Virus record (IMG/VR): IMGVR_UViG_3300020420_000008
Coordinates: 82,610 to 146,609 of that record
Length of the DNA: 64,000 nucleotides
Reading direction: 5' to 3' (one strand)
DNA from: a virus
Positions 1 through 64,000 of the stretch are shown here, piece by piece. A model generated the notes under the pieces. It made no database searches. It was not told where the DNA came from and saw only the letters and a list, made by a program, of their open reading frames with translations. The position numbers and the translations under genes are program-made. The number at the start of each line of letters is the position of its first letter. Positions within the stretch are counted from its first letter, which is position 1.

Positions 1-2
1 GA

Positions 3-500
3 GGTGCTGGAGGTGGTGATGGCGGACGTGCCGCCGGTGGTGGATTTGTTGGTGGTGGTGCAGGTAGTAATTCTGGAGGAGGCTCAGGTAGTACTGGTAG
101 TATTGCACACTCGGCGGCAGGAAGTGCTGAAGGTAGTAATATTGCAGGACGTGGTGGTACAGCTGGTGGAGGAGGAGGCGGCTGGGGCCGAGATCAAAAT
201 AAAGGTAATACAACGAGAACGACAGCAGGCTCCGGTGGCGGAGGTGGAAGAGCATTTCCTGGAACTGGTGGCGGTGGTGGTAGTAATCCTGGCTTTGCAA
301 ATCCTGGAGGTGGTGGAGGAAGTTCTACTGGTGGAGGCGGGGGTGGCTCCACTCATACCGGCGGTGGTGGCGGTGGTTGGGGTTCTTCTGGTGGTGGCGC
401 CGGTGGAGGCGGCGGTGGTGGCGGTGGTAGAGCCGTACATCGAAACGGAAGAAGTATTTCACACAACAACAATAGATTTCATGGATCAATAGCAGGATAA
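3..500 (+). CDS. C-terminal part of a polyglycine-rich adhesin, T-even gp38-like (5' end outside window)
   Basis: Frame starting at nt 3 is open to TAA 498-500 and reads GAGGGDGGRAAGGGFVGGG...GGGGGWG...GGGGRAVHRNGRSISHNNNRFHGSIAG*. Gly runs and the ending resemble gp38. Not in the supplied ORF track. Confidence 0.75.
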   Translation, partial: GAGGGDGGRAAGGGFVGGGAGSNSGGGSGSTGSIAHSAAGSAEGSNIAGRGGTAGGGGGGWGRDQNKGNTTRTTAGSGGGGGRAFPGTGGGGGSNPGFANPGGGGGSSTGGGGGGSTHTGGGGGGWGSSGGGAGGGGGGGGGRAVHRNGRSISHNNNRFHGSIAG

Positions 501-505
501 TTATT

Positions 506-1402
506 ATGTATATGAACGCAGATATGATGAAGAAAACACTTAATTTATGTGATGAAGCTCACAAAGGATATGAAATAGGACTTAAAATATTACAGGATAA
601 AGGATATCTATCTTTATATAATGAACATGGAGAAAGTCATGCAGGTTTGATGACAATCCCTGAGTGGTTGCTTGTATATAGAACATTTGTTAATTCATAT
701 TGGCCCGAAGATAAAGTAAAAGAATTAGAAGATGCATACTCTCAAGAAGATAATGAAAATGATGTAACACCGAGTTTTAAAAATGATACAGCATTATTAA
801 AACAATTGTCAGATGTTTATGTTACTACTACTAAAGATAGAAATCCAGATTTAACAGAAGAAGAAATAAAATCTAAAGATAAACAATGGTGGTTTGACGA
901 GAATCAAGGTCCATATGGTTATTCATTTTGGATGATTGATAAAACAAAACCAGCACCTATTGAAGCCGTAATATATTGGAATAATCATACTGTAACAAAT
1001 GATTGGTATATAACAATAGATGGTTATGAAACACAAGGTACAAAAGAAGTATTAAATAACAAGACTGTAGAAGAAATAAAAGCTAGATTAGATGAATTAG
1101 TTACAGAGAGAGTAGGAGAACCATTAGCTTCTCAAGATGTAGAACCTGTTGACTTTGATGAATATGGTGGAGTAATAATGAATAAAAGTATGAAAGACGC
1201 TGATGATGAAGATACTTTTATGGTTACAGATCATCTAGGCAATTCAGTTGCGGTAGATGGTATGGAGAAAGCTATAGAAACTGCTACAGCATATAGAAAG
1301 GCTAAAGCAGAGTTTCAATTATCTTTTTTCATATGGAGAAAAATAACTGAACCAGGTGGTTATTTTGCTTGGAGAGAAGAGAATATAGCAGATTACTTAT
1401 AG
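506..1402 (+). CDS. hypothetical protein (acidic)
   Basis: 298 aa ORF with AGGA RBS and phage-typical codon use. Confidence 0.7.
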   Translation: MYMNADMMKKTLNLCDEAHKGYEIGLKILQDKGYLSLYNEHGESHAGLMTIPEWLLVYRTFVNSYWPEDKVKELEDAYSQEDNENDVTPSFKNDTALLKQLSDVYVTTTKDRNPDLTEEEIKSKDKQWWFDENQGPYGYSFWMIDKTKPAPIEAVIYWNNHTVTNDWYITIDGYETQGTKEVLNNKTVEEIKARLDELVTERVGEPLASQDVEPVDFDEYGGVIMNKSMKDADDEDTFMVTDHLGNSVAVDGMEKAIETATAYRKAKAEFQLSFFIWRKITEPGGYFAWREENIADYL

Positions 1403-1411
1403 TACTCATAT

Positions 1412-1419
1412 TATAAATA
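1412..1419 (+). promoter_or_regulatory. T4-type late promoter TATAAATA
   Basis: Exact gp55 consensus in an intergenic gap. Confidence 0.85.
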
Positions 1420-1441
1420 GTACATAAACAAAGGTGTTAAG

Positions 1442-1792
1442 ATGGGTGCTAAAGCTAACATAGTCGTGGATCAAGGTACAGATTTCGCAACAACAATCAC
1501 TGTTAGAGACAATAGTGGTGTTGCTGTAAATCTTACAAACTACACCGGACATGGACAAATAAGAAAACATTATACTTCAACTGTTGCACATAATATGCAG
1601 ATAGTATTTGAAAGTCCAAGAGAAAGTGGGCAATTAACAATGAAGCTATCTAGAGGACAGACAGCAAACTTAGCTTCGGGAAGATATGTTTATGATGTAG
1701 AAGTAACAGATAGTGCAAACACACGTTCAAGATTGATAGAAGGCATAGTCACAGTAACACCACAAGTAACACGCAGTAACGAGAGTACATAA
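1442..1792 (+). CDS. small virion structural protein (Ig/BppU-N-like)
   Basis: NIVVDQGTDF...GRYVYDVEVTD...RLIEGIVTVTP pattern typical of marine T4-like virion proteins. Confidence 0.7.
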   Translation: MGAKANIVVDQGTDFATTITVRDNSGVAVNLTNYTGHGQIRKHYTSTVAHNMQIVFESPRESGQLTMKLSRGQTANLASGRYVYDVEVTDSANTRSRLIEGIVTVTPQVTRSNEST

Positions 1793-1794
1793 AA

Positions 1795-4700
1795 ATGGCG
1801 GACTTTGATGTTACGCTAGGTTCAAATAAAGGTAACTTAAATGTAGAGTTCGATAAACCTACGCAAGATTTAACTTTAAAGAATCAGGCGGCTACTAAGA
1901 CAAATATAAGAGACTTCAACGATGTTGATAGCAACACTTTTCAAGGTGCACCGGCGGCGAATGGTGAGTCTATACTTGTCTATAATGCCAATACAAAACT
2001 CTTTCAGTTACGCTCAGGTAATATAAGACTTAGAGAAAATCCAGCACATTATTCAGGATTAAAGTATACAGCCGAAGGTGCTTTTATACCTGACACAAAC
2101 AATGCTTACGATTTAGGTTCTCCAGGAAGAAGATTTAGAACACTATTCTTATCTGGCGAAACAATTAAGTTAGGTAATTTAAATCTTTCTGATTCAGGTG
2201 ATACAATCACTATCACAAAAGATACTATTATCGATGGTGTTATTCAGAATGTTGTTATTGGTACTCTCAGCACACAAACTCTAAACACAGATAATTTTGA
2301 AGCCGCCAATCTAGTAGCGAATAGTACATTTACTGTAGAAACACCAAGAGCCTTTTTTAATCAAGGTATGACTGTAAAGTCGGGTGTCATACAAGCGAGT
2401 AATACACATCTTCATGCAAATAATATATCGATAAGAAATAATCTAACTGTCAACGGTGCTATCATACTCAGAGGTAGCACAATGAATCTTGGTGATGGCG
2501 GTGATGTCATAAATCTTGGTGCTACAGTTAATACTAGTATTTTACCTACAAGTTCTAATTTGCTTGATATTGGTGCGCCTGCACAGAAATACGCAAATGT
2601 ATTTACAACAAGCGTAAAAGGTTTACAAACACCAACAGAAGGTACAGATGGTGCTAATAAAGCATATGTAGACGATAGTATAGGCAATATAAGCACAACG
2701 GCAGATGGCACAACACTAGGTACTGGTTTCAATACACTGAATGATGGCGCATCAGTAGGATTTCAAGCTAGTGATAATTTAATATCCACTCTTGATAATA
2801 TCAATGAGACAGCTTTTAATATTTTTAAAAATACATATGTTCGTGATGTAACTTTTGCTTCAGATAAAACATCAGGTGGTGCTGGCACGACTGTTACTCT
2901 TACATTGACTGTAACAGGAAATGCAACTAGATTTGATATTAATTGGGGCGATGGTTCTACTGATACTGACGTAACTGATACAACACCGAGTCATACATAT
3001 ACATCAAATGCAGGTTCTCCATATACAGTTGTAGTTACTGCTAGAAATCATAATGCTATTTCAGGTTCTAAGGGAAGTTCAGCATCTTTTACAAGAACAA
3101 ATTTCATAACAATATTCTTAGCTGATCCAGTTCCTTCATTTACTATTCATGATGCATCGACAGATGGTAACTTAATAACAACAACATCTACAGGTGTACC
3201 GGTATATTTAAATAATACAACGACTAATATACCAAATACAGCTATTACAGCAACTTTCTCCGTAAATTGGGGAGACGGCACTGCTACTGAAAATGTTACA
3301 GGAAAAACAGAAAATGGTGGACCTCAAGGTGGTAGGTTAGCACACACATATACAAATGCATCAGGTACAGGAAGACATACAGTAACACTAAACGTAGTTA
3401 GTTTTGATGCTGGTGATCCTTCTGTTCTGCCTCTCAGTACAACTTCATTGATAAAAGTATTTGATGCTTCTATAGCATCACCTAATCATCTAGGTACAAA
3501 GACAATATCGCTCAACACTTCTTCTGTTGGTACGAATCCTAAAGTTGCATCAGGTTTTACAACAAACGGTGTTTCAGGAACAAACGCTGGTGATAACGTA
3601 ACTCGCTATACTACATCAGGTGCAATTGCAACTGCCGCCATGGGCTCATTTTTCTTTCAAGCAGATGGTGGTACTCTAAGTGCATTTGTAGATGGTAGTG
3701 CAGACGGACAAAAAGCTATTACTAATGCAAATGATGAAGGAACTTTTACAAGTCTCATCATTGACGATGAGCAAGATTATAACAGCTTTGATGCAGATGG
3801 CAATACTGTAGCAGTAAATAGTAGAATATATGCTCCAGGATTATTCGAAGGTTATAAAGCACGAATATCAAAGAGTAATTTCTCAACAGGCTTACACTCT
3901 CTTCAATTACAATCAACTGCTGGTAATACTAACACATTGAAGTTTATCAGAGATGATGTAACAATAACACCTACAACAAGTGTAGGTTCTGCAACACTTA
4001 CACAGGCGTCAGCTGGTACATTATCTTATATATCAGGTATACCTTACTATACAAATGATGCAACACTCACTCTTGCTGGTGTAACTGTACAAAGTTTTAC
4101 AGGACAAACTTTTCAAGACACAACATCACCTGTAGTAGTAGAAAACTCTACTGACTTAGAAGGCACATCAGGTAATGCAATAGGAACAAATAACTTTACA
4201 TACGCAAATATAGATGGTAGTACAACTATGTTAGAAAGTGGTACACCAAAAGTAAATATAGGAACAGCATCACCTTACGCTCTAGGTAATCTTACAGTAA
4301 ATGTAAATGGTGGCGGTAAACGTGTAGAAAGATTACAAGTAAAAGCAAAGAACTCAAACGGAACTGGTAGTGCTGTAATATTAGCATCGCCTGCAATACA
4401 AGCATATAATGGTAGTAAATCGTTTGATGAGACTGCGATACCTGTATCAGACTCACTAGGTGCTGGCTTTGATAATGATGCCAAACGTATTCATAGTTTG
4501 ACTGGTGGTGCAGTAGCATTTAGTAATTCTACTGATTACTTTGCAGATAACGCTTTTACAGGTGCCCAAACAGTAGCAGGCACAACTGAAGCGATAGTGC
4601 GATACGATACACTAAAGCACTTCACAACTGATTTGTCAAGTGGTTATTTACCAGCTGGACCTAATTTAAATACAGGACGTTCAGGTGCCCAACATTTTGT

Positions 4701-5076
4701 TTTTGCTTTCAAGAGAACAACTGTTTCACGTTTTAGTATTACGCTTACGGGTAAAGTATCAGGACTTTTTGTAGCTGTTCCTAATACTGCAATGGATACA
4801 GCATCAGGTATAAATGGTTGGGGAGATGCGTCAATACAATATGCAGGTTCTGGTGTTCCTGGTTCAGACACAAGTAACGGCGGTAACGGAAGTAACGGTA
4901 TTGCAGAAACAGGTTCTGATAAAATTATAGATGGTACAAATTATAGTAATCAAACATTTACAATGACACTTGGTACTGTGTCTTCATCAAACTCATTTAA
5001 TAATCAGATACTTATCTCTATAGTCCTAAATAGTGATGATAGTTTAACTGCACTATCGATAGGAGTACCGAGTTAA
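1795..5076 (+). CDS. virion structural/tail protein with PKD-like domains
   Basis: Two 'NWGDG...HTY' PKD motifs; Thr/Gly/Ser-rich. Confidence 0.75.
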   Translation: MADFDVTLGSNKGNLNVEFDKPTQDLTLKNQAATKTNIRDFNDVDSNTFQGAPAANGESILVYNANTKLFQLRSGNIRLRENPAHYSGLKYTAEGAFIPDTNNAYDLGSPGRRFRTLFLSGETIKLGNLNLSDSGDTITITKDTIIDGVIQNVVIGTLSTQTLNTDNFEAANLVANSTFTVETPRAFFNQGMTVKSGVIQASNTHLHANNISIRNNLTVNGAIILRGSTMNLGDGGDVINLGATVNTSILPTSSNLLDIGAPAQKYANVFTTSVKGLQTPTEGTDGANKAYVDDSIGNISTTADGTTLGTGFNTLNDGASVGFQASDNLISTLDNINETAFNIFKNTYVRDVTFASDKTSGGAGTTVTLTLTVTGNATRFDINWGDGSTDTDVTDTTPSHTYTSNAGSPYTVVVTARNHNAISGSKGSSASFTRTNFITIFLADPVPSFTIHDASTDGNLITTTSTGVPVYLNNTTTNIPNTAITATFSVNWGDGTATENVTGKTENGGPQGGRLAHTYTNASGTGRHTVTLNVVSFDAGDPSVLPLSTTSLIKVFDASIASPNHLGTKTISLNTSSVGTNPKVASGFTTNGVSGTNAGDNVTRYTTSGAIATAAMGSFFFQADGGTLSAFVDGSADGQKAITNANDEGTFTSLIIDDEQDYNSFDADGNTVAVNSRIYAPGLFEGYKARISKSNFSTGLHSLQLQSTAGNTNTLKFIRDDVTITPTTSVGSATLTQASAGTLSYISGIPYYTNDATLTLAGVTVQSFTGQTFQDTTSPVVVENSTDLEGTSGNAIGTNNFTYANIDGSTTMLESGTPKVNIGTASPYALGNLTVNVNGGGKRVERLQVKAKNSNGTGSAVILASPAIQAYNGSKSFDETAIPVSDSLGAGFDNDAKRIHSLTGGAVAFSNSTDYFADNAFTGAQTVAGTTEAIVRYDTLKHFTTDLSSGYLPAGPNLNTGRSGAQHFVFAFKRTTVSRFSITLTGKVSGLFVAVPNTAMDTASGINGWGDASIQYAGSGVPGSDTSNGGNGSNGIAETGSDKIIDGTNYSNQTFTMTLGTVSSSNSFNNQILISIVLNSDDSLTALSIGVPS

Positions 5077-5918
5077 TGGCAATATCTGATTCACAGAAAG
5101 TAGATTATTTGTGGAAAAAGCTTGGTTATGGTAAAGCTAAGACTGACACAAATACCAATAAGAAAGCGCCTAACGAAGCGATAGACTCACCTTTGCTGAT
5201 GAGAGGTGATATCATATGGGCTCAAGCAGACTTGATACCATCTACGATACCCGATGCAACTAATACTCATGTAAGAGTTTACAAGGCTACTACAGCAATA
5301 GAAACTACAGAAGATAATACAGCAACAGCAAATAGAACTTGGAAAACAGGACAAACAGATTGGATACCAACACAGTTTGGTTCTACATATCTTGTCAAAG
5401 TATATACTGATTCGGCAGGGGCGGCAAATGCACCTTCAACAGGCACACAGCTTTTCGCAACTGGTTCTGGTAATGATGATGAATGGTTCTTTGACTATGA
5501 GGCTGGTGTACTACATTTTATAGGTTCAAATATACCATCGTCAGTCTCAGGTAAAAAAGTTTTCATAGAAGGTGCTAGATACATAGGTGCAAAAGGTATA
5601 GCTTCTGCTAATAACATGACTACACTAGGTGCTAAAATTGTACAAGCAAATACCATCTCTATGGCGAATACTACATCAACATCATCACTAAAAATAACAG
5701 GTGCAAATAGTACTGTAAAATCAGCAAATGTTGTTATAGAAAAAGTTGCAACTATAGGAGAACTTAGATTAGGTAATCATATAGATAATGGTGTACTTAT
5801 AGGAAGAACATTTAATAAAAGAGTAGGTTTTGTTGCACCAGGAAGTTTTGGAACAGTTTTTCAAATCGCCGCCAATGGTACACCTACTTTTACTAATCTA
5901 ACAGGTGGTAGCTACTAA
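5076..5918 (+). CDS. virion structural protein
   Basis: TAATG-coupled to the upstream gene; beta-rich; ends ...TGGSY like the neighbouring fibre. Confidence 0.7.
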   Translation: MAISDSQKVDYLWKKLGYGKAKTDTNTNKKAPNEAIDSPLLMRGDIIWAQADLIPSTIPDATNTHVRVYKATTAIETTEDNTATANRTWKTGQTDWIPTQFGSTYLVKVYTDSAGAANAPSTGTQLFATGSGNDDEWFFDYEAGVLHFIGSNIPSSVSGKKVFIEGARYIGAKGIASANNMTTLGAKIVQANTISMANTTSTSSLKITGANSTVKSANVVIEKVATIGELRLGNHIDNGVLIGRTFNKRVGFVAPGSFGTVFQIAANGTPTFTNLTGGSY

Positions 5919-5933
5919 TTATGAAAGAGTGAA

Positions 5934-6605
5934 ATGAGTGATTATTCATATATAAATCCAAAATCTTTTGAAGAATCTAGCAATCAAGCCATAGCAGAAC
6001 TACATGAAACTATAATAACTTTACGTGCTAGAATATTTACTTTAGAAAAAGAAGTTAAAGATGAAAAAGAAAAATTAAAACATGCGAAAAATGATGTTTT
6101 ACTTAAAGAGAAAGCTTTCGATAACGGTTTAAAATTATTAAATACAGGTGATGAAGAATTATTAAGATTGAGAAAAGAAGTGAAATATTATGAAGATAAT
6201 ATAGATTTGGTATGGAAAAGAAGAATACGTCCTGAAAAACTTAAACAAGAAAAAGAAGAAAAAATTAAAAAAAGTGTCATAGGTAGACTTGGTGCAGTAG
6301 GTTGGCAAAAGATTATAACTGATTTAAAACGAGCTTTTGATAGAGATAGAAAAAAATTCGAACAAACTCAAACTAAATACAGTAAATTAGTAGAAGATAA
6401 TGAAAATATGCCTGTTCCTGACTCTGTTATGCAGTCAATAGACGAAAGAGTAACGGATTTGCAGAATGAATTAAAGCTTGCAAAAGAAGATTTAGAGTAT
6501 TATAAAAAATTTATTAAAGATAAGTCTGTAATAACAAAGAGACTAAACGCTACAGGAAGACAACAACGTAAAAGTTTAAGAGAACAATTAGGTATTAAGA
6601 AATAA
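5934..6605 (+). CDS. coiled-coil hypothetical protein
   Basis: Lys/Glu-rich heptads with a twice-repeated motif (LRKEVKYYE / AKEDLEYYK). Confidence 0.65.
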   Translation: MSDYSYINPKSFEESSNQAIAELHETIITLRARIFTLEKEVKDEKEKLKHAKNDVLLKEKAFDNGLKLLNTGDEELLRLRKEVKYYEDNIDLVWKRRIRPEKLKQEKEEKIKKSVIGRLGAVGWQKIITDLKRAFDRDRKKFEQTQTKYSKLVEDNENMPVPDSVMQSIDERVTDLQNELKLAKEDLEYYKKFIKDKSVITKRLNATGRQQRKSLREQLGIKK

Positions 6606-6612
6606 TAATTAT

Positions 6613-6620
6613 TATAAATA
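6613..6620 (+). promoter_or_regulatory. late promoter TATAAATA
   Basis: Exact consensus, intergenic. Confidence 0.85.
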
Positions 6621-6664
6621 AACAATAGATTAACTTAAAGAAGAGAATTTAAGGAGCTTTTCAA

Positions 6665-9600
6665 ATGGCAAGTGTTAACACAATTATAATAAAAAACTCA
6701 GCCGTAACTGGTAAAACACCAGTTGCCTCTGATTTAGAAGTAGGCGAATTGGCTCTGAATACGGCTGATGGTTTACTTTTTACAAAGCAAGCTGATAGTA
6801 CAATTATCAAGATAGCAGGAGATAATCTATCTTTAACAAATGAAGTTGTAAATGATGGAGCCGCCAACGAAGGTGCTAAAATAAATCTTATCAACGCTCT
6901 AGCATCAGGTAACGTAAACGAAGGATCGTTTACAATCGAAGGTTCTTCCACTGTACAAGTAACTCATGACTCAACAAATAATAAAGTCGTACTAAGTTCA
7001 GGTGGTGGAACAGTTACAGGTATATCCTCAGGAGGCACAACTGTTAATCCAGCATCAGGAGTTATAGACTTTGTTGGTGGGAATGGTATTACTGTAACTG
7101 CTAATGATGGCACTGATGCCTTAACTTTAGCAATAGGTGGTGCTGATAGTAGTTCAAATGCAGTTTCCGGTGTCAAGACATATTCAACACAACAGATATT
7201 CAACGCTGGACTTACAACAGGTAATGGAGCTACTAGTGCAGGATTCATTCACTTTTTAGAAGATAGTACCGATGGCACTAACAAAGTAATATTGCAAGGT
7301 GCATCAAGTGGTAGTGATATAACCTTAACTCTTCCTGTTGTAACAAGTACAACTCTTGTAGGTGAAGCTGGTGCCCAAACTCTTACAGAAAAAACACTTA
7401 CCGCACCAACAATTAACGGCGTAGTTGGAGGTACAACTACTTCACAGACAATTACAACACTTAACACATCAACTATAAATCTTGGTGGGGCGGCAATAAC
7501 ATCAACAGCCGCCGAACTTAACTTACTTGATGGTGTAGCAGGACTTGTACAAGCTGACTTTACAAAACTGGCGGCAGTCGATGCAACGGCAGCCGAACTT
7601 AATATATTAGACGGAGATACTTCTGCTACATCTACCACAGTTGCTGATGCAGACAGAGTAGTATTGAACGACAATGGTACTATGGTACAGGTTGCCGTAA
7701 CAGACTTGGCTGCCTACTTTGACGATGAAATCACAGCAATGCCTAATCTTGTTGCAACTGGTGCGTTAAACTCAGGTACTATTACTTCTGGTTTTGGTAA
7801 CATAAACAACGGCGCTTCAACAATAACTACAACAGGACAAATCAGTGGTGGCGCTCTTGTAGTTGATACTATAACAGTTGATGGTTCAACAGTAACTGCA
7901 TCAGGAGATTTAACACTAGATAGTGGTGGTGATATCGTTTTAGATGCTGACGGCGCAAACGTAACAATAAAAGATGCTGGCGCATCAGTATTAGATATTG
8001 CAAACAGTTCAGGAGACGTAGAACTTACAGTTAGCACAGCCGACAAAAACTTTGCAATCAAAGGAACAGATGGTAGTTCAGGCATAACAGCCTTAGACAT
8101 AGACATGGCACTTGCAGGTAAAGCAACCTTTAATGGTGAAATAGTCACAACAAGCTCTATTACTGGTGGTTCTTTAGTTGCAGATGGTACAACAATAAAC
8201 AACTCAACTATAACTGATACTGGATCCAACTTTAAAATAGACGCTTCCGGTTCAATTAATCTTGATGCCGCCGGTTCTGGAGCCGTGGGTACTATTTCGT
8301 TTGCAGATGCTGGATTAAACTATGGTATAATCTTACCAAGTGCTAATGACGATTTCATGCTTCGTCCAGCACAAACTGATAAAGACATAATACTTCAAGG
8401 TAATGATGACGGTTCTGTAATAGATATGTTAAAGCTAGATGCTAGTGATGCAGGTAATGCAACATTTAGTGGCTCAATAACATCAACAGCAGGAGATGTA
8501 ACCATAACAGCTGGTGATTTAAATATCACTAAGAGTGCATCTGAACAAGCAGAAATAAATCTTTTTGAAGCTACTGGCGCAGGCACTAACAAAATCACAG
8601 TAAAACCTGCTACAGCAACTTTAGGTGGTGATACTGTTCTTACTTTACCGGCAGAAACTGGCTTAGTAATTACAACCGCATCTTCAAACATAGTTAACGC
8701 AAACATAAGTGGATCGGCGGCAATAGCAGATAGTAAGCTTGCTAAAATTACAACAACTGATAAAGTTGGTGCCCAATCTATCGATATAACTTCAGCAACA
8801 GACGGCTCTTCTGGTGGCGGCGCATTTGCTCTAGCTGATGATGACTTTTTCTTGGTACATGACACTGGTGCTGGAGCTACTAAGAAAGTATTGATGTCAC
8901 AACTAGAAACTTATGTTGGTATCGGTGCAGGTGGTTTAGCAATCACAGCAATTGACATAGATGGTGGTACAGATATTGGTGCTGATCTTGTAGATGGTGA
9001 CTTGTTCATTGTTGACGATGGTGCAAACGGAACAAATAGAAAATCTGCAATATCTAGAATTGGTGATTATATCTTTAATAAGATATCAACCGCCACAGCC
9101 ACGGACATATCTATAACCGATGCTGGTGTTGCTACTATTAATCCTAATTCTGTTGCAATGGGTACTGACACAACTGGTAACTATGTTGCTACTATAGCTG
9201 TTGGTTCAAACTTACAAACAACTGGCGCCTCTACAGGCGAAACTATAGCACACACAATCAACTTAGCTACAAATCCAGACATTGCAGGAACATTAGCTGT
9301 TACTGGTGATGTCACAATGGACGCATCTGCTAGTGTTGCTGGTAATCTAACTGTTACAGGAAACTTAGAAGTAAACGGTACAACAACTACTGTTAATACT
9401 GATAACTTATCAGTAGAAGATTCACTAATCGAACTTGCGAGAGGTAACACCTCTGATACACTAGACGTAGGGTTCTTTGGAAATTTCGGCGCCGGCTCAG
9501 ATGTTGATCAAGCAGGTTTAGTAAGAGATGCAGATCATGGTTCAACAGTAAACGGTGTAACACTACCTAAACCTTTCGTACTATTTACCGATCATGATAC

Positions 9601-9805
9601 TACTCCTGATTCTGGAACAGTTAACTTCACAGGTACAGAAGGAACAGATTGGAGCTATGCACCTCTAGCAGTTGGACATATATCACTTGGTGCATCAGGA
9701 GCCGCCGGTACTGCACATATCAAAAGATTAACCGCAGGTTCTGGCTCACTAGCAAACATTGTTGGTGAAATAAAGCACTTCAAGATAGATGGTGGAACAT
9801 ACTAA
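6665..9805 (+). CDS. long tail fibre protein
   Basis: N-terminal 'IKNS...P...L..GELALNTADG' fibre anchor motif, TAAELN repeats and GNLTVTGNLEVNGTTTTVNT fibre motif. Confidence 0.8.
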   Translation: MASVNTIIIKNSAVTGKTPVASDLEVGELALNTADGLLFTKQADSTIIKIAGDNLSLTNEVVNDGAANEGAKINLINALASGNVNEGSFTIEGSSTVQVTHDSTNNKVVLSSGGGTVTGISSGGTTVNPASGVIDFVGGNGITVTANDGTDALTLAIGGADSSSNAVSGVKTYSTQQIFNAGLTTGNGATSAGFIHFLEDSTDGTNKVILQGASSGSDITLTLPVVTSTTLVGEAGAQTLTEKTLTAPTINGVVGGTTTSQTITTLNTSTINLGGAAITSTAAELNLLDGVAGLVQADFTKLAAVDATAAELNILDGDTSATSTTVADADRVVLNDNGTMVQVAVTDLAAYFDDEITAMPNLVATGALNSGTITSGFGNINNGASTITTTGQISGGALVVDTITVDGSTVTASGDLTLDSGGDIVLDADGANVTIKDAGASVLDIANSSGDVELTVSTADKNFAIKGTDGSSGITALDIDMALAGKATFNGEIVTTSSITGGSLVADGTTINNSTITDTGSNFKIDASGSINLDAAGSGAVGTISFADAGLNYGIILPSANDDFMLRPAQTDKDIILQGNDDGSVIDMLKLDASDAGNATFSGSITSTAGDVTITAGDLNITKSASEQAEINLFEATGAGTNKITVKPATATLGGDTVLTLPAETGLVITTASSNIVNANISGSAAIADSKLAKITTTDKVGAQSIDITSATDGSSGGGAFALADDDFFLVHDTGAGATKKVLMSQLETYVGIGAGGLAITAIDIDGGTDIGADLVDGDLFIVDDGANGTNRKSAISRIGDYIFNKISTATATDISITDAGVATINPNSVAMGTDTTGNYVATIAVGSNLQTTGASTGETIAHTINLATNPDIAGTLAVTGDVTMDASASVAGNLTVTGNLEVNGTTTTVNTDNLSVEDSLIELARGNTSDTLDVGFFGNFGAGSDVDQAGLVRDADHGSTVNGVTLPKPFVLFTDHDTTPDSGTVNFTGTEGTDWSYAPLAVGHISLGASGAAGTAHIKRLTAGSGSLANIVGEIKHFKIDGGTY

Positions 9806-9812
9806 TAAATAG

Positions 9813-9841
9813 TTGACAAGCTAACGAATCTATTATATAAT
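9813..9841 (+). promoter_or_regulatory. sigma70-type promoter TTGACA-N17-TATAAT
   Basis: TTGACA 9813-9818 and TATAAT 9836-9841; perfect consensus and spacing. Confidence 0.7.
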
Positions 9842-9899
9842 AGATAGCTATAAATGTAAATGTATCCTTTTTTAAGGATTTTTAGGAAGACGGCTAGAT

Positions 9900-11456
9900 A
9901 TGCCTAGTGTTAATGTAATAACCTTAAAACGGTCCGCCGTTAAGGGTAAAGTCCCTACAATTAGTAACCTGACTTCAGGTGAATTGGCAGTTAACACTAG
10001 AGATGGTAGACTATATTCAGCAAACACTACTCACGTATATGAAATAGGTGCAAATCCCCATAACCTAACAGTGGGTTCTGGTGGATTTTCTATTGCAAAT
10101 GGTAATATTACATTTCCTAGTGCAGATGGTACTGAAAATCAAATACTTAAAACAGATGGAGCAGGCACTCTTTCATTTCAAGATGCAGGCTCAATAGGTA
10201 CAACCAATCTAACTCTCACAGGTAATACAGCTTTCTCAGGCAACAATATCTTTGCTGGTACTGTTACTTTTAATGAAGAAGTAACATCAACACAACAATT
10301 TAACTTTGAAGGACCGGTTACATTTAAAGGTGACGCAGTTTATCAAGGTTCTTCAAGACACACCGCAAATGTTTCCATTCGTGCTTCTCTCGCTGTACAG
10401 CAATATGAATTTACATCTAATACAGGACAAACATTATTTAAAGGTACTTCAGATAGTCAAGGACTTTTAAGTTATACTCCTGGTAATATATCAGTATATA
10501 AAGATGGTATAAAATTACGTCCCACTATAGACTTTGCAGAAACGGATTCTGGCACTGTTACACTTCAAGACGGAACATCTAATAATAATATTATTACAAT
10601 TGAACAATATGGTTCAAATCATTTTCAACATTACACTTATGTTGCAACAAACGGACAAACAACATTTACAGGTGCTGACTCTACAGGAAAAACATTATCA
10701 TATACTGCACAAAATCCTTTAGGCGGTGGTGTTAAAGTATATCTAAACGGTGTAAGATTACGAGCAAATACAGATGTTGTAGCAACAAACGGAACAGATG
10801 TTGTTCTTCAAGATGGTACAAGTAATAATGATGTTGTGATGATTGAATCTTTAGGTGCTTATCCTTATCAATCATTTGAATATACAGCAATCAAGGGACA
10901 AACAACATTTAACGGACTTGATAGATTTGGTAAACAGTTAGAATATGAAATAGACAAAGCTACAGTCTACTTAAATGGTGTAAAACTTAAAGAAGGCACA
11001 GACTGGACTGCTATTAATGGTGAAAGAGTTGTATTACAAGAACCTGTTTCAAATAATGATGTTATAACTATTGACTCACATGGACCGGAACCTGCAATCC
11101 TTTCCGCTCAAAATGAAATTCATTATGCTAATACAACAGTTCTAAAAACAAAAGAGATTTTATTATTTGACGATTTATCATCAACAGTTGTAGATCAATT
11201 TCCTACAACAGATTTCATTTCAGCACAATATCTTATACAAGCTACAAATCCAAACGGCGTATCATTTGCCACCTACAATGTTGCACATGATAGAGGACAA
11301 TCATTCTTATCAGAATTTGGACGTATAAATAGCAATGGAAGTATTATGACAGTTACCTCAGATGTTTCTGAGAACTTGTTAAGAATTAAGGTTGAGCCAC
11401 AGACAACAAATACAAAGCTTAAAATTCAAGCTACAAGAATGAGGAAAGCAAGATAA
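9900..11456 (+). CDS. tail fibre protein with three tandem beta-domains
   Basis: Same N-terminal anchor motif as 6665; three repeats of 'GQTxF...VYxxGxxL...D...LQ...NNxxI'. Confidence 0.8.
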   Translation: MPSVNVITLKRSAVKGKVPTISNLTSGELAVNTRDGRLYSANTTHVYEIGANPHNLTVGSGGFSIANGNITFPSADGTENQILKTDGAGTLSFQDAGSIGTTNLTLTGNTAFSGNNIFAGTVTFNEEVTSTQQFNFEGPVTFKGDAVYQGSSRHTANVSIRASLAVQQYEFTSNTGQTLFKGTSDSQGLLSYTPGNISVYKDGIKLRPTIDFAETDSGTVTLQDGTSNNNIITIEQYGSNHFQHYTYVATNGQTTFTGADSTGKTLSYTAQNPLGGGVKVYLNGVRLRANTDVVATNGTDVVLQDGTSNNDVVMIESLGAYPYQSFEYTAIKGQTTFNGLDRFGKQLEYEIDKATVYLNGVKLKEGTDWTAINGERVVLQEPVSNNDVITIDSHGPEPAILSAQNEIHYANTTVLKTKEILLFDDLSSTVVDQFPTTDFISAQYLIQATNPNGVSFATYNVAHDRGQSFLSEFGRINSNGSIMTVTSDVSENLLRIKVEPQTTNTKLKIQATRMRKAR

Positions 11457-11818
11457 TGGCAAAGAGTAAGGCAAGAATATTTGCAGATTTAGCAGATAAG
11501 TATTCGCAAGTATCAACGACAGCAACAGGTACAGCAATACAAACAGTTGACTCTGTACAAGCTTTAGATACTAGTTCTGTAGTTTTTAATATTATGGCAA
11601 CAAAAGGAACCGACTTTCATTATTGTACTGTAGTAGTCGCTATGACTTCAGCTACAGATTGTGACTTTACACAGTTCGGTGATATTCAATCTTCTAATCT
11701 CGTTACTTTTACGGCAGACTCAGACATAGGTCCTCCTAGAATTTTAAGACTCAGAGCAACGCCTGCAACTACTGGTACCCTAAATCTAAAAATAACACGC
11801 ATAGGCGTTGCTAGATAA
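11456..11818 (+). CDS. small virion protein, similar to the C-terminal domain of the upstream fibre
   Basis: 'VD...FG.I.S...LR.R..P.T...LKI' pattern shared with the last ~90 aa of 9900..11456. Confidence 0.65.
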   Translation: MAKSKARIFADLADKYSQVSTTATGTAIQTVDSVQALDTSSVVFNIMATKGTDFHYCTVVVAMTSATDCDFTQFGDIQSSNLVTFTADSDIGPPRILRLRATPATTGTLNLKITRIGVAR

Positions 11819-11825
11819 CTCTTAT

Positions 11826-11833
11826 TATAAATA
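11826..11833 (+). promoter_or_regulatory. late promoter TATAAATA
   Basis: Exact consensus. Confidence 0.85.
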
Positions 11834-11861
11834 AGAGAAATTAGACGGATAGGGAAATCTA

Positions 11862-14800
11862 ATGGCATCTTCAAAAGAATTTGTAGTCAAACATGGTTTG
11901 GCTATTGGAACACCAAGCAATATAGTTTTCAATTCAAGCGGAGTTTTACAAGCTTCAGCAACGGCAAACGCAACAATCAATATAACAGGTTTCGATATTG
12001 ATGGTGCTACTGACATAGGAGCAGATTTAGTCGATGCTGATTTGCTCATTGTTGATGATGGTGCTGGAGGTACGAATAGAAAAACAGCACTATCAAGAAT
12101 CAAGAAATATGTTTACTCAGCCGTATCAGGTGACGCAACAGTAAGTGATACTGGTGCTTTAACAATCGCCGCCACATCAATTGAGAACTCTATGTTAGCA
12201 GGTTCTATTGCTAACGATAAATTGTCAAATTCTACAGTAAGCTTTGGTGGAGTTTCATTGGCACTCGGTGCGTCAGACGCAACACCAGCTTTTGATTTGT
12301 CAGATGCTACAAATTATCCCACAAGTTCTCTATCTGGTACTATCACAAACACACAGTTAGCAGGTTCTATTGCTAACTCAAAACTAACTAATTCAACTAT
12401 TACAGTTACAGATGGCTCTAACTCTACTGCAACAGCGTTAGGTGGTACAATAACTTTTTCTGGTACTGCAAACGAAACTACAGTCTCAGAAAGTTCAGGT
12501 ACAGTCACAGTAGGTTTACCAGATAATGTTACGTTAGCATCAAATCTAAACGTAGGAAAAAATGTAGTCATTAGTGGTAACTTAACAGTATCAGGAACAC
12601 AAACTGTAATAGACACTAATACTTTAAATGTTGGTGATAATATTATCACACTGAATAGTGATGAGACAGGTACACCATCACAAAATGCTGGTATCGAAGT
12701 CGAAAGAGGTACAGGTACAAACGTACAACTAAGATGGAATGAAACTTCAGATAAGTGGCAGTTTACAAATGATGGTTCTTCATATGAAGATATAGGTGCT
12801 GGTATCACAGTACAAGAAGAAGGTTCTGCATTATCAACGGCGGCTACTACATTAAACTTTGTAGGTTCGGCAGTTACAGCTACAGGTTCAGGTGCTACAA
12901 AAACAATTACAATAGCTGATAGTGATCTTGTTGCTGACACATCGCCTCAGTTAGGCGGCGACTTAGATTTAAATGGTAGTAGTATTATAGGTTCAGGACA
13001 TATTGATATTGGTGATAACAACAGATTGAAATTAGGTGCATCAGATGATTTACAAATATATCATGATGGTTCTCATAGTTATATCAATGAAACTGGTACT
13101 GGATATCTAATACTAAAGTCTAGTGAAATACAAATACAGTCTGATGGTGGTGAAGACATGGCTAAGTTTGAGCCAGATGGTTCAGTCAGACTTTATCACA
13201 ATAATGTAGAAAAAATTACAACAACTTCTGGTGGCGTCACAGTAGCTGGTAATATAGTTGTAACAGGAACAGTTGATGGTGTAGATGTGGCGGCTCTTAG
13301 CACATCAGTATCAGGTAAATTAACAGACGTAGTAGATGATACTTCACCTCAACTCGGTGGTAGCTTAGATGCACAAACAAATAATATAACAAATGTTGGT
13401 AAACTTGGTATTGGTACTACCAGTGTTGGTTCAGATTTTAGTTTACATGTTGAAAAATCTGGTGAAAATAATGTAATGATTACAGGTGATACGAGTACAT
13501 TAGGATCAAGATTAACACTAAAAAATACTAATACTGGTGCTAATGCCTTTAATCAGATTGAATTTGCAGATGCAGGTGGACAGTCTACAAGTGCTATCAC
13601 AGGATATAATACGGATCAATCAAATAACTATGGAGATTTAGCATTCTCTACAAGAGATGCACAAGGTTCACCACCAGCCGAAAGAGTTCGTATCAAAAGA
13701 GATGGTAAAGTTGGTATCGGAAAAACAAGTCCAAGTACAGCACTTGATGTAAATGGTACAGTTACAGCTACAGCTTTCGCCGGAGATGGTTCTGCATTAA
13801 CAGGTGTACCAAATAGTGTATCAAATGGTAGTAACGATAGAATACTTACATCAACTGGTGGAAATGGAATAAATGCTGAATCAGACTTTCAGTTCGATGG
13901 TACCAACGTATTCATTCCAGCTGAAATCAGACATATTGGAGATCCAGATACTAAACTAGGATTTACTACTGATACAATTACATTGACTGCTGGTGGAGTT
14001 GCCATACAAACGATGACATCTTCTCAGATAAAAATTATTGATAGTAAAGAATTGGCGTTTGGTACTGCTGACGATATGACATTGATGCATGATGGTACTA
14101 ATTCTGAAATTAGAAACAGAACTGGTGAACTACAAGTCAGAGCAAACACCATAAAATTAAAAAATAATGATAATAACGAAACTTATCTCTCTGGTGTAAA
14201 TGGTGGCGCTGTAGAACTTTATCATAATAACATTAAGAAATTAGAAACAACATCAACAGGTGCTACAGTAACAGGAGCAGTTGTAGCTACAACTGCACAA
14301 ATAGGTGGTACAGATGGTGTTGCTGTATCACAAGGTGCAATATCTATCAAGAATGGTGGCGCTCAATCATATATAGATTTCTACTGCGAATCATCAAACG
14401 CACATTATGCTAGACTACTAGCTCCTGCACATGCTGACTTTTCTGGTAATATTTCTATTACTCTTCCTTCAGGAGATGATACACTTGTTGGTAGAGCAAC
14501 GACAGATACATTAACAAATAAAACACTAACATCTCCTAATATAACTACGCCATCTATATCTGATCCTACTGTTACAGGTAAAGCAGATATGGCTACTGTT
14601 CAATTAGATACTATAGCAGTAGAAAATCCAGCATCACATCACACATATACAACAACAGTTGCAAGTAAAACTTCAGCACACCCGTATACAGGACAAGGTT
14701 CTTCAAGTGCATATTTCTTAGATGGTAAAGAATCACCATCTATAGTTCTAGCACCAAATATGACATATAGATTCGATCAAGCTGATAATACAAACAATGG

Positions 14801-17054
14801 ACACCCTTTACGATTTTATCTAGATGCCGCCAAGACTACAGCTTATACAACTGGTGTTACAAATAATGGAACTCCAGGAAGTTCAGGTGCGTATACACAG
14901 ATTGTTGTGACAGATGCAACTCCACCAGTTCTTTACTACCAATGTTCAGCACATGGCTACATGGGTTCTGTTGCTTCATCTCTTACAGAGGGTACAACAG
15001 ATCATCTAACAGAAGGCTCAACAAATCTATACTACACAGATGCTAGAGTTAATACACATTTAAATACAGGTTCTGCATCTTCAGGACAAATTCTTGGTTG
15101 GAATGGAAGCGACTTTGCTTGGCAAGCCGATGGTGGTGGTAGTGCTATCACAATTCAAGATGAAGGTTCTTCATTATCAACAGCCGCCTCAACAATTAAC
15201 TTTGTAGGTGCTGGAGTTACTGCATCAGGTACAGGTGCAACAAAGACTATCACAATTTCAGGTGGTGGTGGAGGTAGTTCGCTTTCCGTTAAAGATGAGG
15301 GTTCTGCGTTATCAACAGCCGCCACAACACTAAACTTTGTAGGTGCTGGAGTTGTTGCTTCTGGTACAGGTGCTGAGAAAACAATTACTATAGCTGGCGG
15401 TGGTAGTGGCATTACAGTACAAGACGAAGGCTCAGCACTATCTACATCTGGAACGACATTAAATTTTGTCGGCTCAGGTGTTACAGCATCAGGTACAGGT
15501 GCAACTAAAACAATAACAATCTCTGGTGGTGGTGGAGGTTCAGGTGGTTCTACAGGCATTGGAGGACAATTTACTACTGGAACTGGTAATGGTTCAACAA
15601 CAGCATTTACATCACCTGTTAATACAAACTTAGCGAATAATCTTATTGTGTCTGTAGATGGAATAATGCAACGTCCGACAACAGACTACACAGTATCAGG
15701 TACAACAGTCACTTTTGGCACTGCACCACCTACGGGAACAGCAGTTATGGTTCGTTCTTTCCAAGGTGCGATGAGTTCAAAAGCAGACTTTACTATACAA
15801 AACTTTACAGCTAATGGTTCTAATACTGTTTATAAACTAGCAGAGTCAGTAACAAGTGGAGATCACGTATTAGTATCTATTAATGGTATCATTCAAAGAA
15901 ATGCAACTGATTATACTTATAGTACAGCCACTGGAAATATTACTTTCGATGCCGCCCCAACATCAGGCGACATAATTAGTTTTAGAACTTTTGACTTACA
16001 ACAAAGCACTTCTGCTACTGTAAGTGATACTGCACCAACTAATCCTAGAAATGGTGATTTTTGGTTTGACTCATCGTCAGCTAAATTGTATATGCGATAT
16101 GAAGATGGCAGTTCTAATCAGTGGGTATCATTGAGTGTTTCAGGTACAGATGGTTCAGATGGTTCAGGAGCTGTTACATCTTATACTAACTTAGCTGGAT
16201 TTCCTAGTTCTGGTAACAGTGTAGGAGATTTTGCTTTTGCACAAGATACAAAAGCAATATATCATTGGGACGGCACTGAATGGGATAGAATCAACGCAGG
16301 TGGTGATGAGAATCCTAGATTAACAACAACACCAGCAACAACGCTTTCACTAGATGGTTCAACTGGAGCTAATGGAACATTAGTAATTGCCGCCTCAGAT
16401 CCAGAGGGTTTTCCAATCACGTATTCACATGACACGAATCCAGCAAGTCCCAATCAAGTAACAAGTATTACAAACTCTGGCGGTACATTTACAGTAGTAC
16501 CATCGACAAACTCAGCACATGCTGGTACTTTTACACTAAGATTGAAAGCAAGTGATGGTGTACACATTACATCTCACGCAGTAGCTGTCACTCTAGCATT
16601 CATTAAGTCATATAGGTATATTAAAGTAGTAATAAATTCTGTACAAGGCGGAGGAACCCAAGCCCAAGTTACAGAATTGTCAATTGCTGATAATTCACAG
16701 ACAACTTCTCAAGTTACGGCGGCTAGTTTTACATCTTATGGAACATCGGCTCCAGATCCAAACACTCATTTAAATACTAACTCTACTGGAACAAGTAGTT
16801 CTCACACTAACTTAAATTTTACTGGTGGAACTTGGACGGCAGAAATTGACTTAGGAAATACATATGATGTAGGAACAGGAATTAAATACCTACAAGTAGG
16901 TACATCAGATGATGCTAATCGTTTTCCTAATAGTGTTACTGTATATGGTGCAAATCAATCAAATTATTCTGATCAAGAAGCAATAGTAACAAATGCTAGT
17001 GTTCCAGCATATAATGGTGTCCGTCAAATGAGACTTGTAGATTTGGATTCATAG
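11862..17054 (+). CDS. large mosaic tail fibre/adhesin (1730 aa)
   Basis: Fibre motifs, four EGSxLST...TLNFVG...KTITI repeats, a cupredoxin-like domain and a C-terminal discoidin-like tip (YRYIKVVI). Confidence 0.8.
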   Translation: MASSKEFVVKHGLAIGTPSNIVFNSSGVLQASATANATINITGFDIDGATDIGADLVDADLLIVDDGAGGTNRKTALSRIKKYVYSAVSGDATVSDTGALTIAATSIENSMLAGSIANDKLSNSTVSFGGVSLALGASDATPAFDLSDATNYPTSSLSGTITNTQLAGSIANSKLTNSTITVTDGSNSTATALGGTITFSGTANETTVSESSGTVTVGLPDNVTLASNLNVGKNVVISGNLTVSGTQTVIDTNTLNVGDNIITLNSDETGTPSQNAGIEVERGTGTNVQLRWNETSDKWQFTNDGSSYEDIGAGITVQEEGSALSTAATTLNFVGSAVTATGSGATKTITIADSDLVADTSPQLGGDLDLNGSSIIGSGHIDIGDNNRLKLGASDDLQIYHDGSHSYINETGTGYLILKSSEIQIQSDGGEDMAKFEPDGSVRLYHNNVEKITTTSGGVTVAGNIVVTGTVDGVDVAALSTSVSGKLTDVVDDTSPQLGGSLDAQTNNITNVGKLGIGTTSVGSDFSLHVEKSGENNVMITGDTSTLGSRLTLKNTNTGANAFNQIEFADAGGQSTSAITGYNTDQSNNYGDLAFSTRDAQGSPPAERVRIKRDGKVGIGKTSPSTALDVNGTVTATAFAGDGSALTGVPNSVSNGSNDRILTSTGGNGINAESDFQFDGTNVFIPAEIRHIGDPDTKLGFTTDTITLTAGGVAIQTMTSSQIKIIDSKELAFGTADDMTLMHDGTNSEIRNRTGELQVRANTIKLKNNDNNETYLSGVNGGAVELYHNNIKKLETTSTGATVTGAVVATTAQIGGTDGVAVSQGAISIKNGGAQSYIDFYCESSNAHYARLLAPAHADFSGNISITLPSGDDTLVGRATTDTLTNKTLTSPNITTPSISDPTVTGKADMATVQLDTIAVENPASHHTYTTTVASKTSAHPYTGQGSSSAYFLDGKESPSIVLAPNMTYRFDQADNTNNGHPLRFYLDAAKTTAYTTGVTNNGTPGSSGAYTQIVVTDATPPVLYYQCSAHGYMGSVASSLTEGTTDHLTEGSTNLYYTDARVNTHLNTGSASSGQILGWNGSDFAWQADGGGSAITIQDEGSSLSTAASTINFVGAGVTASGTGATKTITISGGGGGSSLSVKDEGSALSTAATTLNFVGAGVVASGTGAEKTITIAGGGSGITVQDEGSALSTSGTTLNFVGSGVTASGTGATKTITISGGGGGSGGSTGIGGQFTTGTGNGSTTAFTSPVNTNLANNLIVSVDGIMQRPTTDYTVSGTTVTFGTAPPTGTAVMVRSFQGAMSSKADFTIQNFTANGSNTVYKLAESVTSGDHVLVSINGIIQRNATDYTYSTATGNITFDAAPTSGDIISFRTFDLQQSTSATVSDTAPTNPRNGDFWFDSSSAKLYMRYEDGSSNQWVSLSVSGTDGSDGSGAVTSYTNLAGFPSSGNSVGDFAFAQDTKAIYHWDGTEWDRINAGGDENPRLTTTPATTLSLDGSTGANGTLVIAASDPEGFPITYSHDTNPASPNQVTSITNSGGTFTVVPSTNSAHAGTFTLRLKASDGVHITSHAVAVTLAFIKSYRYIKVVINSVQGGGTQAQVTELSIADNSQTTSQVTAASFTSYGTSAPDPNTHLNTNSTGTSSSHTNLNFTGGTWTAEIDLGNTYDVGTGIKYLQVGTSDDANRFPNSVTVYGANQSNYSDQEAIVTNASVPAYNGVRQMRLVDLDS
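15150..15530 (+). repeat. three tandem ~42-codon repeats (DEGSxLSTxxxTxNFVGxGVxASGTGAxKTITI), with a fourth copy near 12805-12915
   Basis: Visible in both protein and DNA. Confidence 0.85.
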
Positions 17055-17076
17055 TAAGAAGATAGGAGAATAGAAA

Positions 17077-18321
17077 ATGGCATTAAACTTTCCAGATAGT
17101 CCAAGCAACGGAGATGTTGCACATGGATTCACTTATAATTCAACTAAAGGTGTTTGGGAAGCGAATAGAGATGCGGTTGTAAGTGATACTGCACCAAGTA
17201 ATCCTAGAAATGGTGAGTTCTGGTTTGACTCAACAACAGCTAAACTATATGTTCGTTATGAAGATGGTGATTCTAATCAATGGGTAACTGTAAACGGAGC
17301 AGACGGAGCCGCCGGTGCCTCTGCAACACCAACTGTATATGCAAATACTTCTGTGTTACCATCTTCTGGTAACTCAACAGGAGATTTAGCTTTCGCAACA
17401 CTTACAAAATCTCTACATGTTTGGGACGGTTCTGAGTGGGATAGAATTAGTTCAGGTGGTGATGAGATTCCTACATTGACAACAACACCAGCATCAACTC
17501 ATAGTTTAAATAGTGATGGAACAAATACGGCAATAACAATTGCCGCCTCAGATCCAGATGGTTTTCCAATTACATACTCACATGACACGAATCCAGCAAG
17601 TCCTAATCAGGTAACTAATATCGTAAATAATAATGGAGTGTTCACATTAGTACCTTCAACTAACAATGCACATGCTGGTAACTTTACACTAAGATTAAAA
17701 GCAAGTGATGGTGTTAGTATTAAATCTCATTCAATAAACGTGGGATTATCTTTCAATACTACATTTACTTTTGATACTTCTGAGTCTACTATTAATACTA
17801 ATTATACTGGTGATAATAAAGTAGAAGTGGTAGTGTCGGCAGGTAGTGCATCGGCAACAGCACAACAGTCTGGTAAACTCGGTAAAGGTTATATTGAATT
17901 TAAAATGATTAGCATATTTAGTACACTCATGGTAGGTGTACAAGTTGGAACAAATACAGGTGGTTACAATGCTTCAACTGGACACTACACTTATGCTTCC
18001 AATGGTGGTGGATATCCAGGAGGTTATGGTGCAACGCCAGGAGGTAGTGGAGGATTTACTAATAATGATATAATAATGTTAGCTTATGATACAGAAGCCG
18101 GTTCAAATGGACAAGTTTGGTGGGGTAAAAATGGAACTTGGAGATCCGGTGTAGTGCCAGGAACTAATGCAGGAAACGATTTAGGCACAGATTCAAGTTC
18201 GGTTGGACTTCAGCCTGCTTTTCATAATGGTTCTAGTAGTTCTGGTACTGCTCAAGTAGAACTCATAAGTCATACACAAGGCGCACAATATACAATACCA
18301 ACTGGTTGGAGTTTAGCGTAA
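17077..18321 (+). CDS. adhesin/receptor-binding protein with SPRY/ConA-like tip, paralog A
   Basis: MALNFP N-terminus, cadherin-like SDPDGFPITYS module, C-terminal 'GKGYIEF...VWWGKNGTW...IPTGW'. Confidence 0.75.
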   Translation: MALNFPDSPSNGDVAHGFTYNSTKGVWEANRDAVVSDTAPSNPRNGEFWFDSTTAKLYVRYEDGDSNQWVTVNGADGAAGASATPTVYANTSVLPSSGNSTGDLAFATLTKSLHVWDGSEWDRISSGGDEIPTLTTTPASTHSLNSDGTNTAITIAASDPDGFPITYSHDTNPASPNQVTNIVNNNGVFTLVPSTNNAHAGNFTLRLKASDGVSIKSHSINVGLSFNTTFTFDTSESTINTNYTGDNKVEVVVSAGSASATAQQSGKLGKGYIEFKMISIFSTLMVGVQVGTNTGGYNASTGHYTYASNGGGYPGGYGATPGGSGGFTNNDIIMLAYDTEAGSNGQVWWGKNGTWRSGVVPGTNAGNDLGTDSSSVGLQPAFHNGSSSSGTAQVELISHTQGAQYTIPTGWSLA

Positions 18322-18344
18322 TTAATAGGGTAGGAGAATAATAA

Positions 18345-19451
18345 ATGGCATTAAACTTTCCAAATAGTCCAAGCAACGGAGCTACAGCACATGGATTCAC
18401 TTATAATTCTAGTAAAGGCGTTTGGAACTCAGGAGGAGTTGCTGATACTGCGGTAACAGTATACGCAAACTTGGCGGCATTTCCTAGTTCAGGTAATACT
18501 GTTGGAGATTATGCTTTTGCTACAAATACGAAAGCATTATATGTCTGGGACGGAGCAGAATGGGATAGAATAAGCACTGGTAATAACGAAACACCAAGAC
18601 TGACTACAACACCAGCATCAACACATGATTTAAGTGGTAGTGGATCGAATACACAAATAACAATTGCCGCCTCAGATCCTGAAGGATTTCCTGTTACCTA
18701 TTCATATGATACAAATCCAGCAAATCCAAATCAGATAACCAATGTTGTTGAGAATAATGGTGTATTTACATTAGTACCTTCAACTAATAATGCACATGCT
18801 GGTAGCTTCACATTGAGACTCAAGGCAAATGATGGTGTTTCAACTATTTCTCACCCTATAACTGTGTCGTTAGCTTTCAATACCACATTTACATTTAATA
18901 CATCTAGTTCTGTTATCAATAGTAATTATACTGCTAATAATAAACTTGAAGCTTATGTGCAGAACTCTGATGCACCTGCGGTATCATCACAATCTGGTAA
19001 ACTTGGTAAAGGCTACCTCGAAATCAAATTTATTAGTACTACTAATTCCGCAGATCCAATGTTAGGTTTACAAGTCGGAACAAGTACAGGTAAATATCAT
19101 CAGGGTGGTGCATGGATTCACGTTGTCAATGGTAAAGGTTGGCCCAGTAACGATTACGCATATGGACTTGGTGGATCCGGATCTAACTCTATTGGCGTTA
19201 ATGATATATTAATGATAGCTTATGATACAGCCGCCGGTTCGAACGGACAAGTTTGGTTTGGTAAAAATGGAACTTGGGGTAGGAATCCAGCATCTACTAC
19301 AGGATATGGTGTTAATGCCGATTCAAGTTCGGCTGGATTTCGTGTTGCGGTTGATGGGACAAATGCTTCAAAACAAACGCATCAAATAGAAATCATAAGT
19401 CACACTCAAGGCGCTCAATATACAATACCAACTGGTTGGGCTCTAGCATAA
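18345..19451 (+). CDS. adhesin/receptor-binding protein with SPRY/ConA-like tip, paralog B
   Basis: Collinear paralog of 17077..18321 with the same RBS context and near-identical 3' end. Confidence 0.75.
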   Translation: MALNFPNSPSNGATAHGFTYNSSKGVWNSGGVADTAVTVYANLAAFPSSGNTVGDYAFATNTKALYVWDGAEWDRISTGNNETPRLTTTPASTHDLSGSGSNTQITIAASDPEGFPVTYSYDTNPANPNQITNVVENNGVFTLVPSTNNAHAGSFTLRLKANDGVSTISHPITVSLAFNTTFTFNTSSSVINSNYTANNKLEAYVQNSDAPAVSSQSGKLGKGYLEIKFISTTNSADPMLGLQVGTSTGKYHQGGAWIHVVNGKGWPSNDYAYGLGGSGSNSIGVNDILMIAYDTAAGSNGQVWFGKNGTWGRNPASTTGYGVNADSSSAGFRVAVDGTNASKQTHQIEIISHTQGAQYTIPTGWALA

Positions 19452-19461
19452 CGTATGCTAT

Positions 19462-19469
19462 TATAAATA
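19462..19469 (+). promoter_or_regulatory. late promoter TATAAATA
   Basis: Exact consensus. Confidence 0.85.
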
Positions 19470-19489
19470 GAGAAAAAGGAATATAAAGC

Positions 19490-20278
19490 ATGGTACAGAA
19501 AGTTCCATTTACATCGATAAAAGCTAGTGGTAAAATTGCAAGTACGGGCAATGCTAATATTGACATTGAGCCACATGGAACGGGTGATGTTCTAATAGGT
19601 AATTTTCACTTTGATGCAGATCAATCTATAACTAATTCAAATGACAATCATGTGTTAACATATGATCACAGTGGAGGAAAAATAAGTTTAGAAGCTTCTT
19701 TATCTGATGTTGTTTCTGATACGAGTCCACAATTAGGCGGTAGTTTAGATGTAAATGGAAATAAAATTGTTTCAACAAGCGGTGCTGATATTGATATTGA
19801 ACCTAATGGTACAGGTGATGTTTTACTAGGTAATTTTAAATTTGATGCTGATCAATCTATAACTAATTCTAATGACAATCACGTACTGACATACGATCAT
19901 AGTGCAGGTAAAATAAGTTTAGAAGCTGTCTCAGGTGGAGGTGGAGGAGAAGGCGCCAACATAGTTACGCTAAATCAGAATGGTAATGTTACTATACATA
20001 CAGGCACTGCTAGATGGTATGCGCCTTACAATTTAACTATAAGCAAAATAGATGCAAGAGTAGATACGGCACCTACTGGAGCAAGTATCAATATCACAAT
20101 AAAGAAAAACGGTTCATCGGCGGCAACTATGTCTATCGCCGCCAGTGCAGTAAAAGCAGAAAACACTACAGGCTTTTCTATGAGTGAAGATGATTATTTA
20201 ACAGTAGATACTACTCAAATAGGTTCAACTGATCCAGGTACAAATTTGAAAATTATCTTTCACTATGCTCAAGCATAG
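19490..20278 (+). CDS. tail-associated protein with internal duplication
   Basis: IDIEPxGTGDVLxGNFxFDADQSITNSNDNHVLTYDHSxGKISLEA occurs twice; DTSPQLGG motif. Confidence 0.7.
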   Translation: MVQKVPFTSIKASGKIASTGNANIDIEPHGTGDVLIGNFHFDADQSITNSNDNHVLTYDHSGGKISLEASLSDVVSDTSPQLGGSLDVNGNKIVSTSGADIDIEPNGTGDVLLGNFKFDADQSITNSNDNHVLTYDHSAGKISLEAVSGGGGGEGANIVTLNQNGNVTIHTGTARWYAPYNLTISKIDARVDTAPTGASINITIKKNGSSAATMSIAASAVKAENTTGFSMSEDDYLTVDTTQIGSTDPGTNLKIIFHYAQA

Positions 20279-20284
20279 AATAAA

Positions 20285-20292
20285 TATAAATA
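20285..20292 (+). promoter_or_regulatory. late promoter TATAAATA
   Basis: Exact consensus. Confidence 0.8.
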
Positions 20293-20325
20293 GGGTATTA
20301 AATTTAAAAAAACGGAGATTAAAAA

Positions 20326-20625
20326 ATGGCATTGACTGATGCAGACGAAAAAGCTGAAGTGATAGCACTATACGGCATTCAATTATTTTCAGGTGAAGGT
20401 GAATTTCCAACTGCCGATACAGCCTTAACAGTTTATCGTGCTGATTTGGGTATAGATGAAAAATATCTAGCTAGTGATTATCATTCTCCTATGCCAGAAA
20501 ATGAGGCTGACTTAATAAACTGGTGGATGGGTGGTACAAGAGATGGTAAGCATGAAATTGTAATGATAGGAACACACACGTTAACTGATCCAGATAATGT
20601 CTGGACAGAATGGACAGGGAGTTAA
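20326..20625 (+). CDS. hypothetical protein
   Basis: GGAG RBS, downstream of a late promoter. Confidence 0.65.
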   Translation: MALTDADEKAEVIALYGIQLFSGEGEFPTADTALTVYRADLGIDEKYLASDYHSPMPENEADLINWWMGGTRDGKHEIVMIGTHTLTDPDNVWTEWTGS

Positions 20626-20628
20626 GAT

Positions 20629-21732
20629 ATGTATATAAAATATGTTTCATCATTATCGAGTGACGAATATAGTAGAGCCACGTTTATGCTGGATGTTGCT
20701 GGTTTAGCAACTGGTACTAAAACTTCAACTGATGATTTAAATTCTTTGTCTTGCAACAAAGCCGCCAGTGTAATTTCAGGAACTAGCCCTACGTCAGGCA
20801 TATATACTCAATCAGCATCTTCTATATCTAATACTTCACAAGATGATTACTATCTTTGGATAAACAAATATCATTATGCTAAAGGTAATCCATCTACTTT
20901 TCAAGCACAAAATAGAATACAAATGGGCTGGACTGATAGTTATTATTTTAGACTTAGACATCAAGACAAAGACGGCGGCAACGCAATGTATACTAATAGT
21001 GGCTTTTGGGGACAATATTCCTCAACATCTTACAACTATGGTAAATTGTTCTATGCAATGAGTTCGATTCAAGAAGCTCATATTGTTCTTAATGATACAA
21101 CTTTTTTTATAATGATAAAAAGTACCGGAACTGAAACAAGTATAGATCACGCTTACTGGAGCTTGAATGATATAGAATATGTTCAATCGATTGATGATTA
21201 TCAGTATCAAGCTAATAACAAATATAGTCCTTTCATGAGTTGGTGGGGCTTTAATCTGAATACCATGTATAATAATGGTACCTCTAATACATCAACTAAT
21301 AATCATAGAAATGGTATGTATAGATGTCAATATGTTGATAGACAAGGCACAATGAGAAATTGTACTCCTTATGATAGTTACAATTATGCTTTTGGACACG
21401 TAACAACAACAACTGGTAAGTATTGTAGTATGCACCCTAGAATGGGAGAAAGACAGTTTAAAGTTACAGGAACTGGGGCGGCAAATCATCATATGTTAGT
21501 ACCTTGCGTATATGACGGTACCATGAAAGATGAAACTTCTGATCCTAGAAAAGGTGCTATGCCGAATGTATTTCGTACTACAGACAACTATTTTGATGAT
21601 GGTGACGTATTATTAGATGGCTCAACTAGATACAGAGTTTTTAGAGTACATAAAACAGGACATGCAAACTTTACTTCAGCAACAGAAGAAGCTTTTTACG
21701 CATTTCCAGAAAATAATGTTCCTTACAGTTAA
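20629..21732 (+). CDS. hypothetical late (virion?) protein, Tyr/Ser/Asn-rich
   Basis: 367 aa ORF with GGAG RBS. Confidence 0.7.
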   Translation: MYIKYVSSLSSDEYSRATFMLDVAGLATGTKTSTDDLNSLSCNKAASVISGTSPTSGIYTQSASSISNTSQDDYYLWINKYHYAKGNPSTFQAQNRIQMGWTDSYYFRLRHQDKDGGNAMYTNSGFWGQYSSTSYNYGKLFYAMSSIQEAHIVLNDTTFFIMIKSTGTETSIDHAYWSLNDIEYVQSIDDYQYQANNKYSPFMSWWGFNLNTMYNNGTSNTSTNNHRNGMYRCQYVDRQGTMRNCTPYDSYNYAFGHVTTTTGKYCSMHPRMGERQFKVTGTGAANHHMLVPCVYDGTMKDETSDPRKGAMPNVFRTTDNYFDDGDVLLDGSTRYRVFRVHKTGHANFTSATEEAFYAFPENNVPYS

Positions 21733-21747
21733 TAGTTAGGATATATC

Positions 21748-21945
21748 ATGCCTTCAAACGAAAGTGCAAGTAAAACTACTGCTAACACAGCACCTCCAGG
21801 AACTTCAGCAGGTTTAAGTAGAGAAAATAAAGGAACTGTTAGTGATGTTACTTTATATAAAATGAAAGGAGGTAGTCAGCAATTGATTGCCTCTCCTAAT
21901 TTTATAATCAAGCAAACGGTTCCAGTGCAAAGTTGGAGCGACTAG
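21748..21945 (+). CDS. small hypothetical protein
   Basis: AGGA RBS; fills the gap before the next late promoter. Confidence 0.55.
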   Translation: MPSNESASKTTANTAPPGTSAGLSRENKGTVSDVTLYKMKGGSQQLIASPNFIIKQTVPVQSWSD

Positions 21946-21957
21946 TTAACTAGTTAT

Positions 21958-21965
21958 TATAAATA
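21958..21965 (+). promoter_or_regulatory. late promoter TATAAATA for the neck operon
   Basis: Exact consensus. Confidence 0.85.
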
Positions 21966-21993
21966 GTGACATAATTAGCATAAGGAAGTAGTT

Positions 21994-22737
21994 ATGTCAA
22001 CCCCTAATTCAAAAGCGACACTAAAAGATTATTGTCTTAGAAGACTAGGACACCCTGTAGTTGAAATAAACATAGATGATGATCAGGTAGATGATAGAAT
22101 AGATGATGCTCTTGCATATTACCGAGACTATCATTATGATGGTACTGAAAGAGACTTTCTTAAACATCAAATAACATCTACAGATAGAACAAATAAGTTT
22201 ATCACAGTACCAGCAAATGTAAGTGGCGTTATAAATGTATTTCCAATAGGAACAGGACTTAACGCTAATAATCTATTTAATCTCAGATATCAATTAACAC
22301 TCAATGAAGTCTACGACTGGAGCAAATCTGCGTTTGCAGGTTATGTGTCTACCATGGAGAATATTGCACTGATGCAAGAAATATTTGTAGGTAAACAAAG
22401 TATAAGATTCGCTAGACATACAGATAAATTACACATAGACATGGATTGGGAAAAGAAGACAACTGTAGGTGAATTTATAATAATAGAATGTTATAGAGTG
22501 CTAGATCCAGATGTACACACTTCCGTATGGGGCGATTGGTGGTTGAGACAATATACAACACAACTTATCAAACGTCAATGGGGAGAAAATCTAAAGAAGT
22601 TTGAAGGCTTACAACTTCCTGGTGGTGTACAATTTAACGGACAAACTATCTGGAGCGAAGCTGACGAAGAAATAAAAAGATTAGAAGAAGAAATAATATC
22701 AAAGTTTTCCATGCCTGTCATGGATATGATTGGATAA
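21994..22737 (+). CDS. gp13: neck protein gp13
   Basis: LKDYCLRRLGHPVVEINI...KRQWGENLKKF..QLPGGVQFNG motifs; synteny. Confidence 0.92.
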   Translation: MSTPNSKATLKDYCLRRLGHPVVEINIDDDQVDDRIDDALAYYRDYHYDGTERDFLKHQITSTDRTNKFITVPANVSGVINVFPIGTGLNANNLFNLRYQLTLNEVYDWSKSAFAGYVSTMENIALMQEIFVGKQSIRFARHTDKLHIDMDWEKKTTVGEFIIIECYRVLDPDVHTSVWGDWWLRQYTTQLIKRQWGENLKKFEGLQLPGGVQFNGQTIWSEADEEIKRLEEEIISKFSMPVMDMIG

Positions 22738-22741
22738 TAAC

Positions 22742-24253
22742 ATGCCAACGAATTTTTATTTTGATAATTTTGCTCACACAGGACAGCAAAATTTAATAGA
22801 AGATTTAATTATCGAATCTATCAAAATATATGGTTACGATAATTTTTACATACCTAGAACAATCGTAAAAGAAGATGATTTGTTTGGTGAAGATGTATTA
22901 TCTAAATTCGATAATGCTTTGCCATTAGAAATGTATATTAAAAACGTAGAAGGATTTGATGGTGAAGGTGAGTTTCTTTCAAGATTTAATGTGGAAGTGA
23001 GAGATCAGATAACTTTTTCTATAGCACAAAGAAGATGGCAAGAAGAAGTATCTATAGACGATAGAAAGATAGATGAACAAGGAGAAAGAATAAATCGTCC
23101 AGTAGAAGGTGATTTGATATTCTTTCCTCTTACAGGACAACTATATGAAATAAAATATGTCGATAAACAACCTATCTTTTATCAGATGGGACAGCTACAG
23201 ATGTATGATTTGCGTTGCGAACTATTTGAGTTTAGCCACGAAAGAATTGACACTGGTGTCAAAGCGATTGATGACTTGGCTGCCAGACATACTATCAATG
23301 TTCTTAACTTTCAAATACTTCTTGAAGCATCTAAAGAACGTGCATTGGGTACTACTGTACTAACAAATGATAAAGTTACAGGTGTATCGTTAAGCAATCT
23401 TGGTGATTATGATGCTAGTCCTACAGTAACATTTGGTGCACCGCCTGCCGCCCAAGTTGCTATAGCTACATCAACAATAAGTTCAGGAGCTGTTACAGGA
23501 GCTACAGTAAATTCAAATTTACAAGGTTCTGGTTATATAGCCAATGTACCTGTTACTTTTAGCAGTCCAGAAACAACGCAAAGAATACAAGCTACAGCTA
23601 CAGCTACAATTTCAGGAGGTTCAGTAAGTGCAGTTACATTAACAGAGAATGGTGGTTTTTATACTTCTGCTCCACCAGTTTCAGTATCAGCATCACCTTC
23701 AGGTGATGATGCGGTTCTTACATCAACTATTGCAGGTAATCAGCTTTTACAAATTTTAATTCAAAGCGGTGGTTCAGGATACACTTCTGCTCCTACAATT
23801 ACGATAGGTACACCTAATAATGCTATACATTTTGCCGCCTCTGGTATAGCAGTTCCTGATGCAAAAGGTAATATAGGTAATATAATAATAACAGGTGGCG
23901 GTAAATATTATGAAAATGCACCTAGCGTTACTATAGGTAATCCTCCAGATTCTATTAGAGCCACAGGTACAGCACAGATATCAGGTACACAAGTATCAGG
24001 CATAACTATTACAAATCAAGGTAGAGGTTATGTAAACGTAAATGGCACACCTTTCGTTCCCTCTGTAACTTTCTCAGTAGAGACATTTACAGGTGGCATT
24101 AGACTTGAAGATGGTGATGGATTGTTATTAGAAGCTACAGCAAATACAACTCATGAAAACTCTACAGCTAACAATGTTTTCTTTGAAACTAACAAATCAG
24201 GATTTATAGATTTCTCCGAACTGAATCCTTTTAGTGAAGGAACTGATTGGTAA
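22742..24253 (+). CDS. gp14: neck protein gp14 with a large repeat insertion
   Basis: QNLIEDLIIESIKIYG...RPVEGDLIFFP...FYQMG and C-terminal DFSELNPF; probable start at ATG 22742. Confidence 0.9.
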   Translation: MPTNFYFDNFAHTGQQNLIEDLIIESIKIYGYDNFYIPRTIVKEDDLFGEDVLSKFDNALPLEMYIKNVEGFDGEGEFLSRFNVEVRDQITFSIAQRRWQEEVSIDDRKIDEQGERINRPVEGDLIFFPLTGQLYEIKYVDKQPIFYQMGQLQMYDLRCELFEFSHERIDTGVKAIDDLAARHTINVLNFQILLEASKERALGTTVLTNDKVTGVSLSNLGDYDASPTVTFGAPPAAQVAIATSTISSGAVTGATVNSNLQGSGYIANVPVTFSSPETTQRIQATATATISGGSVSAVTLTENGGFYTSAPPVSVSASPSGDDAVLTSTIAGNQLLQILIQSGGSGYTSAPTITIGTPNNAIHFAASGIAVPDAKGNIGNIIITGGGKYYENAPSVTIGNPPDSIRATGTAQISGTQVSGITITNQGRGYVNVNGTPFVPSVTFSVETFTGGIRLEDGDGLLLEATANTTHENSTANNVFFETNKSGFIDFSELNPFSEGTDW

Positions 24254-25089
24254 TGTTTGGACAGTTTCACTATCATAGCGCCATAAGAAAGTATATTATC
24301 ATGTTTGGTAATATGTTTAACGATATAGATGTCGTGCGTTTTAACAGTGCTGGCGATAATGTTCAACAGCTAAGAGTACCTATTGCTTATGGACCTAGAG
24401 AGAAGTTTCTAGCAAAACTTAGGGCAGATCCAGATGGTAGAAGAGAGATAGCAATGGTTCTACCAAGATTATCATTTGAATTAACTTCAATGAACTACGC
24501 ACCTGAACGAGTGTTAAATAGAACACATAAACAATTAGGCATAGGCGGTGGTAATAATTCACTTAGAAAAACTTTTACGCCAGCGCCATATGATTTAGAT
24601 ATGTCATTATATGCGATGTTTGCTAATCAAGAAGATGCTGTGCAAGTTGTAGAACAAATCTTACCTTACTTTCGTCCAGAGTGGACAAACAGTGTAAAGA
24701 TTGTACCTGAATTGAATACATATGTTGATGTGCCTACTATATTAAATGGTATGACAATAGAAGATAGTTATGATGGTAATTTTGAAGAAAGACGAGCCCT
24801 CATATATACATTTACTTTTAAAATAAAAGGGTATCTATTTGGACCAGTAACAAATAAAGGTATCATTCGTAGAACACTTGTTAATACATTTGATCCTCAA
24901 GCAAATACAGCAACAGGTAATGTCATTATAAGTACTAGTGACACTAAGTTACAAAGACTTACTTTGACACCAGGTTTACTTGCAAACGGACAACCTACAT
25001 CTAATAGTTCGGCGAGTATACCAATTTCACAAATAAGTGCAAACTCTAATTTTGGTTTTGCTTTTGATAGGGAAGATTTTTTTAACTAA
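24253..25089 (+). CDS. gp15: tail sheath stabiliser/terminator gp15
   Basis: FGNMFNDI...VPIAYGPREKFL...LPRLSFE...QVVEQILPYFRP. Confidence 0.92.
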   Translation: MFGQFHYHSAIRKYIIMFGNMFNDIDVVRFNSAGDNVQQLRVPIAYGPREKFLAKLRADPDGRREIAMVLPRLSFELTSMNYAPERVLNRTHKQLGIGGGNNSLRKTFTPAPYDLDMSLYAMFANQEDAVQVVEQILPYFRPEWTNSVKIVPELNTYVDVPTILNGMTIEDSYDGNFEERRALIYTFTFKIKGYLFGPVTNKGIIRRTLVNTFDPQANTATGNVIISTSDTKLQRLTLTPGLLANGQPTSNSSASIPISQISANSNFGFAFDREDFFN

Positions 25090-25499
25090 TGAAAAATAAT
25101 GTGACAGATGGACTAAACAAAGTTTTCGAAGTGGGGACGGATTTAGTGGAAGTAGATAAAGAAAAGAAACAAGCAGATGTACCTCAAGATGTAGATAACG
25201 ATTATAAGTACGCAAGAGAAAACTTATATGGCGTTATCGAAAAGGGCACAGACGCACTAGATAGCTTACTTGACTTAGCAAAAGCGAGTGAACACCCTAG
25301 AGCATTTGAAGTAGTGGCACAACTTACGAAGACACTTGTAGATGCTAATAAAGACTTACTTGATATACAAAAGAAAGTTAAAGACTTAAAAAAAGAAGAT
25401 GATGATAAGCAACAACCTCAAAATGTTACAAATGCTTTATTTGTTGGTAGCACAGCCGAGTTGCAGAAAATGATATCCGGAAGGAATGAAGATGTATGA
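25089..25499 (+). CDS. gp16: terminase small subunit gp16
   Basis: DYKYARENLY...SEHPRAFEV...NALFVGSTAELQK. Confidence 0.92.
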   Translation: MKNNVTDGLNKVFEVGTDLVEVDKEKKQADVPQDVDNDYKYARENLYGVIEKGTDALDSLLDLAKASEHPRAFEVVAQLTKTLVDANKDLLDIQKKVKDLKKEDDDKQQPQNVTNALFVGSTAELQKMISGRNEDV

Positions 25500-25908
25500 A
25501 TATAATGTAAAAATAGTAAAAGTGATTGATGGTGATACAGTAGACGTAGACATAGACTTAGGCTTTGGAGTTTGGTTACATAAAGAAAGAGTACGACTAT
25601 ATGGTATTGATACGCCAGAGTCAAGAACAAGTGATGTAAAAGAAAAGTTTTTTGGACAGAGAGCAAAAGCTTTTCTTACTAAATGGGTAACAGCTGGTGA
25701 TGTCACATTAAGAACAAAGACATATGATGCGAAAGGTAAGTTTGGTAGAATACTTGGTGAGTTATGGTATGCAGGTGAACATAATATAAATCAAAAATTG
25801 ATAGATGAGCATCATGCAGTTGCGTATCACGGACAATCGAAAGAAGAAATACAAGAGCAACATTTAAAGAATAGAGAATTATTGCTTGAAAAAGATCCTG
25901 TAAGATAA
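25486..25908 (+). CDS. thermonuclease (SNase-like) family nuclease
   Basis: KVIDGDTVD...RVRLYGIDTPE...GKFGRILG motifs. Confidence 0.88.
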   Translation: MKMYEYNVKIVKVIDGDTVDVDIDLGFGVWLHKERVRLYGIDTPESRTSDVKEKFFGQRAKAFLTKWVTAGDVTLRTKTYDAKGKFGRILGELWYAGEHNINQKLIDEHHAVAYHGQSKEEIQEQHLKNRELLLEKDPVR

Positions 25909-27548
25909 TGTCTACTCTAACATATCTTGGTAATCCTAATCTAAAAGCAAAAGGCGTATCTGTAAACTTTGATAAAGAAAATATCAAAGAATACATAAAA
26001 TGTTCTAAAAATCCTGTATATTTTGCAAAAAACTACGTAAAGATTATTAACGTAGATAAAGGACTTGTTCCTTTCAAGTTATATAAATTTCAAAAAGAAA
26101 TGGTTGAAACTTTCAATAAAAATCGTTTCAGTATATGTAAACTACCTAGACAGTCAGGTAAATCAACTACAGTCACAGCTTATATATTATGGTTGATACT
26201 ATTCAAAGATAGTCAAAATATAGCCATTCTTGCAAACAAAGGTTCTCTTGCAAGAGACTTATTAGGTAAGATACAGTTTGCATATGAATACTTACCAAAA
26301 TGGTTACAGCAAGGTATTGTTGTATGGAATAAAGGTAACATTGAGTTAGAGAATAGCTCTAAGGTTGTTGCCGCCGCCACTTCATCGTCAGCTATTCGTG
26401 GTGGTTCGTATAATCTCATATTCTTAGACGAGTTTGCCTTTGTTGGTAATAATCTAGCGGAAGAGTTCTTCAGTTCTGTTTATCCTACAATATCTTCTGG
26501 ACAAACTTCTAAAGTAATTATAGTATCTACACCAAATGGTATGAATCATTTCTATAAAATGTGGACTGATGCTGAAGAAAAGAACAGCCAGTACGTACCT
26601 ATAGAAGTACACTGGAGCCAAGTTCCAGGAAGAAACGAGAAATGGAAGAAAGAAACAGTTGCAAATACTTCTGAAGAACAGTTTCGTCAAGAGTTTGAGT
26701 GTGAGTTTTTAGGTTCAGCTGGTACACTTATACACCCTACTAAACTTAGAGTATTAGCACATGTGACACCTATAAAGAAATGGCAAGATGTTGAGATATA
26801 TGAAGAACCAAAACAAGATGCAATATACACAATGTCTGTTGATGTGTCAAGAGGTGTTGGTTTAGATTATTCTGCTTTTATTGTTGTAGATATATCACAG
26901 ATGCCTTATAAACTTGTAGCAAAATATAGAAGTAAGGATATATCACCACTATTATACCCTACTATTATTTACAATGTAGCAAAGTATTATAACGAAGCTT
27001 ACGTATTAGTAGAAATAAATGATATAGGACAACAAGTCGCTGATATATTACATCAAGATTTAGAGTATGAAAATATGTTAGCAACGTCTGTGAAAGGTAG
27101 GGCAGGACAACAAATAAGTGGTGGATTTTCCGGTTCATCATCTATGGGTATCAGAACTACAAAACAAGTAAAAAGAATAGGGTGTTCTAATCTAAAAGAT
27201 TTGATTGAGCAAGATAAATTTATTGTACAAGACTATGAAACGATTGTAGAATTATCAACATTTATAAGTAGGGGTGGTAGTTATGAATCTGAAGAAGGTT
27301 CTCATGATGATTTAGTTATGTGTTGCGTTTTATTTTCTTGGTTAGCTAAACAAACATATTTTAGAGATATAACAAATACCGACATACGACAGAAAATTTA
27401 TGATGAAAAGCTGAGAATGTTAGATGATGAAGCACTACCTTTTGCTATCATCGATGATGGACAACCAGAAGAGGGTGTTGTTCACTCACAAGAAGATATA
27501 GAAGAATTTATCAGAAAAGGAAACAAAGATAGCTTTAGTGTATTCTAA
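25908..27548 (+). CDS. gp17: terminase large subunit gp17
   Basis: PRQSGKST Walker A, LIFLDEFAF Walker B, DVSRG and HDDLVM nuclease motifs. Confidence 0.96.
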   Translation: MSTLTYLGNPNLKAKGVSVNFDKENIKEYIKCSKNPVYFAKNYVKIINVDKGLVPFKLYKFQKEMVETFNKNRFSICKLPRQSGKSTTVTAYILWLILFKDSQNIAILANKGSLARDLLGKIQFAYEYLPKWLQQGIVVWNKGNIELENSSKVVAAATSSSAIRGGSYNLIFLDEFAFVGNNLAEEFFSSVYPTISSGQTSKVIIVSTPNGMNHFYKMWTDAEEKNSQYVPIEVHWSQVPGRNEKWKKETVANTSEEQFRQEFECEFLGSAGTLIHPTKLRVLAHVTPIKKWQDVEIYEEPKQDAIYTMSVDVSRGVGLDYSAFIVVDISQMPYKLVAKYRSKDISPLLYPTIIYNVAKYYNEAYVLVEINDIGQQVADILHQDLEYENMLATSVKGRAGQQISGGFSGSSSMGIRTTKQVKRIGCSNLKDLIEQDKFIVQDYETIVELSTFISRGGSYESEEGSHDDLVMCCVLFSWLAKQTYFRDITNTDIRQKIYDEKLRMLDDEALPFAIIDDGQPEEGVVHSQEDIEEFIRKGNKDSFSVF

Positions 27549-27559
27549 ATAACACTTTT

Positions 27560-27567
27560 TATAAATA
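27560..27567 (+). promoter_or_regulatory. late promoter TATAAATA
   Basis: Exact consensus upstream of gp18. Confidence 0.85.
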
Positions 27568-27618
27568 TTGAGTAATTCAATAGATTAAAATCTTGTTATT
27601 CTTAGAAGGAGATAAACA

Positions 27619-29565
27619 ATGGCATTTCAAGTATCACCTGGAGTAAATGTAAGCGAAGTTGATCTTACTACTGTTGTGCCTGCCGTTTCAACAACAACTG
27701 GAGCGATAGCTGGACATTTTCGTTGGGGACCTGCTGATAAGAGAGTACTAATCGATTCTGAAGATAGATTAGTTTCCAACTTTCACAAGCCTAACGCAAA
27801 TACAGCCGATGACTTCTTTACGGCAGCCAATTTTTTAGCATATGGTAACTCTCTAGTTACAGTGAGAGTGGTAGACAGTACAGTAGCAAAGAACGCAGTT
27901 TCTGGCACTGTTGCCGCCTACATCTCAAACGATGATTATTATAACGAAGCATATTCACACAACTCAAGCAGTGGAGATTGGGTTGCGAGATATCCTGGTA
28001 TATTAGGTAACAGTGTAAAAGTATCTGTCTGTCAAAGCAAGGCGGCTTACGAAAGTGCTAGTACTCTGCATACCGCAACATATTCAATAACTCAAAACAC
28101 AAAAACTTTGGTATTTAACCAAGACTCAATAACATTAACCACCGACTTCACAGTTGGAGATATATTATTATTGGGTACGAACTTAGAACAAAGAAAAATT
28201 ACAGCAATATCTGGTAACAACATCACACTAGACAGTAACTATACTGGCGACACACTTACTAGAAGTAACAGTGCGATTACAAGAAGATGGGAGTTCTTCA
28301 ACTCATTTGATCATGCACCGACAACTACAATCTCCGCTAACACAGTAAATTCTGAAGGCGATGCAATACATGTTGCAGTTGTAGATGAAGATGGACATAT
28401 CACAGGAACAGCAGGTTCTATGATAGAATCATATTCACATGTGTCAATAGCGTCTGATGCTAAGACTGAACAAGGAGGGAACAACTTCTATAAAGATGTT
28501 ATCAATAATAACTCAAACTGGATATGGTGGGGAGCCCACAATGCAAACTTGACAAATGCTGGACAAGAAGCTAAAAAAGGCAATGACGGAACAGCAGGTT
28601 CAGGTAATAGCTTTGGTGGTGCTACAAAACCAGTAACAAATAGTTTATCACTTGGTAAAGATGGTGGTATACCTACAACAGCAAACTACACAGCTGGATA
28701 TAATAAGTTTAAATCAGCCGATGATGTTGATGTATCACTTATATTAGGTTCATCTGCCGACACAACTCTTGCTACACATTTAATCAATAATATAGCTGAA
28801 CATAGAAAAGATTGTGTTGCGGTGATATCACCTGAAAGAACAGACGTAGTTAATAATGATAGCTACGATGGTAAACAAGCACAAGATATTGTAGCATTCA
28901 GAAATACCTTACCTTCATCTTCATACAGCGTAATGGATTCAGGTTGGAAATACATGTATGATAAGTATAATGATATATTCAGATATGTGCCTCTAAACGG
29001 AGATACAGCTGGACTCATGGTACAATCAGACTTGACAAGAGATCCATGGTTCTCACCAGCTGGTTATAACAGAGGTAATGTCAAGAATGCAGTTAAACTA
29101 GCATTCAATCCATCGAAAGCAGATAGAGATGAACTCTACAAGAGTGGTGTAAATCCAGTTGTATCATTTCCAGGACAAGGAACAGTTCTGTTTGGTGATA
29201 AGACAATGCTCACACAACCAAGTGCTTTTGATAGAATAAACGTAAGAAGACTATTCATTGTACTAGAAAAAGCAATTGCAACGGCAGCCAAATTCACACT
29301 ATTTGAATTTAACGATGCTTTCACACAATCGCAGTTCAAAAATCTAGTAGAACCATTCTTACGAGATGTTCAAGGACGAAGAGGTATTACAGATTTCGCA
29401 GTTGTATGTGACGGAACAAACAATACAGGAGAAGTGATTGATAGAAATGAATTTGTTGGTGACATATATGTCAAACCATCACGTTCAATAAACTTCATTC
29501 AACTTAATTTTGTAGCAGTACGTTCAGGCATAGAATTTTCTGAAATAGTAGGCAAAGCAACATAA
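27619..29565 (+). CDS. gp18: tail sheath protein gp18
   Basis: SPGVNVSEVDLT...PWFSPAGYNRG...FDRINVRRLF. Confidence 0.96.
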   Translation: MAFQVSPGVNVSEVDLTTVVPAVSTTTGAIAGHFRWGPADKRVLIDSEDRLVSNFHKPNANTADDFFTAANFLAYGNSLVTVRVVDSTVAKNAVSGTVAAYISNDDYYNEAYSHNSSSGDWVARYPGILGNSVKVSVCQSKAAYESASTLHTATYSITQNTKTLVFNQDSITLTTDFTVGDILLLGTNLEQRKITAISGNNITLDSNYTGDTLTRSNSAITRRWEFFNSFDHAPTTTISANTVNSEGDAIHVAVVDEDGHITGTAGSMIESYSHVSIASDAKTEQGGNNFYKDVINNNSNWIWWGAHNANLTNAGQEAKKGNDGTAGSGNSFGGATKPVTNSLSLGKDGGIPTTANYTAGYNKFKSADDVDVSLILGSSADTTLATHLINNIAEHRKDCVAVISPERTDVVNNDSYDGKQAQDIVAFRNTLPSSSYSVMDSGWKYMYDKYNDIFRYVPLNGDTAGLMVQSDLTRDPWFSPAGYNRGNVKNAVKLAFNPSKADRDELYKSGVNPVVSFPGQGTVLFGDKTMLTQPSAFDRINVRRLFIVLEKAIATAAKFTLFEFNDAFTQSQFKNLVEPFLRDVQGRRGITDFAVVCDGTNNTGEVIDRNEFVGDIYVKPSRSINFIQLNFVAVRSGIEFSEIVGKAT

Positions 29566-29587
29566 ATAGGGACACAGGAGAAAAAAC

Positions 29588-30136
29588 ATGGCTTTTAACG
29601 TAAATGAGTTTGCTGGCGCCCTAAAATCAGGTGGTGCAAGAAATTCACTCTTTCAAGTAAATATCACAAATCCTATAAACGGAGTTGCTGATGCTACTGT
29701 TCCTTTTATGTGTAAAGGCGCTCAAGTGCCTGCCGCCACATTGGGAACAATCGAAGTACCATACTTTGGTAGACAAATCAAAGTTGCAGGAAATAGAACT
29801 TATGCTGAGTGGGCACCTACTATTATAAATGATGAAGACATGAGTATACGAAATGCAATGGAACAATGGAATCATTCAATCAACAGTGTTCAAGGAAACT
29901 TGAGAGCCACTGGTGGTTCTGCTCCAAGTCTATACAAAGCTTCAGCACAAGTTACTCAGTTCTCAAAGACAGGTGAAATTTTAAGAGTGTATGATTTTGT
30001 AGGATTGTACCCATCTGAAGTATCTACTATAGATATGGCGTGGGACGCTGAAACAATTCAAGAGTATACTGTTACATTTCAGTACGACTATTGGCAAGTA
30101 TCAGGCGGAACTACTGGTAACGCTGGCGGAATTTAA
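29588..30136 (+). CDS. gp19: tail tube protein gp19
   Basis: GGARNSLF...VPYFGRQIKVAGNRTY...YTVTFQYDYW; CATAAATA promoter variant at 29561. Confidence 0.94.
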   Translation: MAFNVNEFAGALKSGGARNSLFQVNITNPINGVADATVPFMCKGAQVPAATLGTIEVPYFGRQIKVAGNRTYAEWAPTIINDEDMSIRNAMEQWNHSINSVQGNLRATGGSAPSLYKASAQVTQFSKTGEILRVYDFVGLYPSEVSTIDMAWDAETIQEYTVTFQYDYWQVSGGTTGNAGGI

Positions 30137-30194
30137 ACCGAATTGATGATTTCGTGAGTCATAAATAGTATAAGACACACGTAAAGGATATAAT

Positions 30195-31727
30195 ATGGCA
30201 GAAGAAAGAAAAGGTTTTCTGCGAGAAGCAGTAGAACTATTCGGATTTCGTATAGGGCGTCCCGAAAGAGAACAACCACTTCCCTCATTTGTACCACCTT
30301 CTCAAGATGATGGCGCTATCGCTATCAATGAGGGTGGTGCTTTCGGCACAACAGTTGATTTAGATAATAGAATCAAAAGTGAAACTCAATTAATCACAAA
30401 ATATAGAGAGATGGCTCTGCAACCAGAGGCAGAGAAAGCTATTGATGATATTGTTAATGAAGCAATTATCATTGACGATAACAAAATGCCTGTTGAGATG
30501 GACTTAGATGAAATTGAAGAACTCTCTGACGATATTAAAGATATAATGAGAGAAGAGTTTACACATTGCTTGAAGCTTTTAAAAATGAACACAAAAGGTT
30601 ATGATGTGTTTCGTAACTGGTATGTTGATGGTAAACTATTTTATCATATTGTAATTGATTTAAAAAGTCCTAGATTAGGTATTAAAGAACTACGATATAT
30701 TGATCCTAGAAAGATTAAGAAAGTTAAGAAACCTGTAAGAAACAGAAAAACAATAGAACAAACTGCAAGCACATTAGGTAAAGAAGTACTATCAAAAAAG
30801 TTCGAAGAATTTTATCTATTTCAAAGCAAAGGTACAAATGACTCAGGTTCAGGCATCAAAATAGCACCTGATGCTATAGCATATTGTCACAGCGGTGTTA
30901 TGGATACACGAAACTATAATGTATTAGGACACATGCATAAAGCAATAAAACCTCTCAATCAGTTGAGAATGCTAGAAGATGCTACAGTTATCTATAGACT
31001 TGCAAGGGCACCTGAAAGAAGAATATTCTACATTGATGTTGGTAACTTACCAAAACAAAAAGCTGAACAATATCTACGAGATATGATGGTGAAGCATAAG
31101 AATAAATTAGTATATGACGCAAACACTGGTGAAGTAAGAGATGATAGAAAGTTTCTTACAATGCTTGAAGACTACTGGTTACCAAGACGAGAAGGTGGTA
31201 GAGGTACAGAGATAACAACATTACCTGGAGGGCAAAATTTAGGTGAACTAGAAGATGTACAATATTTTAGACGTAAGCTGTATGAGTCTTTGAACGTACC
31301 TGTATCAAGATTAGAGCAAGAAACGCAGTTCAATGTTGGTAGAGCGTCAGAGATAACAAGAGATGAAATTAAATTCTCAAAGTTTATTACAAGACTACGT
31401 TCTAAGTTTTCTGAATTGTTTATGATATTACTTGAAAAGCAGTTATTACTTAAAGGTGTCATGACATTTGGTGAATGGAATGAAATCAAAGATTTGATTA
31501 AGTTTGACTATCAAGAAGATAACCATTTCTCAGAACTTAGAGATGCAGAAGTATTACGAGAAAGATTAACATTATTACAAGAAATTGATCAATATACTGG
31601 TAAATATTTCTCTACAGATTGGATTAGAACTAATGTTTTAAAACAAACTGACGAAGAGAAAGAAGATATAGACAAACAAATAGAAGCCGAAGCAGAAACA
31701 GAAGAACCTGCTGATGAAGAAGAATAA
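30195..31727 (+). CDS. gp20: portal protein gp20
   Basis: WYVDG, EDATVIYRLARAPERRIFYIDVGNLP, EDYWLPRREGGRGTEI; CATAAATA at 30160. Confidence 0.97.
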   Translation: MAEERKGFLREAVELFGFRIGRPEREQPLPSFVPPSQDDGAIAINEGGAFGTTVDLDNRIKSETQLITKYREMALQPEAEKAIDDIVNEAIIIDDNKMPVEMDLDEIEELSDDIKDIMREEFTHCLKLLKMNTKGYDVFRNWYVDGKLFYHIVIDLKSPRLGIKELRYIDPRKIKKVKKPVRNRKTIEQTASTLGKEVLSKKFEEFYLFQSKGTNDSGSGIKIAPDAIAYCHSGVMDTRNYNVLGHMHKAIKPLNQLRMLEDATVIYRLARAPERRIFYIDVGNLPKQKAEQYLRDMMVKHKNKLVYDANTGEVRDDRKFLTMLEDYWLPRREGGRGTEITTLPGGQNLGELEDVQYFRRKLYESLNVPVSRLEQETQFNVGRASEITRDEIKFSKFITRLRSKFSELFMILLEKQLLLKGVMTFGEWNEIKDLIKFDYQEDNHFSELRDAEVLRERLTLLQEIDQYTGKYFSTDWIRTNVLKQTDEEKEDIDKQIEAEAETEEPADEEE

Positions 31728-31729
31728 AT

Positions 31730-31737
31730 TATAAATA
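31730..31737 (+). promoter_or_regulatory. late promoter TATAAATA
   Basis: Exact consensus. Confidence 0.8.
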
Positions 31738-31754
31738 AGTGAAAGGAAATAATT

Positions 31755-31985
31755 ATGGCTGACTATAGTACAAAAGACGCAATAGATTTTGCAGTAGATG
31801 GTAAATCTCAAGATTTTAAAAATGCTATACATGATATATTAGCAGATAGAGTTCAATCTGCTATTGAAATAAAAAAATTAGATGTTACTAGTACTTTTAT
31901 GCAAGCTGATGATGTAGATACGCTACCTTCAGAAGTTGAGCCAGAAGAAACAGAGGATAAATCCGATGAAACTACAGAGGTTTAA
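31755..31985 (+). CDS. small acidic prohead core protein (gp67-like position)
   Basis: Position after portal, acidic tail, AAGG RBS. Confidence 0.6.
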   Translation: MADYSTKDAIDFAVDGKSQDFKNAIHDILADRVQSAIEIKKLDVTSTFMQADDVDTLPSEVEPEETEDKSDETTEV

Positions 31986-32178
31986 ACAGTTTGACGAAAA
32001 TATCGCCGCCGATTTTGCGAATATGGATAAGCAAGATGATGATCAAGAAGCCAAAGAACTGAAGCCACGTTCTAAAGGTGAAGAGAATTTTGTAAAAATG
32101 CATACATATTCAAAGTCTGATGCTGAGCCAGCAGGACAGGATCATATATTTAATGGTGATATAAAAAATGTTAAGTGA
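31966..32178 (+). CDS. small hypothetical head-region protein
   Basis: GAGG RBS before ATG 31966 (MKLQRFKQF...). Confidence 0.55.
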   Translation: MKLQRFKQFDENIAADFANMDKQDDDQEAKELKPRSKGEENFVKMHTYSKSDAEPAGQDHIFNGDIKNVK

Positions 32179-32404
32179 GAGCGTATTAGATACACTGCGT
32201 AAAATTGTAAAAGATAAGCAGGCATCAAAAGTAAAATTTAAAAATGGTAAAATGATGAATATTGATATGACAACTGCAAATATGATAGTGCAGTCATATG
32301 ATAAAAGAATTACAAAGCCTGAATTAAAGAAGAAAGTTGAGAAGATGATTGATGGAAGTCCTGAAGGACTTATGAAAGTATTAGATATTATGTATAAGAA
32401 ATAG
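32168..32404 (+). CDS. hypothetical head-region protein
   Basis: Contiguous ORF in the gp20-gp21 interval. Confidence 0.6.
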   Translation: MLSESVLDTLRKIVKDKQASKVKFKNGKMMNIDMTTANMIVQSYDKRITKPELKKKVEKMIDGSPEGLMKVLDIMYKK

Positions 32405-32413
32405 GGTAAAGAA

Positions 32414-32668
32414 ATGGCAATATCAATAAAGGGAACAGCAACAGCACTTGCTACAGGCACTACAAAGTTTAAAACTGCAACGGCTGTTTATCTTTGCGGA
32501 CATACCTCTGCAACTGAAGTCACATTAAGAAATGAAGATGATGACGCAGATTTAGGTACCATTAAGATACCAGCTAACGGAACTGTCGTAGTTAATCTAG
32601 TAATAGGACAAGGACTCAGAGGTCCAACTACAGTGTTAGGCACACATGTTGCCTCTGGTGGGAGTTAA
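32414..32668 (+). CDS. hypothetical small virion protein
   Basis: Contiguous ORF before gp21. Confidence 0.6.
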   Translation: MAISIKGTATALATGTTKFKTATAVYLCGHTSATEVTLRNEDDDADLGTIKIPANGTVVVNLVIGQGLRGPTTVLGTHVASGGS

Positions 32669-32670
32669 AG

Positions 32671-33324
32671 ATGGCACTGAAACTCATAACTGAAACTACA
32701 GAAGAAGTAAAATATCTTACTGAAGAAAAAAATGGTAAGAAAGCATTGCATATTGAAGGTATCTTCATGCAAGGTGATATTAAGAATAAGAATGGTAGAA
32801 TGTATCCTAAAGATATACTACTAAAAGAAGTAAATAGATATAACAAAGAATATATTGCTAAGAATAGAGCATATGGAGAATTAGGACATCCACAAGGTCC
32901 AACTATCAATCTAGAAAGAGTATCGCATATGATAACACAACTAGAACCGGATGGTTCAAACTTTATGGGTAAAGCTAAGATTATGACAGATACACCATAT
33001 GGTAAAATAGTTGAGTCACTTATAAATGAAGGCGCTCAATTAGGAGTATCAAGTCGTGGTATGGGTAGTCTAAAACAAGTAAATGGTACTAACGAGGTGC
33101 AGAAAGATTTTTATCTAGCAACTGCCGCCGACATTGTGGCAGATCCGTCAGCACCAAATGCGTTTGTAAATGGCATCATGGAAAGTAAAGAATGGGTATG
33201 GGATAACGGAATCATTAGAGAAGCCGATATCGCTAGTATGCATAAAGAGGTTAAGACAGCCTCAAAAAGTGAATTAGAGAATGTTAAACTAAAAGTTTTT
33301 GAAAATTTTCTTTCAAAATTATGA
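32671..33324 (+). CDS. gp21: prohead protease gp21
   Basis: IEGIFMQ...NKNGRMYP...GELGHP...GVSSRGMGSL...DIVADPSAPNAF. Confidence 0.96.
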   Translation: MALKLITETTEEVKYLTEEKNGKKALHIEGIFMQGDIKNKNGRMYPKDILLKEVNRYNKEYIAKNRAYGELGHPQGPTINLERVSHMITQLEPDGSNFMGKAKIMTDTPYGKIVESLINEGAQLGVSSRGMGSLKQVNGTNEVQKDFYLATAADIVADPSAPNAFVNGIMESKEWVWDNGIIREADIASMHKEVKTASKSELENVKLKVFENFLSKL

Positions 33325-33327
33325 TTT

Positions 33328-33335
33328 TATAAATA
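33328..33335 (+). promoter_or_regulatory. late promoter TATAAATA
   Basis: Exact consensus. Confidence 0.8.
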
Positions 33336-33375
33336 GATTGTAAATAACTTAAAATCGATCAAAAGGAGCAAGTAC

Positions 33376-34512
33376 ATGTCCGATCAAGTTCAAGAAACAA
33401 ATCTAGAGGAAGATGAAATCCTCGATGATGTAGTTGCTGATCAGGAAGTTGAAGTTGACTTAGATGATAGCATTGATGAGGCGAAAAAAGCATCAATGGG
33501 CGATCCTTCAGAAATTCCAGATCCAGAAGCTAAAACAAATTCAGGTAAAGAAGCACCAAAAGGTGGAGAACCTATGGTGAAATTACCAAACACAAAAGTT
33601 GGTATGATTCAGGCGGCTATGAATCACCTAAAGTCTATGAAAAAAGTTCAGGTTCAAGATATGGTTAATGCTATGATGAAGCCAGAAGGTTATGGAAGCA
33701 TCACAAGCAAAAAGCATAAGTACGGTGAAGAAGTTGAAAATGATTCACCAACATTATCTGAGGTAATAAAAGTATCTAAAGAAGATATTGATGTATCTGA
33801 AGATATGAAAGCTATGTTTGGTTCTGAAGATTTATCAGAAGACTTCAGAGATAAAGCAACAACTATCTTTGAATCTGCTGTTCTTTCAAAAGTAAATGAA
33901 GTATTAGAGTCTGCTACAATAGACATGAATGCTGAAATTGAAGCTGAAAGAGCAACCGCAAGAGCAGACATGGAAAGTAAGCTTGATGATTATCTAGACT
34001 ACGTTGTAAACGAGTGGGTAAAAGAAAATGAACTAGCTATTGAAAAAGGCATACGTTCAGAAATCGTAGAGAATTTCATGGTAGGACTTAGAAATCTTTT
34101 CACAGAAAACTATATCGACATTCCTGAAGATAAAGTAGATATTGTTGATGAGATGGCAGCCAAAGTCGAAGAGCAAGAACAAGCTGTTAACGAAGAAATA
34201 GAGAAGAACATTGAACTTAAAAAAGAGTTGAATGCTCTAAAAATGGACAAAGCCTTAGACGAAGTAAGTGAAGGACTCACTGAAACACAAAAGGAAAAGT
34301 TTATATCTTTAGCTGAAGGCGTTGATTATGAAGGTGATGACTACAGCGATAAGTTAAAGACTATAAAAGAGAACTACTTCCCACAAGAAGAAGTTGTTGA
34401 AAATAAAGATGTGTCTGATGAGGAACCTCTAGAAAATTTAGAGGAAGAAACAAAAGTGAACGGCTCTATGGCAAATTATATGAATGCCATATCTCGAAGC
34501 ATCAAAAAGTAG
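33376..34512 (+). CDS. gp22: prohead scaffold protein gp22
   Basis: LSEDFRDKATTIFESAV...YLDYVVNEWVKENELAI; acidic coiled coil. Confidence 0.93.
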   Translation: MSDQVQETNLEEDEILDDVVADQEVEVDLDDSIDEAKKASMGDPSEIPDPEAKTNSGKEAPKGGEPMVKLPNTKVGMIQAAMNHLKSMKKVQVQDMVNAMMKPEGYGSITSKKHKYGEEVENDSPTLSEVIKVSKEDIDVSEDMKAMFGSEDLSEDFRDKATTIFESAVLSKVNEVLESATIDMNAEIEAERATARADMESKLDDYLDYVVNEWVKENELAIEKGIRSEIVENFMVGLRNLFTENYIDIPEDKVDIVDEMAAKVEEQEQAVNEEIEKNIELKKELNALKMDKALDEVSEGLTETQKEKFISLAEGVDYEGDDYSDKLKTIKENYFPQEEVVENKDVSDEEPLENLEEETKVNGSMANYMNAISRSIKK

Positions 34513-34517
34513 TAAAT

Positions 34518-34525
34518 TATAAATA
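34518..34525 (+). promoter_or_regulatory. late promoter TATAAATA
   Basis: Exact consensus upstream of gp23. Confidence 0.85.
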
Positions 34526-34564
34526 TTGATTAATAGGCTGAAATTAGTTTAAAAGGAGACTAAA

Positions 34565-35953
34565 ATGTATCAATCTGATGAACTTCAAAAGAAGTGGCAG
34601 CCAGTTCTTGAGCATCCTGATTTAGCAGAGATTAAAGATGCACATAAAAGAGCCGTAACTGCAACTCTTCTTGAAAACCAAGAAAGATCCGCCAGAGAGG
34701 AATCTCATGGTACTGGTGGATATCAAGCTCCTTCGCTCTTAGGCGAGGCGGCGCCAACTAACGCAATGGGTGCGTCATCATCAACTGCTAGTGATGGCTC
34801 AATTGACACTTTCGATCCAGTGTTAATCTCGCTCGTAAGACGTTCTATGCCAAATCTAATTGCATATGACATCTGTGGTGTACAACCAATGAGCGGTCCA
34901 ACAGGACTTATCTTTGCGATGAGATCCCGACTATCAACACAAGGTGGAACTGAAGCACTGTTCAACGAAACAAACACAGTGTTCTCTGGTTCGGCGGCAG
35001 GAAATAACGCATCACAAGATGTTATAGATGGTGGTTCAACACCTCTACAACAAGCCGGTGCAGATCCAACCGCAAGAGCATCAGGTTCAGGATACACCGT
35101 TGGTACTGGTATGACAACTGCACAGGCTGAAGCACTAGGTGATGGTGCGTCAAATGCTTTCCAAGAAATGGCTTTCTCAATTGAGAAAATCTCAGTGACT
35201 GCTGTTTCAAGAGCATTAAAAGCTGAGTACACAATGGAATTAGCACAAGACTTGAAAGCAATTCATGGACTTGATGCTGAAACCGAATTGTCAAACATAC
35301 TATCTGCTGAAATCTTAGCTGAAATCAACAGAGAAGTTGTGAGAACAATTAACTACACAGCTACAGCTGGTTCACAAAATAACGTGACAACCGCAGGTAC
35401 TTTTGACTTAGACACAGACTCAAACGGACGTTGGAGTGTAGAAAAGTTCAAAGGTTTAATGTTTAACATCGAAAGAGATGCTAACGAAATCGCAAAAGCT
35501 ACCAGACGAGGGAAAGGTAACATGATGATCTGCTCATCAGATGTTGCTTCTGCTCTTCAAATGGCTGGTGTTCTCGACTATACACCTGCTCTTAACAACA
35601 ATCTACAAGTAGATGACACAGGTAACACCTTTGCTGGTGTTCTTAATGGAAGAATTAAGGTGTATATCGATCCTTATTTCTCACCTGCAAACTCCGGTGC
35701 ATCTGCTGAGAACTACTACACATTAGGCTATAAAGGTTCAAGTGCATTTGATGCTGGACTTTTCTACTGCCCATATGTACCTCTACAGATGGTAAGAGCA
35801 ATTGGAGAGAATACTTTCCAACCAAAAATCGGCTTCAAAACTAGATATGGAATGGTAGCAAACCCATTCGCAACATCTAATGCCGATGGTGCAATAGCTT
35901 TTGCTAAGAAGAACATCTACTACAGATTGTCTAAAGTAGCAAACTTAATGTAA
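34565..35953 (+). CDS. gp23: major capsid protein gp23
   Basis: LVRRSMPNLIAYDICGVQPMSGPTG...ELAQDLKAIHGLDAE...FQPKIGFKTRYG. Confidence 0.98.
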   Translation: MYQSDELQKKWQPVLEHPDLAEIKDAHKRAVTATLLENQERSAREESHGTGGYQAPSLLGEAAPTNAMGASSSTASDGSIDTFDPVLISLVRRSMPNLIAYDICGVQPMSGPTGLIFAMRSRLSTQGGTEALFNETNTVFSGSAAGNNASQDVIDGGSTPLQQAGADPTARASGSGYTVGTGMTTAQAEALGDGASNAFQEMAFSIEKISVTAVSRALKAEYTMELAQDLKAIHGLDAETELSNILSAEILAEINREVVRTINYTATAGSQNNVTTAGTFDLDTDSNGRWSVEKFKGLMFNIERDANEIAKATRRGKGNMMICSSDVASALQMAGVLDYTPALNNNLQVDDTGNTFAGVLNGRIKVYIDPYFSPANSGASAENYYTLGYKGSSAFDAGLFYCPYVPLQMVRAIGENTFQPKIGFKTRYGMVANPFATSNADGAIAFAKKNIYYRLSKVANLM

Positions 35954-35977
35954 TTAGTTTACAAGTTTACGTAAAAC

Positions 35978-36004
35978 AAAAAGGGCGTTTCGGCGCCCTT
36001 TTTT
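35978..36004 (+). terminator. rho-independent terminator with UUCG loop
   Basis: AAAAAGGGCGT-TTCG-GCGCCCTTTTTT. Confidence 0.9.
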
Positions 36005-36012
36005 ATTGTTCT

Positions 36013-36020
36013 TATAAATA
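36013..36020 (+). promoter_or_regulatory. late promoter TATAAATA
   Basis: Exact consensus just after the terminator. Confidence 0.85.
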
Positions 36021-36040
36021 GTGGATAAGGAGTATTAGAT

Positions 36041-36577
36041 ATGAGTTCACTACAAAGAACAATGCCTGAGAATTTAAGTTTTCTCTCACCTACAGGTTTT
36101 AAATTTGCAATACAGAAGTTACCTCATGTAAACTATTTCTGCACTAGTGCAGATATTCCTGATATAACTTTAGGACAAGTTGATCAAGAAAACTTATTCA
36201 TAAGAATACCTGTACCAGGAGATAAACTAGCATTCTCACCTTTAAACTTATCGTTTGCTATAGATGAAGATATGAAGAACTTCAAAGAGATATACGATTG
36301 GTTAATAGGTTTAGGTTATCCAGATAACTTTGAACAAAGAGCAAATCTACAAAGTGCCTTACAACAAAGAAACGAAAGATCAGGTTTAGTATATTCTGAT
36401 GGTAGTTTAATTATTACAACTGCACAATATCAACCAAATATATTAATAAACTTCATAGACTTATATCCCATAAGTATAGGTGGTTTAGAATTTAGTACTC
36501 AAAGTACCGATATCGAATATTTGCAAGGCTCCGTTTCATTCAATTATAGAAAGTATACGATTGACTTTATAAAATAA
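36041..36577 (+). CDS. gp3: tail completion/tube terminator gp3
   Basis: FLSPTGFKF...PGDKL.F..L...F.IDEDMKNFKEIYDWL; synteny after gp23. Confidence 0.88.
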   Translation: MSSLQRTMPENLSFLSPTGFKFAIQKLPHVNYFCTSADIPDITLGQVDQENLFIRIPVPGDKLAFSPLNLSFAIDEDMKNFKEIYDWLIGLGYPDNFEQRANLQSALQQRNERSGLVYSDGSLIITTAQYQPNILINFIDLYPISIGGLEFSTQSTDIEYLQGSVSFNYRKYTIDFIK

Positions 36578-36589
36578 ATATGTTATAGT
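36561..36589 (+). promoter_or_regulatory. sigma70-type promoter TTGACT-N17-TATAGT (extended -10)
   Basis: -35 at 36561-36566, -10 at 36584-36589 preceded by TG. Confidence 0.7.
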
Positions 36590-36595
36590 GATAGT

Positions 36596-36829
36596 ATGAT
36601 TGTAAAAAATGATAAGTATATACTTGATCTACAAGGCTCTTTAGGCACTGTCTATGGAGAAGGTAAGTTATTGTTCAAAGGTTTCAGTGGTACTGCAATC
36701 AAAGAATATATAAGATACGTCCCCGAACATCGACATAAATTTAGAGGTGTCAAAGAGCATCAACGTAAATTGGAGCTTGCTAAAGACTATGAGCAAGCTA
36801 AACTTAAAGCAAGGGAAAATAATAAATGA
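36596..36829 (+). CDS. hypothetical protein (possibly leaderless)
   Basis: ATG 7 nt after the -10, no SD. Confidence 0.6.
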   Translation: MIVKNDKYILDLQGSLGTVYGEGKLLFKGFSGTAIKEYIRYVPEHRHKFRGVKEHQRKLELAKDYEQAKLKARENNK

Positions 36830-37080
36830 ATTGGTTAGTAGTAGTGATATTCTCAGGCGTTGTCGGAGGATATCAAGATTTATATATTTTACAGAAACCT
36901 TCTTTCGTTTCAAGAGAAGAATGTAGAACAAAATTAAGCACAGAAGAACTCAAAGTTGCACTCACAAAGCAACTAACAAAAGAGTATCCAGCTTATAAGC
37001 CTATCGAAAGAATAGTTTGTGCAACAGAGAAACAAATACAACAAGTATTAAATGATAGTTATGGTAAAAGAGATACATGA
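36826..37080 (+). CDS. hypothetical protein with hydrophobic N-terminus and two Cys
   Basis: ATGA overlaps on both sides. Confidence 0.65.
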   Translation: MNWLVVVIFSGVVGGYQDLYILQKPSFVSREECRTKLSTEELKVALTKQLTKEYPAYKPIERIVCATEKQIQQVLNDSYGKRDT

Positions 37081-37508
37081 AAATAGAAGATATTATGGAG
37101 ATGTGGACTAAAGATAGTTCCATCGATGAAACCGAATTAGCTACTGAAAGTTCTAACATACCTGTACTTCACAACAAATATCTAAAAATATTCATGGCAG
37201 AGCGTATAAAACTATTTTCTGCGAAAGCTGAACTTAAAAAGAAACGTAGAGTTTTACTTGAATATTATCTTGGTGAACTTGATCAAGAAGAACTTAAAGA
37301 ACTTGGTAGAGAACCTTTCTATAAGAAACTATTAAAGAACGAAGTTGATTTATATATCGATAGTGATAACTCATTGACAGAGCAAAGTTTGCGAGTGTCG
37401 GTACAAGAAGAAAAGGTGAACTATTTAGAAGCTGTTTTACGACAAATAAATAACAGAGGATTTCAAATAAAAAATGCAATCGACTGGAACAGATTCATTA
37501 CAGGATAG
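37077..37508 (+). CDS. uvsY: recombination mediator UvsY
   Basis: W.KDS.ID...IP.LH.KYL...INNRGFQIKNAIDW. Confidence 0.92.
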   Translation: MKIEDIMEMWTKDSSIDETELATESSNIPVLHNKYLKIFMAERIKLFSAKAELKKKRRVLLEYYLGELDQEELKELGREPFYKKLLKNEVDLYIDSDNSLTEQSLRVSVQEEKVNYLEAVLRQINNRGFQIKNAIDWNRFITG

Positions 37509-37571
37509 AGAAGAAGTAGTAACTAAACTGAAATTGAGAATAGCTAAATTTAAAAAAGATCATGCTGAAAT

Positions 37572-39122
37572 ATGGAACAAGAAGTACGACTATCCAGAAG
37601 TGAGAGTAGTAGAAGAGACTCAATCAGAGTCAGAAAATACAACTCCGTCTATATACAAGTTGATGCTGAAAAATCAACTTGCAGAGAAATAAGTGAGTAC
37701 TTTACATTTGATGTTCCTGGTGCATCATTTATGCCAGCATATCGCAATCGCTATTGGGACGGTAAAATTAGATTATTCAATCTTAATACAAAGCTTATCT
37801 ATAGCGGACTTATATATCACATAAAACTATTTGCAGAACAGCGTGACTATGATTTATTTTTAGAAGATAATCTAGATTCTGTTCATGATATATCTATACC
37901 TCAATTGAAATCCTTTACTAAAGATTATAAAATAAAACCTTACGACTATCAGCTTGGCGCTTTCGCTCATGCTTTAAGAACAGAAAGAGCGTTAATACTT
38001 TCACCAACTGCAAGTGGTAAATCATTAATTATATTCATGTTATGTGATTATCTGAAAGGTAGAAAGCTTATCATCGTTCCTACCACTTCATTAGTATTTC
38101 AGTTAGATAAAGATTTCGAATCATATTATACTAACAGGATTTATTCTACACACTTAATCATGTCCGGACAAGACAAAAATGCAGATGCAGACATTTTTAT
38201 TTCTACATGGCAATCTATTTACAAACAACCAAAGAAATGGTTCGATCAGTTCGATGTTGTGATAGGTGATGAAGCACATCTATTCAAAGCTAATTCTCTT
38301 ACGAAGATAATGACTAAATTAGAAAACTGTAATTATAGATATGGTTTTACAGGTACACTAGATGATACACAAACTCATAGATTGGTTTTAGAAGGTTTAT
38401 TTGGTTCTGTTATGAAAGCTATTTCTACGAAAGAACTTATAGATACTGATAGAATAGCTGATTTGAGAATAAAAGCATTAGTTCTAAAATATCCTGAAAA
38501 TGTTCGTAAGATGATGGCTAAACAAAAATATGATGTAGAGATGAAATTTATTGCTAGTTGGGAACCTAGAAATAATTTCATAAAGAACTTAGCAATAAGT
38601 AGAAAAGGTAATACACTATTGCTATTTCAATATGTAGAAAAGCATGGAAAGGTGTTGTATAATCTCATAAATAGTGCAGTATCAGACAGAAAAGTATTTT
38701 TTATTCATGGAGGTGTTGATGCTGAGGAAAGAGAAGAAGCAAGAGAGATTACAGAAAAAGAGAGTGATGCCATTATCATTGCTAGTTATGGAACTTTCTC
38801 AACTGGTATCAACATACGAAACTTACATAATATTATTTTTGCTTCTCCTAGTAAGTCCCGTATAAGAAACTTACAATCTATAGGAAGAGGTTTACGTAAA
38901 GGCGACAAAAAGAGTGTAGCCACTCTTTATGATATATCTGATGATTTGACTTACAAATCTTGGAATAATTTTACACTTAAACACTTTGCTGTAAGAGTAA
39001 AGATTTATAATGAAGAAGAGTTTGATTATAAGATATACAATATAAGGTTAAAAGATGATAGTAATAATAAAACTAACGAGCGGAGAAACAATATTAGCGA
39101 GGCAGTTCTACCGATCCAATGA
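37572..39122 (+). CDS. uvsW: DNA helicase UvsW
   Basis: WDGKIRLF, SPTASGKS, GDEAHLF, GFTGTL, LQSIGRGLR. Confidence 0.95.
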   Translation: MEQEVRLSRSESSRRDSIRVRKYNSVYIQVDAEKSTCREISEYFTFDVPGASFMPAYRNRYWDGKIRLFNLNTKLIYSGLIYHIKLFAEQRDYDLFLEDNLDSVHDISIPQLKSFTKDYKIKPYDYQLGAFAHALRTERALILSPTASGKSLIIFMLCDYLKGRKLIIVPTTSLVFQLDKDFESYYTNRIYSTHLIMSGQDKNADADIFISTWQSIYKQPKKWFDQFDVVIGDEAHLFKANSLTKIMTKLENCNYRYGFTGTLDDTQTHRLVLEGLFGSVMKAISTKELIDTDRIADLRIKALVLKYPENVRKMMAKQKYDVEMKFIASWEPRNNFIKNLAISRKGNTLLLFQYVEKHGKVLYNLINSAVSDRKVFFIHGGVDAEEREEAREITEKESDAIIIASYGTFSTGINIRNLHNIIFASPSKSRIRNLQSIGRGLRKGDKKSVATLYDISDDLTYKSWNNFTLKHFAVRVKIYNEEEFDYKIYNIRLKDDSNNKTNERRNNISEAVLPIQ

Positions 39123-39426
39123 CAAAATAACTGTTATTGATCCTTTGAAGATGGAGTTTGTTACTGATATGGGTATGCCTGCTATGCATTCAACTTTTTG
39201 GATACCTTTGTCGAAAGAAGAAATTAGCATTGACATAGACATGTCACATGTGATAATATGTACGGAAGCACCTACAGATTTATCGCAGTTTTATACTAAC
39301 TCTATGATTAAAATAAAACAAGGCGATACTGAAGAAAGTAAAAAACTTATTGAGGAGAAAGTTAAGAATGCTATTAAACAATTCACAAAGCATACATCTA
39401 ATACAAGTAGTTGGACAATGCACTGA
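39055..39426 (+). CDS. conserved hypothetical protein between uvsW and gp55 (Sm-like)
   Basis: IKLTSGETILA N-terminus; conserved position in marine T4-likes. Confidence 0.7.
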   Translation: MIVIIKLTSGETILARQFYRSNDKITVIDPLKMEFVTDMGMPAMHSTFWIPLSKEEISIDIDMSHVIICTEAPTDLSQFYTNSMIKIKQGDTEESKKLIEEKVKNAIKQFTKHTSNTSSWTMH

Positions 39427-39989
39427 TGGTTAAAGCTAAAAGACAAAAACATAATTATGTTGACAATAAAAAATTTTTAGCTGAGATGATAACATATAGA
39501 AGATCAGTTACACAAGCAACTGACTTTGGTGTAGAACGTCCTAGAGTACCTTTTTATATTGGTGATTGTATCATGAAAATTGCTACACACTTATCATACA
39601 AACCTAATTTTATAAACTACACATTTAGAGAAGAGATGATATCAGATGGCGTAGAAAATTGCTTACAGTATATTGATAACTTTGATCCTGAAAAGTCTAA
39701 GAATCCTTTCGCATATTTTACACAGATTATATATTTTGCATTTCTAAGACGAATACAGAAAGAAAAGAAATATCTATATACAAAATATAAAGCATCAGAA
39801 AACACAAATTTGTTTGGAGAAACTTCAGAAAACTCTGGAGAGAACGGCAGAAATTATAATGATAAAATTAAATATAATGAGTGGAGTGAAGAATATATGA
39901 ATGATTTTATAGAAAACTTTGAGGAAAATAAAAGAAAGAAAAAGAGAAAAATTATCGCACCTTTAGATAAGTTTATGGCTGAGCAATGA
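39426..39989 (+). CDS. gp55: late-transcription sigma factor gp55
   Basis: YVDNKKFL...IATHLSYKPNFINY...EMISDGVENC...NPFAYFTQIIYFAFLRRI. Confidence 0.95.
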   Translation: MVKAKRQKHNYVDNKKFLAEMITYRRSVTQATDFGVERPRVPFYIGDCIMKIATHLSYKPNFINYTFREEMISDGVENCLQYIDNFDPEKSKNPFAYFTQIIYFAFLRRIQKEKKYLYTKYKASENTNLFGETSENSGENGRNYNDKIKYNEWSEEYMNDFIENFEENKRKKKRKIIAPLDKFMAEQ

Positions 39990-41047
39990 GAATAGCTATC
40001 ATTAATGACACTCACTGGGGTGCTAGAAATGATTCACAACAATTCTTAGATTATTTCAAAAAGTTTATAGATAATATATTTCTACCTTACATAGATGAAA
40101 ACAAAATAGATACTGTCATACATCTTGGTGATATCGTAGATAGACGTAAGTACATAAACTATGTCACACTTAGACATCTAAAAGATAATCTGATACAGCC
40201 GTTGTTAGATAGAAAAGTGAACCTAAATGTTATCATTGGTAATCATGATGTACCCTACAAGAATACTAATGAAATAAACTCTATGGCAGAATTGTTCGAT
40301 AAGCATAGTGTAAAATATTATTCAGAACCTGAAGTCGTAACATTTGATGGTACTGATATACTACTTGTGCCTTGGATAAACACATCTAATTATGCGAACT
40401 CTATGGATATGATAAAGAATACAAAAGCACAGATTTGTATGGGACATCTAGAGATAGCAGGTTGTACTCTCATGAGAGGTATAACTTCCGATCATGGTAT
40501 TAGTATAGATACTTTCAAACATTTTGACACAGTACTTTCAGGACACTTTCATACAAAATCTACAAGTAATAATGTGCATTATCTTGGTACACAATATGAA
40601 CTGACTTGGACAGATTACCAAGATCCTAAAGGCTTTCATGTGTTTGACACAAACACTAGAGAGATAGAGATGGTACGAAATCCATATCGTATGTTTCATA
40701 AAGTATTCTATGATGATGTAAAGAATACTTCAGAAGAGATACTACACAAAGATTACTCCATGTTTGGTAACACATATGTCAAAGTGATTACACAAGAAAA
40801 AGAAAATCCATATACATTTGATTTGTTCATGGACAAACTCTATCAAGAAAATCCTATCGCAGTACAGATTGTAGATGATCACTTGAACTTACATTTAGAA
40901 GGTGATGACGATTTAATCAATCAAACTCAAGATACTGTGACTATATTATCTAACTACATTGAGAACATGGAGACTAATGTACCAAAGAAAAGACTCGACA
41001 ACTTAATGAGAACCTTGTATAATGAAGCTTTATATATGGAAGTGTAA
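39986..41047 (+). CDS. gp47: recombination endonuclease subunit gp47 (SbcD/Mre11-like)
   Basis: DTHWG, LGDIVD, GNHD, GHLE and SGHFH phosphoesterase motifs. Confidence 0.95.
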   Translation: MRIAIINDTHWGARNDSQQFLDYFKKFIDNIFLPYIDENKIDTVIHLGDIVDRRKYINYVTLRHLKDNLIQPLLDRKVNLNVIIGNHDVPYKNTNEINSMAELFDKHSVKYYSEPEVVTFDGTDILLVPWINTSNYANSMDMIKNTKAQICMGHLEIAGCTLMRGITSDHGISIDTFKHFDTVLSGHFHTKSTSNNVHYLGTQYELTWTDYQDPKGFHVFDTNTREIEMVRNPYRMFHKVFYDDVKNTSEEILHKDYSMFGNTYVKVITQEKENPYTFDLFMDKLYQENPIAVQIVDDHLNLHLEGDDDLINQTQDTVTILSNYIENMETNVPKKRLDNLMRTLYNEALYMEV

Positions 41048-42759
41048 TGATATACTTTGAAAATATTCGATGGAAGAACTTTCTATCAACAGGTAATCAA
41101 TGGACAAACATACCTTTAAACACACACTCAAATACAATTATAGTAGGTGAGAATGGTGCTGGTAAGTCAACGATACTTGATGCACTATGTTTTGTACTGT
41201 TTAACAAACCTTTTCGTAAAATAAGTAAATCGCAAATGTTAAACTCAATCAACATGGGCGGACTTGAAGTAGAAGTAAAATTTAGAATTGGTAAGATGAA
41301 CTATACTATACGTAGAGGTATGAAACCAAATATATTTGAAATACATCAAGACAGCACTTTACTCAATCAACCAGGTTCAGCTAGAGATTATCAGAAGCAA
41401 CTAGAAGAAACTATACTTAAACTAAACTTTAAATCTTTCACACAGATAGTTGTTCTTGGTGCATCTACATTTATACCTTTCATGCAACTGTCTGTGTCGC
41501 ATAGACGAGAGGTGATAGAAGATTTATTAGATATTAGTATATTCTCTAATATGGGTAAACTATTGAAAGATAGAGTTGCAGAGAACAAAGAATCTATACG
41601 TGACTCAGACTACCAGATAGATTTACTTAAAACAAAAATAGATACACAACAATCCTACATTCGAAAACTAAAAGAGCAGAATGATGATACAATAGCTACA
41701 TTTCAAAACTTGATAGATGGTGCCCAAGATGAAATCAATGACTTAACACAACTATCAAATGGTATAGTTGAGAAGATAGAGTTTCTATCAGAAGATGTTG
41801 CACCTCTCAAAGTCAATGAAAATAAGAAAGCTAAACTTATCGACATTCACAATAGAATGCAAAGAAAGATAAAGAATGCGGAGAAGAGAATAGCTTTCTT
41901 CAATGATAATGCGGAGTGTCCTACTTGTTCTCAAGATATCAGTGATGATATTCGTGATAGTAAAATATCAGAAACAAATGCTACCATAGTAGAAGTAAAA
42001 GCTGGTGAAGGCGAGTTGCAAAAACAATTATCTGAACTCGATGGTAAAATAAATGATATGTTATCAGCACAACAAAGATTGGTAGGATTACAAACAGAGA
42101 TTGCTGAAAACAATTCTAGTATAAAATCTCTGAATAAATCTATACAGAAAAACCAGAAAGAAATAGAGAAGATAAAAGATACTGGTGTCGATAGTGCTGA
42201 AACATATGAGAAACTTAAACTTTATGAAGACGATAAGAGACTCAACGAACAGAGAAAAGAAGAGTTAGTTAATGATAGAGAACTATTCAGTGTAGCAGTA
42301 AATATGCTCAAAGATGATGGTATCAAAAAGAAAATCATCAAACAGTATGTGCCAGTTATGAACAAACTTATCAACAAATATTTGGCTGCCTTAGATTTCT
42401 TTGTACTGTTCGAACTAGATGAACAGTTCAATGAAGTTATTAAGAGTAGACATAGAGATGAGTTTTCGTATGCATCATTCTCGGAAGGTGAGAAAATGAG
42501 AATAGACTTAGCATTACTATTCACATGGCGTTCTATAGCAAAACTCAAAAACTCTATCAATACAAATCTACTAATACTTGATGAAGTATTCGATGCATCT
42601 CTAGATAATAATGGTTGTGATGAATTTCTAAAACTATTGAACCAGCTAGATAACCAGACAAATGTATTTGTAATATCTCATAAAGGTGATATACTATCTG
42701 AGAAGTTTAAGAATCAGATACGATTTGAGAAATATAAAAACTTTAGTAGGGTGGCATAA
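41047..42759 (+). CDS. gp46: recombination ATPase gp46 (SbcC/Rad50-like)
   Basis: GENGAGKST, CPTC hook, FSEGEK, LILDEVFD. Confidence 0.96.
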   Translation: MIYFENIRWKNFLSTGNQWTNIPLNTHSNTIIVGENGAGKSTILDALCFVLFNKPFRKISKSQMLNSINMGGLEVEVKFRIGKMNYTIRRGMKPNIFEIHQDSTLLNQPGSARDYQKQLEETILKLNFKSFTQIVVLGASTFIPFMQLSVSHRREVIEDLLDISIFSNMGKLLKDRVAENKESIRDSDYQIDLLKTKIDTQQSYIRKLKEQNDDTIATFQNLIDGAQDEINDLTQLSNGIVEKIEFLSEDVAPLKVNENKKAKLIDIHNRMQRKIKNAEKRIAFFNDNAECPTCSQDISDDIRDSKISETNATIVEVKAGEGELQKQLSELDGKINDMLSAQQRLVGLQTEIAENNSSIKSLNKSIQKNQKEIEKIKDTGVDSAETYEKLKLYEDDKRLNEQRKEELVNDRELFSVAVNMLKDDGIKKKIIKQYVPVMNKLINKYLAALDFFVLFELDEQFNEVIKSRHRDEFSYASFSEGEKMRIDLALLFTWRSIAKLKNSINTNLLILDEVFDASLDNNGCDEFLKLLNQLDNQTNVFVISHKGDILSEKFKNQIRFEKYKNFSRVA

Positions 42760-43289
42760 TGGGCAAGCGAAGTGATTTTGAAAGAAAAGAGAGAGATTTC
42801 TATCCTACACCAGAAGAGGCAGTTTTACCTTTATTACCTCACATAGAGAACGCTTTTAAATTTATAGAACCTTGTGCTGGTGATGGTTCATTGACAAGAC
42901 ATCTAATGAAATATAAAGATCCTTGGTGTGTACTACAATCTGATATAGAACCGAAACATGGTGTACGTGAGGGCGATGCATTTGATATAGAAGCAGACTT
43001 GTATTCTCATGTGGATTATTGTATTACTAACCCACCTTGGGATAGAAAGATACTACACCCACTAATAGAAAAATTAACAAGCATAGCACCAACTTGGCTA
43101 CTATTTGATGCTGATTGGATACACACGAAACAAAGCAAACCTTATTTAAAACATTTAAAAAAAGTAGTGAGTGTTGGTAGAGTTAAATGGATACCAGGAA
43201 CAAAGTCAGTGGGTAAAGATAATTGTTGCTGGTACTTTTTCACACCTGCATATGAATATGGTATAATAGAATTTTATGGAAGAGAATAA
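42759..43289 (+). CDS. small SAM-dependent amino DNA methyltransferase (N6-A/N4-C type)
   Basis: DFYPTP (motif X), IEPCAGDG (motif I), ITNPPW (motif IV); only 176 aa. Confidence 0.85.
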   Translation: MGKRSDFERKERDFYPTPEEAVLPLLPHIENAFKFIEPCAGDGSLTRHLMKYKDPWCVLQSDIEPKHGVREGDAFDIEADLYSHVDYCITNPPWDRKILHPLIEKLTSIAPTWLLFDADWIHTKQSKPYLKHLKKVVSVGRVKWIPGTKSVGKDNCCWYFFTPAYEYGIIEFYGRE

Positions 43290-43290
43290 A

Positions 43291-43497
43291 ATGTGGAATG
43301 TGCCAAATATATTAAAATTTAAAAAACCTGAAGTAGAATCTAAAGAAATAGAAATAAAAGAAGTAGATACTAGAGTAAACATACACACACTCTACAAACA
43401 TAGATGGGTTTGGTATCATTTGATATTATGTATACAAGTGATCTTGACAAACATACTTTTAGTTGGTATACTAGTAACATTAGCAATAAAATTATGA
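43291..43497 (+). CDS. small membrane protein
   Basis: C-terminal hydrophobic segment; start at 43276 or 43291. Confidence 0.6.
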   Translation: MWNVPNILKFKKPEVESKEIEIKEVDTRVNIHTLYKHRWVWYHLILCIQVILTNILLVGILVTLAIKL

Positions 43498-43503
43498 GAG
43501 ACA

Positions 43504-44811
43504 ATGACTAATAGAGATTTATACAGACTCAACGAACAAGAACATAAAGATAAAGATATATCAAGGATATACAAAACTTGGACAGAGAGTGAAGATTTAG
43601 ATTCTATACCTGATATAGACTCTAAGCAATTATCAGAAGATTTAACAAGCGACTTAACAGAAGTATGTTCTATGAACGTATCAGAATATACTCTATTTAA
43701 AAAATGGCTTGAGATACAAGGTAAATATCCTACAGAGAAAAGAAACACATTATTTGATGGTGTGCAACGAGTTTTACTAGATGATAGTCAGTCTAGAACT
43801 ATATCTAGAATTAGAAGTCAAATCTGGAAACCAGAGAGTGTTGACGATTATATGAAACTAGAACCTGAAATGGTTTTATGTAATAAGAATCCTGATGAAA
43901 TTGCTCAATATAATACTCTAAGATCCTTTATCAGCACTGCCGAAAATAATAATAATGTTGGTAGAAATCTATACTACTATATTATAGATAAAGTTACAAA
44001 AAAATATCTAGGCACAATCTGTATGTCTTCTGATTATCTAGATTTAACACCAAGAGATAATTATATTGGTTGGACTAGAGAAAAGAAAACCGAAGATAAG
44101 ATGATAAACTATACTACAGTTGGCTCTACAATTGTACCAACACAACCTCTAGGTTTTAATTATGTTGGTGGTAAGTTGCTTGCTCTATTATGTTTATCTG
44201 ATACAGTACAGAAAGATTGGAAAGAACAGTATGGTGATACATTAGTATCTGTAACTACAACATCACTATATGGAAAAGCAAAAGTTGGTGGTATGTCACA
44301 ATATGATAATCTCAAACATTGGAAGAAGATGGGATATTCACAAGGTTCTGTAGCGTATAAACCAAAGAAAGAAACAACGAAACGATTACGTGACTGGTTA
44401 AAAAAGTATTATTCTGAAAAATACTTTGAATGGTATGTTGCACTCAAACCTAGTGGACAACCATACAAACGTGATCACAAGAATCGTTCACACCAATTCG
44501 CATTCTCAAAGTTAGGTATAGATAAGTCTATAGTAAGATCCGAACATCAAAGAGGTATCTACTATTCACCACTATACACAAACACTTGTGAGTTTTTGCG
44601 AGGCGAGATTTCAGAGGACAAACTTGTCAAATCTTTTGATACAAGTACAGAGTATCTAGTCAATCTCTGGAAGGACAAGTATGCACGAAAGCGAATAACC
44701 TCTCTCATAAACAGTGATCGTGTGTCCTCTGAAACTTTATTCTATGACGATTTAGCTTATCTTGATTGGGAAGATTGTAAAGAAAAGTACTTGACTCAAG
44801 TAGGTAGATAA
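43504..44811 (+). CDS. DUF4338 / DruA-like protein
   Basis: VGRNLYY.I.D..T.KYLG...L..RD.YIGW...P.GFNYVGGKLLALL...TTTSLYG...SQY motif series recalled for DUF4338. Confidence 0.7.
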   Translation: MTNRDLYRLNEQEHKDKDISRIYKTWTESEDLDSIPDIDSKQLSEDLTSDLTEVCSMNVSEYTLFKKWLEIQGKYPTEKRNTLFDGVQRVLLDDSQSRTISRIRSQIWKPESVDDYMKLEPEMVLCNKNPDEIAQYNTLRSFISTAENNNNVGRNLYYYIIDKVTKKYLGTICMSSDYLDLTPRDNYIGWTREKKTEDKMINYTTVGSTIVPTQPLGFNYVGGKLLALLCLSDTVQKDWKEQYGDTLVSVTTTSLYGKAKVGGMSQYDNLKHWKKMGYSQGSVAYKPKKETTKRLRDWLKKYYSEKYFEWYVALKPSGQPYKRDHKNRSHQFAFSKLGIDKSIVRSEHQRGIYYSPLYTNTCEFLRGEISEDKLVKSFDTSTEYLVNLWKDKYARKRITSLINSDRVSSETLFYDDLAYLDWEDCKEKYLTQVGR

Positions 44812-44820
44812 TGCTATTAT
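44791..44820 (+). promoter_or_regulatory. sigma70-type promoter TTGACT-N18-TATTAT
   Basis: -35 at 44791-44796; TGc-TATTAT at 44815-44820. Confidence 0.6.
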
Positions 44821-44852
44821 AGAATCATCAAATTAAAGAGAGGTATTATATT

Positions 44853-46256
44853 ATGGACGTATGCGAAAGGCTAGAAAGCCCTCTCAGGGAAGTTATGCTT
44901 TTACCTGATTTTATAGAGAAGGCTGGATTATTAACAACACAAACAATGGTAGCAGATTACTCTCACCAAGCTAATAGAAAAACTAGGTGGAGTGAAGAGA
45001 TGATGAGTATGTTTTTTCGTTCATCTGTTCTTAATCAACTTCCAGCACCTATAGTTATTGTAGATTTAGAGAAGTGTTTAGAACATGCTAACGAGACAAA
45101 TAATCAATCGGATATTGTGTACTTTACATTATGGTTTATTCAAAATGGTGCAAAATATTTAATATTAGATGGTAACAATAGAATTATGGTTACAAAAAAA
45201 ATATTAAATGATGAAGTAAAGTTACCAACAGATATTCCTTTACATACAGGACCTGATGGTAAACTAGTACAAACATCAAATATAAAGTTAGGTGCTACTT
45301 TTTCTACATTAGATAAAGCTTTAAGAGATTCTTTTGATACTAGTGAAGTAGAAGTTCATGTATACACAAAATTAACAGAAGTAAAAATGGGCTTAGTTTT
45401 TCAAATCTATAATTTAGGTTCACCATTAATTGATCCTGAATTTAGAAATTCTTTCGGCGGACTCATTGTTAAAGCTTATAGAGATTTAGCAGATAAATGG
45501 GAAAATTTGTTTGAAAAATTAGATATGACATCTACAAATATTAATAGAAGATCGATTGAGCAGTGGATGGCGTATGCTTTCAATATCTGGTTTCATGACA
45601 TTAAAAAACCTTGTACTAAAAAGGTTTTAGATAATCTAAGTTTACCAAATCAAAAATCTACTGAACTAGAAATTATTGGTTTTGAAAAAGCTATGAATAC
45701 TTTTTTGAAAATTGTTGATACTAGTAAAATTGTTGGTTTACAAAAAAGTAATGCAGTTTTAGATGCTTGGGCAATATATGTTCAGCAAACTAGAACTGAA
45801 AATAAAGTATTTAAAAATGACGAAACTATTTTAAAGTTTACAACAGATGTTGCTGACAGTATCTATCATCTATTAGAATTAAAAGGTGATGATGGTAAAG
45901 CTAAAACATATGAAACAGGTAAAGATGTTTTTAAAACTTTCAAAACCTTACTAGGTAACAAAACTGCTAGTAATAATAATGAAAGAAATAAGTTAATCTT
46001 AGAACAGTTAGTTGACTTAGATAAATATTTTGTACCTAAAACTAAAAGAGTTGCATCAGACTTAGATGCATCAATTGTCGCCAATAGTCAAAATTGGAAA
46101 ACTAAAGATGGTACTCCTATCCCATATGATCAACTTAAAAAATTTCACAAGGGACATATAGTACCTTTTTCAAAGAGCAAAGATTCTTCTAAAGAAAACC
46201 TTATAATACAAACACCTGAAGAAAATTTAAAGCTAGGTGCAAAAGAAGCAATTTAA
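44853..46256 (+). CDS. DUF262/ParB-like + C-terminal HNH nuclease (GmrSD-like)
   Basis: N-terminal RW...P.I...YLILDGNNR...F...N.G.PL...EFRN; C-terminal GHIVPFSK...ENL...EEN. Confidence 0.72.
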   Translation: MDVCERLESPLREVMLLPDFIEKAGLLTTQTMVADYSHQANRKTRWSEEMMSMFFRSSVLNQLPAPIVIVDLEKCLEHANETNNQSDIVYFTLWFIQNGAKYLILDGNNRIMVTKKILNDEVKLPTDIPLHTGPDGKLVQTSNIKLGATFSTLDKALRDSFDTSEVEVHVYTKLTEVKMGLVFQIYNLGSPLIDPEFRNSFGGLIVKAYRDLADKWENLFEKLDMTSTNINRRSIEQWMAYAFNIWFHDIKKPCTKKVLDNLSLPNQKSTELEIIGFEKAMNTFLKIVDTSKIVGLQKSNAVLDAWAIYVQQTRTENKVFKNDETILKFTTDVADSIYHLLELKGDDGKAKTYETGKDVFKTFKTLLGNKTASNNNERNKLILEQLVDLDKYFVPKTKRVASDLDASIVANSQNWKTKDGTPIPYDQLKKFHKGHIVPFSKSKDSSKENLIIQTPEENLKLGAKEAI

Positions 46257-46259
46257 AGG

Positions 46260-46288
46260 TTGACATTCATATCGTTTTGAGTCATACT
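46260..46288 (+). promoter_or_regulatory. sigma70-type promoter TTGACA-N17-CATACT
   Basis: Intergenic, correct spacing. Confidence 0.65.
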
Positions 46289-46317
46289 GTAAGAGTAATA
46301 AGAGAGAGTGATTCGTA

Positions 46318-48570
46318 ATGACATTAAATATTCAATCAAAAGAAGTTCTTGCACGGCTACTCGCCACTGAGAACATTACTGTTGAGCATCAAAATGTTTC
46401 TACTGCGAGTTTCAATGTAAAAGATCGAGTTCTAATATTGCCTATGTGGGACGATATGCAGAACTTCACATATGATCATTTAGTTGGACATGAAGTAGGA
46501 CATGCTTTATTCACTGATGCTGACGAATGGGCTTCAGCTATCGAAAAGCACGGCAAGAACTTCAAAGGTTTTCTAAACATCGTAGAAGATGCTAGAATAG
46601 AAAAGAAAATCCAGAGAACATATCCTGGTTTGAAAAGATCCTTCATTCAATCATACAAGAAAATGTTGAGTGAGGGTTTTTTCGGTAGAGATGAAACAGA
46701 AATCAATACTTTCGAACTTATTGATAGACTCAATGTTTACTTCAAGTGCGGTATGTCAACTGGTACAAAATTTGCTGATGATGAAAAGAAGTGGTTAGAC
46801 ATTATCGCTAAGATAGAAACTCAAGATGAAGCTTACAAAGTTGCTCTTGAGTTATTTGAGTTAGCAAAAGAGAAAAAAGAAAAAGAGCAACAGGCTCAAA
46901 AAGAGTCAGAAGAGGAGATGCAAGAAGATGGAGAAGATGATGATAATTTCAGCTTTGCTGACGGTGACATGGATTATGACGATTATGATATCGATGAAGA
47001 TGGAGACGATAGTTCTGAAGATGGCTCTAGCGAAGGCGAAAGCGAAGACTCAGATTTAGAAGAAACTGAAGAAGAACTAAAAGGTTCTGGTGAGAAGAGC
47101 GACTCTGAAGATAAAGAAGAAGAAGTAGAAACACCAGTTCAACAAGTTTCACATTCAAAAGTCGGTGGTGAGTCACCTGAGCCTCTAAATCCTAATCTAC
47201 CTATTGCAGAAACTGACGCTTTGTTAGAAGATAACATAAAGTCTTTAAGTCCTACAAATGGTAAAGCAGTTATCAATGTGACACTTGATATGAACTTAAA
47301 GACATATCAAGATAGAATTTTTAGTTACAAGAAAATACTTTCTGATAAAGATACTGGCGGTGCGATACATGCTGGTTCTGGTATGTACAAAGATTTTCAA
47401 GTCAACAATAAAAAAGCTATCAACTACATGGTAAAAGAATTTGAAATGAAGAAAAAAGCTTCTGAGTATAAGAGAGCAACAGTTTCTAAAACTGGTGTTC
47501 TTGATACACTCAAGATGAACAACTACAAATTCTCTGATGATATCTTCAAGAAAATGACAATCGTTCCTGATGGTAAAAATCACGGACTAGTAATGTTCAT
47601 AGATTGGAGTGGTTCTATGGCAAGCAATCTTTCTAACACTGTTGATCAGTTGATTAATTTAGTTAGCTTTTGCCGACAAGTTCAGATACCTTTTCAAGTT
47701 TATGCTTTCAGCGATAACAGTACACTAGCTTATGATATGTTTGGTAATAGAGAAGCTAAAGAAAAAATGAGAGTCAATACAAAAGGTTATACTACTCTAC
47801 AAGATGATTTTCACCTACTTGAGTTCTTCAACAATAAAATGTCAAGAACTGAGTTTCAGAAAATGTGTGCTTTTGTACTAGCAGTTGGTAAGTATTGGGA
47901 AAATAGATACAGACTCGATAGTAAGTATGGCGAATATTGGGTTCCAAGAAAGTTCTGGTTGTCAGGTACTCCTTTGAATGATGCAATACTTTCTGCTCAT
48001 GCAATAGTAAAAGCTTTTCAAAAGACTAATAGAATTGACATAGTGAATACAGTATTCCTAACTGACGGTGCTAGTAACTATTCTTACTACAATAGAGATT
48101 ATGCTACTAGAGCAAACATTGCACCATGGAATGAGACTTGGATATTCACGAATGAAGTTACTAAAAAGTCTTTACGATTAACTCAAAGCGGTACAAATAG
48201 ACTTGGTATCAATACAACTCCGACACTTCTAAAGTCTCTAGCTGACTACACAAATTCGAATGTGATTGGATTTCACATTCTACCTAAAAACAAGAGAACT
48301 GCACTAAATGATATGGGACACGATTTAAAGCACCACCAAAAAGAGAGTATGTGGGCTAGATTACTTCACGATTCATTTGTAGTGAATACCACAAATGGTT
48401 ATACTAAGCAGTTTCTAGTTCAAAGTTCAAAGCTTGCAACATCTAATGGTGCTATCGAAGTTGACGATGGTGCTACAAAAGGAAAGATTAGACAAGCTTT
48501 CAAAAAAGCTACTACTGGTTCTAGAACTAGTCGAGTGATGTTATCACAATTTATTGAATTAGTAGCTTGA
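46318..48570 (+). CDS. CobT-like metallopeptidase/vWA protein
   Basis: LARLLATENI, HEVGH, NIVEDARIEK, acidic linker, DWSGSM MIDAS, FLTDG. Confidence 0.88.
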   Translation: MTLNIQSKEVLARLLATENITVEHQNVSTASFNVKDRVLILPMWDDMQNFTYDHLVGHEVGHALFTDADEWASAIEKHGKNFKGFLNIVEDARIEKKIQRTYPGLKRSFIQSYKKMLSEGFFGRDETEINTFELIDRLNVYFKCGMSTGTKFADDEKKWLDIIAKIETQDEAYKVALELFELAKEKKEKEQQAQKESEEEMQEDGEDDDNFSFADGDMDYDDYDIDEDGDDSSEDGSSEGESEDSDLEETEEELKGSGEKSDSEDKEEEVETPVQQVSHSKVGGESPEPLNPNLPIAETDALLEDNIKSLSPTNGKAVINVTLDMNLKTYQDRIFSYKKILSDKDTGGAIHAGSGMYKDFQVNNKKAINYMVKEFEMKKKASEYKRATVSKTGVLDTLKMNNYKFSDDIFKKMTIVPDGKNHGLVMFIDWSGSMASNLSNTVDQLINLVSFCRQVQIPFQVYAFSDNSTLAYDMFGNREAKEKMRVNTKGYTTLQDDFHLLEFFNNKMSRTEFQKMCAFVLAVGKYWENRYRLDSKYGEYWVPRKFWLSGTPLNDAILSAHAIVKAFQKTNRIDIVNTVFLTDGASNYSYYNRDYATRANIAPWNETWIFTNEVTKKSLRLTQSGTNRLGINTTPTLLKSLADYTNSNVIGFHILPKNKRTALNDMGHDLKHHQKESMWARLLHDSFVVNTTNGYTKQFLVQSSKLATSNGAIEVDDGATKGKIRQAFKKATTGSRTSRVMLSQFIELVA

Positions 48571-48594
48571 CAAACCCACCAGGTTTGCTATCCT
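48567..48594 (+). promoter_or_regulatory. sigma70-type promoter TTGACA-N16-TATCCT
   Basis: -35 overlaps the upstream stop codon; -10 preceded by TG. Confidence 0.55.
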
Positions 48595-48640
48595 AATAAT
48601 GTAAGTGATTCGTTTGATAATTAAATAGAGAGGTTATATT

Positions 48641-49819
48641 ATGTATTTATCACCACGTAAAAAGCTTTTTGTCGATACCGCCACCAGCAAGTTTGGTGTC
48701 GGTGCGATTTTAAATCGACAAGAAGTTCAAAGTGCCGCCGATGATGCAAACATTCCATTTCCATGGTGGTTCTGGAAAACTGCTAAAGTCGGTTACAATC
48801 AGTTTCAACTACCTTCAGTAGGTGGTCCTGAAACAGTTACTGCAACTATGACAGGTGTTGCACCTGTCGCATCTAGTGATGCACAGGTTAATTTACAACC
48901 TGCACCTAAAGTTTCTCTTTCAGTAGAGACTACTGCTTTTACAGAAAATCTAGTACCAGCAGTTGATCCTTTATTTGTTCCTTTTGGTAACTTCACCAAG
49001 ATAAAGCAGATAATATCTTCAAAGATGTTCTATCCTGTTTACGTTACTGGTTTGTCAGGTAACGGAAAAACTTTCGGTATTGAGCAAGCATGTGCCCAAG
49101 CCCGAAGAGAAGTTATTCGAATTAACTTCACTGTAGAAACTGATGAAGATGATCTTATCGGTGGTTTTAGACTCATCGATGGCGATACTAAGTTCTTCAA
49201 AGGTCCTATCATCAATGCGATGGAGAAAGGCGCAGTTGCTTTACTTGACGAGTTAGACTTAGCTAACCCTGCCAAAGTAATGTGCTTACAATCAATTCTT
49301 GAAGGCAAAGGTTACTTCATTAAAAAGACAGGTGAGTTTATCAAGCCTGCTCCTGGTTTCACCGTGATTGCTACTGCGAACACAAAAGGTAAAGGTTCTG
49401 ACGATGGTAGATTCATCGGTACTAACGTGATGAATGAAGCTTTCTTAGAAAGATTTCCTATCACTGTTGAGCAAGAGTATCCACCAGTTGCTACTGAAAA
49501 GAAAATACTTGGTAAAGTATTTACTGACTTGGGTATCTCTGACGATGGTTTTGTTGCCAAGCTTGTTGATTGGGCTGACATTATCAGAAAAACTTTCTAT
49601 GATGGTGGTGTCGATGAAATCATTTCAACCCGAAGATTAGTTCACATAGCGAAAGCTTTCTCAATCTTCAACGATAAAATGACAGCCATCGATATGTGCA
49701 TCAATCGATTTGACGAGGACACCAAGTTGTCATTCAAAGACTTGTACACCAAAATCGATGTAGAAGTTTCAGAAACACCTGACACTGCTATTGAGAATGA
49801 AGAAGAGATTCCATTCTGA
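48641..49819 (+). CDS. cobS: CobS-like MoxR AAA+ ATPase
   Basis: GLSGNGKT, ETDEDDLIGG, LLDELD, TANTKGKGSDDGRFIGTNVMNEAFLERF. Confidence 0.9.
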   Translation: MYLSPRKKLFVDTATSKFGVGAILNRQEVQSAADDANIPFPWWFWKTAKVGYNQFQLPSVGGPETVTATMTGVAPVASSDAQVNLQPAPKVSLSVETTAFTENLVPAVDPLFVPFGNFTKIKQIISSKMFYPVYVTGLSGNGKTFGIEQACAQARREVIRINFTVETDEDDLIGGFRLIDGDTKFFKGPIINAMEKGAVALLDELDLANPAKVMCLQSILEGKGYFIKKTGEFIKPAPGFTVIATANTKGKGSDDGRFIGTNVMNEAFLERFPITVEQEYPPVATEKKILGKVFTDLGISDDGFVAKLVDWADIIRKTFYDGGVDEIISTRRLVHIAKAFSIFNDKMTAIDMCINRFDEDTKLSFKDLYTKIDVEVSETPDTAIENEEEIPF

Positions 49820-49840
49820 TAAAAAAAATATATAACCTTG

Positions 49841-49871
49841 AAAAGCCTGTCTTGACAAAGATGGGCTTTTT
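49841..49871 (+). terminator. terminator hairpin overlapping a TTGACA...TATACT promoter
   Basis: AAAAGCCTGTCTT-GACA-AAGATGGGCTTTTT; TTGACA 49852-49857, TATACT 49876-49881. Confidence 0.7.
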
Positions 49872-49912
49872 AGTATATACTCATAACAATATATTATGAA
49901 AAGGAATATAAC

Positions 49913-50800
49913 TTGGAAATACAAATTGAATTAGCTGAATTACGTAAGAAAAAAATATTCGTAGCTACGCCAATGTATGGTGGTATGTGTCACGGTATGT
50001 ACACTAAAGCATCATGCGACTTAGCAAAAATAACACAAGCGTATGAGATGGATGTTAAGATGTTCTATCTCTTTAATGAGTCTCTAATTACCAGAGCAAG
50101 AAATTATTGTGTTGACGAATTTCTACGTAGCGATTATACTCATATGATGTTTATAGATTCTGATATTGGTTTTGATCCTAACGATGTATTATCTTTAGCT
50201 ATTATTGCTGATGAAGGTAATAGAGATATCGTATGTGGTCCATATCCAAAGAAAACTATAGCTTGGGAAAAAATTAAAAAAGCAGTTGAGATGGGATTCG
50301 GAGATAAAAATCCTAATGAACTAGAAAACTTTGGTGGAGATTACGTATTTAATCCAGCTAGTGATGCTTTAGAAATGAGACTAGATGAACCTATCGAAGT
50401 GTTAGAGGGTGGTACAGGTTTCATGATGATAACTAGAAACGCTTTTAAGAAATTTGATGAAGCATATCCAGATTTGAGATATTTTCCCGATCATGTTAGA
50501 ACAAAACACTTTGATGGTAGTAGAGATATCGGTATGTATTTTCAAGCACTAATAGATCCAGAGTCAAAAAGATATCTTTCAGAAGATTATATGTTTTGTC
50601 AGTGGATGAAAAAAGCTGGAGTACCAACATGGTATTGTCCTTGGATGAAATTATCCCACACAGGTAGTTATGTATTTGGTGGTAGTTTATTAGATTTAGC
50701 ACAATTAGGTGTATCAGCAACTGCCGATCCAGTAGAAATTGAAAAAACTAAAAAGAAGGAACCAAAAGGCATACAACTTAACTTAGGAGAAATTGAATGA
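49913..50800 (+). CDS. glycosyltransferase-like (GT-A fold) protein
   Basis: FVATPMYGG...ESLITRARN...FIDSD (DxD)...GTGFMMI...LSEDYMFC; TTG start with AAGGA RBS. Confidence 0.7.
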   Translation: MEIQIELAELRKKKIFVATPMYGGMCHGMYTKASCDLAKITQAYEMDVKMFYLFNESLITRARNYCVDEFLRSDYTHMMFIDSDIGFDPNDVLSLAIIADEGNRDIVCGPYPKKTIAWEKIKKAVEMGFGDKNPNELENFGGDYVFNPASDALEMRLDEPIEVLEGGTGFMMITRNAFKKFDEAYPDLRYFPDHVRTKHFDGSRDIGMYFQALIDPESKRYLSEDYMFCQWMKKAGVPTWYCPWMKLSHTGSYVFGGSLLDLAQLGVSATADPVEIEKTKKKEPKGIQLNLGEIE

Positions 50801-51096
50801 GTGAGAAAGTAAACTTTAAATTTGGTGAAGATAAAATTCTTAAAGAGTTGTATGATTATGTATCTGCAACTTATAGAGGACACTATTCGACAAACCAGTT
50901 TCAATCAACCGAGTTTATCATAGATTGTGGACACGGAGAAGGTTTCATGCTTGGTAATATAATCAAGTATGCACAGAGATATGGTAAGAAGAATGGCAAG
51001 AACAGAGCGGACTTGCTGAAAGTTGCTCACTATGCTATAATGGCGTTACATATAGATTCAAATCAAGCAGGAGAAAATGATGATGCAAATAAGTGA
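50797..51096 (+). CDS. DUF3310-like conserved phage protein
   Basis: HY...GFMLGNIIKYAQRYGKKNG...DLLK..HY. Confidence 0.75.
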   Translation: MSEKVNFKFGEDKILKELYDYVSATYRGHYSTNQFQSTEFIIDCGHGEGFMLGNIIKYAQRYGKKNGKNRADLLKVAHYAIMALHIDSNQAGENDDANK

Positions 51097-51748
51097 TGAT
51101 ACAATTGAAGTACTAAAAAACTTCTCAACAATAAATCCATCTTTGTCGTTCAAAGCTGGTAATACTATTCGTACTGTTTCTGAACAGAAGAATATTCTAG
51201 CACAAGCAGTGATAGGAGAAAGCTTGCCTATGAATTTTGCAATCTATGAACTTAATCAATTTTTAGGTTTAGCAAGTTTGTATGATAAACCGGACTTTGC
51301 TTTTGGTGAGAAAGAAGTTGTGATTAGTGAAGGCAGTAGTAAATCAAAGTATACATACACTGATCCATCTATGGTGACTTCTGCTCCTGATAAAAATCTT
51401 GAGTTAGACAATGCTGATGTTTCTGTAAAAATATCTGCTGACGATATGAAAAGAGTTCTATCTGCCGCCAACCAACTGGGTTTACCTGAAGTTGTAGTTA
51501 GAGGTGAAGAAGGTAGTATTGCTATAGTAGCAACAGATACAAAGAACCCTACATCAAATGAGCATAGTGTTTCTCTTGGTTCTACCAATGATAACTTCTC
51601 TATGGTTTTTAAAACAGAGAACTTGCAGAAGCTTGGTACTAGTGACTATGACGTAGCCATATCTAAAGCAGGTATAGCACACTTCAAATCTACTTCAAAA
51701 AATATTCAATATTGGATTGCAACAGAGACTAATTCAAGTTATAATTAA
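51077..51748 (+). CDS. gp45: sliding clamp gp45
   Basis: LKNFSTIN.S...FAIYELNQFL...YWIATE. Confidence 0.93.
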   Translation: MMMQISDDTIEVLKNFSTINPSLSFKAGNTIRTVSEQKNILAQAVIGESLPMNFAIYELNQFLGLASLYDKPDFAFGEKEVVISEGSSKSKYTYTDPSMVTSAPDKNLELDNADVSVKISADDMKRVLSAANQLGLPEVVVRGEEGSIAIVATDTKNPTSNEHSVSLGSTNDNFSMVFKTENLQKLGTSDYDVAISKAGIAHFKSTSKNIQYWIATETNSSYN

Positions 51749-51776
51749 GAAATTGAAATTTATATTATGGTGATTC

Positions 51777-52718
51777 ATGCGAGAAGATTTTTTGTGGGTA
51801 GAGAAGTATCGCCCAAAGACTATAAAAGATACTGTACTAAGTCCTGAGTTAAAGACTCTATTTCAAACTTTCGTTGATAATAACAATGTGCCCAATCTTC
51901 TTCTAACAGGCTCACAAGGCATAGGTAAAACTACTGTTGCTAAAGCTATGTTAGAAGAACTAGGTGCTGACTATATTGTTATCAATGGTTCTGATGAAGG
52001 TAGATTGATTGATACACTCAGAACTAAGATTAAAAACTTTGCCTCATCTGTATCTCTAGCAGGTGGGCGTAAGTATGTAATTCTTGATGAAGCAGATTAT
52101 TGTAATGCTGAAACTGTTCAGCCTGCTCTCAGAAACTTTATGGAAGAATTTAGTAAGAACTGTGGTTTTATAATGACATGTAACTTTGTCAATAAGATTA
52201 TACAACCACTTCATAGTCGATGTTCAGTTGTAGAATTTAAGATAGCAAACAAAGATAAGCCTGCTATGGCTAAAGAATTGTATGCTAGAATACTAGACAT
52301 TCTCAAACAAGAAAATATAAGCTTTGAAGAGAAAGTAATTCTAGAAGTTCTTGCGAAGCATTTTCCCGATAATCGTAGAATACTAAATGAGTTACAAAGA
52401 TATTCTGCAACAGGACATATTGATAGTGGTATACTTGCTAATCTATCAGAGACAAGCATTAAAGAACTTATGCAACTTTTGAAAGACAAAGAGTTCACTT
52501 CAGTTCGTAAATGGGTAGGTAAAAATATTGATGGTGATGTTGCACCAATGTTTCGTAAAATATATGATACTATAACTCAGTATGTAAAACCTACAAGTAT
52601 TCCTCAAGTTGTTGTTACTCTTGCTGACTATCAATACAAATCTGCGTTTGTAGCTGATCAAGAAGTTAACTTCATGGCTTTTCTCACAGAGTTGATGGTA
52701 GAAACAGAATGGCAGTAA
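51777..52718 (+). CDS. gp44: clamp loader large subunit gp44
   Basis: LWVEKYRP, GIGKTT, ILDEAD, PLHSRC. Confidence 0.95.
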   Translation: MREDFLWVEKYRPKTIKDTVLSPELKTLFQTFVDNNNVPNLLLTGSQGIGKTTVAKAMLEELGADYIVINGSDEGRLIDTLRTKIKNFASSVSLAGGRKYVILDEADYCNAETVQPALRNFMEEFSKNCGFIMTCNFVNKIIQPLHSRCSVVEFKIANKDKPAMAKELYARILDILKQENISFEEKVILEVLAKHFPDNRRILNELQRYSATGHIDSGILANLSETSIKELMQLLKDKEFTSVRKWVGKNIDGDVAPMFRKIYDTITQYVKPTSIPQVVVTLADYQYKSAFVADQEVNFMAFLTELMVETEWQ

Positions 52719-53107
52719 AGACTAATCCTTTTGACTATATCACTGCTATCAATGTATCAAAGAAAAATCTCATGCGAGGTAGTAACAACGATACGATAGC
52801 AGAGAAAGATTATAGTTCTTTTCTAACTAATCGTTCACTATCTTATTTCGCAGATACGATAGGTTATGCTAACGAAATGAATCAGAGACATCACACAGAT
52901 AATCTTCCTCAATTCGAATATTTACTAAATATTGTCAGAGCCAAGAAACGGTTCTCAAAATGGGTGAAAAAAGAAAATGATAGGGATATATCTCTTGTGA
53001 AAGATTATTATGGATATAATAACACAAAAGCTATACAAGCACTGTCAATTCTAACTCCCGAACAAATGAAATTTATTAGAGAGAAGTTAAATAAAGGTGG
53101 AGTATGA
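52709..53107 (+). CDS. gp62: clamp loader small subunit gp62
   Basis: NRSLSYF.D...ANEMN...KRFSKW...YYGYN..KA. Confidence 0.92.
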   Translation: MAVKTNPFDYITAINVSKKNLMRGSNNDTIAEKDYSSFLTNRSLSYFADTIGYANEMNQRHHTDNLPQFEYLLNIVRAKKRFSKWVKKENDRDISLVKDYYGYNNTKAIQALSILTPEQMKFIREKLNKGGV

Positions 53108-53499
53108 TTGAGATAAGTAGTTTAGTAGAAGTAAAGTTGAAAGAAGACGAAGACTTCCTAAAGATAAGAGAAACACTTACACGTATAGGTGTAGCTAGTA
53201 GAAAAGATAAGACATTGTTCCAGAGTTGTCATATACTTCATAAGCAAGGAAAGTATTATATTACACACTTCAAAGAACTTTTTTCTATGGACGGAAAACC
53301 CAGTAATTTTACAGAAGATGATATATCACGTAGAAATTCTATAGCTAATTTACTAGCAGAATGGGGATTAGTAGAATTAGTTGATCCCGATAAATCAAAA
53401 GAACCAGTGTCACCACTTTCACAAATAAAAGTTTTACCACATAAGGAAAAAGATGAGTGGAACTTGGCGGCAAAATATAACATAGGAAAGAAAAGATAA
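53104..53499 (+). CDS. regA: translational repressor RegA
   Basis: DFLKIRETLTRIGVAS...QSCHILHKQGKYYI.HFKELF. Confidence 0.95.
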   Translation: MIEISSLVEVKLKEDEDFLKIRETLTRIGVASRKDKTLFQSCHILHKQGKYYITHFKELFSMDGKPSNFTEDDISRRNSIANLLAEWGLVELVDPDKSKEPVSPLSQIKVLPHKEKDEWNLAAKYNIGKKR

Positions 53500-54005
53500 T
53501 GGGGAGAAGAATGAGATATACTACCAACTTTGATAAAGTAGAAGATTTTATGAGAGCATTTGGACAAGATGTAAAAGATAACCCTACTATGTTAGATGAA
53601 AAAACTTTACAACTAAGATTAGAACTTATAGAAGAAGAACTGAGAGAGTTATATCTTGGTGTTGAAAGAAAGAACATGTTAGAGATTGCTGATGCTCTTA
53701 CTGACTTACTGTACGTTACATACGGCATGGGTGCCGCCATGGGTATAGAACTAGACTATTGTTTCGATGAAGTTCATAGAAGTAACATGTCGAAGTTAGG
53801 TGAAGACGGTAAACCAATCTATAGAGAAGATGGTAAAGTGTTAAAAGGTCCCAACTACAAACCACCAAACATGTATGATACAGTATATCATGAAGAAGTA
53901 TTAGCAAAGCTAAACAAAATAGAAGAAAATTCTCCTAATGTTGATAGGGATCAATTAGCACAATTAAGTTTATTTGACGATGACTCTGCCGTCACAGGTA
54001 AGTGA
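53499..54005 (+). CDS. MazG-like NTP pyrophosphohydrolase (PRA-PH family)
   Basis: LIEEELREL...ADALTDLLYVTYG...EVHRSNMSKL...DGKVLKGPNY. Confidence 0.88.
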   Translation: MGRRMRYTTNFDKVEDFMRAFGQDVKDNPTMLDEKTLQLRLELIEEELRELYLGVERKNMLEIADALTDLLYVTYGMGAAMGIELDYCFDEVHRSNMSKLGEDGKPIYREDGKVLKGPNYKPPNMYDTVYHEEVLAKLNKIEENSPNVDRDQLAQLSLFDDDSAVTGK

Positions 54006-54006
54006 C

Positions 54007-54040
54007 TTGACAAAAGTATAAATTTTTGTTATTATAAATA
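54007..54040 (+). promoter_or_regulatory. overlapping sigma70 (TTGACA-N17-TATTAT) and late (TATAAATA) promoters of hsp20
   Basis: -35 at 54007-54012, -10 at 54030-54035, TATAAATA at 54033-54040. Confidence 0.75.
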
Positions 54041-54045
54041 CAGTT

Positions 54046-54105
54046 GAAGTATGCCTATTAAGGGTGCTTCTTAATTTTAATATTCTAGCTTAATAAAGGA
54101 GAATA
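54046..54105 (+). promoter_or_regulatory. structured 5' UTR, ROSE-like RNA thermometer candidate
   Basis: Two hairpins; the second (TATTCTAGCTT-AATA-AAGGAGAATA) pairs the SD. Confidence 0.55.
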
Positions 54106-54108
54106 GCA

Positions 54109-54537
54109 ATGAATAACCTTACCACATTTGACATCAATAAATTCACTCCCTATGCTGTAGGATTCGATAGAGTATTGGATCAACTTATGAATCATACTCA
54201 TAATATGGCAACTTCAACGGGTTTTCCTCCATACAATATCGTAAAACACGATGAGTATGAATTTACAATTGAGATGGCGTTAGCAGGATTCTCAAAAGAG
54301 GATATAGAAGTCGTTGTAGAAGACGGCACTATTACAGTTAAATCAGTATACGATGATAAAGTCGAGAACGCTGAAGTACTTCATAGAGGTATCTCGCAGA
54401 AAAAATTTACACGTAAATTTACTATCGCTGACGATATCGAAGTAAAAGGTGCAGAACTCATAAATGGATTGTTAGAGATTCAGTTAGAGAGAATTGTACC
54501 GGAGCATAAAAAGCCAAAGGTTATAAAAATCAAATAA
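54109..54537 (+). CDS. hsp20: small heat-shock protein Hsp20 (IbpA-like)
   Basis: GFD...FPPYNI...IEMALAGF...LHRGIS...F.IAD...NGLL.I.L..IVPEHKKP. Confidence 0.95.
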   Translation: MNNLTTFDINKFTPYAVGFDRVLDQLMNHTHNMATSTGFPPYNIVKHDEYEFTIEMALAGFSKEDIEVVVEDGTITVKSVYDDKVENAEVLHRGISQKKFTRKFTIADDIEVKGAELINGLLEIQLERIVPEHKKPKVIKIK

Positions 54538-54560
54538 AGCCAATTAGTCTTTTTAGCATT

Positions 54561-54602
54561 TATAAATAAGGGTTGAAGTAAAATTCAGCCCTTATTTTTT
54601 TT
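54561..54602 (+). terminator. terminator whose 5' arm overlaps a late promoter
   Basis: TATAAATA 54561-54568; stem AAATAAGGGTTGAA / TTCAGCCCTTATTT followed by a T run. Confidence 0.8.
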
Positions 54603-54613
54603 GGAGAGGTTAA

Positions 54614-55219
54614 ATGTTTGGACTATTTAAGAAGACGGGTTTAAAAAAGCAAGCTAAAACTGCTACTAAACCTAAGACAGAAACAAAAGCGAAAAAGGAC
54701 AATGGTATGGCGAAATCAAATTATGATAAGTGTTTAAAAATAATTCTACATCATGAAGGTGGATATGTAAATCACCCAAAAGATCCTGGTGGAGAAACTA
54801 ACCTCGGAGTTACTAAGAGAGTATATGAAGAGTGGGGTGGTAAAAAGAATATGAAAGATTTGAAAGTTGCTGACGTTGCACCAATATATGAAAAGAACTA
54901 TTGGGGACGTTGTAAATGTGATAGCTTACCAGCTGGTTTAGATTTATGCGTCTTTGATTTTGGTGTTAACGCTGGAACAAAAAGGGCAGGCATCTATCTA
55001 CAAAAAATGGTTGGTGCAACTCCTGACGGAGCAGTTGGACCTAATACACTAAAACAAGTTGACGCTTGGATAAAAGAACATGGTGTAGAACACGCTGTCA
55101 AATCTTATCAAGAAGCACGACAAGGATATTATGAAAGACTTTCTACTTTTAAAACTTTCGGTAGAGGTTGGACAAGAAGAGTTACAGAGACTACGGAAAC
55201 AGCTTTAAAGATGATCTAA
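54614..55219 (+). CDS. GH108 lysozyme/endolysin with peptidoglycan-binding C-terminus
   Basis: HEGGYVNHPKDPGGETNLGVT...FDFGVNAG...FGRGWTRRV. Confidence 0.92.
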   Translation: MFGLFKKTGLKKQAKTATKPKTETKAKKDNGMAKSNYDKCLKIILHHEGGYVNHPKDPGGETNLGVTKRVYEEWGGKKNMKDLKVADVAPIYEKNYWGRCKCDSLPAGLDLCVFDFGVNAGTKRAGIYLQKMVGATPDGAVGPNTLKQVDAWIKEHGVEHAVKSYQEARQGYYERLSTFKTFGRGWTRRVTETTETALKMI

Positions 55220-55220
55220 A

Positions 55221-58200
55221 ATGGTTTACAGAAACAAAACATTCGCTAACAATGTAGTCGTTGGTTTGAGTTCTGGAAAAGTTGAGTTAAGTGCTGACAG
55301 TGGAGATTTAAAAATCAAATCTGGTGGCTCAACAGCAACAGTTCGTCCAGGACTAGGCATAGTAGAACAACAGTCATTTGCAATTGTTGCTAACAAGGCG
55401 GCACTACCATTACCTCCCACAGGTATAAATAACGGAGCTTTATACTTTACTACTGCATCTAGTGAATTGTTTATGAAATCAGGTGGTGGTTGGTATAGAG
55501 TATCGATGGTGAATACAAGTCCATCAATAACTCTAAACAAAACTACAGCAACAATAGATGCAAGCAATTTAACTTTAGATGTAAACTATACAACAGTAGA
55601 ACCAGAAGGTACACCAGTCACTGTTGCTTTAGCTAATTCAGGTATTGCTGATACAAATGTAGCTACTATTACACACACAACTTCAAACAATAATATACGA
55701 GTAGTATTCGATGGTTCTACCGATTTGACAGATGCAACAATCACTGCAACTGTCACAGATGGTGTAAATACAGGTGTAGGAACAATTACATTTACCACTG
55801 CATACTCTATAAAGCAGTCTAGAGATACTCTTGTATTATTAAAAGCTAATTCAGAAGGCGGACATAATTATTCATTCAGTGATCAATCTGATAGTAATCA
55901 TACTGTTACACCTACAGGACATGCAAGAACATCATCACATAGTCCTTATCGTCCTAATGGATATTCAATAAGATTAAATGGTGGTGGATATATCGATGTT
56001 GCCGCCTCTTCTGATTTTGAATTTACAGGACAGTGGACAATAGAATTTTGGTTTTGGGGTGATGAACAACAAAGTAGTTCAGGAGTATCAGGCTGGCATG
56101 ATATGTTTTCGTATGGAAGTAGTACATCACCAGCTTATATGGAAATAAACAATGATGGTTACGTTGCAACAAGTAGTGGTATGTTTGGTTCTGTTGGTAG
56201 TAATCAGAGTGGAGAAACACACCCGATAAAATGGAATCGCTGGAATCATATAGCTTTTAGTAGAGATGGTAGTAATGTTGTACGTCATTATGTAAACGGA
56301 AGATATATGGCAAAAGCTACAGTATCAGGAACAGTAGGCTCTTCAAGCACTAATCCAAGAATTGGTGATACTGGTGAGGCGGCTGATTGTCATTTATATG
56401 ATTATAGAATATCAAACACAGCTAGATATACTTCTGAATATGGTTTCGATTTACCTGATGCACCTCATGAAAGTGATGCAAATACAATGCTTCTTATCTG
56501 TAAAAATAATATGTTAAAAGATTACAGTTCAAGAGGACACGCAATAACTATCGGAGATCATAACTATGGCTCACGTTACAAATATTTAGGACATACACCT
56601 TTTGATAAAGGTGGTTATAATGCAAGTAAACATGGTAACTCTGCTATTCTAACAAATGCACGTTCAGCGTCTTACTTAAAGCTACCTCGCTCTGCCGATC
56701 TGTATGATTGGAATCCTTCAAGTGATCATTATACTCTAGAGTTTTGGTTATATCAAAGAGCCTTTAGAAAAGGTAGTCCTAATAATTCACCAAATATTTT
56801 TTCTCATGCAACAGGTACAAATAATACTTTTTATTGGGGTTTAGGTGCTAATCCAGAGGCTTCACCAGGAGGTGGTAAATTAAGTTTTTATTACTATAAT
56901 GGTAGTGCCCAACTTTTAACTGGAAGCACATTGATGTATGAAAATACATGGTATCATGTTGCTTTTCATAAAGACAATTCCGGTAATATAAAAATATATC
57001 TAAATGGTGTACAAGATATAAGTTCTAGTGTTTCTGGAACACCTCAAACAAATTCTGGTACTGATGTGTGGATAGGTAGAGCCCAAAATAGTACAGTTGC
57101 TAATTGTAATATAGCTGATGTTAGAATTGTAAGAGGTGAAGCAGTTTATACTGGAGCATTCACACCACCAACTGGCCCTCTTACAAAAACTGGTGGTACA
57201 TACTCATCAACAACAAATGTCAATACAGCTATAACTGCATCAAATACTAAATTACTTTTAAACTTTCCTACGGGAATAGAAGATTTAGCACAATGTTCAG
57301 ATCAGATAGAGTTTTATAAAACAAATAATTCGGATGTAGAGGGTGATACAGATGTAGTAAAATATACAGGTAAACCTACAATAAAAACTAACTATAGTAC
57401 TGGTTTTCTTAATATACATGCACCCTTACATGAGTTATATAATTCACCGTGGACAATTGAAATGTGGGTACGACTAACTCAAAGTGGACAGGCAAGTATA
57501 TTTTTTGACTCTGATTCAGGTACTTATGGTGGTAATCTTAATGCTCGAATGGATTATGCGGATAGTAGTAGAACTTTCTATATGGACTTAGCACTTAGCT
57601 TAACTAAAGCATACACTTCATCTGAAATAACATTTTTAAATACTTGGAATCATTTGGCTTTTCAGAGAAATCCCAGAAATTTTCAAGATAGTGATAACGG
57701 TATATTATCAGTATTTGCAAATGGTACTATATTAGCAAGTATGAACACACTTACAAATTATGCAAGTGCAAGTGCTGATGGTAATGTTTGGAGTGCTTTG
57801 AGACTTCTAGGTTCTCAAGGACCAGCTGGAGGTTATCAAGCGTTTACTGGTAACTCGCAAGATGTTAGAGTTTCGTCTATAGCAAGATATCCATTCATAC
57901 CGATAAAAAATACTTTAACAACTACAAATTCAGAAAGAACTGGTGTAAGTGTAAGTTCGGCATCTAATACAAAATTTCTTGCATTCACTACAACTACAAC
58001 CACAACAGATGCAACATCTGGACATACAATAACATCTCACGGAGGACCTACTGGTGTCAACTGGGGTCCTGCTCCTGGTATGAAATCTGTTTACTTTGAT
58101 GGTAGTGGAGATTATTTTACAGTGCCAACAAGCGATGCTTTGAATTTTGGCACAGGACACTATACAATGGAATTTTGGATTAACACACGACAATCTGGAG

Positions 58201-58595
58201 CTTGGATTTGGTATAATGCACAAGGCGATACTGGTATTAGAATGTCAATAGGATATAATGGTTCTTCTAGTCCTCGTCCAGGACAAATAGAAATAAATGA
58301 ACAAGTAAGTAATAATGATAATCATTATTATTCTCATTGTAGAATAGACGATGGCGTTTGGCATCACGTAGCATTTTGTAGAGGTACTTCAAGAAGAATT
58401 TTCATAGATGGTAAATTACAGTGGAGAGGTGGAGCGATAAATAGAAATATGAATAACTCTAACACTAATTATATTGGTAGAAGAAATACTGGTGCTGGAC
58501 AGTTTAAAGGTTATCTATCTAATTTTAGAATAATAAAAGGAGAAGCATTGTACGCAGAAAATTTTACACCACCATCTGCACTACTTGCGGGTTAA
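55221..58595 (+). CDS. adhesin/tail protein with four LamG/ConA-like domains
   Basis: Four 'TxExW...WxHxAF...R(I/V)...Y' units. Confidence 0.82.
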   Translation: MVYRNKTFANNVVVGLSSGKVELSADSGDLKIKSGGSTATVRPGLGIVEQQSFAIVANKAALPLPPTGINNGALYFTTASSELFMKSGGGWYRVSMVNTSPSITLNKTTATIDASNLTLDVNYTTVEPEGTPVTVALANSGIADTNVATITHTTSNNNIRVVFDGSTDLTDATITATVTDGVNTGVGTITFTTAYSIKQSRDTLVLLKANSEGGHNYSFSDQSDSNHTVTPTGHARTSSHSPYRPNGYSIRLNGGGYIDVAASSDFEFTGQWTIEFWFWGDEQQSSSGVSGWHDMFSYGSSTSPAYMEINNDGYVATSSGMFGSVGSNQSGETHPIKWNRWNHIAFSRDGSNVVRHYVNGRYMAKATVSGTVGSSSTNPRIGDTGEAADCHLYDYRISNTARYTSEYGFDLPDAPHESDANTMLLICKNNMLKDYSSRGHAITIGDHNYGSRYKYLGHTPFDKGGYNASKHGNSAILTNARSASYLKLPRSADLYDWNPSSDHYTLEFWLYQRAFRKGSPNNSPNIFSHATGTNNTFYWGLGANPEASPGGGKLSFYYYNGSAQLLTGSTLMYENTWYHVAFHKDNSGNIKIYLNGVQDISSSVSGTPQTNSGTDVWIGRAQNSTVANCNIADVRIVRGEAVYTGAFTPPTGPLTKTGGTYSSTTNVNTAITASNTKLLLNFPTGIEDLAQCSDQIEFYKTNNSDVEGDTDVVKYTGKPTIKTNYSTGFLNIHAPLHELYNSPWTIEMWVRLTQSGQASIFFDSDSGTYGGNLNARMDYADSSRTFYMDLALSLTKAYTSSEITFLNTWNHLAFQRNPRNFQDSDNGILSVFANGTILASMNTLTNYASASADGNVWSALRLLGSQGPAGGYQAFTGNSQDVRVSSIARYPFIPIKNTLTTTNSERTGVSVSSASNTKFLAFTTTTTTTDATSGHTITSHGGPTGVNWGPAPGMKSVYFDGSGDYFTVPTSDALNFGTGHYTMEFWINTRQSGAWIWYNAQGDTGIRMSIGYNGSSSPRPGQIEINEQVSNNDNHYYSHCRIDDGVWHHVAFCRGTSRRIFIDGKLQWRGGAINRNMNNSNTNYIGRRNTGAGQFKGYLSNFRIIKGEALYAENFTPPSALLAG

Positions 58596-58621
58596 CTAAA
58601 TAGATAAAAAAGAGAATAATT

Positions 58622-61600
58622 ATGGTAACAAAACTATCTTATACGGCAAATAGTATCACACTAGGCACAGGTACAAGTAAAGTTGTTTTAGGTGCAGACA
58701 GTGGCAATCTGATAGTAAAAGACTCACAGGCAAATACATCTATTCTTGAACCGGGACTTGGCGTACAAGGTGCTAGTGCTGTTGCAACTTATGCGAATCC
58801 TGCCGCCTTACCATTTAATCCTATATCATCTGCTGGTAGTTTAGCATATACGACATCAACTGGTGCATTATATATGTCAAATGGTTCTGGTTGGTATAAG
58901 ATAACATTAGTAAATACTGCACCATCTATTTCTTTATCATCAACAACTGCTAGTCCTACAGCTACAAATCTTACTTTAGATTTCACATACACTGTAACAG
59001 AACCAGAAGGCACTCCAACTAATGTTAGTATAGCTAACTCTGGTATTGCAACTACAGGTAATGTTGCTGTAACACATACAACAAGCAACAATCATGTGAG
59101 ATTAGTATTCGATGGTACTACGAAATATAGTGGAGATGCTTCTGTTACATTAACTGTAACAGATGGTGTCAATACAGGCACTGGAACTATAACAATCTCT
59201 ACTGCTTATTATTCCGGTACAAATACTTCCGAAACTGTTACATTATTAAAAGCTACAGGCACAGGAAATAATGACAATTGGGACGATAAGTCTCCAAGCA
59301 ATCACACTATTCTTGACTACGGAGCGATTGAACAAGTAGCTTTTAGTCCTTATCGTGACAATGGGTATTCAATATATTTTGATGGTAATGGAGATTATCT
59401 GACAATTCCTGATAGTTCTGATTTTGATTTTACTACAGGCAATGGTGACTTTACCATAGAATCTTGGATATATAAAACAAATGCTTCTGAATCTGCGTGG
59501 TATACTCAAAGAGATAGTTCAACAGCAGAACTTATGATTTTTTTAGATCATAATATATCTGGATATTCAGCAGGATCAGTTTCAATAGAGTATGATTCAG
59601 CACAATATACATTTAATGCTGGTATACAACAAAATAAATGGCAACATATTGCTTTAGTAAGAACTGGTACAACTGTTAAATGGTTTACAGATGGTATAGA
59701 AAGAGATAGTAGAAGTGAACCAGCTTCACTAGCAAATTATGCACATGAAATCTATATAGGCAGTTGGAGAACTTTATCAAGATATTATGAAGGTTACATA
59801 AGTGATTTAAGAGTAGTTAAAGGAACTGCGGTTTATACAGGAAACTTTACAACACCAACTAGTAGACTGACAAATGTAACAAATACAAAACTATTGATAG
59901 GCGGTAATAGTCTTAGTGATAATAAGCCTGCAACTACAGCAACGCAAAAATCATTATACTTTGGAACAAATAGTAATAATTACCTTCTCAATTATGGTGA
60001 TGAGTCTGCCTTAGAATTTGGTACAAACAGTTGGACAATTGAAGCTTGGATATATTCTACGGGAACTATGTCTAATGCTGGTATTTTCAGTAGAGGTGCT
60101 AACGGATCTTTTTGGCATTCTTTACATATGACTAGTGCATCAACCATTAAATATGTTTTAAGTAATGGTGCTGGACAAGAATGGAACTTTACTAGTAGTG
60201 GTAGTCAGATACCAACAAATACGTGGACTCACGTAGCACTTGTAAGAAGATTTGGTACTGATATAAAACTATATGTAAACGGAACTGCAATTAAAACTGA
60301 CACATCTTCTGCTTCTACAACACTAGGTGATAGCACTGGAGATTTCAAAATAGGATTTGAAAGATTCCAAGGAAGTGGTGGTGGTTTCAACGGGTATATT
60401 TCTAACTTTAGATTTGTAAACGGCACTGCGGTTTATACAGGAAACTTTACAACACCATCAAGTCCATTGACTAATATTACAAACACAGTAATATTACATC
60501 ATGGATTAACAAATGAAGTTAGTGGTGGTGTAGGAAATCCAACAAACACCAGTGTGACTGTAAATAATCTTAGTCCTTTCAATACTATTCACACAATTAC
60601 ACCTAATGGTGATGTTTTTATGGCGGCATATTCTCCTTATGATAGAGAAAATGCATATACAACTGCAACAGGTGGTGGATCTGCTCGTCTACGTCCTCAA
60701 GGAGGTAATGATTATTTTGGAGCAACATCTTCTTCAGATTTTGCTATGGGAACAGGAGACTTTACTTTAGAAGTATGGGTTTATCCAGAAAACTTATCAG
60801 TTCATCAAATGATTTTGGATACTATTACTCCAGGAGTTTCAGGTAGTCAAGCTGGTAGATTTGTTGCTTATTTAAATCCTAACAAACTAGCTTATTATCG
60901 TCCAGGAACAGGAACTACTACATCAAGCGGATCGCAAACTGTAAAACTGTTTTCATGGAATCATCTCGCATGGGTTAGAAATAGTGGTACTCTAAAAATG
61001 TACTTAAATGGAGAAGAAACACATAGCGTTGCAGAAACATATAATTTTTCACTAACAAATTTAAGCTTAGGAAGAGATGCCGCCAGTGGTGGTGCAGGAC
61101 AGGCAAGATCCTACTGGAGTGATCTTCGTTTAGTGAAAGGCACTGCCGTATACACAAGTGAGTTTACTCCACCAACTGCACCTCTTGGAACTATATCAGG
61201 AACTGTTCTTCATTTACCATTCACAGATTTTAGAATCTTTGATAAATCTCAAAGCTATCTACCACCTCAGTCAGTAAGCACAGATCGTCTTGGTATAAAT
61301 GGTAGCGTTGTCGCATCATCTACACAACAACACTTTTCAGAAAACACTGTATATTTTGATGGTAGTAGTGATTATATCGATATTACAAATCCTATATCTG
61401 GACTTGAAGATCATACACATGAAGCATGGGTATATCCTACTGGTGGTGATTCTACTTATGGAGGTTTTTGGTCCTCAATCACAACAAATGGTGCTACAGG
61501 TATTAATGTATCAAGGGACTTAGCAGGAGGACCTTCCAATAGCTCGGCGGCTATAGCTACGTTTAGTGGAGGAGTACCAGCTGATGAATGGAGCCATGTC

Positions 61601-62515
61601 ATGTTACAGAGACAAAGTGGTGTTCATTCTCTTTACAAAAATGGAGAATTTCAAGGATCTTCAACTGTAGCCGCAAGTTTCACTTCAACAGTTTTAAGAT
61701 TAGGATCTAGATATAATAATAATACAACTTGGAGTTTTGGTGGTTATATGCACGATTTTAGAGTGAGTAAAGGTTTATCTCGTTATCCCTATATTTCATC
61801 AAAAGTAACACTTACTCAAACTAATTCTGGTATGATAAAACCTGACGGCACGACACCTACCGCTACAGCATCAAATACTAAACTTCTTGCATGTCATCAT
61901 TCTACAAAAACTACAGAAGGTTCTGCTACTGGACATACTATTACTTCAGCAGGCTCTACTGCTTCTGGTACAATTGTTCCTAAGTATGGAATGAACTCAG
62001 TTCATTTTCCCAATGGTGATAGTGATTACTTTCAAATTGCGGCTTCTGCTGAACATCAGATTTACGGTGGTGATTATACAGTAGAAGCGTGGTTATATCC
62101 AACTGCATTTAATACCAATTATAATTATTTTGTCACTAAAGGTGGTAATAGTACAAGAGAGTGGGGATTTAGTATTAGTGCATCAAATATAATAGCTTAC
62201 TGGAGTACAAATGGTAGTAGTAGTGGTGATTCAACTGTTACTAAAACAGTAACTAATAAATTAAATGAGTGGATGCACGTAGCTTTTGTAAAAAATGGTA
62301 CTGATATTGCAATATTTAAAAATGGTAGTTTCATAGGTAACGGAACTTTTAATTCAATCTACAGCGGTAATGGTGTAACTACAATAGGAAGACTATGGCA
62401 ATATACTGGTATTTCACATCAATACAGCGGATATATTTCTAATCTTAGAATTGTTAAAGGACAGGCATTATATGCTAAAAACTTTACACCTTCAACTGAA
62501 GCACTTATAAGTTAG
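58622..62515 (+). CDS. adhesin/tail protein with five LamG/ConA-like domains (paralog of 55221)
   Basis: Shared N-terminus (LSADSGDL/LGADSGNL, EPEGTP, TDGVNTG); five units; ACTAAATA promoter variant at 58595. Confidence 0.82.
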   Translation: MVTKLSYTANSITLGTGTSKVVLGADSGNLIVKDSQANTSILEPGLGVQGASAVATYANPAALPFNPISSAGSLAYTTSTGALYMSNGSGWYKITLVNTAPSISLSSTTASPTATNLTLDFTYTVTEPEGTPTNVSIANSGIATTGNVAVTHTTSNNHVRLVFDGTTKYSGDASVTLTVTDGVNTGTGTITISTAYYSGTNTSETVTLLKATGTGNNDNWDDKSPSNHTILDYGAIEQVAFSPYRDNGYSIYFDGNGDYLTIPDSSDFDFTTGNGDFTIESWIYKTNASESAWYTQRDSSTAELMIFLDHNISGYSAGSVSIEYDSAQYTFNAGIQQNKWQHIALVRTGTTVKWFTDGIERDSRSEPASLANYAHEIYIGSWRTLSRYYEGYISDLRVVKGTAVYTGNFTTPTSRLTNVTNTKLLIGGNSLSDNKPATTATQKSLYFGTNSNNYLLNYGDESALEFGTNSWTIEAWIYSTGTMSNAGIFSRGANGSFWHSLHMTSASTIKYVLSNGAGQEWNFTSSGSQIPTNTWTHVALVRRFGTDIKLYVNGTAIKTDTSSASTTLGDSTGDFKIGFERFQGSGGGFNGYISNFRFVNGTAVYTGNFTTPSSPLTNITNTVILHHGLTNEVSGGVGNPTNTSVTVNNLSPFNTIHTITPNGDVFMAAYSPYDRENAYTTATGGGSARLRPQGGNDYFGATSSSDFAMGTGDFTLEVWVYPENLSVHQMILDTITPGVSGSQAGRFVAYLNPNKLAYYRPGTGTTTSSGSQTVKLFSWNHLAWVRNSGTLKMYLNGEETHSVAETYNFSLTNLSLGRDAASGGAGQARSYWSDLRLVKGTAVYTSEFTPPTAPLGTISGTVLHLPFTDFRIFDKSQSYLPPQSVSTDRLGINGSVVASSTQQHFSENTVYFDGSSDYIDITNPISGLEDHTHEAWVYPTGGDSTYGGFWSSITTNGATGINVSRDLAGGPSNSSAAIATFSGGVPADEWSHVMLQRQSGVHSLYKNGEFQGSSTVAASFTSTVLRLGSRYNNNTTWSFGGYMHDFRVSKGLSRYPYISSKVTLTQTNSGMIKPDGTTPTATASNTKLLACHHSTKTTEGSATGHTITSAGSTASGTIVPKYGMNSVHFPNGDSDYFQIAASAEHQIYGGDYTVEAWLYPTAFNTNYNYFVTKGGNSTREWGFSISASNIIAYWSTNGSSSGDSTVTKTVTNKLNEWMHVAFVKNGTDIAIFKNGSFIGNGTFNSIYSGNGVTTIGRLWQYTGISHQYSGYISNLRIVKGQALYAKNFTPSTEALIS
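59825..60457 (+). repeat. 33-nt perfect direct repeat, 600 nt apart
   Basis: ACTGCGGTTTATACAGGAAACTTTACAACACCA at 59825-59857 and 60425-60457. Confidence 0.9.
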
Positions 62516-62523
62516 GAGTTAAC

Positions 62524-62778
62524 ATGCAAATAGGTAACGTAACTAATCAATATATCAATACATATATCAATGAGGGTACACAAGTTGCTAATCAACAGTA
62601 TGCTCAGAACCAACAGAGAGTAGAAGAGTATAATCAAGCACAGTGGCAAAGAGAGCAAGAGAAAAGACAGTATCAGTGGATGGCGTACATAATGATGATG
62701 CAGTTTTTCGCAAAGAACAATATGTGGAACATGCTAAACGATATGCGGATTCAAAGAACATTGGATATAATGGCATGA
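62524..62778 (+). CDS. small Gln/Asn/Met-rich hypothetical protein
   Basis: AGGAG RBS. Confidence 0.6.
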   Translation: MQIGNVTNQYINTYINEGTQVANQQYAQNQQRVEEYNQAQWQREQEKRQYQWMAYIMMMQFFAKNNMWNMLNDMRIQRTLDIMA

Positions 62779-62858
62779 ACAAAGAAGTATTTCTTACACA
62801 TTTCTCTATGCTAGTTATTGGTATAGTTACTGGTTACGCAATATATAATTATCTGTAA
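62775..62858 (+). CDS. 27-aa single-TM peptide (MNKEVFLTHFSMLVIGIVTGYAIYNYL)
   Basis: ATGA overlap with the upstream stop; hydrophobic. Confidence 0.4.
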   Translation: MNKEVFLTHFSMLVIGIVTGYAIYNYL

Positions 62859-62859
62859 A

Positions 62860-62890
62860 GTTTCATAAAACCTTCATACTTACATTTCAT
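62860..62890 (+). promoter_or_regulatory. putative PhoB box
   Basis: GTTTCAT-AAAA-CCTTCAT (11-nt period) plus a third TTTCAT, upstream of pstS. Confidence 0.65.
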
Positions 62891-62971
62891 AAGAAAAACT
62901 AAATAAAAAAATAGAGAACCATGGTAGTGATTCTCTATTAAGTTCAACAGATTTTAAAGAAAGGAAATTCT

Positions 62972-63922
62972 ATGAATAAATCAGTTGTAATACTATTTAG
63001 TATAATTATTTCTCTATTTTCAGCAAACTTTGCATTTTCTAGAGAATACGTAACGTCAGTAGGTTCTTCTACTGTATATCCATTTACAACTTTAGCCGCC
63101 GAAAAATTCGCAAAATTAGGCAATGCATCACCCGTTGTAGAGTCAACAGGAACTGGTGGAGGAATGAAATTATTTTGTGCCGGTATTGGACTTAACACAC
63201 CAGATTTGACTGGTGCATCAAGAGCCATCAAAAGTTCCGAAGTAGAACTTTGTGAAAAAAATGGTGTAACACCATTAGAAAATCTTATAGGTTATGATGG
63301 TATTACATTCTCAAACTCAAAGAAAGCTAAACAACTCTCTGTAACAAAAGAAGAAATATATAAAGCGGTTTCTCTTAAAATCGAAGGTAAAGATAATCCT
63401 TACATTTATTGGAGTGATATAAATCCAGAACTACCTAAAATGAAAATAGATGTCTTAGTACCACCACCATCATCAGGTACAAGAGATGCTTTCGTAGAAC
63501 TTGTACTACATTCTGTATGTAAGAAAATATACAAAATGCCTAAGAAAGGTGTAGATGGATATAAGCAGAATTGTTCTGCATTAAGAGAAGATGGACTAGT
63601 TACTGAAACAGGTGAAAATGATAATCTTGTTGTAGAGAAACTAACCTCAGATATAAATCGATTTGGTGTATTCGGATTTTCTTTCTTAGATCAAAATAAA
63701 GACAAAGTTCAAGGTTCTATCGTAGATGGTGTTGCTCCTACATTTGATACTATTGCAGATGGTTCTTACAAAGTATCACGTCCTTTATTCTTCTATGCAA
63801 AGAAAGAACACCTTGGTATTATTCCAGGACTTCAAGAATTTGTTGATTTCTATAATTCAGATGTAATCATAGGACAAGATGGTGTTGCCTCATCTAGAGG
63901 ACTTATACCTCTTGCAAAGTAA
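62972..63922 (+). CDS. pstS: phosphate ABC transporter substrate-binding protein PstS
   Basis: Signal peptide; VGSSTVYPF, ESTGTGGGMKLFCAG, ASRAIK, SGTRDAF, Y.VSRPLFFY. Confidence 0.92.
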   Translation: MNKSVVILFSIIISLFSANFAFSREYVTSVGSSTVYPFTTLAAEKFAKLGNASPVVESTGTGGGMKLFCAGIGLNTPDLTGASRAIKSSEVELCEKNGVTPLENLIGYDGITFSNSKKAKQLSVTKEEIYKAVSLKIEGKDNPYIYWSDINPELPKMKIDVLVPPPSSGTRDAFVELVLHSVCKKIYKMPKKGVDGYKQNCSALREDGLVTETGENDNLVVEKLTSDINRFGVFGFSFLDQNKDKVQGSIVDGVAPTFDTIADGSYKVSRPLFFYAKKEHLGIIPGLQEFVDFYNSDVIIGQDGVASSRGLIPLAK

Positions 63923-63925
63923 AAC

Positions 63926-63954
63926 TTGACTCATCTCATAGCATCTGTTATTAT
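63926..63954 (+). promoter_or_regulatory. sigma70-type promoter TTGACT-N17-TATTAT within a 13-bp inverted repeat
   Basis: -35 at 63926-63931, -10 at 63949-63954; IR arms 63933-63945 and 63955-63967. Confidence 0.7.
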
Positions 63955-63960
63955 GATGCT

Positions 63961-64000
63961 ATGAGATTCTACACAAACGCTTTTGTTCGTGGTAACTACG
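63961..64000 (+). CDS. gp43: N-terminus of DNA polymerase gp43 (truncated by window end)
   Basis: MRFYTNAFVRGNY matches the MRFYTN start of marine T4-like gp43; expected synteny after regA/hsp20. Confidence 0.7.
   Translation, partial: MRFYTNAFVRGNY

Follow-up and report, generated by a model that had tools for sequence, protein, structure and literature searches.

Flank-dependent loss of short DNA words in a marine T4-like phage and a possible protective mark on GG/CC steps

The phage record, its gp46-cobT island and the GCNGC rule

The window analyzed here, 64,000 nucleotides in length, corresponds to positions 82610-146609 of a 146,609-bp record of a marine T4-like phage (76% complete; hereinafter G000). 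The record contains a permuted tmRNA gene with an alphaproteobacterial-type tag, which suggests a SAR11-like host in common with the cultured Pelagibacter phage HTVC008M. A variable island is located between gp46 and a cobT-like gene (Table 1). The first gene of the island encodes a methylase-like protein (P0001) that is predicted to adopt a Rossmann methylase fold (model pLDDT 88.6) and contains an NPPW motif fitting the (D/N/S)PP(Y/F/W) pattern; the best PDB matches to the model are METTL5, KsgA/Dim1, M.BseCI and M.TaqI. The next two genes in Table 1 encode a DruA/DUF4338-family protein, 51% identical to its counterpart in the gp106 region of HTVC008M, and a protein with a C-terminal HNH domain. 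The corresponding island of the sister phage L084 lacks DruA and encodes a TAGT glycosyltransferase (E 5e-44) together with a ParB-like protein, that of HTVC008M carries JmjC-like and DruA genes, and that of the relative G004 carries an N6_N4 DNA methylase, a JmjC-like protein and a 2OG oxygenase. Judging from these sequences, modification-type cargo is predicted for this island in four lineages, and a link between this cargo and the DNA mark discussed below is suggestive only.

Table 1. Coding features and short sites in the window
Feature	Position	Strand	Remarks
TGGCCC	701..706	+	Trp-Pro, with the rare codon CCC
Other surviving GGCC sites	19140; 57173; 185-191		
GGTGCACC	1945..1952	+	Gly-Ala-Pro; form of all 5 GTGCAC sites in the genome; second window copy at 23435-23442
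GGCAGCC	7588..7594	+	one of 8 GCWGC sites in the window, all GGCWGCC
Remaining GGCWGCC	starts at 7708, 23278, 27822, 29283, 34155, 34596, 42384		
Terminase large subunit Ala-Ala-Ala	26370..26378	+	GCC GCC GCC
176-aa gamma-class amino-methyltransferase-like protein	42759..43289	+	motifs FYPTP, EPCAGDG, NPPW
DruA/DUF4338-family protein	43504..44811	+	PF14236, E 1.5e-22
467-aa protein with C-terminal HNH domain	44853..46256	+	nearest Atlas clusters: GmrSD_N (DUF262) and HNH
Exception AGCCGCA	61669..61675	+	GCCGC start 61670; GCC-GCA Ala-Ala; in 1297-aa ORF 58622-62515
Exception TGCGGCT	62038..62044	+	GCGGC start 62039; in 1297-aa ORF 58622-62515

An earlier note on this DNA proposed that GCNGC is tolerated only when each GC step lies inside GGC or GCC. 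The rule is exact: 70 of the 72 GCNGC sites on the + strand of the window (1..64000) obey it, in the forms GCCGCC (35), GGCGGC (27) and GGCWGCC (8), with 2 exceptions, and so do 137 of the 140 sites in the whole record, where the third exception lies within the predicted tmRNA gene. Automated counts were compared with 300 synonymous-codon shuffles that preserve the protein sequences and global codon use; the shuffled window contains 76.5 GCNGC sites, of which only 5.2 (6.8%; maximum 16%) conform. The number of sites in the record is not lowered (140 observed vs 153 expected) because Ala-Ala, which accounts for 130 of them, forces GCNGC, and only the form shifts: WGCWGCW and GGCWGCW are both absent (73 and 22 expected, respectively), whereas GCCGCC/GGCGGC is found 126 times vs 7.8 expected. 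The most likely reading of GCNGC is that of a restriction-type target.

The spelling of alanine follows the same pattern. Isolated alanines are mostly encoded, as the earlier note had it, by GCA (48%) and GCT (40%), with GCC and GCG at 6% each; the eight GGCWGCC positions and the terminase Ala-Ala-Ala spelling reported there are also correct. The 130 Ala-Ala pairs of the record are written GCC-GCC (77), GCG-GCA (24), GCG-GCT (15), GCG-GCG (3), GCW-GCC (10) and GCC-GCA (1). Every GCW-GCC pair follows a G, as do 41 of the 42 GCG-GCN pairs. A finding new in this analysis is the skew toward rare G-ending codons in front of these pairs: G-ending codons, including ACG, TCG, GGG and CTG, precede 40% of Ala-Ala pairs vs 7.8% of codons generally. 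The sister clade encodes the same three terminase residues as GCG GCC GCW.

Purged words and the effect of a preceding G or following C

GCNGC is one of many affected words. Compared with the codon-preserving controls, approximately 25 short words are absent or nearly so on both strands of the record, including CGCG (0 observed/39 expected), GGCC (7/83), GCWGC (11/118) and CGWCG (2/43); in the window, there is no CGCG and none of twelve hexamer palindromes. The depletion is strand-symmetric, with 24 GACC and 29 GGTC on the + strand, although 168 of the 177 genes are on that strand, and this equality implies that the target is double-stranded DNA rather than RNA or a codon effect.

For several of these words, a G at the 5' side, or a C at the 3' side, brings the count back to expectation; we refer to this effect as rescue. 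It applies to GACC, GCGC, GCWGC, GGCCA and GAGCT, whereas with the other three flanks the counts are close to zero. In particular, G-flanked copies compared with those in all other flanks amount to 52/58 expected vs 1/311 for GACC (the latter being HGACC), 42/41 vs 0/57 for GCGCW, and 22/29 vs 0/207 for GCWGC; GGCGC (66/58), which is freely avoidable, as is GGACC, also stays at expectation. Within the window, none of the 28 GCGC sites is HGCGCD, none of the 24 GACC/GGTC sites is HGACC/GGTCD, and none of the 4 GGCC sites is HGGCCD. In the full 4 x 4 matrix of flank against first base of the core, G before G is the only combination that restores purged cores: it does so for 11 of the 32 cores in the present genome, for 9 of 28 in HTVC008M and for 9 of 43 in G004, and each of the 15 other pairs scores 0-3. 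The base two positions ahead of the site is unconstrained. The central N of GCNGC itself behaves as a flank, such that GGCGGCD, in which the inner G precedes the second GC, is allowed and GGCWGCD (0/22) is forbidden; the outer flank on one strand is equivalent to the inner base on the other.

The rescue does not extend to all words. Approximately 15 classical hexamer palindromes are at zero and show no G/C end effect; cores with ends that cannot sit in GG/CC, namely CGCG, CTTAAG, AACGTT, AGATCT, CTGCAG and CACGTG, leave not a single survivor, which is in favor of the mark proposed below. GGCC, which always holds both GG and CC, is purged nonetheless, its survivors occurring solely in GGGCC/GGCCC contexts (GGGCCT is at 0/6.5). 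GGGATG (0/20) and GGAATTC (0/14) are not rescued, nor is GGAGTC in HTVC008M (0/10).

Purging extends to protein composition. All 4 Trp-Pro pairs in the called genes are TGG-CCC, which avoids TGGCCW, and the dipeptides Ala-Ala, Gly-Pro and Trp-Pro are depleted to 0.57, 0.47 and 0.25 of expectation, respectively; therefore, even the 'safe' forms are still costly.

Among relatives, HTVC008M and one other phage show the same GG rescue for GATC, GANTC and GATGC, and all sites of these words that survive in HTVC008M have a G or C flank. In HTVC008M, the effect on GATC is graded, from 0/207 without a rescuing flank through 55/116 with one to 28/12 with both. Conversely, G-flanked GATC is at 0/13-26 in L010, L012, L129, L134, L155 and L196-198, and GCGC is at zero in L052-54. 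The loss of these cores whatever their flanks shows that selection of the GATC and GCGC types can reach G-flanked copies too, and hence that the rescue is a trait of particular lineages. It is missing for GATC in a clade at 77% TerL identity and present in HTVC008M at 60%. Avoidance of GCSGC, found in the present clade and not in a sister at 84%, shows the same rescue. In KVP40, the 50 kb examined contain 141 GATC sites vs 214 expected, so that this word is not strongly avoided there.

A candidate mark on GG/CC steps and competing explanations

We put at about even the chance that site avoidance is combined here with a protective mark on GG/CC steps that is specific to certain phage lineages. 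Strong selection would drive the phage to lose the targets of many sequence-specific nucleases, and a post-replicative mark on the GG/CC steps of phage DNA would block cutting at those copies that are preceded by G or followed by C, which occur at the expected frequency and hence are harmless. The position of the mark might be the second G, the C paired with it or the base that follows. A single mark would suffice against GCGC-, GACC- and GATC-type cutters, and GCNGC-, GCWGC- and GTGCAC-type cutters would require one in each half-site; the only safe spellings of Ala-Ala would then be GCC-GCC and, after a G, GCG-GCD and GCW-GCC, which are exactly the spellings seen. That the central N of GCNGC behaves as a flank is better explained by a writer recognizing GGC on whichever strand it lies than by the symmetric specificity of a nuclease itself. 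More tentative is the broader proposal that some pelagimyophage-like T4 phages, including the cultured HTVC008M, carry an enzyme that places a new kind of mark on GG/CC whatever base follows, that such a two-base-specific mark shields every restriction-type site next to it, and that genome and proteome were rewritten around it.

A protective modification of GG/CC had been suggested in the earlier note and is partly supported. It gains indirect support from the rescue of at least five other cores here and of GATC and GANTC in HTVC008M, from its specificity for G before G, and from the relatives without rescue. Against it stand the continued purge of GGCC, which would carry two marks, and the lack of rescue of GGGATG and GGAATTC; the modification itself is inferred, and no candidate writer gene was found in the present record. 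The alternative offered there, modification at HGCD combined with a BisI-like cutter, is at odds with the rescue of cores that lack a GC step, namely GACC in this phage and GATC and GANTC in HTVC008M.

The 76%-complete record encodes none of the candidate writers looked for (DpdA/TGT, C5 and N4/N6 methylases, TET). In particular, DpdA/TGT (PF01702) was found neither in G000 and the complete HTVC008M nor in G001, G003 and G004, and 7-deazaguanine is rejected on this ground for the first two. C5-methylase (PF00145) and Tet_JBP (PF12851) are missing from G000, the complete HTVC008M and every other genome searched, a thymidylate-synthase-like gene is missing from G000 and HTVC008M, and TAGT (PF20691), found only in the sister record L084, from G000; the N6_N4 and Dam-type methylase families, searched for in G000 only, are absent from it. 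The KVP40 record includes an annotated gene similar to QueC, one of the preQ0 synthesis genes (FolE, QueD, QueE, QueC). Eleven proteins are present in G000, HTVC008M and G004 and missing from G001 and G003, the genomes compared being incomplete; among these, which include PhoH, a GH108 lysin, PAAR, DUF3310, a zeta-toxin-like kinase and a weak Pyr_excise-like 184-aa protein, there is no evident writer.

Two genes of the island were considered as determinants of the rescue. The methylase-like gene is rejected: most of its 6,590 homologues lie on contigs lacking the rescue, many of which avoid GGWCC instead, and its presence does not track the trait, since about 75 contigs with no rescue carry it and neither HTVC008M nor G004 does. 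The DruA-like gene is not supported either: in our sample, L196-198 carry DruA and purge GATC in all contexts, and G004 (125.9 kb, 70% complete) shows rescue without it.

Several explanations dispense with a protective mark written by the phage. It is unlikely, in our assessment, that there is no modification and that a single nuclease family, encoded by the host or by the phage for host DNA breakdown, has varied cores with a shared rejection of an outside G:C pair, so that G-flanked copies are simply non-substrates at their expected frequency. The absolute purge of HGACC and, in G004, of RGCY (0/600) is what would be expected of a nuclease met at every infection, the intermediate value for singly flanked GATC fits a dimer with one half disabled, and a few enzymes have specificities that exclude a single base, such as Nt.CviPII (CCD) and Bsp1286I (GDGCHC). 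Phage-borne nucleases are also favored by the scarcity of restriction-modification systems in SAR11, where they were reported in just one of more than 100 genomes (PMC7029224). However, a single flank exclusion would have to be common to at least seven unrelated cores from three lineages, the inner N of GCNGC replaces the outer flank of the other strand, which is not expected of a symmetric enzyme, the newly gained GCSGC avoidance shows the rescue again, and no candidate nuclease family common to the rescue lineages was found.

We regard as improbable the possibility that there is no common mechanism and that the pattern is the least-bad choice among overlapping forbidden words (WGCGCW, HaeI-type WGGCCW, MscI, StuI, CGCG, TseI, TauI and others) under the coding necessity of Ala-Ala, Gly-Pro and Trp-Pro. 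Avoidance of CGCG and GGCC by itself eliminates several cores in their C/G-flanked versions, WGCGCW would be a regular palindromic specificity, and the uniform TGG-CCC spelling and the unavoidable GCNGC at Ala-Ala agree with this reading, which nevertheless needs non-palindromic degenerate words, such as HGACC with its A, C and T flanks or GCCGCW, and explains neither the sole restoration by G before G in three genomes nor the expected level of the avoidable GGCGC and GGACC.

Very improbable is a mark written on GG/CC-containing words by a conserved methyltransferase of the host clade. Such a source would fit the failure to find a phage writer even in the complete HTVC008M and the shared SAR11-like host suggested by the tmRNA tag, but the rescue is patchy among close phages, phage arriving from a different host would lack protection at first entry unless nearly all hosts share the mark, and streamlined SAR11 genomes reportedly have few such genes (PMC7029224).

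The least probable of these explanations reverses the logic: most G (or C) would be modified except in GG/CC, and type IV or BisI-like nucleases would cut the modified sites, the HGCD model being one variant. Members of the BisI family require several modified cytosines to cut GCNGC (PMC4926085, PMC11347163) and the phage itself has a GmrSD-like gene; nevertheless, no bulk writer (C5-methylase, thymidylate-synthase-like hydroxymethylase or DpdA) was found, the hexamer palindromes without an end effect point to ordinary type II pressure, and the HGCD version cannot cover GACC, GATC and GANTC. Finally, coding necessity alone accounts for GCNGC, GGNCC and TGGCC at Ala-Ala, Gly-Pro and Trp-Pro, respectively, and not for the choice of flank or the GGCGC and GGACC levels, and a repair bias of the very-short-patch type is dismissed by reasoning, since the three flanks other than G are purged to the same degree.

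If the protective mark on GG/CC exists, it would define a class of its own among phage DNA modifications, new and shorter in context than any known, in viruses that rank among the most abundant in the ocean, and it would be testable in the cultured pair HTVC008M/HTCC1062. Even without a mechanism, DNA-level defense pressure is seen here to reshape codon pairs, adjoining codons and the dipeptides that proteins contain. Puzzlingly, site avoidance in these phages is among the strongest seen, although restriction systems are reportedly lacking from their host clade.

Comparison with known systems

A precedent for such a mark is the context-specific dPreQ0 (preQ0, a 7-deazaguanine) of phage CAjan at GA and GGC (PMC7544227) and of phage iggy at GA (PMC10484667). 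This guanine modification is likewise partial and motif-dependent, protects some restriction sites only, and includes GGC among the CAjan motifs. Unlike in those phages, there is no DpdA/TGT homologue in the present record or in HTVC008M, the rescue requires GG followed by any base, and GA alone is not protective, with HGACC and HGATC both purged. Cytosine hypermodification by the methylase-TET-TAGT pathway is also context-limited and post-replicative, and a TAGT gene is located in the island of L084; however, no C5-methylase or Tet_JBP is encoded in the genomes searched and no TAGT in the present record. In phage Mu, the GNAT-fold enzyme Mom alone introduces a mark, confined to a degenerate context, that makes the DNA resistant to many restriction enzymes. 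DruA/DUF4338 proteins, encoded here and in HTVC008M, have been described as GNAT-like (PMC10853773). Mom, however, targets adenine, and in our sample the distribution of DruA does not follow that of the rescue.

The core word that is limited to certain forms here coincides with familiar specificities. The type II enzymes Fnu4HI and TseI recognize GCNGC and GCWGC, respectively, and the BisI family consists of methyl-directed GCNGC cutters. The total of GCNGC is, however, not reduced in the present phage; no C5-methylase is found in G000, and the rule extends to GACC, GAGCT, GATC and GANTC, which does not agree with BisI-type cutting. Restriction-site avoidance in lytic dsDNA phages similarly involves strand-symmetric loss of 4-6-bp palindromes and type IIS-like words through synonymous recoding. 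The present case differs in that the loss depends on the flanks, sparing copies with a G in front or a C behind, and in that it reaches protein composition through the depletion of Ala-Ala, Gly-Pro and Trp-Pro.

GCNGC spelling and its effect on proteins

The earlier note had claimed that each GC of a GCNGC site must lie within GGC or GCC, and this spelling rule is borne out by 70 of the 72 sites in the window (35 GCCGCC, 27 GGCGGC and 8 GGCWGCC; W, A/T) and by 137 of the 140 sites in the whole record (G000). The two exceptions in the window belong to a single ORF, and the third is located inside a predicted tmRNA, where the sequence is constrained by RNA structure. In 300 synonymous shuffles of the window, with all protein sequences and overall codon usage kept constant, conforming sites accounted for 6.8% of GCNGC (maximum 16%) compared to the observed 97%. 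The expected counts given here and below come from shuffles of codons that the purge had already skewed.

The total number of GCNGC sites in the record is not reduced (140 vs. 153 expected) because 130 of them are in-frame Ala-Ala pairs that cannot avoid GCNGC. Both WGCWGCW and GGCWGCW are absent from the record (73 and 22 expected, respectively), WGCGGC is found 3 times (24.5 expected), and GCCGCC/GGCGGC is found 126 times (7.8 expected). Ala-Ala is spelled GCC-GCC in 77 of the 130 pairs, with GCC making up 6% of isolated Ala codons. A G-ending codon directly precedes Ala-Ala in 40% of the cases vs. 7.8% in general, and the codons recruited there are ACG, TCG, GGG and CTG, each accounting for 2-5% of the usage of its amino acid. 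The orthologous Ala-Ala-Ala of the terminase is GCC GCC GCC in this clade, in contrast to GCG GCC GCW, which holds three forms forbidden here, in the sister clade (84% identity in the terminase large subunit, TerL).

The constraint extends to the protein level, where dipeptides whose coding necessarily generates a purged word are underrepresented. In the proteome of the record, Ala-Ala is present at 0.57 of expectation (1.07-1.18 in three relatives with unrestricted GCNGC), Trp-Pro at 0.25 and Gly-Pro at 0.47.

Flank rescue in the phage and its relatives

Every depleted 4-6-mer (core) was examined for restoration by a single 5' flanking base, against the same shuffle null.

Purged words and their occurrence by 5' flank (observed/expected)
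Word	5' G	Other three flanks
GACC	52/58	1/311
GCAGC	11/16	0/102
GCTGC	11/14	0/104
GCGCA	21/21	0/27
GCGCT	21/20	0/30
GGCCA	6/7.7	0/50
GAGCTA	11/16	6/38

Across all combinations of flank and first base, G before G restores 11 of 32 cores, and each of the 15 other pairs restores 0 or 1. All five GTGCAC sites read GGTGCACC. Cores with end bases that cannot lie in GG or CC (CGCG, CTTAAG, AACGTT, AGATCT, CTGCAG and CACGTG) have zero survivors. Approximately 26 classes of forbidden words together have only 9 copies left in the 146.6-kb record. The tmRNA and tRNA genes contain or adjoin two of them, which would be expected if the purge yielded to RNA structure. CGCG is missing from the window and the whole record alike, at least 20 hexamer palindromes are absent from the record (GAATTC, AGATCT, CTTAAG, AACGTT, CTGCAG, CACGTG, GCTAGC, GAGCTC, CTCGAG, GCATGC, GTCGAC, CGATCG and others), and the type IIS-like words GGATG, CCCGC, CACGAG and GAGCT are depleted.

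The relatives compared are mostly fragments. Contigs L002-L004 (95-98% TerL identity) follow every one of these rules, as do L082 and L083. In the sister clade (L005-L008 and L084), all GACC has the form GGWCC, GCGC always carries a flanking G or C, and GCWGC nearly always occurs as GGCWGCC (one GGCTGCG in L006); WGCGGC and GGCC are used freely, so the GCSGC (S, C/G) and GGCC constraints are recent, and these show the same kind of rescue as the other cores. The complete genome of Pelagibacter phage HTVC008M, the closest named relative (TerL ~60% identical), contains 83 GATC sites vs. 335 expected: 0/207 with no rescuing flank, 55/116 with one and 28/12 with both (GGATCC). The same genome has GGACTC at 15/14 vs. 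HGACTC (H, not G) at 0/71, GGATTC at 22/26 vs. 6/161 with other flanks, and GGATGC at 14/20 vs. 9/186. Site avoidance is very strong in this cultured SAR11 phage (L001, L163, L164; TCGA 2/207, CCGA 16/168, CASTG 10/124, non-palindromic TCAAGA 0/110; the CcrM word GANTC is purged as well), although SAR11 reportedly lacks restriction systems.

In another relative, G004 (125.9 kb), GACTC is found at 14/15 with a G flank vs. 0/88 with other flanks, all 6 remaining GATC sites of one locus (L070, 21.5 kb) are G- or C-flanked, and the CviJI-type word RGCY is missing altogether (L174-L180; AGCT 0/313, AGCC/GGCT 0/288). TTTAAA is also absent from G004 (0/83). Conversely, GATC is purged in every context in L010, L012, L129, L134, L155 and L196-198, as is GCGC in L052-54, and G001 (L165-L173), a complete 167-kb relative, has no depleted word at all. 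Thus, rescue is a patchy lineage trait that is not intrinsic to the cores.

Gene content and the gp46-cobT island

The source phage is a T4-like myovirus (35.6% G+C) with a linear IMG/VR record of 146,609 bp, of which bases 82610-146609 form the window. Simple longest-ORF gene calls, 168 of 177 on the + strand, cover 95% of this record. The permuted tmRNA and tRNA-Gly suggest an alphaproteobacterial host. The presence of ThyX indicates that thymidine synthesis is ordinary. The zeta-toxin-like kinase is common to HTVC008M (gp129) and G004; the 409-aa protein downstream has no Pfam match.

Features of the source phage and the islands of its relatives
Feature	Location	Content
ORF with two GCNGC exceptions	window 58622-62515	
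Permuted tmRNA	G000 47777-48227, outside window	tag ANDDFAPVDYALAA; overlapping tRNA-Gly(ACC)
Metabolic and other genes	G000 26377-34832, outside window	ThyX, class II-like ribonucleotide reductase, SegE-type GIY-YIG endonuclease, plastocyanin-like copper protein, capsule-synthesis-like protein
Zeta-toxin-like P-loop kinase, then 409-aa protein	G000 59862-61955, outside window	PF06414, E 2e-5; within baseplate cluster
Island, source phage	window 42759-46256	methylase-like, DruA/DUF4338, GmrSD_N-plus-HNH-like
176-aa amino-methylase-like protein	window 42759-43289	NPPW motif; fold nearest METTL5, KsgA, M.TaqI
Island, sister-clade phage L084	8237-11605	methylase-like gene, TAGT glycosyltransferase (E 5e-44), ParB-like protein
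Island, HTVC008M	84548-87258	JmjC-like gene, DruA-like gene
Island, G004	35220-42502	N6_N4 DNA methylase (SPPY motif), JmjC-like gene, 2OG-oxygenase gene

Family searches detected no TGT/DpdA, C5-methylase or thymidylate-synthase-like genes in the record (76% complete by CheckV estimate), HTVC008M, G001, G003 or G004, no Tet_JBP in the record, HTVC008M, G001 or G004, and no N6_N4, Dam or TAGT families in the record. The interval between gp46 and the cobT-like gene is hypervariable, with cargo that differs among close relatives but in every case belongs to modification or defence types, which is suggestive of DNA modification. The family of the 176-aa methylase-like protein, for which there is no Pfam model, numbers 6,590 or more metagenomic members of ~175 aa with ~50 invariant positions, including NPPW, EPC-x-G-x-G and DADW. 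The DruA/DUF4338 family of the second island protein has been described as GNAT-like (PMC10853773). Across the relatives, rescue does not follow the presence of the methylase-like gene or that of the DruA gene, and neither is retained as its determinant.

A proposed protective mark and the alternative of nuclease specificity

A protective mark on GG/CC steps, as proposed in the earlier note, is the mechanism we favor, with about even confidence. The strongest argument comes from the central N of GCNGC, which acts as a flank: GGCGGCD (D, not C) is permitted and GGCWGCD is not, so that the inner base on one strand equals in effect the outer base on the other. If a writer reads GG(C) on either strand and a cutter needs one unmarked half-site, this equivalence would be natural, whereas it appears unnatural as the own specificity of a symmetric enzyme. 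The graded GATC effect in HTVC008M fits zero, one or two marks. Several observations count against the mark: no writer was found among the families searched; GGCC is purged despite always containing GG and CC; GGGATG, GGAATTC and, in HTVC008M, GGAGTC are not rescued; and the depletion of dipeptides suggests that even the 'safe' spellings carry a cost. Alternatively, one nuclease family, possibly phage-borne, might have an intrinsic requirement for a not-G flank. Almost no restriction-modification systems have been reported in SAR11 genomes (PMC7029224), which keeps this alternative alive.

In the literature searched, we found no match for avoidance that hinges on doubling of the end base, is confined to GG/CC and reshapes dipeptide content. 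Site avoidance and context-specific phage modification are both already known, the latter, for example, from phage CAjan, in which DNA is modified at GA and GGC motifs (PMC7544227).

Follow-up and report, generated by a model that had tools for sequence, protein, structure and literature searches.

Loss of GACC without a preceding G from a marine T4-like phage genome, a candidate footprint of nuclease avoidance

The Type III enzyme EcoP1I has the recognition site AGACC, whereas Type II systems of the AvaII/SinI type read GGWCC and those of the HaeIII type GGCC. Avoidance of restriction sites by virulent dsDNA phages was reportedly described by Sharp in 1986 and Rocha in 2001. A natural Type III system reading GACC, as G(m6A)CC, is ModH5 of H. 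pylori, and GACC is under-represented in H. pylori genomes (PMC5700931). Among phage DNA modifications, hypermodification by C5-methyltransferase, TET and glycosyltransferase targets GpC[C/T] (Burke et al. 2021, PMC8256090).

The window analysed here is a stretch of 64,000 nucleotides from a genome of which 146.6 kb were analysed, the source record being about 76% complete. The carrier is a marine T4-like phage. The window contains 12 GACC and 12 GGTC, 24 in all against 193 expected from a first-order Markov model. All 24 are embedded in GGACC or GGTCC, as the original prediction, made by reading the letters, had claimed for the roughly 24 occurrences it found; the positions that it cited (908, 3319, 10311, 24391, 49202 and 58044) are all correct. 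GACC without a preceding G (HGACC, or GGTCD on the opposite strand) is absent from the window (1..64000), on both strands and in coding and non-coding DNA. Permuting synonymous codons within genes, with the codon usage of each gene kept, gives an expectation of 135.3±9.3 (minimum 108 in 200 shuffles), so that the strong avoidance suspected earlier is confirmed by both the Markov and the codon-shuffle count. The 146.6-kb genome holds a single HGACC/GGTCD against 289±13 in such shuffles, and 53 GACC/GGTC where the Markov model predicts 421 and the shuffles 348±12, which makes this the most depleted of all 4-mers, with the lowest z-score. These 53 are 52 GGWCC and one AGACC at genome position 62200, beyond the window. 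The purge recurs in independent assemblies from IMG/VR, TARA, JGI and ENA, which rules out an assembly artefact.

Codon-pair tables and orthologous sites indicate that GACC/GGTC was lost through synonymous changes that leave the protein as it was. Two codon habits had been proposed earlier, Arg-Pro written as CGT-CCN and GGA in place of GGT before Gln or His, and both hold genome-wide: Arg-Pro is 32 CGT-CCN, 2 CGC-CCN and 0 AGA-CCN, and Gly-Gln/Gly-His take 139 GGA, 15 GGG and 0 GGT. Asp preceding a codon that starts with C is GAT 215 times and GAC once, and Trp-Ser pairs are 32 TGG-AGY against one TGG-TCC. The genome has purged at least 10 further classical restriction sites as far as coding allows. 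CGCG occurs 0 times against 51 expected, and CTGCAG, AGATCT, GAATTC and AACGTT are all at 0; GCAGC (11 vs 132) and GGATG (29 vs 164, with Trp-Met accounting for 14 of the 29 survivors) are strongly depleted.

Gly-Pro codon pairs (GGW-CCN) make up 22 of the 24 GGWCC sites in the window, which are as follows.

908..912, plus strand: GGTCC, in-frame Gly-Pro GGT-CCA
3319..3323, plus strand: GGACC, in-frame Gly-Pro GGA-CCT
4657..4661, plus strand: GGACC, in-frame Gly-Pro GGA-CCT
9931..9935, plus strand: GGTCC, not Gly-Pro but CGG-TCC (Arg-Ser), both codons rare
10311..10315, plus strand: GGACC, in-frame Gly-Pro GGA-CCG
11082..11086, plus strand: GGACC, in-frame Gly-Pro GGA-CCG
11729..11733, plus strand: GGTCC, in-frame Gly-Pro GGT-CCT
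24391..24395, plus strand: GGACC, in-frame Gly-Pro GGA-CCT
24841..24845, plus strand: GGACC, in-frame Gly-Pro GGA-CCA
27727..27731, plus strand: GGACC, in-frame Gly-Pro GGA-CCT, in the tail sheath gene
32621..32625, plus strand: GGTCC, in-frame Gly-Pro GGT-CCA
32896..32900, plus strand: GGTCC, in-frame Gly-Pro GGT-CCA
34895..34899, plus strand: GGTCC, in-frame Gly-Pro GGT-CCA, in the major capsid gene
45249..45253, plus strand: GGACC, in-frame Gly-Pro GGA-CCT
48824..48828, plus strand: GGTCC, in-frame Gly-Pro GGT-CCT
49202..49206, plus strand: GGTCC, in-frame Gly-Pro GGT-CCT
50237..50241, plus strand: GGTCC, in-frame Gly-Pro GGT-CCA
53847..53851, plus strand: GGTCC, in-frame Gly-Pro GGT-CCC
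55037..55041, plus strand: GGACC, in-frame Gly-Pro GGA-CCT
57819..57823, plus strand: GGACC, in-frame Gly-Pro GGA-CCA
58044..58048, plus strand: GGACC, in-frame Gly-Pro GGA-CCT
58065..58069, plus strand: GGTCC, in-frame Gly-Pro GGT-CCT
61470..61474, plus strand: GGTCC, not Gly-Pro but TGG-TCC (Trp-Ser), the sole one of 33 Trp-Ser pairs that is not TGG-AGY
61529..61533, plus strand: GGACC, in-frame Gly-Pro GGA-CCT

The site at 9931..9935 lies inside an inverted repeat, AACGG TCCG CCGTT, soon after the gene at 9900-11456 begins. Genome-wide, 50 of the 52 GGWCC are in-frame Gly-Pro (49 as GGW-CCN, plus one in a 67-aa ORF), and GGW is used in 49 of the 51 Gly-Pro pairs. Gly-Pro must be written GGN-CCN, which yields GGWCC when N is A or T and GGCC when N is C or G. 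Because GGCC is purged as well (7 vs 98 expected, with five of the seven survivors being forced Trp-Pro), the surviving GGWCC are forced. The remaining GGWCC are thus almost all unavoidable Gly-Pro pairs and give no evidence for a protective modification.

Where it could be avoided synonymously, GGWCC is missing, the pattern expected of AvaII-type avoidance: frames 1 and 2 together hold 2 against 13.6 expected (P=1.3e-4), and frame 2 (G-GAC-C) holds 0 against 9.85 (P=5e-5). Asp between a G and a C is GAT in all 21 cases and never GAC, whereas elsewhere GAC supplies 48% of the Asp codons after G (P~1e-6). The frame ratio in relatives predicts about 17 GGWCC outside Gly-Pro, against the two seen (P=7e-6). 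The overall count is not depleted (52 vs 58), because Gly-Pro is forced. Gly-Pro dipeptides are themselves at about half their expected number (51 vs 105; across 36 related loci the ratio is 1.11). In alignments, 98% of the Gly-Pro of this phage are conserved in relatives and only 73% of those of the relatives are kept here; Gly-Pro has been thinned down to conserved positions. With unforced GGWCC depleted and Gly-Pro halved, GGWCC is not "safe" in this genome.

The phage (lineage A) was compared with A', which shares 89% nucleotide identity with the window, and with the sister lineages B and C. All of them lack HGACC nearly or entirely, with 1 vs 71 in B, 0 vs 46 and 1 vs 41 in the two sub-lineages of C, and none in A'. 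In B, GGCC is allowed (45 vs 25) and Gly-Pro is written with 12 GGS and 5 GGW, against a background of 18% GGS (P=3e-6); of 12 orthologous Gly-Pro sites, 8 are GGW in A and GGS in B. C shows neutral GGCC, and both C and A' carry GGWCC as often as neutrality predicts, whatever the reading frame; an orthologous Val-Asp-Gln is GTG-GAC-CAA in A' and GTT-GAT-CAA here. The HGACC purge thus stands beside neutral GGWCC (C, A') or beside GGS-CCN Gly-Pro (B), which makes HGACC, GGWCC and GGCC separable targets. From this genome alone, "HGACC plus GGWCC" is indistinguishable from GACC in every context; it is the sister lineages that separate them. On these motif counts, the target common to the lineages is effectively 5'-HGACC-3', and an AvaII-like purge of GGWCC and a HaeIII-like purge of GGCC are separate pressures that collide on Gly-Pro.

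The earlier idea that GACC becomes safe in a GG context therefore stands in part. A 5' G does alter the outcome, as the neutral GGWCC of C and A' shows, but neutral evolution of the supposedly protected motif is confined to those two lineages: here the survivors are mostly forced and the unforced copies are depleted, and B recodes the same Gly-Pro to GGS-CCN where GGCC is allowed. Among relatives, the HGACC purge is confined to two clades. About 2.3 Mb of relatives contain 8830 HGACC against 7423 expected, HTVC008M has 200 against 117, and the motif is normal or in excess in relatives with at most 81% MCP identity (lineage C excepted). At least 14 other related loci purge GGWCC only, with HGACC normal. 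The HGACC purge thus differs among close relatives, as for host-specific pressure.

Avoidance of restriction-type nucleases is the most likely cause of the purge, and we hold with roughly even confidence that the genome is an evolutionary footprint of such avoidance driven to the limit of the genetic code. Synonymous recoding has stripped every GACC/GGTC without a preceding G, the single AGACC excepted, by routes such as Arg-Pro to CGT-CCN, Gly-Gln/Gly-His to GGA-CAN, Asp-Pro/His/Gln to GAT-CNN and Trp-Ser to TGG-AGY, and selection in this genome also acts against GGWCC wherever a synonymous exit is available. The agents would be DNA-cutting enzymes encountered in infection, most probably host restriction enzymes. 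The first is predicted to have an asymmetric GACC-type site that spares GGACC, of a 5-bp, Type III or Type IIS kind; the second and third would be AvaII-like (GGWCC) and HaeIII-like (GGCC). A gain from losing a few unforced GGWCC while 52 stay cleavable by an AvaII-like enzyme presupposes a per-site risk model, which is assumed. A literature search found no recognition site written HGACC or GGTCD, nor GACCH or DGGTC.

If so, the genome offers an unusually clean natural experiment in how nuclease pressure rewrites a genome, with one word of 4-5 bp wholly removed from the window. The purges of HGACC, GGWCC and GGCC clash on one dipeptide, which the sister lineages settle by opposite codons or by loss of Gly-Pro, and a restriction specificity for GACC without a preceding G is predicted in the marine host pool or in the phage. 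The case also cautions that survivors in a "rescuing" context may be artefacts of coding and not the footprint of a modification.

The cutting enzyme could instead belong to the phages, which would cleave HGACC in the DNA of hosts or rivals and owe their own immunity to a site-free genome. This is unlikely. The near-absolute purge in every lineage (0-1 sites) is what self-immunity requires, neutral GGWCC in C suits an enzyme that does not cut GGACC, and among the gene products of this genome are an HNH protein (window 44853-46253) and, from the baseplate cluster, a restriction-like nuclease. However, among the regions compared no nuclease is common to A, B and C and missing from unpurged relatives, neither the B nor the C loci contain a homologue of the HNH protein, and the ten or more other purged motifs exceed what nucleases of the phage itself could explain. 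The baseplate-cluster nuclease was rejected as a GACC cutter because cyanophages with homologues are normal for HGACC (observed/expected 217/189 in Syn19, 189/135 in S-RIM8 and 145/161 in ACG-2014f), an argument that is weak at 20-28% identity. A gene-content screen for genes restricted to purged lineages gave a 117-aa ORF (window 32110-32460, minus strand), which was read as spurious because it overlaps better plus-strand genes; the other match was a 74-aa membrane protein after the methylase.

A single agent reading GACC in every context, with GGWCC remaining through Gly-Pro only, no AvaII-like pressure and a cause peculiar to lineage C for its different state, is rather improbable too. It would need one enzyme fewer for lineages A and B, and it fits the 50 of 52 forced survivors, the depletion of unforced GGWCC, the halved Gly-Pro and the recoding in B. 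Yet in both sub-lineages of C and in A', where GGCC or unforced contexts are free, GGWCC reaches or exceeds its expected count and HGACC is missing, and this neutral GGWCC led us to reject a uniform GACC target with forced survivors as a general explanation. Moreover, the GGWCC purge in B is partial, with 5 of 17 Gly-Pro still GGW against a near-total loss of HGACC, and relatives often purge GGWCC alone.

It is quite doubtful that a nuclease recognises GACC whatever its flanks and that a phage or host modification in the GG/CC context, possibly placed on each strand of the palindrome, shields GGWCC, leaving only HGACC to be purged. This would account for C and A', which lack HGACC and have neutral GGWCC counts in every frame, and the exempt form is an exact palindrome, as for a methylase site; m6A on G-G-A-CC would mimic ModH5-type cognate GACC methylation (inferred from PMC5700931). 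All purged lineages also carry a small NPPW methylase-like gene directly after gp46, the only candidate DNA-modifying enzyme found in the 146.6 kb and not tied to the purge:

42759..43289, plus strand: 176-aa methylase-like protein without a target-recognition domain, with motifs YPTP, EPCAGDG and NPPW

The protein matched phrog_799, "DNA methyltransferase" (E 6.5e-35), and no Pfam family. In B and C the variable island after gp46 encodes, in addition, a TET-associated glycosyltransferase (TAGT; PF20691, E 8e-43). There is a slim chance that in these marine myophages the small methylase-like protein and this island, with TAGT in the sisters, lay down an undescribed context modification that shields GGWCC from restriction. 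The same modification would then perhaps also shield GGC/GCC-flanked GCNGC, motif survivors would map its specificity, and the differences in GGWCC tolerance between lineages would reflect methylase alleles.

Against such a shield stand the depleted unforced GGWCC and the halved Gly-Pro of this genome. Lineage B has the methylase-like gene, and its TAGT is 96% identical to that of C, yet the lineage recodes Gly-Pro off GGWCC; TAGT hypermodification was rejected as the shield because tolerance of GGWCC differs between B and C despite this identity, and because TAGT is absent here. The small methylase was rejected as cause or protector: its family is abundant (more than 6,500 members), carriers among unrelated phages are normal for HGACC (observed/expected 72/67, 72/71, 49/49 and 82/78), and its alleles, 52-64% identical, do not track the purge phenotype. 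Pfam searches for C5, N4/N6, Dam, TET and TAGT enzymes gave no match in 146.6 kb of the roughly 76% complete record (PF00145, PF01555, PF02086, PF20691), the negative for PF12851 being weightless since its control matched 0 of 14 reference genomes. Known C5-MT/TET/GT chemistry acts on GpC[C/T] (PMC8256090), and since GGACC/GGTCC contains no GpC this documented hypermodification cannot act on GGWCC. The original prediction had seen in the GACC pattern independent support for a GG/CC-context modification first proposed for GCNGC; as GGWCC is not shown to be safe and the modification lacks gene support, that support falls away.

Mutational bias (e.g. deamination of methylated GACC), codon usage or assembly artefact in place of selection, for which the rarity of the codons GAC, GTC, ACC and TCC here might speak, is very hard to credit and was rejected on the codon-usage-preserving shuffles, the 4-mer ranking, the normal or excess HGACC of HTVC008M and of relatives with at most 81% MCP identity (outside C), the recurrence of the pattern in many independent assemblies, and the lack of any excess of GATC or AGTC, which deamination could produce.

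The hypermodification of Burke et al. is a context-specific phage DNA modification such as the original prediction pictured, with TAGT in sisters B and C, and differs in that neither C5-MT, TET nor TAGT was found in this genome (the TET profile control being weightless and the record about 76% complete). EcoP1I (AGACC) and H. pylori ModH5 (GACC) would be the nearest known specificities to the predicted GACC reader, sharing a short, asymmetric, non-palindromic GACC-based site. The motif footprint here excludes G at -1, a specificity not known to have been described. With Type III enzymes a purge of one orientation would suffice, whereas both are purged here, and the surviving GGACC and GGTCC (23:29 on the plus strand, genome-wide) show no orientation-bias escape. 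The lone AGACC is compatible with an enzyme of Type III kind, without proving one. For the AvaII/SinI and HaeIII systems the palindromes are the same as those whose unforced copies are missing here. As in restriction-site avoidance by virulent dsDNA phages, short nuclease targets have been lost synonymously, in a lineage-specific manner and at many sites per genome. Unlike the usual case, the word is asymmetric, acting like the degenerate 5-mer HGACC, its removal goes as far as coding permits, and the GGWCC and GGCC purges collide on one dipeptide, so that Gly-Pro is depleted and sister lineages choose opposite codons.

The record, of which the window forms bases 82610-146609, is a 146.6-kb linear virus sequence estimated to be ~76% complete, with a GC content of 35-36% and 146 of its 157 called genes on the + strand. 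In the window lies a T4-like myophage's structural module, with genes for large terminase, tail sheath, portal, major capsid protein and tail fibres, together with gp46/47-like genes and a CobT-like peptidase. The nearest cultured relatives are the pelagimyophages Mosig and HTVC008M, at only ~76% nucleotide identity over short stretches.

GACC/GGTC occurs 24 times in the window against 193 copies expected from a first-order Markov model, and every copy reads GGACC or GGTCC and lies where originally reported. As a stricter null, synonymous codons were permuted within each gene, keeping protein sequence and codon usage. Against this shuffle, GACC/GGTC without a 5' G (HGACC/GGTCD, below HGACC) was observed 0 times in the window versus 135±9, and once in the genome versus 289±13, as an AGACC at genome position 62200. 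With a codon-aware null, no tetranucleotide in the genome is more depleted than GACC. The described codon choices hold genome-wide: Arg-Pro is written with 32 CGT and 2 CGC but never as AGA-CCN, and Gly-Gln/Gly-His with 139 GGA and 15 GGG but never as GGT-CAN. Asp preceding a codon that starts with C is GAT in 215 cases and GAC in one, and Trp-Ser is TGG-AGY in 32 of 33. The avoidance proposed in the original prediction is real and very strong.

It was further claimed that GACC becomes safe as GGWCC (GGACC/GGTCC). In the genome, 49 of the 52 GGWCC sites are in frame as GGW-CCN, coding for Gly-Pro (22 of 24 in the window), and one 'intergenic' site is Gly-Pro inside a 67-aa ORF. Gly-Pro can only be written GGN-CCN, which yields GGWCC when N is A or T and GGCC when N is C or G. 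GGCC is likewise purged (7 versus 98 expected, five of the seven being forced Trp-Pro, TGG-CCC), and GGW is used in 49 of the 51 Gly-Pro pairs. Unforced GGWCC is avoided. Frame-2 sites (nnG-GAC/GTC-Cnn) number 0 versus 9.85 expected (P=5e-5); Asp in G-Asp-C contexts is GAT in 21/21 cases, whereas elsewhere 48% of the Asp codons that follow a G are GAC (P~1e-6). From the 25% of GGWCC outside the Gly-Pro frame in relatives, ~17 such sites are predicted here and 2 were seen (P=7e-6). The Gly-Pro dipeptide itself is found 51 times versus 105 expected from composition, a ratio that is 1.11 in 36 related loci, and only Ala-Ala, necessarily GCN-GCN, is more depleted. Since 98% of the phage's Gly-Pro pairs are also Gly-Pro in aligned relatives, but only 73% of the relatives' pairs are kept here, the remaining pairs are the conserved ones. 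Thus, with forced Gly-Pro sites, avoidance of unforced ones and a halved dipeptide, GGWCC in this genome is tolerated as unavoidable, not as safe. A similar coding limit is seen for GGATG/CATCC, where 14 of 29 survivors in the genome are Trp-Met.

Two GGWCC sites in the window are not Gly-Pro, and one of these lies within an inverted repeat at 9925-9940 (AACGG-TCCG-CCGTT). This site is also an RsrII-type CGGTCCG and is written with two rare codons, CGG and TCC, which are codons 11 and 12 of gene 9900-11456. It may have been retained for a structural or regulatory role. Genome-wide, Gly-Leu ranks second among the depleted dipeptides (162 versus 253), a deficit beyond what GGTC alone explains, as GGA-CTN and GGT-TTR remain usable.

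Capsid and gp41 protein scans and exact-protein look-ups identified purged relatives of three kinds.

Purged relatives, observed versus expected counts (HGACC expectation from the codon shuffle)
A-like, G002 (gp41 97% identity): HGACC 0 versus 80; GGWCC in Gly-Pro frame 15 versus 13.5; GGCC 1 versus 18.5; Gly-Pro all GGW
A', L250 (89% nucleotide identity to window 35941-47655): HGACC 0 versus 22; GGCC 0 versus 2.6; four GGWCC sites (one Gly-Pro with GGA, two G-GAC-C, one intergenic)
B, L254/G001, L001 and L167: HGACC 1 versus 71; GGWCC in Gly-Pro frame 4 versus 12.6±1.3; GGCC 45 versus 25 (excess); Gly-Pro 12 GGS to 5 GGW
C, L262 and L087: HGACC 0 versus 46 and 1 versus 41; GGWCC neutral; GGCC 15 versus 13 and 12 versus 13; Gly-Pro 21 GGW to 3 GGS

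What every purged lineage has in common is that GACC without a 5' G has been lost. GGWCC varies independently of this trait: C and A' keep it at neutral levels, B has purged part of it, and in the window's genome it is purged to its coding limit. The GGCC purge is confined to the A lineage. At one unforced A' site, Val-Asp-Gln is written GTG-GAC-CAA, and GTT-GAT-CAA in the window's phage. In B, GGS codes 12/17 of the Gly in Gly-Pro versus 18% of all Gly (P=3e-6; B versus C, Fisher P=2e-4), and in 8 of the 12 orthologous Gly-Pro pairs, GGW in A corresponds to GGS in B. In C, Gly-Pro occurs at expected frequency and GGWCC is neutral whatever the frame (L262: 9 versus 9.7, 3 versus 0.5 and 1 versus 1.2 in frames 0, 1 and 2; L087: 12 versus 10.2 in frame 0). 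On this reading the window's genome bears three purges, those of GGWCC and GGCC colliding at Gly-Pro; this conflict explains why survivors are nearly all Gly-Pro, why half of these dipeptides are lost and why A and B choose opposite codons. The proposed interpretation is half right, the context dependence being real across the lineage as a whole, and half wrong for the window, where survivors are Gly-Pro codons that cannot be avoided, GGWCC is itself selected against and no evidence supports a modification.

All other relatives (~2.3 Mb) have 8830 HGACC versus 7423 and 1461 GGWCC versus 1502, and at least 14 of them show a GGWCC-only purge. Related marine myophages commonly show AvaII-type avoidance as an independent trait: contigs L014, L071, L072, L078, L079, L104, L131, L159, L243 and others have zero GGWCC with normal HGACC, Gly-Pro being written GGS-CCN. 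The 17-kb locus L150 (MCP identity 66%), which carries a small methylase after gp46, has HGACC partly depleted (34 versus 58, mainly AGACC, 8 versus 23) and GGWCC at 0 versus 12, and may represent an intermediate or different purge state. A quick tree built from capsids places the purged lineages in two clades with good support (A+B and C). These are not resolved as sisters, but may still have a single origin. The TAGT glycosyltransferases of B and C are 96% identical (L246:4248-5162 and L262:14315-15208) despite far more diverged capsids (A and C capsids are 82% identical), implying recent gene exchange and hence co-infection of a common host pool.

CGCG, CTGCAG, AGATCT, GAATTC and AACGTT have zero copies in the genome. 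That many classical restriction sites are handled alike points to nucleases, most probably host restriction enzymes, as the selective agents. HTVC008M, a cultured SAR11 phage, has HGACC in excess (200 versus 117); its region 50000-99999 (L272) has purges in common with the genome (CGCG 0/13, CTGCAG 0/6, GAATTC 0/12, AGATCT 0/12, GGCC 6/31, GATC 31/105), with GCAGC normal there.

Avoidance by the phage of the target of its own nuclease is a possible but less likely explanation. Comparison of the partial B and C regions gave no nuclease common to A, B and C yet missing in unpurged relatives, and cyanophages with distant homologues of the phage's baseplate-cluster nuclease have normal HGACC. A 116-aa ORF (window 32110-32460, - strand) is read as spurious, overlapping better + strand small head-module genes (~32167-32405 and ~32416-32668); that it seems limited to purged lineages is probably due to nothing more than DNA similarity.

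A GG/CC-context modification protecting GGWCC is not favoured by the evidence, although protection would be expected to leave GGWCC neutral, as it is in C and A'. The island after gp46 differs between lineages.

Islands after gp46
Window 42759-46256: small methylase-like gene, 70-aa membrane protein, DruA-like gene (PF14236, E 1.5e-22), 467-aa HNH protein
B (L246:3148-6546) and C (L262:11716-15217): methylase, then TET-associated glycosyltransferase (PF20691)

The sole candidate modifier is a 176-aa protein directly after gp46 (YPTP/EPCAGDG/NPPW motifs, phrog_799, no Pfam match), with homologues in the corresponding position of B, C and L150. Its family has thousands of members, including in unrelated phages with normal HGACC, and the alleles are mutually 52-64% identical, the window phage's copy being nearest to one from an unrelated phage. 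Between A and B, gp46 is 98% identical and the adjoining methylase only 58%. C5, N4/N6 and Dam methylases and TAGT had no match in the 146.6 kb of this ~76% complete record; nor did TET, but the control for that search recovered none of its reference genomes. B and C share the TET-associated glycosyltransferase yet differ in GGWCC tolerance, and the described C5-MT/TET phage system modifies GpC[C/T] (PMC8256090), a target lacking from GGWCC, which contains no GpC. The GACC pattern is thus not independent support for such a modification or for the GCNGC idea.

Genome-wide, 128 of 140 GCNGC sites are in-frame Ala-Ala, with 9 in other coding frames and 3 intergenic, and no dipeptide is more depleted than Ala-Ala (128 versus 224). 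Survivors are nearly all GCCGCC/GGCGGC or GGCWGCC (e.g. window 6389, GCCGCC; 5421, GGCGGC; 7589, GGCAGCC), a pattern that fits a GpCpC-type cytosine modification, GpCpC being part of GpC[C/T] (PMC8256090); no C5-MT to match was found in 146.6 kb.

For host restriction enzymes as the agents, related specificities exist. EcoP1I recognises AGACC. In H. pylori, a Type III system recognises G(m6A)CC (PMC5700931). No description of a site barring G at position -1 was found in the searchable literature, and the purge predicts a nuclease specificity so far undescribed. The case is a known phenomenon in a new and instructive instance.
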